Positions 1 to 39,356 of a DNA stretch of 39,356 nt are shown here, piece after piece. Positions within the stretch are counted from its first letter, which is position 1. Each line of letters opens with the position of its first letter. The translations under genes were made by a program, and so were the position numbers. The stretch is from the NCBI RefSeq assembly GCF_004010195.1, contig NC_057760.1:1277607-1316962 (forward strand), read 5' to 3'. The notes under the pieces were generated by a model that was given only the letters and a program-made list of their open reading frames with translations, ran no database searches and was not told where the DNA came from. This stretch comes from Chiloscyllium plagiosum. Taxonomy: Eukaryota.

Positions 1-723
1 GAGAGCTCTGGGTGTTCTTGTACACCAGTCAATGAAGGCAAGCATGCAGGTACAGCAGGGAGTGAAGAAGGCTAATAGCATGCTGGCCTTCATAACAAGA
101 GGGATTGAGTAAAGAAGCAAAGAGGTTCTTCTGCAGCTGTACAGGGCCCTGGTGAGACTGCACCTGGAATATTGTGTCCAGTTCTGGTCTCCAAATATGA
201 GGAAAGACATTCTGGCTATTGAGAGAGTGCAGCGTAGGTTCACGAGGTCAATTCCTGGAATGGCGGGATTACCTTACGCTGAAAGACTGGAGTGACTGGG
301 CTTGTATACGCTTGAGTTTAGAAGACTGAGAGGGGATCTGATTGAGACGTATAAGATAATTAAAGGATTGGACACTCTGGAGGCAGGAAACATGTTTCCA
401 CTGATAGGTGAGTGCTGAACCAGAGGACACAGCTTAAAAATACGGGGTAGACCATTTAGGACAGAGATGAGGAGAAACCTCTTGACCCAGAGAGTGGTGG
501 CTGTGTGGAATGCTCTGCCCCAGAGGGCTGTGGAGGCCCAGTCTCTGGATTCATTTAAGAAAGAGTTGGATAGAGCTCTCAAGGATAGTGGAATCAAGGG
601 TTATGGGGATAAGGCAGGAACAGGATACTGATTAAGGATGATCAGCCATGATTATATTGAATGGTGGTGCAGGCTCGAAGGGCAGAATGGCCTACTCCTG
701 CACCGATTGTCTATTGTCTATTG
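1..723 (+). mobile_element. CR1-clade LINE 3' end (ORF2 C-terminus and 3' UTR)
   Basis: CR1-type LxYCVQFWSP / RGDLIE coding remnants; ends in an (ATTGTCT)n tail. Confidence 0.85.
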
Positions 724-743
724 TTTTGTTTTCCTTCCTGCAG

Positions 744-1093
744 TACTGCTGCCCCCAGCTGCTGAATCCTCCAACACCCAGCAAGGTGCCTCAGCAGCAA
801 CCCCACCCAGCCCCTCCTGCACCGCCTCCTCCACCTCCCCCTCCACCTCCACCACCACCCCCAGCCCCTACCCCACCCTCAGTACCACAACAACAGCAAC
901 AGCAGCCGCTGCCGCAGCAGCAGCAACCACCTGCCAAGCTGGCTGAGCCTTCGCAGGGCAAGCTCATCATGCTGGTGGACGATTTCTACTACGGGCGGGA
1001 TGAGGGCAGCACCTACCAGATGCTCCAGGAAATGAAGACCAACACCACCTTCAGGTGCCTCAGCTGTCTGAAGCGACTGAAGAACAACATCAG
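744..1093 (+). CDS. POGZ: POGZ exon: Pro/Gln-rich linker and start of a C2H2 finger (YCCPQLL...[13 protein letters not shown])
   Basis: Acceptor ttcctgcag|, donor |gtaatc; phase 0 to 2. Confidence 0.95.
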
Positions 1094-4000
1094 GTAATCT
1101 CAGTCACACCCCCCCCCTGTCTCACTCCTCACTGTGTCGCTCAAGGTACCCGTCACCCTCTGGGTAGATGTCCTCGCTAACCCTTACGTTAACACTGTTC
1201 CCTCTGGTCCTTAACACATGTGCGATGCATTTCTCCCTGTTGAGAGAGACCGGGACTCATTAAAACAGCCTAGCCTTGGCACCAAGGTTGAAGGAGATTG
1301 GAGGATTATTGTCGATGCGGTTTGACCAGTGTATATATAGTCACCTGTTGTTACATGTGGGTGTCTCTAATTTCCTGAATCTCCAATTCTTTTTAGTTCT
1401 AAGACTTTCACTTACCATCTCATTCAGGTTGGAATAATCTAGTTTATGGTCAGCATGCACTTGTTGGACCAAAGGGTCTGTTTTCGTGCTGCGTGACTCT
1501 ATATGATTCCAAGACAGTGGAAAGCAGTCAGAGGACACTGACATTTGGTGAGCTTCCTGAGGTTAGTGTGGTGAAGCATTTGGGTTGGACCCAATGGGGA
1601 GATGAAAGTGGAACCTGTATCTTGAACTGACAGAGCCAGCACCACTACCTCCACCTTACACCTGTGATGTCTTGACTGACACTGATAGCCCACACATTAA
1701 TGTTGAAATGGCATTAATAGAGCATAGAGATATACAGCACGGTAACAGACCCTTTGGTCCAACTCATCCATGCTGACCAGATATCCCAAATTAGTCTAAT
1801 CCCATTTGCCAGCACCTGGCCCATATCTCTCTAGACCCTTCCTATTCATGCACCCATCCAGAAGCCTTTTAAATGTTATCATTGTACCAGCCTCCTCCAC
1901 TTCCTCTGGCAGCTCATTCCATACATGCACCATTCTCTGTGTGCAAAAGTTGCCCCTCGAGTTCCTTTTAAACCTTTCCCCTCTCACCCTAAACCTAGGC
2001 CCCTCTAGTTCTGGACTCCCCCACGCCAGAGAAAAGACCTTGTCTATTTACCCTATCCATGCTTCTCATGATTTTATAAACCTCCATAAGGTCACCCCTC
2101 AGCCTGTTCAGCCTCTCCCTGTAGCTCAAACCCTCCCACCCTGGCAACATCCTTGTAAATCTTTTCTGAACCCTTTCAAGTTTCACAACATCCTTCCAAA
2201 AGGAAGGAGACCAGAATTGCAATATTCCAAAGGTGACCTAACCAATGTCCTGTACATCCACAACATGACCTCCCAACTCCTGTACTCAATACTCTGACCA
2301 ATAAAGGAAAGTATGCCAAATGCTGCTTTCACTATCCTATCTACCTGCGACTCCACTTTCAAGGAGCTATGAACCTGCACTCCAATGTCTCTCTGTTCAG
2401 CAACACTCCCTTGGACCTTACCATTAAGTGTATAAGTCCTGCCCTGATTTTCCTTTCCAAAATGCAGCACTTCACATTTATCTAAATTAAACTCCATCTG
2501 CAACTCCACTGCCCCATCTGATTAAGATCCTATTGTATTCTGAGTTAACCTTCTTTGCTGTCCACTACACCTCCAATGTTGGTGTCATCTGCAAATTTAC
2601 TAACCATGCTCCCTACGTTCACATCCAAATCATTTATATAAATGATGAAATGCAGTGGATCCAGCACTGATCCTTGTGGCACTCCACTGGTCACAGGCCT
2701 CCAGTCTGAAAAACAACCCTCCACCACCACCCTCGGTCTTCTACCTTCAAGCCAGTTCTGTATCCAAATGGCTAGTTCTCCCTGTATTCCGTGTGATTTA
2801 ACTTTGCTAACCAGTCTCCCATGGGGAACCTTGTCGAACACTTTATTAAAGTCCATATAGATCAAATCCATCCTCTGCCCTTATCAATCCTCTTTTGTTA
2901 ACTTCTTCAAAAAAAACTCAATCATATTAGTGAGACACTATTTCCCATGTTCCAAGTCATGTTGACTATCCCTAATCAGTCCTTGCCTTTCCAAATACGT
3001 GGAAATCTTGTCCCTCAGGATTCCCTCCAACAACTTGCCCACCACTGAACGTCAGGCTCACTGGTCTATAGTTCCCTGGCTTCTCCTTACCACCTTTGTT
3101 AAACAGTGGCACCAAGTTAGCCAACCTTCAGTTTTCCGGCACCTCACCTGTGATTATCGATGACACAGATATCTCAACAAGGGGCCCAGCAATCACTTCT
3201 CTAGCTTCCCACAGAGTTCTCGGGTACACCTGATGAGGTCCTGGGGATTTATCCACCTTTATGCGTTTTAAGACGCCCGGCACCACCACCTCTATTATGG
3301 AGATTTTCCAAGAGTCGCTAATTATTTCCCCATGTTCTATACCTTTCATATCCTTCTCCACAGTAAAGAGTCATGCAGAATGCTCGTTTAGTATCTCACA
3401 CATAGGTGGCCTTACTGATCTTTAAGGGGCCTTAGTCTCTCCTGAATTACCCTCTTGTCCTTAATGTATCTGTAGAATTCCTTTGGATTCTCCTTCACAC
3501 TATTTGACAAAGCTGTCTCATGTCCCCTATTTTCCTTTCTGGTTTCCCTCTTAAGTATGCTCTACTGCCCTTATGTAGGGTTTCACTCGACCTCTGCCGT
3601 GAGTTCCAAATGTAGTAGGTTGGTGAGCTGCTGAGCCTGGGGTAAGTGCAGGTTCTGCCCCCTTTTTGTCGTGTTGTTGCAGTGATGATATTCAACTAAA
3701 ATCGACGCAACTAAGCAGTCACCTTTAAATGGTTGCAGGTTCATGAACCACATGAAACACCATCTGGAATTAGAGCAGCAGAATGAAGACACCATTGAGA
3801 ACCACACGACCTGCCAGCATTGCTTCCGCCAGTATGCCACTCCATTCCAGCTTCAGTGTCATGTCGAGAATGTGCACAGCCCCTACGAGACCACCAGTAA
3901 GTGCTGCCTCATCACAACCCCCTTCTTCACCCTGCTACCTCCGGTGTTGCAGTGTCGGAGTGCCTCTGTTGGCTAGGGTCAGAGAGGAGTACGGGATCCG

Positions 4001-7000
4001 TGTGAGACGAATGAGCATCAGTCCCTCGGTCGTGCCACCCCCCCAAAGACAAAAGGTTGTAGCTGTAAGTCCATGCTCCAGATGATTCTATTTCGCAGGA
4101 GCAAATTACTGCAGATGCTGGAATCTGTATTTAAAAACAAAACGTGCTGGAGATCACAGCAGGTCAGGCAGCATCCATGGGGAAGAGAGCAAGCTAATGT
4201 TTCAAGTCTAGAAGACTCTTCATCAGAGCCATCTAGACTCAACATTAGTTTGCTTTCTCTCTGTGGATGCTGCCTGACCCGCTGTGTTCTCCAGGACGTT
4301 TTGTTTCCATTTCACTTTGGCAGAGGGCCAGTGCTGGGGGAGTGCAGCGTTGTTGGAGAGCTAGCGCTGAGGGAGCGGGCAGTATCAGAAGACCAGCGTT
4401 GAGGGATGGCCACAATGTCAGACGGTCAGCGATGAAGGTTTGCTGCACTGTCACAGGGGATGGTTTTCAGGGTTAATTTGAGTTTCCCAAGTGGCCCTCT
4501 TAGCTGAAAGTAAAAGTTTTCAAGAGCTGCACAGGAAGAAGACTTGGGAGTGTGGGAATATGTCTCCCCTGTGGTCCTGGCAAATTCTAATCCCACAGCT
4601 AATATAAACGAAGTCAAAAGTCACACAGTACCAGGTATAGTCCAACAGATTTATTTGAAATCACAAGCTGTTGGAGCACTGCTCTTTTCGTCGGGAAGAC
4701 TTCACCCTGACAAAGGAGCAGTGCTCCACAAGTTTGTGATTTCAAATAAACCTGTCAAACTATACCTGGTGCCGTGTGACTTTTGACCTTGCCCACCCCA
4801 GGCCCACACCAGCACCTCCACACCATGGCAGCCATTAAAACCAGATTGCTAGGTGTGGAACCTGCAATCAAATGGGAGGGAGTTCCAGGATTTCGACCCA
4901 GTGGCAGTGAGGGAGGGGCAATAAATTTCCAAGTTGGGATGGTGTGTGTGAGACCTTGAGCAGAAAGTACTGGAGACGGTGTTCCCCAGCATCTGCTGCG
5001 CTGGTCCTTCTGGCATTTCGAGGTTGCAGGATTGGTAGGCCCTGTGGAGGGAAGCTTGGTGCGTCTCCTGTGGATGGCACACAATGCTGACACTTAGTGG
5101 TTGTGGGTGTGAATGTTGAAGGTGGTGGGTGAGGTGCCAGTCAAACAGAGGTGTTGGCGAAGGATATTCATGGCACTGAATTTTGCCATGCAGCCCATCA
5201 AGTCCATGGGTAGAGCAGCCCAGTCGATCCCATTCTCCTACTCCTATCCCATTACCTCAGTTGGTTTTTATTTCCCTCAATAGTCCCTCCTTGGGAGTAA
5301 AGGTCGCAGGTTTGGAACATGCTGGCAGTGTTTAATCCTGAGAGGGTCGGGGTGTTGCGACCATCTTTCTCAAATCCGTCATCTGTTTCTCTCAATTACA
5401 GCCAAATGTAAGATCTGCGAGCTAGCCTTCGAAACAGAACAGCTTTTCCTGCAGCACATGAAAGACACCCACAAACCAGGAGAAATGCCCTACGTCTGTC
5501 AGGTAAAGTTCCATTCCTGTGAGTGGGGCACTAATCCAGTGTGTTTGTTTTAAAAAATGTCTTTGTAGAGTGTGGGTGTTGCTGGTTGGCATTTATTGTC
5601 CTTTCCTAATTTCCCTTTGAGAAGGTGCTGGTGAGCTGCCTACTTGAACTGCTGAAGCCTGTGTGTGGTGTCAGGGTACCCATAATGTCGTTTGGAGGGC
5701 TTGTGGAATTTTGACCCAGTAACATAGAAGGAATTGGCAAGGAGGTTGCCAGGGTTGGAGCGTTTGAGTGACAGGGAGAGACTGAATAGGCTGGGGCCGT
5801 TTTCCCTGGATAGTTGGAGGCTTATCAAACTCATGAGGGGCATGTATAGGGTAAATTGACAAGGTCTTTTCCCTTGGGGTGGGTGAGTCCAGAACTAGAG
5901 GGTTTAGGGTGAGAGCGGAAAAATTTAAAAGGGACCTAAGAGACAGAGGGTGGTGCGTGTATCCAAGAGTAAGTGGTGGAGACTGGCACAATTACAACAT
6001 TCAAAAAGTGTCTGGATGGGGACATGAATAGGGAGAGCGGAAAAATTTAAAAGGGACCTAAGAGACAGAGGGTGGTGCGTGTATCCAAGAGTAAGTGGTG
6101 GAGACTGGCACAAAGTGTCTGGATGGGGACATGAATAGGAAGGGTTTAGAGGGATGCGGGCCAAGTGCTGGCAAATGGGACTGGATTAGTTTAAGATATC
6201 TGGTTGGCGTGGACAAGTTGGACTGAAGGGTCTGTTTCTGTGCTGTACAGCTCTGGCTTCATGAATGGCTGATATATTTCCATGATTTGGAGGAGCCATT
6301 ATTTGTTGGACTGGGGTGGACAAAGTTAAAAATCACACTCCAGGTTATAGTCCAACAGGTTTATTTGAAAGCACTAGCTTTTAAAGCGCTGCTTCTTCAG
6401 GTAGTTGTGAAGCAGGAGACAGTGAGAGACAGTTTATCGCAAAAGATTACAGTGATACATTGAATAAACTTAGTTTGTTAAATCTTTCACCTTTTAGAAA
6501 GGGTTTGCCGGTTTCGGTTCTTTAATATGTAAATCCCAGGACTACTTTTCAGTCACATTCTCAAGATAACTGAAGGTTTTATAACGAAAGGTGACATCTT
6601 AGCTCAGACAGTGCCTAAAAGGTATGAGGTTAGAGTCTGTATCCAAATCTTGAGTCAGACTAGTTCTATTTCCAAAGTGGAACTTACAAAATATTACATG
6701 GATTGACTGCCTGACACAGATTGCCTGCTGGTTCTGCATTTTTTTGAGCAAAGTAGTGTATCTGCAAATATAATTCTGTAAATACAAATTCACCCCATAA
6801 ACCTATATGTGTGTGCTTGCAGGAGAGAGAGAGAGAGAGACCGACACTGTGAGTGTGTGCATGCGAGTGAGTACACAAGAGTGTGTGTTTGCGTGTGTGC
6901 AAGTGTGTTTGTGAATGTGATGGGGCAAAGACTGAGAGAGTGCATACATGGGTAAAAATGTGGGTGGGGGGAGAAAGTGTGTGTGTGTGGGTGAGGTGGC

Positions 7001-9152
7001 CTCAACTAGGACTTCGGGTCCATGAAGCAGGAAAATCGACGTTTCAGGCAAAAGCCCTTCATCACAAGGCTTTTGCCCGAAACGCCAATTTTCTTGCTCC
7101 TCGGATGCTGCCTGACCTACTGTGCTTTTCCAGCACCACTCTAATGTAGACTTTGGTTTCCAGCATCTGCAGTCCTTGTTTTTACCCCTTCGGGTTCATG
7201 TCCCACTACACTATACACTTACTCACGCACACGCAAGCATACACACTTAGGTACTCACGCTAACCCTCACATAGAAAAGCACTCTCTCATACGCACACGT
7301 ACAACCCCCAGACTCACAGGCTTATACCCTATTGCACTCTCTCATAGATTTTACTATGCTTGCACACGCACGCACTCACATGTTTTTCTCTCTCTCTCTC
7401 GCGCGCGCGCACACACACCCCTACCCCATGCCTTCAAGGTCATGTCTGAGCTGAGATGTCACCTTTTGTTTTAAAACCTTAAGTTATCTTGAGAATGTAA
7501 CTTAAAAGTAGTTCTGGGCTTTACATATTAAAGAACCAAAACCAGCAAACCCATTCTACATGATGAAAGACTTAACAAACTAGGTCTGTTCAATGTATCA
7601 TTGCATCACTGTAATCCTTTGCTATAAATTCTGTATCTTATGGTCCTGCTTCACAACCACCTGATGAAGAAGCAGTTCTTCCAAATATAATCAGGTGTTG
7701 TGTGATATATTTCCAAGTCAGGGTGTTGTGTGTGTGTATAAGATATGTATTCTGACCTTTGCCCAGTGATGGATTGTGATGCCATTAGCGTAAAACTGCC
7801 TCGCTTTTGTTTATCCGTGCCTCTTGTTCATAAAAGCAACTGTGTGAAATTGGAACGTAGGGTTTGTCTGGGCAGAGATGAGAACATACAAAAGCCTCTG
7901 GTGCTGGCTGCCACCTTGCATTGTCAGGACAGCATGTGTGAGGAATAACCTTTATTCCCGGGGGTGCCAATGGCTGCTGGATGCCAACAGGGAGGGGAGT
8001 CGGACATTTTCAATGGATAAGGAGAGTGAAATTTGCAGGAGAAAGGGGGTTGTGTTGTGGGTCGATTCCCACGGACAGGTCAGGTACTGAGACGGGTTTG
8101 GTTTTGTACCTGGCAGGTGTGTGAGTATCGCTCGTCGGTGTACTTGGAGGTGGATAACCATTTCCGAATGATACACGAGGACACTAAGAATCTGCTCTGC
8201 CCGTACTGTTTCAAAGTGCTGAAGAACAGTAGTGCCTACCAGCAACACTACATGAAGCACCAGGTGAGTGTCTGTTAGAAAGTGGGTGCCCCGTCACAGA
8301 GACGGGTTGTATCAGCAGCATCCATGCAGAATAGAATCCTCACCCTGGCTCGGTCCGTGCATGCCCCGTGCTGCTTCCTGGGTTCCTGGCCCTGATTCGT
8401 GGCCAACCAGACTGTGTGGCAGCTATGTTTTCGGAACAGTGTTCCTGCAGAGGTGTCTTCCGGAGCCAAGGGGCAAGGATGTTGAGTCCGGCTTACCCCA
8501 GTGTCCAGAACAGCCCAAGAGGGGCAGGTTTTTATCTGATTTTTTTTTTGTCTGTTTCTGAGATGTGGGTGTCACTGGCTAGTTTTGATTTGGAGGTGCC
8601 AGTGTTGGGCGGGGGTGGACAAAGTTAAAAATCATACAATGCCAGATTATAGTCCAACAGGTTTATTTGGAATTTCTAGCTTTCGGAGTGCTGCTCCTTC
8701 ATCAGGTAATGATGAAGCTAGCACTTCCAAATAAGCCAGTTGAACTGTAACCTACTGTGTGATTTTTAACACTGGCCAGTTTGACATTTATCACCTGTCC
8801 CTCGAGGTCCATAGAGGTGGTGGGTGAGCCCATGTGTCTGCTACCCAGAGTAGATGATTGGGTGATCATTTCCTGTCTCCTGTTGCTGCATTACTGGTCA
8901 GGTATACTCTTTCCAGCATTTGCTTCATCGTCTTGTCTTTGTTTCAGAAGAAGAGTGTCTACCCCTGTAACAAGTGCAGACTCCAGTTCATCAGTGCCAA
9001 GGAGAAAATGGAACACAAGGTTGAACACCATAAGACATTTAAGAAACCGAAGCAGCTGGAAGGACTGCAGCCTGGTACCAAGGTTGAGGCCACAGTTGTG
9101 ATCTTCCTTCCTACACACATCTCGCGCGCGCTCTCTCTCTCTCGCGCGCGCT

Positions 9153-9183
<31 letters not shown>

Positions 9184-12100
9184 GCGCGCTCTCTCCGCTC
9201 TCTCTCTCTCTCGCGCTCGCTCTCTCGCGCTCTCTCTCTCGCGCTCTCTCTCTCTCTCGCGCTCTCTCTCTCGCGCTCTCTCTCTCTCTCGCGCGCTCTC
9301 TCTCTCGCGCACTCTCTAGCTCTCGCTATCTCGCTCGCTCTCGCTATCTCACTTGCACTCTCGCTATCTCGCTCGCGCTATCTCGCTCGCTACCTCGCTC
9401 GCGCTCTCGCTCTCTCGCGCTCTCTCTCTCGCGCTCGCTCTTTCTCGCTCACGCTCTCGCTGTCTCGCTCTCGCTCTCTCGCGCGCGCTCTCTCACTCGC
9501 CCTCTCTCTCGCTATCTCGCTCTCGATATCTCACTCGCTATCTCCATCTCGCTCGCGCTCTCGCTATCTAGCTTTCGCTATCTAGCTTTCGCTATCTCGC
9601 TCGCGCTATCTCGCTCGCGCTATCTCGCTCGCGCTATCTCGCTCGCGCTATCTCGCTCGCGCTCTCTCGCGCGCGCTCTCTCGCGCGCGCTCTCTCCCTC
9701 CCGCGCGCTCTCTCCCTCCCGCGCGCTCTCTCCCTCCCGCGCGCGCTCTCTCGCTCACTCTCACTCTTTCTCGCTCGCTCACTCTCACTCTTTCTCGCTC
9801 GCTCACTCTCACTCTTTCTCGCTCGCTCACTCTCACTCTTTCTCGCTCGCTCACTCTCACTCTTTCTCGCTCGCTCACTCTCACTCTTTCTCGCTCGCTC
9901 ACTCTCACTCTTTCTCGCTCGCTCACTCTCACTCTTTCTCGCTCGCTCACTCTCACTCTTTCTCGCTCGCTCACTCTCACTCTTTCTCGCTCGCTCACTC
10001 TCACTCTTTCTCGCTCGCTCACTCTCACTCTTTCTCGCTCGCTCACTCTCACTCTTTCTCGCTCGCTCACTCTCACTCTTTCTCGCTCGCTCACTCTCAC
10101 TCTTTCTCGCTCGCTCACTCTCACTCTCGCTCGCTCTCTCTCACTCTTTCTCGCTCGCTCTCTCTCACTCTTTCTCGCTCGCTCTCTCTCACTCTTTCTC
10201 GCTCGCTCTCAAAGGTTGTCACGAGTGCTGACACAAACAGCATTCGGATTATCGGCCAGGATCCATTTGGGTCCAGGGTAGTTCTGAATAACTCCTCCCA
10301 ATAGGCAGGGCGGTATCATCAATGTGGCTGTGTCAACAGCACTGGCATGAGCTTGCCTCGTTTTGCTTGGGGAGACTCTGCTTGGTGTTCTTTGTCAACC
10401 CCTCTCTTCCCATCTCTCGCTTGCACGCATGCAGAGTCTCAGACTTGTGCTCTCTTTCTCTCGCACATTCTCTATCGTACTATGTCTCTCTCTCTCTCTC
10501 TCGCCACACTCTCTCATACTGTGTCTGTCTGTCTTGTGCTGTCTGTTGCTCCCTTTTGACCGCCACATATATACACCATCTATCCCCCCCACTTCATCCT
10601 GGGAAAGAAGTATGGGCGATCTACAGACCAGCAACTGAGCCATTGTGCCTGCGTGTGGTGCTGAGAGCAGAGAAGCAGGCTTACTGTGCATGCGTTGATT
10701 CTTCCCCAAGAGTTGTGCCATTAGTGCCCACTTGCCCCACCGTGCTGTTGCCCTCTCAGCCCTGCAGAGCTTTCCTTTCCGGCTATTCCGTTTGCCAGCT
10801 TTGGGGGACACACCTGCGCGTGCACAGGCAGTCAAGGAATGGATTGGGTCACCTTCGGATCTTTTTGTTTTGAATCTCAGGTCACAATAAGAACCTCGAT
10901 GGGACAGGCCCGCGCTGCTGGTGGGCCCGTGCAGGAGGTCCCCACCAGGAAGGTGTACCCCCCGGTGATGCCCCCGAAGCCACAGGAGCCCCCAGCTTGC
11001 TCGACTGTTCACACCATCCCTTCGGTCGCCAAGGCTGTGCCCAAGGCAGAGAAGAGGAAGGCAGTGGAGAGGATAAGTCCATTGCTCATAGACATGCAGG
11101 ACATCAGGTGGGTGCCATGTGAACGCACACATACACGCACGAGTCCTGTTGCGCTGGACGTGCGCTAGCCATAAGGTGCATGGGGTTCTTAGGGTTTTGT
11201 TTGTGGAGGGAGTTGGCTCTCGGCAGTGAGTAGTGGCCGCATTCCGATATACAGCCCTCGCTGTTTTCGAGGGGGTCGTCTGCAGCATTAAGGTGGCACG
11301 TGGGCCTCCTGCAGAATGCATCCCTTTCCCTTCCAGCCGCCGTCACTGGAAGGGGCAAGGCATGAGGTGAGCTTCCAGGAGTTTGGCTTGATGTTGCACG
11401 TGGTGGTGACCTCTATCTCTCGTCCCTCGAGGATGGAAGTTTGAGACCCCACTCGAAGACACGCGCTCCCCTTGCCCAACCCCAGTGGCAGGGGGTCGGA
11501 GGGCCAGCAACCCAGGCGACCGCTGCAGACGGCCGATTTAAACCGAGACTGCTCTGAAACCCCAACCACCAACGCAAGGGCCTCTCGGGTGGACGTCTGA
11601 GGTCCCACAGCTGTGACGTGGATGGACAGCCTCACGTGGTGCACGGGCAGATGAGTTCTTCCCATTGGCCACTGATCAGCATCACCTCTGGGGGGGGGGG
11701 GGGGGGGCGGTGGAGTTAAAACCACAGACATTATCGCATTGCTATTTTTGGGCTCTTGTTCTGCAGAAAGGTGGCATTTCCCCGTGTGACAACGGTGATT
11801 GAATGTTTGGGGTGGGAGAGGGGAATAGGGCTTATAAAAACATACTTCACGGGCTGTGAATCGTTTTTGGGACGCCCCAAGGCTGCGAGAGGCATTAGAG
11901 GATTGCTCCCCCCCTGCCGAGCTGTATTCGCCCTGTTGCTTTTTGAAATCCTTGGCGTTTTTTTTTAACCTGCTGCTATCCTGCGGGGGCTGAAATTCTG
12001 CTGTCTTCTCTTCAACCCTGACAGGAAGCTGTATGGTAACCAGGTCTGTCTGGAGTGCAACATAGACATCACTAACGTCAGCAACGTCAGCAACCACTTC

Positions 12101-13343
12101 CCCACTTACGTGCACTGCTCCCGCTGTCGGTACAGCACAAGCTGCAGCCGGGCTTATGCTGATCACATGATCAGGTAGGAACCCCCCCCCCCCCCCCCGC
12201 CTCTTCTACCTCCACCCGCCTCCCTCAACCCTCCACCCACCTACTCACCCTCTCCACGCACGCCCGCACACGCATACACACACAGTCTTCTCTGTGACCT
12301 GGACGTACGAGTGCACAAATGATGCAAAGCTGTTCCCAGGAAGGTGGGGAAAAAGATCAGCTTGAACCGTGAGCATTTAGAAAAACATTAGAATGCTGGA
12401 ACGGATAAGGTCCTGAAGAGACCGATGCTGAGAGGACGCCCTCTTTTCCCCCACCTCCTGGGACAATGTGGAACCAGGCAAGGGGGCACAGCTTTATGAT
12501 GAGGGGCTTAGCACGGAGATCGGGGAGTGATTTCTTTTGCAGGATCTGTGGAATTCGCTGTCCCAGAGCGCAGAGAGGGCTCAGTCACGGAAACCATTCC
12601 AAGGACCAAGTTAGATTTTTGGATTGACAAAAGGGGCATTAAGGTGGGGGAAACGAGCAGGGAAACGCAGCCTGGAACAGATTGGCTGTGACCTTGGCCA
12701 AGTGAGGACTCTTAAGGGGGGAGGCTGGCTAAATACACAAGGGAGTCAGGAGTAGAAGGTTGGCAGGTGTAACGGGTGGGGGGAAAGGGAGAAGAAGGTT
12801 GGAGGTGGGGTGTGGCGCAGACGGACTGAGCAGCCTGCTCCCATCCATGTATGCATCATTAGCTGTTTGCACCTGACTGATGCCATACCTCTCCTCACTG
12901 ATTTGCTGCAGGAACCCACTGTGTTGATGTTTACAGCGGACGCTATGTAAACCTGCTGTCCCGTCGATTGTAGCTACCCTCCCAGCTTCTCAGTCTTTTG
13001 GAGTTGTTGAACTTCCACTATTTTATCCTGTTGGTTCTTCTCAGCACGATTTTCATTCCTTGACTACAGGCTGAATCTGGTCTGTTTTCTGATGCACCCT
13101 TCTCTAGCTTAATTTCCCACCGTTAATAGTAAAACTTAAGCAAAGTTGCTTAAGTCTGCGCACTAGAAGTTGGTGTTGTGTTTGCACGGGCCCAGTTAAG
13201 TGGCACTGCTTCTGTGAGCAGCCCAACATCTCAAACCCATGATTTGATAGTTTTGTTGAAGTATTTTGACTGCAACCTTCCCAGATTTTGTGTAATCTGC
13301 AAGGTGTGAAACTAAAACACTGATACGTTGGGAGTGCCAGGTC

Positions 13344-13375
<32 letters not shown>

Positions 13376-16300
13376 AGAAATACCTTCCCAGTATTTCCAT
13401 CAGTGGCGGTGTGTTTTTAATATGCCTGGGTAATGTTCATTAGTCCAGCTCTTCTTTATTCTGCAGTTACCACACTCAACGCGGGAAACCAAAATACTTG
13501 ATGTTTGGAAAAGTGAAGAAAAGGTAATTGTTCCACCTTCGGCTTCTCAAGAGTCACAGCCCACTTTTGTTTTTGTCCCCTTCCCAGACGATTAAAAACA
13601 AACTTACCGGAGGACTACCTTGGGCCCTAGACAGTGCCTGAGGAAGTGATAGGTGTGAAAGCGCAGGATGTACCCGTGACGCGGTACATACGGGGGGGCA
13701 ACCTGCTCTTTCTGGGCGTGTGCTCTCCAGTGTCTCGGCAGGTCTCACAGTTGGGCAGAGGGGTCTGGGCTGCCAAAACACTCCCCTCCCGCGCCACACA
13801 CACACACATCCGCCTCCCAGCACCCTGCTGCTATGTCTTGTGATGTGCGTGTCAGGCCATGCGTTAGGTGTGCAGATGATTTTAATTAAACCAGTTCAGA
13901 TGTTTTATGAAGCGGGCAGGACTTGAACTCTGAACCATAAAGCCAGAGGCAGTGCCCTTGTCAGAAAAAGGCTGACCAACTCCGAACCCTTACCCTGCCA
14001 AGCGCCAGTCCCAGTTCTGACCTGTCTCTTGCTCTCCCAGATGAGCCATCAGTAACATGGGTGAAGTTGCAGTGAGCACTAAATAGAGGGGAGAGGGGGT
14101 TGCTTATTCTCTGCTGCTGTGGGGGTCATCCTGCTATACTGATGGTGAGCAGTGTACCGCTGGCTGCTGCTCTTGTTCTGCGCTGTTAGGCTGTAGTCTT
14201 CGAGGGAAAGGTGCATGCCCATGCTCTTACAGCCTGCTCACTTTGTCGAACATGTGGCCACGTCAGTGACACAGTAGGGGCACAGTTGGTGCGAAAGACT
14301 GACTTTCCTATAGAGCCTTTCGCATCCTCGGGGGCGTCCCAAAGTTCTGCACAGCTAATCGTTCACTTTCGAAGTGTCATAAAATAGGAGCCACGGGAGC
14401 CAACGTGCACGCAAACAGCTCCGAGAAACAGCAATGCGATAACGATCCAGATGGTGGTTGAGGGAGAAATACTGGCACTGGAGAGGGGGTGGGGAGGAGG
14501 ACTTGCACCCCCCCCCCCCCACTCCAGCCCATCTGCTGTCCTTCCTAAGCTTACGGTCTCACCCTGAAGGGCGGCACCTCCCTCAGGGGGAGTGACAGCC
14601 TGAAAGTTGCACCCAGGATTCTGGAGTGGGGGTTCCCAGGCGGAGCCCGCCACCTTGAAACTCCAAGGCAGGACGGCTGTCCCCTTTAACAGTTCCCGTT
14701 TGGTTAGCTCTTTGCGGGGTGGCGGGGCGTGAATTGCGGGGGTGCTGGAGGGGTGTTGTGTGACCTCGCCAACAGGAGTAACCTCTGCTTCCCGACAGCG
14801 CGATTCTCCTTGTCTGCACATCCTGTACGTTCGCCGTGGAGACGGGAGACGGAGACGAGATGGCCCAGCACTTGGATCAGAACCCAGGCCATGGACCCTG
14901 TTGCTTTGTGACGTTTTCTGGTGAGCAGAGGCAGGTGGCAATTGGCGTGGTCGGGTGGTGGGGGGAGGGGGAGTTGTTGCGGAAACTGGGAAGCCAGAGA
15001 GGAGGGCTGAAGTTGGAGGGGTAATGGGTGGTTGTAGAGGAGGGGAGGGATAGGGGCAGGGATGTCGGATGTTGGAAGCAGTGCTGTTTGGTGGAGTCCT
15101 GGGGGTCAGAGAGTGAGAGGGGGAGGGTTGGTGAGTGTCGGGAGCTGAAGAGGGTTGGCGGATGCAGGAGCCATAGCATCCTTAGAGTGTGGAAGCAGGC
15201 CATTTGACCCACACTGACCCTCCAAAGACCATCCCACCAAAACCCAGCCCCCTAGCCTATCCCAGTAATCCTGCATGTCCCAGGGCTAATCCATCTAACC
15301 TGCACATCTGCGGACACTATCGGCAATTTAGCAGGTCAGTCCACCCTAACCTGCACATCTTTGGACTGTGGGAGGAAACCCACACAGACACTGGGGCAGA
15401 ATGTGCAAACTCCACGCAGACAGTTGCACTGAGGCTGGAATCGGACCCTGGACCCTGGCGCCGTGAGGCAGCAGTGCTAACCACTGGGGAGAGGGGGGCT
15501 TGGCATGTTCAGGAAGGGGAAGAGGGATCTGGTAGGTTGATGAGGATTGGCTGAGGCAGGAGAATGTTGGCGAGTGCAGGAGGAGGACTCGATGAATAAA
15601 AGTTGCATTGTCCCGGGTTTTGACAATCACAAAACCCTCTTGTTTATTTTTGTTGCATTTTCACATGCCTCCTTCATCTCTTCTATGTTTGACAGTGGGG
15701 GATCGCAAGGGCAAAGCAGCCAAAGTGACGGAGGAGCCACAGCCAGCCTCCCAGTCAAAGCTCACTGTCTCTGATTCGCAAGTAGAAGAGGTGGGGAGTA
15801 GCAGTGTGCCGAACCCTCAGGCTGATGAAGAGCAGAAAGATGAAAGTCTGGGTAAGTAAGGTTGAAAATATTCCTTGCACAAGTGTGTCAGTCAGCTAGG
15901 TGTTTTCAAAGCTGCCATCCAGTTTGTTTTACCCATAGTCTCCCGTCCAAGCACCTGGAGCATTTAGTTTACAAGCATTGGGTCTGGCTCAAGGGTATGT
16001 GTAGTTCCAAGGTGAAGTAGAGGCAAGACTTCACCCCTCACTGCTTCCTCATGAAGCAAGAGGCAAAAAAACCTGCAGATGCTGGAGGCTGGAAGAAAAC
16101 GGCAAGCCAGGCAGCATTAGGAGGTGGAAGCAAGGACAACCTAGCGCACAGAGCGTTACTCACAGAACAAGAGACTGAGGCCCCCAGGACTTAATGCCCA
16201 AGCCAGACATCCACCTCAGCAAGGCAAGACCAATGTGACAAGGGAGCTGTGGTGGGCAATGAAACAGTCCGTGGCTGAGGGTGTTTTTGTTGCACCCCCC

Positions 16301-19300
16301 ACCACCGCCCAATCACCCTCATGGGTCTTGTGCCCAAACTATTGGAGCATCAGGCTTTTCTGTTTGTGTCTTGCCCATCCATCTGTTCATTTGGGCAACC
16401 TCTGAGCTCTCTCCGCTTGCCTGGAAAAGAGGAAACATGGACCACGTTGTGGGGCTTTATAGTGTTGCCTTAGTCAGAAGGGTGTGCTGATGGGGCTTAC
16501 AGACAGGAAGGAACCAGCTGGGGGTTTGCCAGTGAGCTGTGTCAATCAAGCAGCAAGAAAAGGGATAAAGATGATGGCCGTTGCAACACTCTGCCACGTC
16601 TGTGAAGGTCGGCACAGTGGCTCAGGGGTTAGCACTACTGCCTCCCAACACCAGGGACCTGGGTTCAATTCCACTGTCAGTCTGGAGTTTGCACATTGTC
16701 CCCATGCCTGCACGTGTTTTTTCCCCACAGTCTAAAGATGTACAGGTTCGAGTGGATTGGCCATGCTAAATTGTCCCGTAGTGCCCAGGGATGTGCAGGT
16801 TCGAGTGGATTGTCCATGCTAAATTGTCCCGTAGTACCCAGGGATGTGCAGGTTAGGGTGGGTTGGCCATGTTACATTGTCCCATAATATCCAGGGATGT
16901 GCAGGTTAGGGTGGATTGGCCATGCTAAATTGTCCCGTAGTGCCCAGGGATGTGCAGGTTAGGGTGGATTGGCCATGCTAAATTGTCCCATAGAAGGGCT
17001 TATGCCCGAAACGTCGATTCTCCTGTTCCCTGGATGCTGCCTGACCTGCTGCGCTTTTCCAGCAACACATTTCCAGCTCTGATCTCCAGCATCTGCAGAC
17101 CTCACTTTCTCCCCATGCTTAATTGTCCCATAGTGCCCAGGGATGTGCAGGTTAGGGTGGGTTGGCCATGCTAAATTGTCCAATAGTACCCAGGGATGTG
17201 CAGGTTAGGGTGGATTGGCCATGGGAAATTGTCCCATAATGCCCAGGGATGTGCAGGTTAGGGTGGATTGGCCATGCTAAATTGTCCCATAGTGCCTAGG
17301 GATGTGCAGGTTAGGGTGGATTGGCCATGCTAAATTGTCCCATAGTGTCCAGGGATGTGCAGGTTAGGGTGGATTGGCCATGCTAAATTGTCCCATAGTG
17401 CCCAGGGATGTGCAGGTTAGGGTGGATTGGCCATGCTAAATTGTCCCATAGTGCCCAGGGATGTGCAGGTTAGGGTGGATTGGCCATGCTAAATTGTCCC
17501 ATAGTGCCCAGGGATGTGCAGGTTAGGGTGGATTGGCCATGCTAAATTGTCCCATAGAGCCTGGGGATGTTTAGGTTCGGATGGATTGGCCATGCTAAAT
17601 TATCCCATAGTGCCCAGGAATGTGTCGGTTAGGGTGGATTGGCCATGCTAAATTGTCCCATAGTGCCCAGGGATGTGCAGGTTAGGGTGGATTGGCCATG
17701 CTAAATTGTCCCATAGTGCCCAGGGATGTGCAGGTTAGGGTGGATTGGCCATGCTAAATTGTCCCATAGTGCCCAGGGATGTGCAGGTTAGGGTGGATTG
17801 GCCATGCTAAATTGTCCCATAGTGCCCAGGGATGTGCAGGTTAGGGTGGATTGGCCATGCTAAATTGTCCCATAGTGCCCAGGGATGTGCAGGTTAGGGT
17901 GGATTGGCCATGCTAAATTGTCCCATAGTGCCCAGGGATGTGCAGGTTAGGGTGGATTGGCCATGCTAAATTGTCCCATAGTGCCCAGGGATGTGCAGGT
18001 TAGGGTGGATTGGCCATGCTAAATTGTCCCATAGTGCCCAGGGATGTGCAGGTTAGGGTGGATTGGCCNNNNNNNNNNNNNNNNNNNNNNNNNNNNNNNN
18101 NNNNNCTCCTATTTATCTCTCAGCATCTCTCCCCACCACCACCACCCCCACCCCCACTCATTCCTGATGAAGGGCTTCTGCCTGATACATTGACTCCTGT
18201 TCCTCGGATGCTGCCTGACCTGCTGTGCTTTTCCAGCACCAGCCTTTTTGACTCTGATCCCCAGCATCTGCAGTCCTCACTTTCTCATAGAATGTTATGG
18301 CATTGTAATCTAGTGGGTAAGACTTGAACTTGGGCTTTGTGGCTCAGAGGTAGGAACACCACCATTGTGCAACAAGAACCCTCACCATAACCATGTCATC
18401 TACTTATACTTCAGGTGCTTGTCATTTCTGATGTCTGCATTGATCGGAAGTATGTTTTGTGTTTTGTGCGACCTTATCTGATTTCTGAATATATCTCTCC
18501 CCTCTGTAGATCCATCAGTCAGTGAGGTCAAGAACTCAGTTGTCAAGTAAGTATATGTTGCAGAGTTCACTAGTCTCCCATTGGCAGGCTGGAGGGATTT
18601 AGAGTTCCCATGGTTAATGTGACCTGCGAGGAGCTTTGTGGGGCTACTAGGATCCATCTGTGTGTCTCTGGGCTAGAAAAGAATTAGTGCAAAAGAGATT
18701 GCATTGACCCCACTGTGCTGCTTTCCTATCTATAGTTTCCCACTGTGCTAATTCATGGTTCAGCCCAGTGCTGTCCTGGGAATGATTGAGGGGACAGTTT
18801 AAGAGAGTAGAAACTGTTACTCTATATCTAACCCCGTGCGGTCACTGTCCTCTGTTTTGAAGTGGGCAGTGTTGAGAGAGCTTTACTTTGTGTTTAAAAA
18901 TGGAGAGAGATTTACCTTCTGTTTAAAAGAGTAGATGGTGTTTTCCTCTGTCCCTATCATATGCACCCAGGATAGCACCGAGTCTGATACAGAGTAAAGC
19001 TCATTCTACACTGTCCCCCACCAAACATTCCCAATACAGAGACAACATGGGGTTAGAGACAATGTCAAGGGAGCTTTACTTTTAGTTTAGAAAAGTAGAG
19101 GTGGCAATACTCTATATCTGTTCTCAGTCTGTGCCTATCATGGGAGTGCTTTATGGAGACCATAGGAAGGGAGTCTTTCTCCATATCTCACTCTGTTCTG
19201 TATCTATCCTGGGAGATTTGAATGGGGATAGTGCAGAGGAGGCTTTATTTGCAGTATATTTGAGTAGAGGGTGCTTTACACTGTATCTCACTCCACTCTG

Positions 19301-22031
19301 TACCTGTCCTGGAGTGTTTAATGGGGATAGTGTTGAGGAAGCTTTACTTTCAGTTTGAAAGAGTGGTGGGAGCGTTACTCTAATCCTATTCTGTCCCTGT
19401 CCTGGGAGTATTTGATAGGGTCAATGTAGTTATTGACTTGCTGTTCAAAAGGGATCTTTTGTGTTCACCTTTAAAGAGCAGTAGAAGCTTCACTCCATAT
19501 TCAGTCCTTTGTAGCTTTGATTCTTTGCACGGGTCTCCTCCTTCAGAAAGTTTGAGGGCTAAGTGCAAGGAAAATCTTCTCGTTGGTGTTTACATTATTG
19601 ACTGTGCCATTCTAAACTCAGCCCATCTGCCTGCACGTGGACCATCTCCCTCTATTCCCTACCTGTTCAGGTCTCTGTCCAAATGTCTGAGTGCAGCATG
19701 TTCCAGCATCTACAAGATAAGTTGCCTCACTTGTCTCGTTTAACCTTTTTCCCCCTCCTCTCACCTTAAACCTACGTCCCCTAGTGTTTAACATTTCCAG
19801 CCTGGGAAAAGGACATCCAATTATCCACCCTATCCATGCCTTTCATGGTCTAATCTACTTCTATTGGGTTGCCCAGCCTCCCCCACTCTATGTTGCCTTC
19901 TCCTCATAATCCTGCATGTTCCTTTTCAAATAACTGTCTAATTCCATTTTGAATGCCTGAGTTGAACCTGCCTCTCCCACTCTCTCAAACCATACACTCC
20001 AGATCTTAACTGCTCCTGGGTGAGAAGGGGATGGAAGGTAACATCGGTCTCTGTGTTTCCCAGCTGCAGACAGAACATTAGTCAGAGACTGTTTGAATTT
20101 GGGAGTATTCTGGATTCTCTGTTGCATCCCCTGGTCCGGAATGACTTAATCCATTCTGTTTGTGTATCTCCCCCGCCCCCGGTAGGTCTCAGCAAGTCAA
20201 GACCGTGCGGCTGAGCACTGTCTGCTCCAGCAACTACATCAACGCAAAGATCAGTACGCGGCCAGCCCTCACCAGCTCACCAACCCATCCCGCAGCTGCC
20301 AGCGACGGTAATGAATTAGGGGCAGGCGAAGGCGATGCAGCCCCTCCAGAGCCAGCGAGTCCAATCTCCGTGGAGGAAGAGAGGAGCAGTCCGCCTCCCG
20401 TATGCGTCGCCGAGGATCACAACGTCCTCAGTCCGGAGCGTGCTGTAGAGGAAGAGAGCCGTCCAGGTCCCATCAGCGACACGGAGGACAAGAACGCTGT
20501 GGGGAGCCCGGTGCCTGTCAAAGAAGACGACAACAACGTTTCCAATCCCGCGAGCGACGAAGAGAACAAGAGCGTTTCGAGCCCCCCGCCGTGTGCACCG
20601 CTCGAGAGCGAGGCTGCGTCAAGTCCAGAGCCCGTCGAAGAGGAGAGTGAGTTGTCTAAGGCGGGCACCGACGGCGAGAGCCAGCCGCAAGAGTCCCCCC
20701 CACGGAGGAAGTCCTTGTCCGAGCAGGAGGTCAAGGTGGTGCTGCACGCCCTGTGCTGCGGCATGCGGGCTGCCACGGAGCGGTACGGTGAGTCCCGGAG
20801 CCAGGTGGAGCAGTGGCTGAACCAGTGCGCGCAGCAGCTTGACCTGCTGAGTGTGGACAGCGAGGCTGGGGCCTCGACTCTGCTCTCCCTGGAGGCCGAG
20901 GAGCGGCTGGTCGAGTGGGTGCTGCTGCAGAGGGAGAGGCAGCTGCCCCTCACCGAGGAGACCTTCCTGCTCAGGCTCTCCGAACTGCTGGGGTCCCCCA
21001 GCCCCGACTCTGACTCCTCCTTCCGCTGCCTCTGGGGCGTGGGCTTCCTCCTGAGGCACAACCTCATCGCCTACGCCAAGATCACTGTGGCCCGCCAGCT
21101 GCCCCGGGAGATGGAGGGCGACGCCCGGAGCTTCCTGGATTTCGCCCAGCGCCTGATCGCCGGCCGCGAGTTCCCCCGCCGCATGATCGGCAACGTGGAC
21201 GAGATCCCGATCTTCCTGGAGCCCGAGGTGCTGAGCCGGCCCGAGGGCACCCCGGGGGCCCTGGGGGTGACCGGCAACGGGCAGCCACAGTTTGTGGTGG
21301 TCTTCACCCTCCTGGCGGACGGCGGCCTGCTGCCCACCATGGTGTTCTCCCGGGGGGGGCTGCCGCCCTGGCTGACGGTGCCCAGCAGCATCCTGCTGGA
21401 GGTGAAGGAGACGGGCCACGGCGAGTCGGAAGTGTTGGAGCTGTGGCTGAGCCGGGTGTGGAAGGGCCACGCGGCCCAGGCCCGGCGCGGCCGGAGCGCC
21501 CTGGTGCTGGACGCCGACCGTGGGCACCTCTCCGACGGTTTCATCGACCGGCTGAGCCGCTGCTGCTCCCTGCCGCTGGTCGTCCCCGCCGGCTGCACCT
21601 CCCGGCTCCAGCCCCTTGACATGTGCGTCAGCCAGGCCTTCCGGAACTTTCTGCAGAAGCGCTGGGCCGAGTACGCCCGCGAGGCGCGCTGCTACCGCGA
21701 CGTCTACGGCGACGTGCTCCAGTCCCTGCTCAACTGGGTGGCTGAGGTCGCTGAATTCGTTGCAGCCAACGGTGACCTGGTACGGCAGTCCTTCGCGGCC
21801 GCCGGCCTCCTGCCGGGCGTCACCTCTGCCCAGCACCGGGCGGCGGTGCAGGAGGAGCTGGTCAGCTTCTTGCAGGAGCAGCTGGAGCTGGGCGCCAGGC
21901 CGGATGACAGCATCAGCGGAGGCGACCAGGCTCCGGGCACCCTGCCCTCTGACCCCAGGCTGCTGACCAGGCTCTTTGAGGCAGAGAGCGACGCTGAGTC
22001 CTTCCATGGTTTCCCCGAGAACGATTTGTAA
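744..22031 (+). CDS. POGZ: POGZ (pogo transposable element-derived zinc finger protein), 3' part. Exons: 744-1093, 3739-3896, 5402-5502, 8117-8263, 8948-9082, 10881-11107, 12025-12174, 13467-13523, 14799-14920, 15696-15851, 18510-18546, 20186-22031. 5' exons lie upstream of the window.
   Basis: All introns are GT-AG with compatible phases; joined length 3486 nt = 1161 aa + stop. Peptides match vertebrate POGZ as I recall it: [93 protein letters not shown]. The terminal DDE domain distinguishes it from ZNF280 paralogues. Confidence 0.96.
1721..3600 (-). mobile_element. 5'-truncated CR1-clade (HER1-like) LINE with decayed reverse transcriptase
   Basis: Frameshifted ORF pieces with [44 protein letters not shown]; ends approximate. 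Confidence 0.92.
3739..3896 (+). CDS. POGZ: POGZ zinc-finger exon (FMNHMKHH...[22 protein letters not shown])
   Basis: ttgcag| ... |gtaagt; phase 2 to 1. Confidence 0.96.
4097..4307. mobile_element. Fold-back Penelope-like non-autonomous element with hammerhead core
   Basis: Inverted arms about 4136-4211 and 4232-4307; - strand reads GCT-CTGATGA-AGAGTC TTCTA GACTT-GAAA-CATT-AGC. Confidence 0.7.
4192..4229 (-). ncRNA. Minimal type-I hammerhead ribozyme motif (palindrome ACGU decayed to ACAU)
   Basis: CUGAUGA, 5-bp stem II, GAAA, 3-bp stem I GCU/AGC. Confidence 0.6.
4610..4830. mobile_element. Fold-back Penelope-like element (GGAGCAG family), degenerate hammerheads in both arms
   Basis: Inverted arms about 4611-4695 and 4707-4790; CTGACAAAGGAGCAGTGCTCCACAAG. 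Confidence 0.65.
5402..5502 (+). CDS. POGZ: POGZ zinc-finger exon ([33 protein letters not shown])
   Basis: ttacag| ... |gtaaag; phase 1 to 0; not in the ORF track, translated by hand. Confidence 0.96.
5739..6256 (+). mobile_element. CR1 LINE 3' fragment with internal tandem duplication
   Basis: CR1 3' sequence; 5911-5991 repeated exactly at 6033-6113. Confidence 0.8.
6283..7702. mobile_element. 1.4-kb fold-back Penelope-like insertion with 13-bp target-site duplication
   Basis: Direct repeat TGATATATTTCCA at 6270-6282 and 7703-7715; inverted arms about 6385-6610 and 7443-7675; CCAC-CTGATGAAGAAGCAG at about 7657-7675. Confidence 0.75.
7025..7187 (+). mobile_element. Nested Penelope-like short element (GGGC..GCCC family) with head-to-head hammerhead halves
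   Basis: Target-site duplication CTTCGGGT(C/T)CATG at 7012-7024 and 7188-7200; - strand TGATGAAGGGCTTTTGCCTGAAACGTCGA. Confidence 0.7.
8117..8263 (+). CDS. POGZ: POGZ zinc-finger exon ([49 protein letters not shown])
   Basis: tggcag| ... |gtgagt; phase 0 to 0. Confidence 0.96.
8586..8769 (-). mobile_element. Fold-back Penelope-like element with intact hammerhead core
   Basis: Target-site duplication CACTGGC(T/C)AGTTT at 8573-8585 and 8770-8782; partial inverted second arm. Confidence 0.72.
8671..8710 (-). ncRNA. Minimal type-I hammerhead ribozyme
   Basis: - strand AUUAC-CUGAUGA-A-GGAG CAGCA CUCC-GAA-AGCU-A/GAAAU: core nucleotides present, palindromic AGCU in place of helix III. Confidence 0.65.
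8948..9082 (+). CDS. POGZ: POGZ zinc-finger exon ([14 protein letters not shown]...EGLQPGTK)
   Basis: tttcag| ... |gttgag; phase 0 to 0. Confidence 0.95.
9121..10210. repeat. Compound CT/CG microsatellite with a 24-bp minisatellite (CTCACTCTCACTCTTTCTCGCTCG, about 15 copies, about 9752-10126)
   Basis: Visible periodicity; explains the (RVSERERV)n spurious ORF. Confidence 0.95.
10881..11107 (+). CDS. POGZ: POGZ linker exon (VTIRTSMGQ...LIDMQDIR)
   Basis: tctcag| ... |gtgggt; phase 0 to 2; starts with conserved VTIR. Confidence 0.92.
12025..12174 (+). CDS. POGZ: POGZ exon, HP1-binding zinc-finger-like (HPZ) region (CLECNID...[27 protein letters not shown])
   Basis: tgacag| ... |gtagga; phase 2 to 2; translated by hand. 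Confidence 0.95.
13467..13523 (+). CDS. POGZ: POGZ short exon ([18 protein letters not shown])
   Basis: ctgcag| ... |gtaatt; phase 2 to 2; PKYL motif matches POGZ. Confidence 0.9.
14305..14680 (-). mobile_element. Degenerate ancient SINE (DeuSINE/SacSINE1-like); similar pieces at about 4330-4600 and 11760-11910 (+)
   Basis: Resembles the Deu-domain SINE body from memory; heavily diverged. Confidence 0.45.
14799..14920 (+). CDS. POGZ: POGZ last zinc-finger exon ([31 protein letters not shown]...)
   Basis: cgacag| ... |gtgagc; phase 2 to 1; CTSCTF...MAxHLxxNPxH as in POGZ. Confidence 0.92.
15183..15486 (-). mobile_element. HE1-like tRNA-derived V-SINE
   Basis: Reverse complement of CAGTGGTTAGCACTGCTGCCTCACGGCGCCAGGG... 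head, V-domain, CR1-like tail. Confidence 0.8.
15696..15851 (+). CDS. POGZ: POGZ linker exon, symmetric phase 1-1, 156 nt ([16 protein letters not shown]...KDESL)
   Basis: Pyrimidine tract + tgacag|, strong |gtaagt donor, open frame; I recall no counterpart in human POGZ. Confidence 0.75.
16607..16736 (+). mobile_element. HE1-like SINE head leading into the 53-bp array
   Basis: GGCACAGTGGCTCAG A-box-like and GGTTCAATTCC B-box. Confidence 0.82.
16737..18068 (+). repeat. 53-bp minisatellite, about 22-23 units, running into an assembly gap
   Basis: Unit GATGTGCAGGTTAGGGTGGATTGGCCATGCTAAATTGTCCCATAGTGCCCAGG. Confidence 0.95.
16993..17112 (+). mobile_element. Short Penelope-like insertion inside the 53-bp array
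   Basis: Begins GAAGGGCTTATGCCCGAAACGTCGA (hammerhead 3' half); 20-bp duplication at 16973-16992 and 17113-17132. Confidence 0.72.
18069..18105. other. Assembly gap (37 N)
   Basis: N run. Confidence 1.
18106..18287 (+). mobile_element. Penelope-like short element with degenerate hammerhead (GAAA changed to GATA)
   Basis: CTGATGAAGGGCTTCTGCCTGATAC from 18164, followed by the family tail GGATGCTGCCTGACCTGCTG...CAGCATCTGCAG. Confidence 0.68.
18510..18546 (+). CDS. POGZ: POGZ 37-nt microexon ([13 protein letters not shown])
   Basis: ctctcccctctgtag| ... |gtaagt; converts phase 1 to phase 2, as needed to join the last exon at 20186. Confidence 0.8.
18760..19520. repeat. Degenerate tandem repeat (GGGACAGTG..AGAGGGAGCTTTACT..TATCT..CTGTCCTGGGAGTGTTT type) with one inverted copy
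   Basis: GAGCTTTACT and GGGGATAGTG motifs recur; inverted AGTAAAGCTC near 18993. Confidence 0.6.
20186..22031 (+). CDS. POGZ: POGZ terminal coding exon: acidic Ser/Pro linker, CENP-B-type HTH, pogo DDE_1 transposase domain, C-terminal FxGF motif
   Basis: ORF 20160-22031; acceptor ggtag| at 20185; motifs [25 protein letters not shown]/CpG-rich. Confidence 0.95.
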
Positions 22032-24359
22032 ATAACCCTGACCAACCCTCCGGGGGTGGGTGGGCGGGCGGGATGGGAGAGGGTGGGCGGGGGGGCTTCG
22101 ATGATGCAGAGGATGTCTGGTGGGGGAGGGCAGTGGGGAAAAAGAGAGCGTGTGCGGATGTGAGAGAGAGGGAGGGAGAAGGGTCTGTCTGAGACTGAGC
22201 TTTAGGCGTAGTTGGTGGGACCCCCCCCCTCAAGCGAGAAGGACCCCGCCACCAGCCTGACCTGCGAGCTTCCCCGCACTTCCCTCTTGACCGGAGTGTC
22301 AGCTCCCCCTTCCGGGGTGTCTCCCTCACAGACCAACCTGTCCCTGCCGCCCGCCCCCGCAGCACTGGCCAGCATGTCTGATTACGAGCGCCAGAATTGA
22401 ACTGTCCGTTGTCGTATCTGCCCGCGGTCAACCCCAACCTTGCTCTCATGAAGAGGGCCTGTGACCTTTTTTTAGAACGGGAGTCTCCCCGCCTCCCCCT
22501 TGTCCTGCCTCTCCGCCTCCCCCAAACACACAGAAACACACAACCCCTCCTTCTGGAACCGGTGATGTGAAGAGCTTCTGAGTTGTCTGCTGCAACGCCC
22601 TCACCCCACCCCCATTTCGTTTCTGTTTCCCGAGCGTGTGGAAGGGTGTCCCTCAAGCCAGCTTGATCCTCATGCCAGTCTCAATCGCTGGTGAATGGAC
22701 TCCTGGCCCGAGCCACTCCTTGTGCCCACCTGCACCCCCACCTCAGGGCACGGAGGCCTGCAAAGTGGGCTAAGACTGTTGGGAGGGGAGGGAAGTTGGT
22801 ATGAGAGGGCGGGGTTCCGAGACACACTTTTAACCTACCTCAGTGGATGGAGCAGGACTCCCGTGGGACCACTTCCAGTAGCACCTTGGTAGTTGGTAGC
22901 TCGAGGTGTGAGGAACTCTAACCATGCCTCCCAGCCCCAACGCTCAGCCTTCCATTGGAGCCCTGGCACCAGACGTACCTGGGTGTACATGCACAGCCTG
23001 GATCAAATGTGTATGCGTGTATATATAACGTGCACACACCAAGACATCCATGTGCACACAGACATGAAAAAGCATGCATGCACACTCCGTCAAACAGCTG
23101 GGATTCGAGAGCTACCATTTCCTCTCCACCCCTTTTCCAAATGGAGAAGCTGCGGTCAGCTAACTCCACAGCGCCTTGGCTGTTCTGGGATCTTGCCGTG
23201 TGCTTGCCCCCCCCCTCCCCCGCCCCACCTACTCTTCAATCAGATTATCAAGGTGACAGTTCAGTTTCAGTTTCCCGAAAACACTACACTGCCCCCAAAA
23301 ATATTTCGGTTAAAGTCTGTGACACAGAGAGGAGGGGTGAGTGGGGGAAATGCCAATGGGAGGCAAGGAGCCAAATCGGGAAGGCTGTGAAATGGTTGGG
23401 CTTGTTCCGAATGGGATTTCTGCCTTTGACCCATCGCTGGGGCGGGTTGAGTGATCTTCTAAGAGGTAGCCAGTTACAAACATAGCACCGCAGCCATCTC
23501 GAATTAAAACCCACAGTCGATCAGTGTGGGAGGTTAACTTTACCTTTTTTTTTAAACCAGGTAGCAACATGCACAGGGGGTGTGGAATTTGGGGGTGGGG
23601 GGGCGTGGTAGTTTTATAAATTTGTTGAAACTTTAGCTATGGATAGATCTGATTTGGGGGGGTGAGGGGAGATGGTATTGAGAAACATATTCGGTCCTCC
23701 CTTTTTCTCGCTGAGGGCGCTGGCAGGGTCAGCACGTTGCTTTGAGAGTCTCCTGGCCTGAGGGTGGTGCCACATCTGTTTTGGGGTTGGGGGATGCAGG
23801 AGTGGTGAATAAATGGTGCCAGTCAAAGCGGCCCTTGGGTAATGGTTTGACGGAGAGGGGCAGCTCTGTTCTCCATGTGAAGGCAGTGATTGGGGGGGGG
23901 ATGTGGAGTTAGAGATCCTTTTCCTCGTGGCCAGGGAGGGTCAGTGGATAGAGGAATGGCTGTGTGTGAGAGAACTGGGGCCTGCAGCCTGTCTGTGCAT
24001 TGGTGTTGACTTCTGCACAGGCACTAGATTTTAGGGAGCGGCCTGAAACTCAGCAATATGGAACTTTCCTAAAGCAGATATTCTAAATGAGTGTATAATG
24101 TATGTTTAATCTCTGCTCAGTTACTTTGCCACAGTTGTAAATAATTGATGTATATAAGGATCAGTGTTTTTCTCTCTCTCTCTCCCCTTCCCCCTCTCTT
24201 GGTGTTTTTGTTTTCTTATACCATCGGCTAAGGCACCAGGTCGCTCAAATGTCCTGATAATATGGGACACATTTTGGCCACCTTCCCCATTGTGGGTACC
24301 CAGGGCTGCCGCAGCCGGTTTAGGGAGCTATCAGAATGCAGGCTGAGCATCCAGGACAA

Positions 24360-24601
24360 GGGTTTCTCTTTTTCCTTTCTCTCACTCTCTTTCCATCTCT
24401 CACTTTTTCTGTCTTGCAATCCTTTTTTTCTTTCTCTCTCTCTCGTTTGCCTTGTTTCTATCTCTGTCTCTCTCTCTCTCTCTCTCTCCCTCCACTCACC
24501 TTGTTTCTCACTCACTTACCTTGTCTCTCACTCACTTGATCATCTTGTTTCTCACTCTGGTTCACTTGCCTCGTTTCCTGCTCTCTCTCACTTGCCATGT
24601 T

Positions 24602-24637
<36 letters not shown>

Positions 24638-24755
24638 GAGTACTTTCTTTCTTGTTTGCTCACCTTGTTTCTCGCAATCCTTTTTTTCCACTCTTGCTCT
24701 CTGGCACTGTCTTTCTCCTGCGCTCTTTTGCTCACTCTCTCTTTTCTCTTCTGCC
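24360..24755. repeat. CT-rich low-complexity/microsatellite tract
   Basis: (CT)n runs and repeated CCTTGTTTCTC motifs. Confidence 0.85.
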
Positions 24756-25094
24756 AAACCACCACTACTGCCAACATTTGACAAGGGCTGCAAGGCTGAC
24801 TAAGATCACCCGCTCCCAAAAGAAATCAGTTGAGGGTATCGGGGGGGAACGCCAGGCTCTGCAGCGAGGCCGTTCACAGGCGATTGGCCTCCCTTCACTT
24901 GTGCCCTCTTGGGCGTGAGGTACTGGGCCCCGAGATCGGGGCTAATCTGCAACTAAATCCCATCTCCCTGATTCCCCTCGTCTAACGGAAGTCCCACCAG
25001 TGGGTTTGAACCCCAGCTGGTGTGATGTTCTCCAGAAGAGTGTAAAACTGTGTTGCATCGCTAACCTGTGGAGGACTCTCGATCCTGGGTCAAC

Positions 25095-25275
25095 CGACAG
25101 AGAAACGCTGGAGAAACCCAGCAGGTCTGGCAGCGTCTGTGGAGAGAGATACAGGGTTAACGTTTCCGAGTCCCGTGTGGCACGAAGCATTCACTCTGTT
25201 TCTCTTTCCACAGATGCTGGGTTTCTTCTGCGTTCTCTGTGATGGTTATAGGTTCCCAGCATCCGCAGTACCTGC
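25095..25275. mobile_element. Fold-back Penelope-like element remnant; related copies at about 28056-28268 and 29915-29985
   Basis: Inverted arms (CAGCGTCTGTGGAGAGAGATACAG / CTGTTTCTCTTTCCACAGATGCTG); - strand GAAACGTT core remnant. Confidence 0.55.
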
Positions 25276-25688
25276 TGTTGTTGTAGGAGGAGGCTGTTCT
25301 GCCCTCCTGTCTGTGCCAGCCCTTTTTTGAAAGAAGCTTTCACCCCAGACTGCGCCACTCCGTTCCCTAATCCTGCAGCATTTTCACCCCCCTACATCAA
25401 GTATTTATCCAGATTTTGAACATGGTAGAGACCCAGGTCCTAGAGGTCTGCTGTGTGTCACTAAAGAAAATGCCCACCCACAACCCCCCCCCCCTGCTGT
25501 GCCACCCCGTCAGGTTGTCCTTGTCATTTATTGTGTGGTACCGTGCCCTCTGGATGCTGTGTCCATCGAGAGTGCCAGCCTACGTGTAGGCTCTTCAGGG
25601 CTGCAACAACAGGCCCTTCTTCCAACCCCCCCCCCCCCCCCCCAACGTTCCTATCCTTTGCAATACCCCCCCCCCCCTCCGACCCCTG

Positions 25689-26256
25689 NNNNNNNNNNNN
25701 NNNNNNNNNNNNNNNNNNNNNNNNNNNNNNNNNNNNNNNNNNNNNNNNNNNNNNNNNNNNNNNNNNNNNNNNNNNNNNNNNNNNNNNNNNNNNNNNNNNN
25801 NNNNNNNNNNNNNNNNNNNNNNNNNNNNNNNNNNNNNNNNNNNNNNNNNNNNNNNNNNNNNNNNNNNNNNNNNNNNNNNNNNNNNNNNNNNNNNNNNNNN
25901 NNNNNNNNNNNNNNNNNNNNNNNNNNNNNNNNNNNNNNNNNNNNNNNNNNNNNNNNNNNNNNNNNNNNNNNNNNNNNNNNNNNNNNNNNNNNNNNNNNNN
26001 NNNNNNNNNNNNNNNNNNNNNNNNNNNNNNNNNNNNNNNNNNNNNNNNNNNNNNNNNNNNNNNNNNNNNNNNNNNNNNNNNNNNNNNNNNNNNNNNNNNN
26101 NNNNNNNNNNNNNNNNNNNNNNNNNNNNNNNNNNNNNNNNNNNNNNNNNNNNNNNNNNNNNNNNNNNNNNNNNNNNNNNNNNNNNNNNNNNNNNNNNNNN
26201 NNNNNNNNNNNNNNNNNNNNNNNNNNNNNNNNNNNNNNNNNNNNNNNNNNNNNNNN
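25689..26256. other. Assembly gap (568 N)
   Basis: N run flanked by poly-C and poly-G. Confidence 1.
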
Positions 26257-26726
26257 TCTGAGCACCGAATTTGGGGGGGGGGGCGCGGGGCAGTGTTGCG
26301 CAGGGAAACGCGCAAAAGTGGGTTGCAAGAGCTGTGCGAGATCTCGGCCAGCCTGGTGCTGTCTAAGGGGAGGTTTTCTTTATATATCTCTCTCTCTCTC
26401 TCGGCATCAGCCCCAGCGCAAAACAAAAATTTTTTTAACATGACAAGAGCACCCCTTCTTTTCGCCATTAAGGGGAGGGGGGGGATAAGTAAAACCTTTG
26501 CTTTTTTTTCTAAAATATAGTCACGGTTCGCCAAGTGGTGGCCATTGGGGGTTTCTTTTTTTTTCCCCTCTCATAGAGAGTTAAGCTGATGTACGATAAT
26601 TTGCATGGATTACTGTAACTTTTAAACTTTTTGTGTCACTGAACTTTTTGTTTATGTTTTGACCCCTTCACCCCAGTTGCTTTGTAAGTAATGGACAATG
26701 TACCTGTAATTGAGAAAGGACAAGGA

Positions 26727-26732
26727 AATAAA
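26727..26732 (+). promoter_or_regulatory. Candidate POGZ polyadenylation signal AATAAA (alternative at 23808-23813)
   Basis: AATAAA after about 300 nt of U-rich, UGUA-containing unique sequence; separated from the stop codon by an assembly gap. Confidence 0.5.
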
Positions 26733-26924
26733 AGTCTCTTTTTTTTAAAAAAAAAACACACATTTCTATAAACTATAACCGGACTGCTTGTGATGGTTTA
26801 TTTTACTGCTAGGAGTCGGTCTTTTAACAGGGTTGTCTTGAAAACTCGGGGGTGTAATTTTAAAGCAGAAGGCAGGAGGTTTTCAAGAGATGCATTTTCA
26901 CCCAGAGGAAGGGATCTGGAATGC

Positions 26925-27985
26925 ACCGACCTTTATAGAGGTTTACAAAATCATGAGGGGGGCATGGATAAGGTGAATAGGCAAAGTCTTTTCCCTTGGG
27001 TCAGGGAGTCCAGAACTAGAGGGGCATAGGTTTAGAGTGAGGGGGGCAACTTTTTCACACAGAGGGTGGTACATGTATGGAATGAGCTGCCAGAGGAAGT
27101 GGTGGAGGCTGGTACAATGACAACATTTAAGAGGCATTTGGATGGGGACATGAATAGGAAGGGTTTGGAGAGATATGGGCCGGGTGCTGGCAGGTGGGAC
27201 TAGATTGGGTTGGGATATCTGGTCGGCATGGACGGGTTGGACCGAATGGTCTGTTTCCATGCTGTCCGTCTCTATGACTCTAAACCCCTCGACCTTTTTA
27301 AGAAAAACTACTTGGGTGTGCCCTTGTACTCCAGGTGTGACCTCATTACTGTGTGAGGTTTTGGTCTCCTTACTTGAGAAAGGATGTACTGACATTGGAC
27401 GGGGTGCAGAGGAGGTTCACCAGGTTGATTCTGCAGTTGAGAGGGTTTGGCGTATGAGGAGAGACGGAGTAGACTGGGATTATACTCATTGGAATTTAGA
27501 AGATTGAGGGGGGTAAATTGTAGAGACATAAAAAGTGATAAAGGGAATAGGTAAGGGAGGTTGCTTCCACAGGAAGGTGAAACTAGAATGGAGGGGGGTG
27601 GGAGCAGATTTAGGACTGAGCTGAAGAGGAACTTCTTCACCCAGAGGGTTGTGAATCTGTGGAATTCCTCACCCAGTTGGGGCTACCTCATTGCATGCTT
27701 TTAAGGCGCAGTTTTGAACAGTAAAGGAACGAAGGTGAGCTCAAAGCTGTGGGCCTGGTGCAGGAAAGTGGGACCAGTGTAGCTGTTTGTATGTGTAGTT
27801 TTGACGGTACAGACTTGATAGGCCAAAGGGCCTCTTCTGTACTGATGAAGGGCTCTTGCCCGACACGTTGATTTTCCTGCTCCTCAGATGCTGCCTGAAC
27901 TGCTGTGCTTTTCCAGCACCTCTCTAATCTCCAGCATCTGCTGTACCCAACTCCACCTCTTCTGTACTGTATCATTCTGATGTGA
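26925..27985 (+). mobile_element. Two tandem CR1 LINE 3' fragments (about 26925-27281 and 27340-27985)
   Basis: ACACAGAGGGTGGT..TGGAATGAGCTGCCAGAGG and TTCTTCACCCAGAGGGTTGTGAATCTGTGGAATTC signatures. Confidence 0.85.
27845..27955 (+). mobile_element. Penelope-like short element inserted in a CR1 tail
   Basis: Perfect 14-bp duplication CCTCTTCTGTACTG at 27831-27844 and 27956-27969; CTGATGAAGGGCTCTTGCCCGACACGTT. Confidence 0.72.
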
Positions 27986-28889
27986 TGGGGGTTTTTTTTG
28001 CCTCTCTTCGTACCACTGTGGGTTAATGGAGAGAGGTGATGGCGATAGAATTCTGTTAGCATCTGAAAGAGGAAAAACAATCGCAGGAAACATTAGAGAA
28101 ACTCAACAGATCTGCTAGCACAAGCAAAGAGAGAAGCAGTTCACAGAATTGATAGGTGTTGGAAACTGTATATACGTCTGACAGAGATGAAAAAGTCAAC
28201 TGTTTTTCTCTCTCCCATTGATGCTGGCAGACCTGCTGAGTTTCTCCAGCGTCCTGAGAGTTTGTTCCAAAAGGCAAATGGTTCGGGAAGAGGGGGGGAA
28301 AAAAAAAGACGTAATGTGGGTGTCAAGTGAAGATGTGGAAGAAGCACCCCGTCTACTAAAACAAGGAAAGGGTGGGTTTGGAGTGAATGCAAGGATAACA
28401 GGTGCAACATGGTCAGTTTTTGGAATTCGGTGTCGGGGCCGTGGAGGGTGTAAAGTGCTAAAGCCGAACGGCAGCTGTTGTTTCTCAAGCTTGTGTTGTC
28501 CTTCATCCGTGGACCTGGGCGCAGAGATACCAGCACGAAAGCAAAGGTGCACGATTGAAATGGCAATGTTTGGATTCTTCGGGGTGGTCCTTTTTATTTG
28601 ACATTGTTTGTGTCTTGTGCCCCCTAAGCCCTGTTGAATTTATTCCTTGATCCGAGGCTTGGGATCTCCCTTGCCCTGAGCGACGAAGCGCCTGTCAGCA
28701 TTGATGTGTGAGTACGTGACCGGTACACGTGGAGTGAAACTTTGGCCATATGCAACAGAGGCCACTCCAGCCCTGCTCTGTCATTAAGAACCTGGTGACC
28801 TCTGTAGAAAGTCGAAAGCTTCTGCGTCAGACACGTGGATGACCCCCTTACTCTCCAATTGGAAGTTTCGTTTTCGTCACCTTCCAGGG

Positions 28890-29375
28890 GCGAGTAACGT
28901 TCGTACCACGCGTGTACCTGCCTCGTGACCATCTCCCATGAGAGAATTTTCACCATCGATCCTTGACATTTCAATGGCGTTACCATCGCCCTCTATCCGC
29001 CTCCCGCCTGGTACCGCAAGTAACTGTTCCCGTCCAAAGATATGACATCCTTTGACTTGATGCCCCGCATTCTCTCCCAATCCCTCCCCAAGGCTGCCGG
29101 GTGTAGAGCACAGTGGTTGCCGAGAGCTCAGACCGAAATGGGGAGGGACGCGATTCCTCAGCCCCTGCACATTCTCCTCTCGGCTACTGTCCTAACTTGG
29201 AAGTATCTTCAGTGTTAAAATCCTGCAGGCTCCTTTCCTAATGGCGCTGTGTATGTTGTCCCTACACCACATGGTGTGGGGGTGGGGACTACAGCTGTTC
29301 AACCTTCTCAAGGAGGGCAGTTAGGGATGGGTAATGAGCGCTGGTCCCAGCCAGCAACAGTCCAATAAATAAATG
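28890..29375 (+). mobile_element. Degenerate 3' portion of a second LINE family (CR1/L2-like); opposite-strand pieces at about 4850-5150 and 5570-5735
   Basis: Remnant coding VTF.P...TIS...LTFNG.T; 3' tail CCTTCTCAAGG..GGGCAGTTAGGGATGGG shared with the other copies. Confidence 0.5.
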
Positions 29376-30287
29376 TTAAAACAACGCTCGCAAATGTCCT
29401 GATTGCCTCAATACTGTACAAGAGGTCTTTTGGCCCATCAAGTCTACGTGCTGGTTATTGTGTCAAGAGAAATCGCCTAATGTCCTTGTAAGATATTTTC
29501 GAACCATCTGTTCAGATATGTTGCTATACACCTCTGGAGCAGGTGGGACTTGAATCTGTGTTACCCTGTCCCAGAGGCAATGCCAGATGCTTTCTCCACT
29601 CAAGTGACGGTGGTTGTATTGCAGGGCTAGTAACCGCAGTGGACGTGAGTTCAAGCGCCGGTCCCTGCAAATCGAAAAGTAATCTGGAAATCAGTTAAAA
29701 TCAATTCGGCGCCTACGGTGATCAAGGGACCTGGATTAATGATCCCTGTGGCAACTGCAGGATTGCAATTTGATTCGGTTAATTAAATCTCGAAAGAAAA
29801 GTGAAGTAGCGTTGGTGATGGTGGCAACGCGGTTGCTGGGTTGCGGTTTGAATCCCTTGATTGGCTTCATGAATTGGAACTGTCACTTGACTCCAGCTCT
29901 CCAATTCTTGAAGTGTGACCTCTTCTGACTCTCTCCATGAACACAGCTAAGACTTCCTGAGTTTATCCAGCAGTTCTCTGCGTTTAAGCAAGAATCTGGG
30001 GTACAATTATTGATTTCTGCTCACCAGGAGCTGGGGCAACAATTTTACCTAAGTCCTCCCCAAAGCCCCCTCTGGGGACTCCCTTTATGAGAATAATTGA
30101 ATTCCATCTACAGGAATGCACCTACAACTGGCTATAATTGCTGATGAGCCTTAGTGAAGACGTTGGTTGGATGTTTAGGAAGAGGGGGAAAAAAAAAGCC
30201 TGGAACCCCATGCTTGCAGAAACGATAGAACATCAAAGGAACGCAGAAACAGGAGTAGGCCATTCAGCCTCTTGACCCTGTTCTAGA

Positions 30288-31192
30288 GTCGCAGAGCTGT
30301 ACAGCACAGAAACAGACACTTCAGTCCAACTCGAGTGCGCTGACCAGATATCCAAAATTAATCTAGTCCAATTTGCCAGCATTTGGCCCATATCCCTCTT
30401 TAAACCCTTCCTATTCATAGTTAAAAATCGCACAACACCAGGTTTATTTGGAGGCACTAGCTTTAGAAGTGCTGCTACTTCATGAAGAAACCTTTTGGAC
30501 TATAACCTGGTGTTGTGCGATTTTTAACTTTGTCCACCCCAGTCCAACACCAGCACCTCCAAAAATCACTTCCCATTCAGGTACCCGTCCTGCTGCCTTT
30601 TAAATGTTGTCATTGTCCCAAGCTCCACCACCACCGCTGGCAGCTCATTCCGTACATGTACCCTCTGTGTGCAAAAGTCACTTAAATCCTGCCCCCTCAC
30701 CTTAAACCTATGCCCTCTAGTGTTGGACACCCCTACTCTTTGGAAAAACACCTTGTCTATTTACCCTATCCATGCCCCTCGTGATTTTCTAAGGTCACCC
30801 CTCAGTCTCCGACCGACCAGGGAAAACAGCCCCAGCCTGTTCAGCCTCTCCCTATAGCTCAAACCCTCCAGTATCGTTGTAAATCTTTTCTGAGCCCTTC
30901 CAAGTTCCACAACATCTTTCCTATAGCAGGGAGACCAGAATTCAACACAGTATTCCAAAACTGACCTCACCTATATCCCGTAAAGCTGCAGCAGGACCTC
31001 CTAACTCCGGTAGTCTGTGCACCCACCAAAAACATGCAAGTATCCTGTCTACCTGCGACTCCAATTTCAAGGAACCTGCACTCCAAGGTCTCTTTGTTCA
31101 GCAACACTCCCAAGGACCTTACCATTATGTGTGCAAGTCCTGCCCAGACTTGCCTTTCCAAAATGCAGCACCTCACGTTTATCTAAAATTAC
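30288..31192 (-). mobile_element. CR1 LINE 3' fragment interrupted by a fold-back insertion
   Basis: ORF pieces [35 protein letters not shown]. Confidence 0.88.
30419..30568. mobile_element. Fold-back Penelope-like element (GGAGCAG family)
   Basis: Arms GTTAAAAATCGCACAACACCAGG / CCTGGTGTTGTGCGATTTTTAAC; duplication CTTCC(T/C)ATTCA at 30407-30417 and 30569-30579. Confidence 0.7.
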
Positions 31193-31197
31193 ATTTA

Positions 31198-32319
31198 GGG
31201 GGGCACGGTGGCTCAGTGGTTAGCACTGCTGCCGAACAGTGCCACGGACCTGGATTTGGTTTCAGCAGCGAGCGACTGTGTGGTGTTTACACATTTCTGC
31301 GTGAGTTTCCTCCCACAATCCAAAGTTGTGCAGATCAGGGTGGATTGGCCATACTAAATTGCCCCATAGTGCCCAGCGATGTGCAGGTTAGGGTCGATTG
31401 GCTATGCTAAATTGTCACATAGTGCCCAGGGATGTGCAGGTTAGGGTGGATTGGCCATGCTAAATTGCCCCATAGTGCCCAGCGATGTGCAGGTTAGGGT
31501 GGATTGGCCATGCTAAATTGTCACATAGTGCCCAGGGATGTGCAGGTTAGGGTGGATTGGCCATGCTAAATTGCCCCATAGTGCCCAGGGATGTGCAGGT
31601 TAGGGTGGATTGGCCATGCTAAATTGCCCCATAGTGCCCAGGGATGTGTAGGTTAGGGTGGATTGGCCATGCTAAATTGCCCCATAGTGCCCAGCGATGT
31701 GCAGGTTAGGGTGGGTTGGCCATGCTAACTTGCCCCATAGTGCCCAGGGATGTGCAGGTTAGGGTCGATTGACTATGCTAAATTGCCCTGTAGTGTCCAG
31801 GGATGTGTAGGTTAGGGTGAACTGACAATGCTAAATTGTCCCATAGTGTTCAGGGATGTGCAGGTTACAGTGGATTGGCCATGCTAAATTGTCCCATAGA
31901 GTCCAGGGATGTGCGGGTTAGGGTGGATTGGCCATGCTAAATTGTCCGATAGTGCCCAGGGATGTGCAGGTTAGGGTGGATTGGCCATGCTAAATTGTCC
32001 CGTAGTGCCCAGGGATGTGTAGGTTAGGGTGGATTGGCCGTGCTAAATTGTCCCATAGGGCCCAGGGATGTACAGTTTAGGGTGGATTGACCATGCTAAC
32101 TTGCCCCATAGTGCCCAGGGATGTGCAGGTTAGGGTGGATTGGCCATGGGAAATTGTCCTGTAGTGCCCAGGGATGTACAGGTTAGGGTGGATTGACCAT
32201 GAGAAAAACCGGATGACAGGCATCGTGTGGGGGCGTGGGTTGGTGTGGGACCCTCTTTGAGGGTTAGTGTGGACTCCAGTGGCCGACTGGCCTGCCTCTC
32301 TGCTGTAGGGATACTATGA
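31198..32319 (+). mobile_element. Full-length HE1-like SINE with an internal 53-bp array (about 16 units, 31326-32201)
   Basis: tRNA head GGCACGGTGGCTCAGTGGTTAGCACTGCTGCC, then the array, then a SINE/CR1-type tail ending GCTGTAGGGATACTATGA. Confidence 0.9.
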
Positions 32320-32931
32320 AAAGAAAGGAGAACTGGAAAACAGTTGCTTATTTGACTAGTTATCAGTGACTGTTCCAATAGAGTCACATCCCATGAGGAC
32401 ACCTTTAACAAAGGCAAATTTAGTAATGCAGGTTTTGATTCTGGCTGGAGGAAGAAAACCCCAGCATTTAGCTGTAACAGAGACTACCATAAGGGTTTTC
32501 ACCTCAAGACCCCAGCAACCGCAGGCAGCTGTTTCTGTGTCCGCTTGACCCCACCCTTCAGGCTGCTCCTATTGTTGTAGCTTTATTTTTTTTAAAAAAC
32601 CCAGGGCCCTGCAAGCTCTTAATCGGCTTGGAACAGACCACTCGGTGTTTCTTCACACAAAAAAAAGTCCAGGACAAAAATCTATCTCTTAAAGCTGTAG
32701 CGGTGTGACAACTGGTATTTGTTCTCCCTACCCGGTTCCAGTAGATGGAGACATCCACAAACACACCGACTTCGCTCTTTCGCTTCGCCCGATTAATTCC
32801 TGACATCAAAAAGCTTTCTTTTACAAGGGAGGATGGAGGAGTTTAGGCCCCGTAGTCTCTGGAGTTTCGGAGAACTGAAGATCTAATTGATGTCCAGAAG
32901 ATGTGAAAGGACATCGCAGATGTGGAAAGGG

Positions 32932-33880
32932 TGCTTTGGAGTGCAGGTTCATAGCTCCCTGAAAGTGGAGTCGCAGGTAGATAGGATAGTGAAGGCGGCG
33001 TTTGGTATGCTTTCCTTTATTGGTCAGAGCATTGAGTACAGGAGTTGGGAGGTCATGTTGCAGCTGTACGGGACATTGGTTCGGCCACTTTTGGAAGATT
33101 GTGTGCAATTCTGGTCTCCCTGCTATAGGAAGGATGTTGTGAAAGTTGGAAGAGTTCAGAAAAAGATTTACAAGGATTTGAGCTACAGGGAGAGGCTGAA
33201 CAGGCCGGGGCTGTTTTCCCCGGAGTGTCGGAGGCTGAGGGGTGACCTTATAGAGGTTTATAAAATCATGAGGGGGTGAATAGACGAGGACTTTTCCCTG
33301 GGGTGGGGGAGTCCAGAACTAGAGGGTTAAGGTGAGAGGGGAAAGATTTAAAGGAGACCTAAGAGGCAGCTTTTTCACACAGAGGGTGGTACGTGTATGG
33401 AATGAGCTGCCAGAGGAAGTGGTGGGGGCTGGTACAATGGCAACATTTAAAAGGTATTGGGATGGGGACATGAATAGGAAGGGTTCAGAGGGATACGGGC
33501 CAAGTGCTGGCAAATGATTAGATTAGATTCTCTACGGTGTGGAAACAGGCCCTTCAGCCCAACCAGTCCACACCGCCCCCCGCCCCTCCAAAGAGTAACC
33601 CAACCAAATCCATTCCCCTACCCTATATTTCCCCCTGACGAACACTATGGGCAATTTAGCGTGGCCAATTCACCTGACCTGCACATCTTTGGATTTTGGG
33701 AGGAAACCGGAGCACCCGGAGGAAACCCACGCAGACACGGGGAGAATGTGGAAACTCCACACAGGCTGAGGCGGGAATCGAACCCGGGTCCCTGGTGCTG
33801 TGAGGCAGCAGTGTCGGACTGGGACAGCTGGTCGGCATGGACGAGTTGGGCCGAAGGGTCTGTTTCCGTGCTGGACTCTC
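32932..33880 (+). mobile_element. CR1 LINE 3' fragment with an antisense SINE inserted
   Basis: [25 protein letters not shown]...QFWSPCYRKD...RVWNELP. Confidence 0.9.
33516..33813 (-). mobile_element. HE1-like V-SINE
   Basis: (GATTA)n tail, V-domain GGAGGAAACCGGAGCACCCGGAGGAAACCCACGCAGACAC, B-box. Confidence 0.88.
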
Positions 33881-34237
33881 TGAGAGGTGGATGGATTTGA
33901 GGGCGTTGTTCTCTCAAGTGGTCACGAATCTGTGGAATTCACACAAGCCACCTCCCCCCCCCCACTCCACCCCCCCCCCAAAGTGCTGGGACACAGCATA
34001 ACGTTGAGAAAAGATAGATTTTTGTTTTAAAATCAGTGATACGTTGAAGAGTTACAGAGAGCAGAGGGGGTGGGGGAGAGGTGACAGAAGGTGTCCAGGC
34101 TGTGATCAGATCAGACATGATCATATCAAATGGTGTAGCAGGGGCTGAACGGCCTACTGATGGCTCATTGTTCTCATTTAATTTATTAACCTGCAGGTAC
34201 AACCTGTATGTATTTGCAGTCACTCTGTTAATGACAC

Positions 34238-34531
34238 GGCACAGTGGTTAATGCTGCTGCCTCACAGCGCCAGAGACCCGGGTTCAATTCCCGCCTCAGG
34301 CGACTGTGTGGAGTTTGCACATTCTCCCCGTGTCTGCGTGGGTTTCCTCCGGGTGCTCCGGTTTCCTCCCACAGTCCAAAAGATGTGCAGGTCAGGTGAA
34401 TTGGCCATGCTAAATTGCCCATAATGTTAGATGTAGGGGAATGGGTCTGGGTGGGTTGCGCTTCGGCGGGTCGGTGTGGACTAGTTGGGCAGAAGGGCCT
34501 GTTTCCACACTGTAAGTAACCTAATCTAATC
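34238..34531 (+). mobile_element. HE1-like V-SINE, near full length, single internal unit
   Basis: tRNA-like head, GGTTCAATTCC B-box, V-domain, tail GGCCTGTTTCCACACTGTAAGTAACCTAATCTAATC. Confidence 0.9.
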
Positions 34532-34931
34532 TCCAGAGTAGCTGGGACTTAGAGTCATACAGTATGGAAACAGACCCTTCGGTCCAACACAATCACAAAC
34601 TAAACTAGTCCTCAGCTCCCACTTTTCCCCAGAAAGTTGGAATTCCTTCCTGATTAAAAATCTCTCCCTCAGCGTAACAGCAGATGTGGGCCATTCAGCC
34701 CATTGGGTCCATCCCATCAGTCCGGGACGAGGTGGGGAGAGACGTCCTCACCCAGAGAGTGGGGCAGCCTTTGGGATTCCCTGTCACAGAAAGCCGGAAC
34801 GTGGAATGTTTTAGAGAAGGAACGGGATGGAGATCTGAAAGGGATGAAATGGGGGGAAAACGGGGATACTGAGTTGGATGACCAGCTGGGATAGTATTGA
34901 ATGGCGGAGCAGACTCAAGGGGGCTGAGTGG

Positions 34932-35360
34932 CCCATATCCCCTCCAAACCTTTCCTGTTCACGTCCTTATCCAAATGTTTTTTTAAAAGATGTACCCACA
35001 TCCCCCACTTCCTCGGCAAGTTCATTCCACAAACGAACTACCCTCTGTGTGAAAGATTTGCCCCTCATGTCTTTTTAAAATCTCTCTCCTCTCACTTTAA
35101 AAGTGTGCCCCCCCTTAGTCTTGAAATCCCCCAATCCTTGGGAAAAGAGACCTCCCATGTACCTTATTCATCCTCGGGATTTTATAAACATCAATGGGGT
35201 CATCTCTCAACCTCTGACGCTCCAGGGGAAAAAAAAGGTCTCAGCCTTTCTGTATAACTCAAACCCTCCACACCCGGCGACATCCTGGTAAATCTCTTCT
35301 GACCCCTCCCCGGATTAATAATATCCTTCCGATAACAGGGCGACCAGAACTGGAGACAGA
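34932..35360 (-). mobile_element. CR1 LINE 3' fragment
   Basis: Reverse complement of CR1 ORF2 end (ACCCTCTGTGTGAAA, ACAGGGCGACCAGAACTG). Confidence 0.75.
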
Positions 35361-36137
35361 AGAGGTCTGAACTTGAACCGTGACCTTCTGGTTTAGAGGT
35401 GGAGGCACTACCACTGGACGCCGACTGTCTTGGGCTGTGTGAAATGTGAAAGCGTAGAAAATAAGAGCGGGAATCAGCCGTTCAGCCCCTCGAGTCTGCT
35501 CAATACTATCCCGGCAGGGCCTCCAACTCAGTATCCCCGTTCCCCCATTTTATCCCGTTTAGATCTCTATCCAATTCCCTCACGAGAATATTCCATGTTC
35601 CAGCCCTGACTGCTGTCTGGGACAGGGAATCCCACAGGCCCCCCCCCCACTCTCTGGGTGAAGACATTGTTCCCCATCTCATCCCGAATGAGTGGGATAG
35701 ACCCAATGGGCTGAATGGCCCACTTTTGCTGTTACGCGCGGATGTTCGAGGCTGAGTGAGAGAGATTTTTAGTCGGGGTCGGCATCCAGCGTTCTGGGGA
35801 AAAGTGGGAGTTGAGGGTGATCAGAACAGCCACGATCTGAGTGAATTCGATGGGCCGAATGGTGTTCTGAGGCCGAGAAAGACGCTAGAGAAACGTGGTC
35901 ACTCTCTCAATTCTGAGTCCTGCCATTAAGTTACAACATCATCTGCTGTTCTGTCATCTTTGCAGTTCACACTAACTTTAATAAGGGATTTTTAAATCAG
36001 GAAGGTACAAAGTTCTTTTATTCTACATACGGACTTGAGGATTTAACAAATCCACACATTAAGGTCAGGATTTATGTAGGGGCTTGGGATATAGACAAGC
36101 AGTCCAAATTGTCCCATAGTGCCCAGGGATGTGCAGG

Positions 36138-36637
36138 NNNNNNNNNNNNNNNNNNNNNNNNNNNNNNNNNNNNNNNNNNNNNNNNNNNNNNNNNNNNNNN
36201 NNNNNNNNNNNNNNNNNNNNNNNNNNNNNNNNNNNNNNNNNNNNNNNNNNNNNNNNNNNNNNNNNNNNNNNNNNNNNNNNNNNNNNNNNNNNNNNNNNNN
36301 NNNNNNNNNNNNNNNNNNNNNNNNNNNNNNNNNNNNNNNNNNNNNNNNNNNNNNNNNNNNNNNNNNNNNNNNNNNNNNNNNNNNNNNNNNNNNNNNNNNN
36401 NNNNNNNNNNNNNNNNNNNNNNNNNNNNNNNNNNNNNNNNNNNNNNNNNNNNNNNNNNNNNNNNNNNNNNNNNNNNNNNNNNNNNNNNNNNNNNNNNNNN
36501 NNNNNNNNNNNNNNNNNNNNNNNNNNNNNNNNNNNNNNNNNNNNNNNNNNNNNNNNNNNNNNNNNNNNNNNNNNNNNNNNNNNNNNNNNNNNNNNNNNNN
36601 NNNNNNNNNNNNNNNNNNNNNNNNNNNNNNNNNNNNN
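36138..36637. other. Scaffold gap (exactly 500 N, probably a placeholder of unknown size)
   Basis: N run preceded by a partial 53-bp unit (36106-36137). Confidence 1.
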
Positions 36638-37069
36638 GGGGTCACCGGGTCATCGATCGTGATCAACCCCTCTCCAACGGGCTCACTGATTGGTTCTACA
36701 TAGTCCTGGGCCTACAAACACCTCCAGAGCCTCCCGACCCCAATTCCCCTCCCAAACCACGCAGTGACTGGGTCGACTTGTCAAATGCCCTCTGAACTCG
36801 CCCCGATCAAGGGCGCTGGGTTTGAAGGGCACTTAGGTATAGGGGTAAGACATACCAGCCTCAACCAAGCAATGCCCTCACGCCATGAGGGAGTCGGGAT
36901 GAAGTCCCAGCGGGTGGTGCAACAATTATTTTTCAGAAACAAGGATACTGTCAGTGCTCTGGCAATTATCCCGCCCAGGGCTACCCACCCTCAGGAGACT
37001 GGCAGAAGCAGTGGTTAACACTGGAGAACTCTGGGTAAGGACTGCACCAATGAGTGCCAGTGCCCGGGG

Positions 37070-37472
37070 ATCCCTGCAGTGTGGCAACTGGCCCTTTGGC
37101 CCAAATGAATCCACACTGATCCTCCAATGAATTACCCAAACAGACCCATTCCCTCCCCTATTATCCTCCATTTCCCCAGACTAATCCACCCTAACCTGCA
37201 CATCCCTGGGCACTATGGGACAATTTAGCATGGCCAATCCACCCTAACCTGCACATCCCTGGGCACTATGGGACAATTTAGCACGGCCAATCCACCCTAA
37301 CCTGCACATCTTTGGATTGTGGGAGGAAACCGGAGCCCCTGGAGGAAACCCACGCAGACACGGGAGGGGAGAATGTGCAAACTCCACACAGACAAGACAG
37401 TCGCGGAGGTTGGGATTGAACCCGGGTCCCTGGTGCCGTAAGGCAGCGGCACTAACTACTGAGCCACCGTGC
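37070..37472 (-). mobile_element. HE1-like SINE with 2-3 copies of the 53-bp unit
   Basis: AATCCACCCTAACCTGCACATC occurs three times; head ...ACTGAGCCACCGTGCC. Confidence 0.88.
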
Positions 37473-37965
37473 CGTGCCCACCATCGTGCCAGCTGTAAAA
37501 CCCAAGTTCTAGCCGCCCTCTCAGGTCGATGTGTTTAAAGATCCCATGCCGCGATATGACAACTGGAGGCGAACATGTTAACCAGCTTTAAAAAACAGAG
37601 CCAGTATCAGAAGGCTGCCAATTTGTGAAGCAGCGGTCACATTTCTGCTGTGCGACAGCCAGCTAGTCTATCGCCACGCCTTGCCGCGCTCCCCTCAACT
37701 CTCCCCACCCGCAGCGGCCCGCAGACACCCAACAACAACAGCAGGGATTTTATTTGAACCTTTGGTTCCGATCTCAGGCACAAAAGCTTCCACTAACAGA
37801 GCATCACAAGACATGGGGCTGCCACAAACAGCACAACATGGGGAAGCTCAGGCATTCCCGCAGGGATTCGGGCGGAACATTACAATCCGATAAACATCCA
37901 GGCAGTCAGCTGGAAGCTCCACTCCCCCACCTCCACCCTGCCCGCAGTGAAAGCAAGGGGGGATA

Positions 37966-38654
37966 CAGAGGAACCGCGATTATCCGAACAAGATGGACAG
38001 TCAGTATCTCGCTCGGATAATTGATTATTCGGATAACTGATTCAATGCCTCTCCTCTGGTGCGCCTCGGTGGTCACACCCAGCGCCCGAGGCGCGCGCGC
38101 GCACACACGCACAGCGCCCGAGGCGCGCGCGCGCGCACACACGCACAGCGCCCGAGGCGCGCGCGCGCACACACGCACAGCGCGCGAGGCGCGCGCGCGC
38201 ACACACGCACAGCGCGCGAGGCGCGCGCGCGCACACACGCACAGCGCGCGAGGCGCGCGCGCGCACACACGCACAGCGCGAGGCGCGCGCGCGCACACAC
38301 GCACAGCGCGAGGCGCGCGCGCACACACGCACAGCGCGAGGCGCGCGCGCACACGCACAGCGCGAGGCGCGCGCACACGCACAGCGCGAGGCGCGCGCAC
38401 ACACACATACACACACACAGTGACAGACAGAGCAGTCGTTTGGAGATGGTACCTGGGCTGCCATTGATACCCAGCACTGTTCTCGGCAGCAGTTCAGTCA
38501 GCCAAGTTCACTTTTAAATCATTGTAAACTAAAAGAGGCGGCGATCAGTGTTTGAAACACCTCTTTGATGTAATGTTTCTATCAGGACTTTGAGATCTCC
38601 TTCAGATCATCCGAAATTTGAAATACTGATATTCGGATAATCGAGGTTCCTCTG
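37966..38654. mobile_element. pogo/Tigger-type (Tc1/mariner-like) MITE, 689 bp
   Basis: TA at 37964-37965 and 38655-38656; 23-bp terminal inverted repeats CAGAGGAACC(G/T)CGATTATCCGAA with one mismatch; no transposase ORF. Confidence 0.85.
38081..38420. repeat. GC/CA-rich minisatellite (about 24-32 bp unit GCACACACGCACAGCGCGCGAGGCGCGCGCGC) inside the MITE
   Basis: Visible periodicity. Confidence 0.92.
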
Positions 38655-38863
38655 TACTGTGCCCTTTTCCACCACCTGACCTGTCCTCCCAGCCAATGCA
38701 GTTCAAGCAAGGTTTAGCTGGGGAGCCTTCAGCTTGGTGGCATCATCGCGAGACTATTAACCCAGAAATCTGGCTAAAGTTCAGGGCAACTGGGTTCAAA
38801 TCCCGCCACGGCAGACGGTGGGAATTCAAATTTAACAAAAACAAAACAATCTGGGATTAAAGT

Positions 38864-39021
38864 TTATTGGTCAGAGTATTGAGTACAGGAGTTGGGAGGT
38901 CACGTTGCGGCTGTACAGGACGTTGGTTCAGCCTCTGTTGGAATATTGCGTGCAATTCTGGTCTCCCTGCTGTAGGAATGTTGTTGTGTAACTTGAAAGG
39001 GCTCAGAAAAGATTTACAAGG
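38864..39021 (+). mobile_element. Short CR1 ORF2 fragment
   Basis: Near-match to 33015-33175 (TTTATTGGTCAGAG..AGATTTACAAGG). Confidence 0.8.
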
Positions 39022-39161
39022 TCAGGAGAGCAGTGTCGCCCTTCAGTAGTGCGTCAGACTGCACGGCGCTCCCTCAGCGCTGAAGAGGAGGGAGGGGTAA
39101 AACCAAAGAGCGAAAGTTGCTGCGAGTGACCGCGGCAGGCTGACCCCAGCAGCCCGGTTAC

Positions 39162-39331
39162 CTGCGTAAATACAGACGAAAGAGCCCTTGGCGATATCGT
39201 CCAGGCAGCGGATGCCCCAGCCCTTGTTCTGGGTTTTGAAGAGTTGAAGCCTGACCTGTAGGCCGTGCTGCACCAGCCGGTTGGTGCACATGCCCTCGTT
39301 GCACTTACACTGCTTGTTACACTCATAAATC
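39162..39331 (-). CDS. SETDB1: SETDB1 internal exon: end of pre-SET and first half of the SET domain ([57 protein letters not shown])
   Basis: On the - strand ctgcag|G...GCAG|gtaacc, 170 nt; the peptide from [10 protein letters not shown] onward matches SETDB1 as I recall it. Confidence 0.93.
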
Positions 39332-39356
39332 CTGCAGGGGGGTGAGAGCGAGGGGG

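What the first reader, a model, noticed from the sequence alone, without database searches (positions are those of the whole stretch)
4097..30568. Population of short retro-insertions carrying minimal hammerhead ribozymes (at least three families)
Seen: about ten short insertions share CTGATGA-A-[hairpin]-GAA-[palindromic 4-mer]-H or decayed versions. Family A (GGGC-loop-GCCC, ACGT): 7025-7187, 16993-17112, 18106-18287, 27845-27955. Family B (GGAG-CAGCA-CTCC, AGCT): 4610-4830, 6283-7702, 8586-8769, 30419-30568. Family C (GAGTC-loop-GACTY, ACGT-derived): 4097-4307, 25095-25275. Stem II differs between families but still pairs, while the core is constant. Six copies have 11-20 bp target-site duplications. 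Known: Penelope-like elements carry minimal type-I hammerheads lacking helix III that are thought to cleave as dimers, and often insert with inverted terminal repeats. Inference: these are non-coding, ribozyme-bearing non-autonomous retroelements of sharks that look like MITEs but move by reverse transcription. The class is known; whether these families are described I cannot tell.
Basis: partly seen in the sequence, partly recalled or inferred. Interest (0 to 1): 0.8.

Follow-up and report, generated by a model that had tools for sequence, protein, structure and literature searches.

The report
Stub ends of Penelope-like retrotransposons
These short, often hairpin-shaped insertions are the cut-off tail ends of protein-coding Penelope-like jumping genes, each with that element's small, predicted hammerhead ribozyme motif; the kind is known, but most copies start at one spot just ahead of the motif, which is likely where the copied RNA begins.

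Summary
The observation largely holds: ten insertions, six with target-site duplications, hammerhead cores with covarying stems. Only one window copy (8681-8705) keeps an intact motif, and 25095-25275 belongs to a fourth family. Families A, B and C run straight into RT plus GIY-YIG open reading frames elsewhere in this genome, and copy 6283-7702 still carries the last codons of one. They are 5'-truncated, often 5'-inverted ends of autonomous Neptune-type Penelope-like elements, with the published one-sided ~30-nt tail and variable 10-17-nt duplications. They are not MITEs, tandem retrozymes or a separate short lineage: junctions differ from copy to copy, and short copies share subfamily variants with long ones. 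A 0.95-Mb sample gives 233 insertions (roughly 0.8 million per genome, extrapolated). One point is unexplained: 92 of 159 family-A arms start within 22 nt around the start of the hammerhead, peaking 4 nt before the core, not at the cut site. A transcription start there is my preferred but unproven cause. The scan reported this same pattern before in other pieces of this genome.

The parts
4097..4307 (-). Family C insertion: full arm with tail on - (4231 to 4097), tail-less inverted arm on + (4225-4307); core at 4226-4200, palindrome decayed
   Evidence: only a possible decayed duplication (8 of 9 nt)
4610..4830 (+). Family B inverted insertion, tail arm on +, tail-less arm on -, both cores decayed, no duplication found
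6283..7702 (-). Long family B inverted insertion: - arm with tail and about 600 nt of 3' UTR; + arm starts near 6998 with the last codons of the element ORF; 15-nt duplication
6998..7209 (+). C-terminal codons of the family B ORF (GLN*DFG / FGFMSHY against GLNRDLGFMSHYR*), split by the family A copy
7025..7187 (+). Family A inverted insertion nested in the B copy; arms joined in stem II; 13-nt duplication
8586..8769 (-). Family B inverted insertion; the only intact minimal hammerhead of the window at 8705-8677 (-); 13-nt duplication
16993..17112 (+). Family A direct copy starting inside the core (+4), with tail, in a 53-bp tandem array; 20-nt duplication
18106..18287 (+). Family A direct copy with 3' UTR running into an assembly gap; core at 18164, GAAA decayed
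25095..25275 (+). Family D (not C) inverted insertion; both arms start downstream of the core
27845..27955 (+). Family A direct copy; the first letters of the core come from the target; exact 14-nt duplication
28188..28269 (+).
30419..30568 (+). Family B inverted insertion, decayed; 11-nt duplication

Best explanation
The insertions are the 3' ends (pseudo-LTR with minimal hammerhead motif and tail) of several families of autonomous, likely Neptune-type Penelope-like retroelements, left as 5'-truncated and often 5'-inverted copies, likely by target-primed reverse transcription. Shown: link to RT plus GIY-YIG frames, fixed 3' ends at two sites about 30 nt apart, variable 5' ends, 10-17-nt duplications, decay after insertion. 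Inferred: the endonuclease cuts both target strands about 10-17 nt apart; each end primes cDNA, one at the tail end (about +124 from the core) and one at the inner site (about +92); both cDNAs run to the same RNA 5' end and are joined by microhomology, often in stem II or stem I, giving the head-to-head hairpin. Inferred, about even odds: the pile-up of 5' ends 4 nt before the core marks a transcription start in the pseudo-LTR, so the ~128-nt copies are complete cDNAs of the 5' module of the RNA. The hammerhead is predicted to cleave as a dimer or with protein help; cleavage was not tested and is not needed for these insertions.
For: ORF link: family A core 150 nt behind an 882-codon frame with RVT_1 (E 6e-8) and GIY-YIG (E 4e-4, just under the curated cut-off); family B behind a 598-codon frame 30% identical to it over 609 aa, E 3e-70; family C 256 nt behind GIY-YIG pieces; ORF end inside the window. 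CX4CxxC linker in A and B frames, the Neptune/Nematis mark named in PMC8557442. 3' ends bimodal; 52 of 72 inverted pairs have one tail arm and one tail-less arm; 6 of the 21 'direct' copies with a duplication carry a clear short inverted piece, each from the other end (read by eye). Duplications in 31 of 71 inverted and 21 of 133 direct copies against 0.1% in shuffled flank pairs. Arm lengths coupled: 7 both long, 3 mixed, 56 both short, Fisher p 4e-7. 5' ends: A 92 of 159 in -10..+11 against 22 in the two flanking 22-nt windows, 44 at -6..-2; also 54 of 79 in paired arms; only 2 of 39 short single copies share upstream sequence. Contigs of other runs: 8 of 8 internal joints listed end at -4 or -3. 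Covariation of stems I, II and the palindrome across five families, and a U3-A8 core in family E. Same architecture in PMC3846280 and PMC8557442; both strands cut and extended and two start sites in PMC11167929.
Against: No full-length copy with a 5' pseudo-LTR was found among 30 loci holding the N-terminal region, and none of 74 A or 21 B tails shares downstream sequence, so the master structure is not seen. Only 17 of 305 sampled arms still reach an ORF. Short and long A copies are slightly non-random on a tree: 22 changes against 26.5 +/- 1.9 shuffled, p 0.02. 2,099 RNA reads show no start pile-up, though 94% run on into unlike sequence and so come from copies inside other transcripts. An extra G at -5 (cap copy) is not clearly enriched: G 15, A 9, C 28, T 6 of 58. 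The 5' peak is weak in single B copies (7 of 30, p 0.26) and B has no clean initiator match. Family D was not tied to an ORF. PMC11167929 saw no strand preference for the two start sites, so the one-site-per-strand rule is my inference.
Confidence: 0.88

Rival explanations
1. Solo ends are transcribed from their own start at -4, read through the tail and are copied again in trans, so a large share of the short copies descend from short copies: a SINE-like non-autonomous pool without fixed families.
For: Sharp 5' peak at -4; the letters around it fit the initiator consensus YYANWYY (recalled) in A and D; such an RNA would hold both RT start sites; pseudo-LTRs suffice in trans in a rotifer (PMC3846280); weak clustering of short A copies, p 0.02.
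Against: Nearest-neighbour identity short-to-short 0.909, short-to-long 0.911 (A), 0.893 and 0.887 (B); no diagnostic column at p<0.01; the four commonest stem II variants with long copies all have short copies too. A start at -4 is equally explained by the 5' end of the full-length mRNA.
Confidence: 0.2
2. The 5' pile-up is not an RNA end: RT stalls, or the cDNA folds back and self-primes, at the 5' strand of hammerhead stem I, which spans exactly -4 to -1.
For: Stem I boundary coincides with the peak; junctions recur in stem II and stem I microhomologies; self-priming at palindromic junctions is proposed in PMC3846280; coupled arm lengths fit a fold-back.
Against: Single copies peak there too (38 of 80); stem I is only 3-4 bp; in several pairs the tail-less arm reaches further 5' than the tail arm, which a fold-back copy of a tail-primed cDNA cannot give.
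Confidence: 0.3
3. Separate non-autonomous families amplified as fixed units: MITE-like fold-backs or circular-RNA retrozymes.
For: Small size, terminal inverted repeats in 72 of 233 sampled insertions, high copy number, hammerhead motif.
Against: 62 of 66 junction pairs differ; duplication length varies 10-17 nt; arms are asymmetric by the tail; 3 near-tandem cases among 305 arms, none a repeat of whole monomers; ends do not map to the cut site; direct continuity with ORFs.
Confidence: 0.05

Closest known systems
Insertion units of endonuclease-positive Penelope-like elements, Neptune clade (PMC3846280; PMC8557442)
   Same: RT plus Cys-linker plus C-terminal GIY-YIG frame, pseudo-LTR, heavy 5' truncation, adjacent inverted copy, 30-40-nt tail on one end, short variable duplication.
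   Different: Very high share of copies cut to about 128 nt with a sharp 5' peak; about 245 insertions per Mb; no tandem full-length unit seen in what I held.
Minimal hammerheads of metazoan PLE pseudo-LTRs (Cervera and De la Pena 2014, PMC4209133)
   Same: Type I, no helix III, palindromic 15.2-16.2, extra base after A9, G-C closing stem II, short stem I, several families per genome, mostly solo motifs ascribed to truncated PLEs, pairs on opposite strands, U3-A8 variant.
   Different: Cartilaginous fish are not among the hosts named in the two parts I read (supplement not seen); stem II is 4-5 bp here.
Poseidon element of Anolis (PAc), in vitro (PMC11167929)
   Same: Two adjacent RT start sites that bound the tail, about 110-125 nt behind the hammerhead; both target strands extended; uncleaved RNA is the main template.
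   Different: Other clade; here the genome suggests one start site per target strand within one insertion, which that paper did not report.
Animal non-LTR retrozymes (PMC7229834; bioRxiv 10.64898/2026.07.22.740005)
   Same: Non-coding, type I hammerhead, related to PLE pseudo-LTRs.
   Different: Those are head-to-tail repeats, in PMC7229834 with canonical ribozymes and circular RNA; these are dispersed single or head-to-head copies with minimal motifs.

Membership tests
EN+ Penelope-like element (end of) | Single ORF with RT and C-terminal GIY-YIG endonuclease upstream of the repeat | tested here: met
   A; B; C: EN and partial RT pieces. Not shown for D.
EN+ Penelope-like element (end of) | Inverted 5'-truncated copy next to the direct one | tested here: met
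   72 of 233 sampled insertions; long examples L224, L236
EN+ Penelope-like element (end of) | 30-40-nt tail at one end only | tested here: met
   bimodal 3' ends; 52 of 72 pairs
EN+ Penelope-like element (end of) | Short variable target-site duplication | tested here: met
   10-17 nt, 52 of 204 against 0.1% control
EN+ Penelope-like element (end of) | Partial tandem with upstream pseudo-LTR in full-length copies | tested here: inconclusive
   not found in 30 N-terminal loci or behind 95 tails; assembly is gappy
Neptune clade | CX2-5CxxC linker between RT and EN | tested here: met
   motif as defined in PMC8557442; shared with Nematis
Neptune clade | RT phylogeny with reference elements | not testable with these tools
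   no Repbase or Dfam references on hand
Minimal type I hammerhead | Core CUGANGA...GAAA, NUH, stem II, short stem I, palindromic 15.1-16.1 | tested here: met
   intact in 50 of 120 A and 15 of 45 B arms spanning the core, 0 of 16 D; covariation across families; 1 of 10 window copies
Minimal type I hammerhead | Self-cleavage as dimer or with protein | not testable with these tools
   no excess of 5' ends at the cut site that survives inspection
MITE (DNA transposon derivative) | Fixed internal structure, symmetric terminal repeats, fixed duplication length | tested here: not met
Non-LTR retrozyme | Head-to-tail monomers each with a complete hammerhead | tested here: not met
Distinct non-autonomous (SINE-like) family | Own lineage with diagnostic changes absent from autonomous copies | tested here: not met
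   a weak signal (p 0.02) remains for A, and small short-only lineages are not excluded

The most novel reading that the evidence does not exclude
The pseudo-LTR starts transcription 4 nt before the hammerhead core, and a dimeric Penelope-like protein primes both target strands on the same RNA, one at each internal start site. The hundreds of thousands of ~128-nt copies are then a Penelope-type 'strong-stop' product, and any such stub can be transcribed and copied again, a self-renewing ribozyme-bearing SINE-like pool that needs no separate master.
Probability: 0.3. Interest if true: 0.6.

Novelty: new member of a known kind. Interest (0 to 1): 0.3.

Why it matters
As it stands: new, very abundant families of a known class, covering at least 4.5% of the sampled DNA, and a warning that such stubs mimic MITEs and microRNA hairpins. 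The Penelope transposition cycle is still unresolved. The junction statistics here (one start site per strand, coupled arm lengths, 5' ends before the ribozyme and not at its cut site) give testable predictions for the one existing in vitro system.

Tried and rejected
Rfam scan: no hammerhead family matched. Peak of 5' ends at the predicted cut site (+28): 8 of 159 A arms at +26..+30, but on reading they reduce to microhomology joints, one internal deletion and one locally duplicated locus; rejected as evidence of cleavage. Cap-derived G: inconclusive. RNA: no listed holder was on record as RNA; one raw single-cell run gave no start pile-up and one gave 0 reads; not used as evidence on expression. 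Folding of seven copies: z from -1.6 to +0.2, not significant; co-folding two monomers did not return the hammerhead dimer, which energy models do not capture well. Test that both arms come from one RNA: arms closer than random for A (median quantile 0.07, n 36), weakly for B (0.23, n 21), not decisive. L250 looked like a full-length unit but is a separate short insertion. PDB sequence search: 0 hits. One alignment of HHRs had mis-set coordinates in four rows and was not used. Family D 5' ends were not interpreted (two references only). The sample stayed at 100 stretches of 10 kb; a larger one would sharpen the family B, C and D counts. Literature: nine searches ran; none listed a paper describing these families in sharks; Repbase, Dfam, subscription journals and supplements were not seen.
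Full report
Positions marked + or - count from C3, the first base of the hammerhead core. 'Arm' means one oriented piece of an element end.

Observation. The ten intervals are real repeats that fall into families by mutual similarity and by profile search. Six have flanking duplications of 11-20 nt. The exact core pattern is barely above chance in the window (7 against 2.96) because most copies are decayed: only 8705-8677 (-) has all parts intact. 25095-25275 is a fourth family (D), and a fifth (E) exists elsewhere in the genome. The copies lie in introns of, and beyond, a zinc-finger gene whose long last frame has a DDE_1 domain (POGZ-like, name recalled). Rfam has no match to the motif; its best hits are microRNA models below threshold, caused by the hairpins.

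What they belong to. The window lies in a 3.56-Gb genome. Copies of the 6420-6960 stretch have GIY-YIG coding sequence upstream. A protein search with a family A-linked frame gave 121 scored matches from 171,194 candidates; in L162 an 882-codon frame with RVT_1 and GIY-YIG ends 150 nt before the family A core. L222 has a 598-codon frame about 300 nt before the family B core; it has no Pfam hit of its own but is 30% identical to the A frame over 609 aa. Family C follows GIY-YIG pieces in L075, L188, L189, L193, L194 and L197. In the window itself the + arm of 6283-7702 begins with the last codons of the B frame, split by the nested A copy. A and B frames carry a CX4CxxC linker, the Neptune/Nematis mark. 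N-terminal pieces of one A subfamily are 92-100% identical across 40 scored matches, so it is young. No full-length unit was found.

Census. I took 100 stretches of 10 kb at evenly chosen places on large contigs (952,588 non-N bases). Profiles found 306 arms: A 175, B 79, D 47, C 5, E 0; reversed sequence gave 0 on the first 60 stretches. 305 arms could be mapped; they form 72 inverted pairs and 161 single arms, 233 insertions, one of them a local duplicate. That is about 245 per Mb, or roughly 0.8 million per genome by extrapolation, and 4.5% of sampled bases. 3' ends fall at two sites, about +92 and +124 in A and +90 and +120 in B. 52 of 72 pairs have one arm of each kind. Duplications of 10-17 nt were found in 31 of 71 inverted and 21 of 133 single copies with usable flanks, against 0.1% of shuffled flank pairs; the score threshold sets the lower length. 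Six of those 21 'single' copies carry a clear short inverted piece from the other end (by eye). This is the structure described for rotifer Penelope elements: inverted pseudo-LTR, 31-bp tail, 8-10-bp duplication (PMC3846280, passages), and as general for the class (PMC8557442, passages).

Separate short families? 62 of 66 A and B pairs have different junction coordinates. Short copies are as close to long copies as to other short ones, with no diagnostic column, and are not clearly more diverged (0.91 against 0.93, p 0.28). The common stem II variants occur in both classes. Against this, short and long A copies are slightly clustered on a tree (22 changes against 26.5 shuffled, p 0.02; B 8 against 9.8, p 0.16), far from the one or few changes of a separate lineage. 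Three near-tandem cases among 305 arms are not monomer repeats. So MITE and retrozyme membership fail.

The ribozyme. Across families stem II differs but pairs (4-5 bp), stem I differs but pairs (3-4 bp), and the four bases that would form helix III in a dimer are self-complementary in two versions. Family E has U3 with A8 in every copy whose core was visible, the compensated core reported by Cervera and De la Pena (PMC4209133, parts 1-2 of 4 read), who also found most minimal motifs as single copies ascribed to truncated elements, and pairs on opposite strands. This is good evidence for a selected fold in the masters. The copies decay: 50 of 120 A, 15 of 45 B and 0 of 16 D arms spanning the core are intact. 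Cleavage was not tested.

The 5' pile-up. After dropping arms that abut gaps or stretch ends, 92 of 159 A arms start between -10 and +11, against 22 in the two flanking 22-nt windows (p 4e-25); 44 start at -6..-2. It holds in paired arms, whose boundary is set by the other arm (54 of 79), and is not due to a missing reference, since only 2 of 39 short single copies share upstream sequence. B shows it more weakly (34 of 78; single copies 7 of 30, not significant). Contigs of four other runs from one study list 8 internal joints, 6 at -4 and 2 at -3, some probably the same locus. The cut site (+28) is not convincingly favoured. In A and D the bases around -4 fit the initiator consensus (recalled), and Penelope of Drosophila virilis starts in its pseudo-LTR; -4 is also the 5' edge of stem I, so a stall is a live rival. 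RNA reads did not decide it.

Mechanism. In vitro, the Anolis element cuts and extends both target strands, starts RT at two internal sites that bound the tail, and uses uncleaved RNA (PMC11167929, parts 1-2 of 4 read). The genomic pattern here fits two priming events per insertion, one at each site, on opposite strands. Arm lengths are coupled (7 both long, 3 mixed, 56 both short; four long pairs differ by only 6-11 nt), which suggests that both cDNAs stop at the same RNA end. A simple fold-back of a tail-primed cDNA cannot give pairs in which the tail-less arm is the longer. These steps are inference.

Prior knowledge. Also seen: bioRxiv 10.64898/2026.07.22.740005 (parts 1-3 of 5; one cartilaginous fish, tandem retrozymes only; supplements closed and may bear on whether these families are listed), PMC7229834 (passages), PMC6155905 (passages), PMC8455134 (one passage: Penelope present in whale shark). 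A 2017 paper on dimer cleavage of PLE hammerheads is recalled only. Nine searches found no description of these families; Repbase and Dfam were not available. The scan's own notes report the same pattern in five other pieces of this genome; my reading was set before that look-up and those notes are not independent support.

Verdict. Real, abundant, new members of a known kind. Interest 0.3, mostly for the 5' pile-up and the one-site-per-strand pattern.

Noticed in passing
window 642-22028 (+): Multi-exon C2H2 zinc-finger gene with a long last frame (20145-22028) holding DDE_1; POGZ-like (name recalled). Host of most of the insertions.
   Followed up: partly
window 16626-18080, 31214-32220, 37157-37330: Long 53-bp tandem arrays of one unit, 93-99% alike, in three places and both orientations; the unit resembles part of a shark V-SINE (recalled, not tested).
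   Followed up: no
L234:5611-5760, L236:5643-5790: Fifth family (E) of the same elements, with a U3-A8 hammerhead core, an ORF about 45-55% identical to family A in aligned pieces, and a long inverted 5' arm in L236.
   Followed up: partly
window 18200-18280 and matching parts of families A, C, D, E: Behind the hammerhead a conserved 7-9-bp long-range stem closes about 15-20 nt before the tail end; family B has an unrelated stem in the same place. Possibly the RT binding or start structure; folding z-scores not significant.
   Followed up: partly
L148:3940-4131 (+): RT fragment of another Penelope-like lineage (YVDD motif), perhaps Poseidon-type.
   Followed up: no
L145 (- strand A copy): Internal deletion joining the end of the ORF to exactly the predicted cut site (+28); single case.
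   Followed up: partly
window 9100-10300 and 38040-38410: Long degenerate (CT/CG)-rich and (CA/CG)-rich simple-repeat tracts.
   Followed up: no
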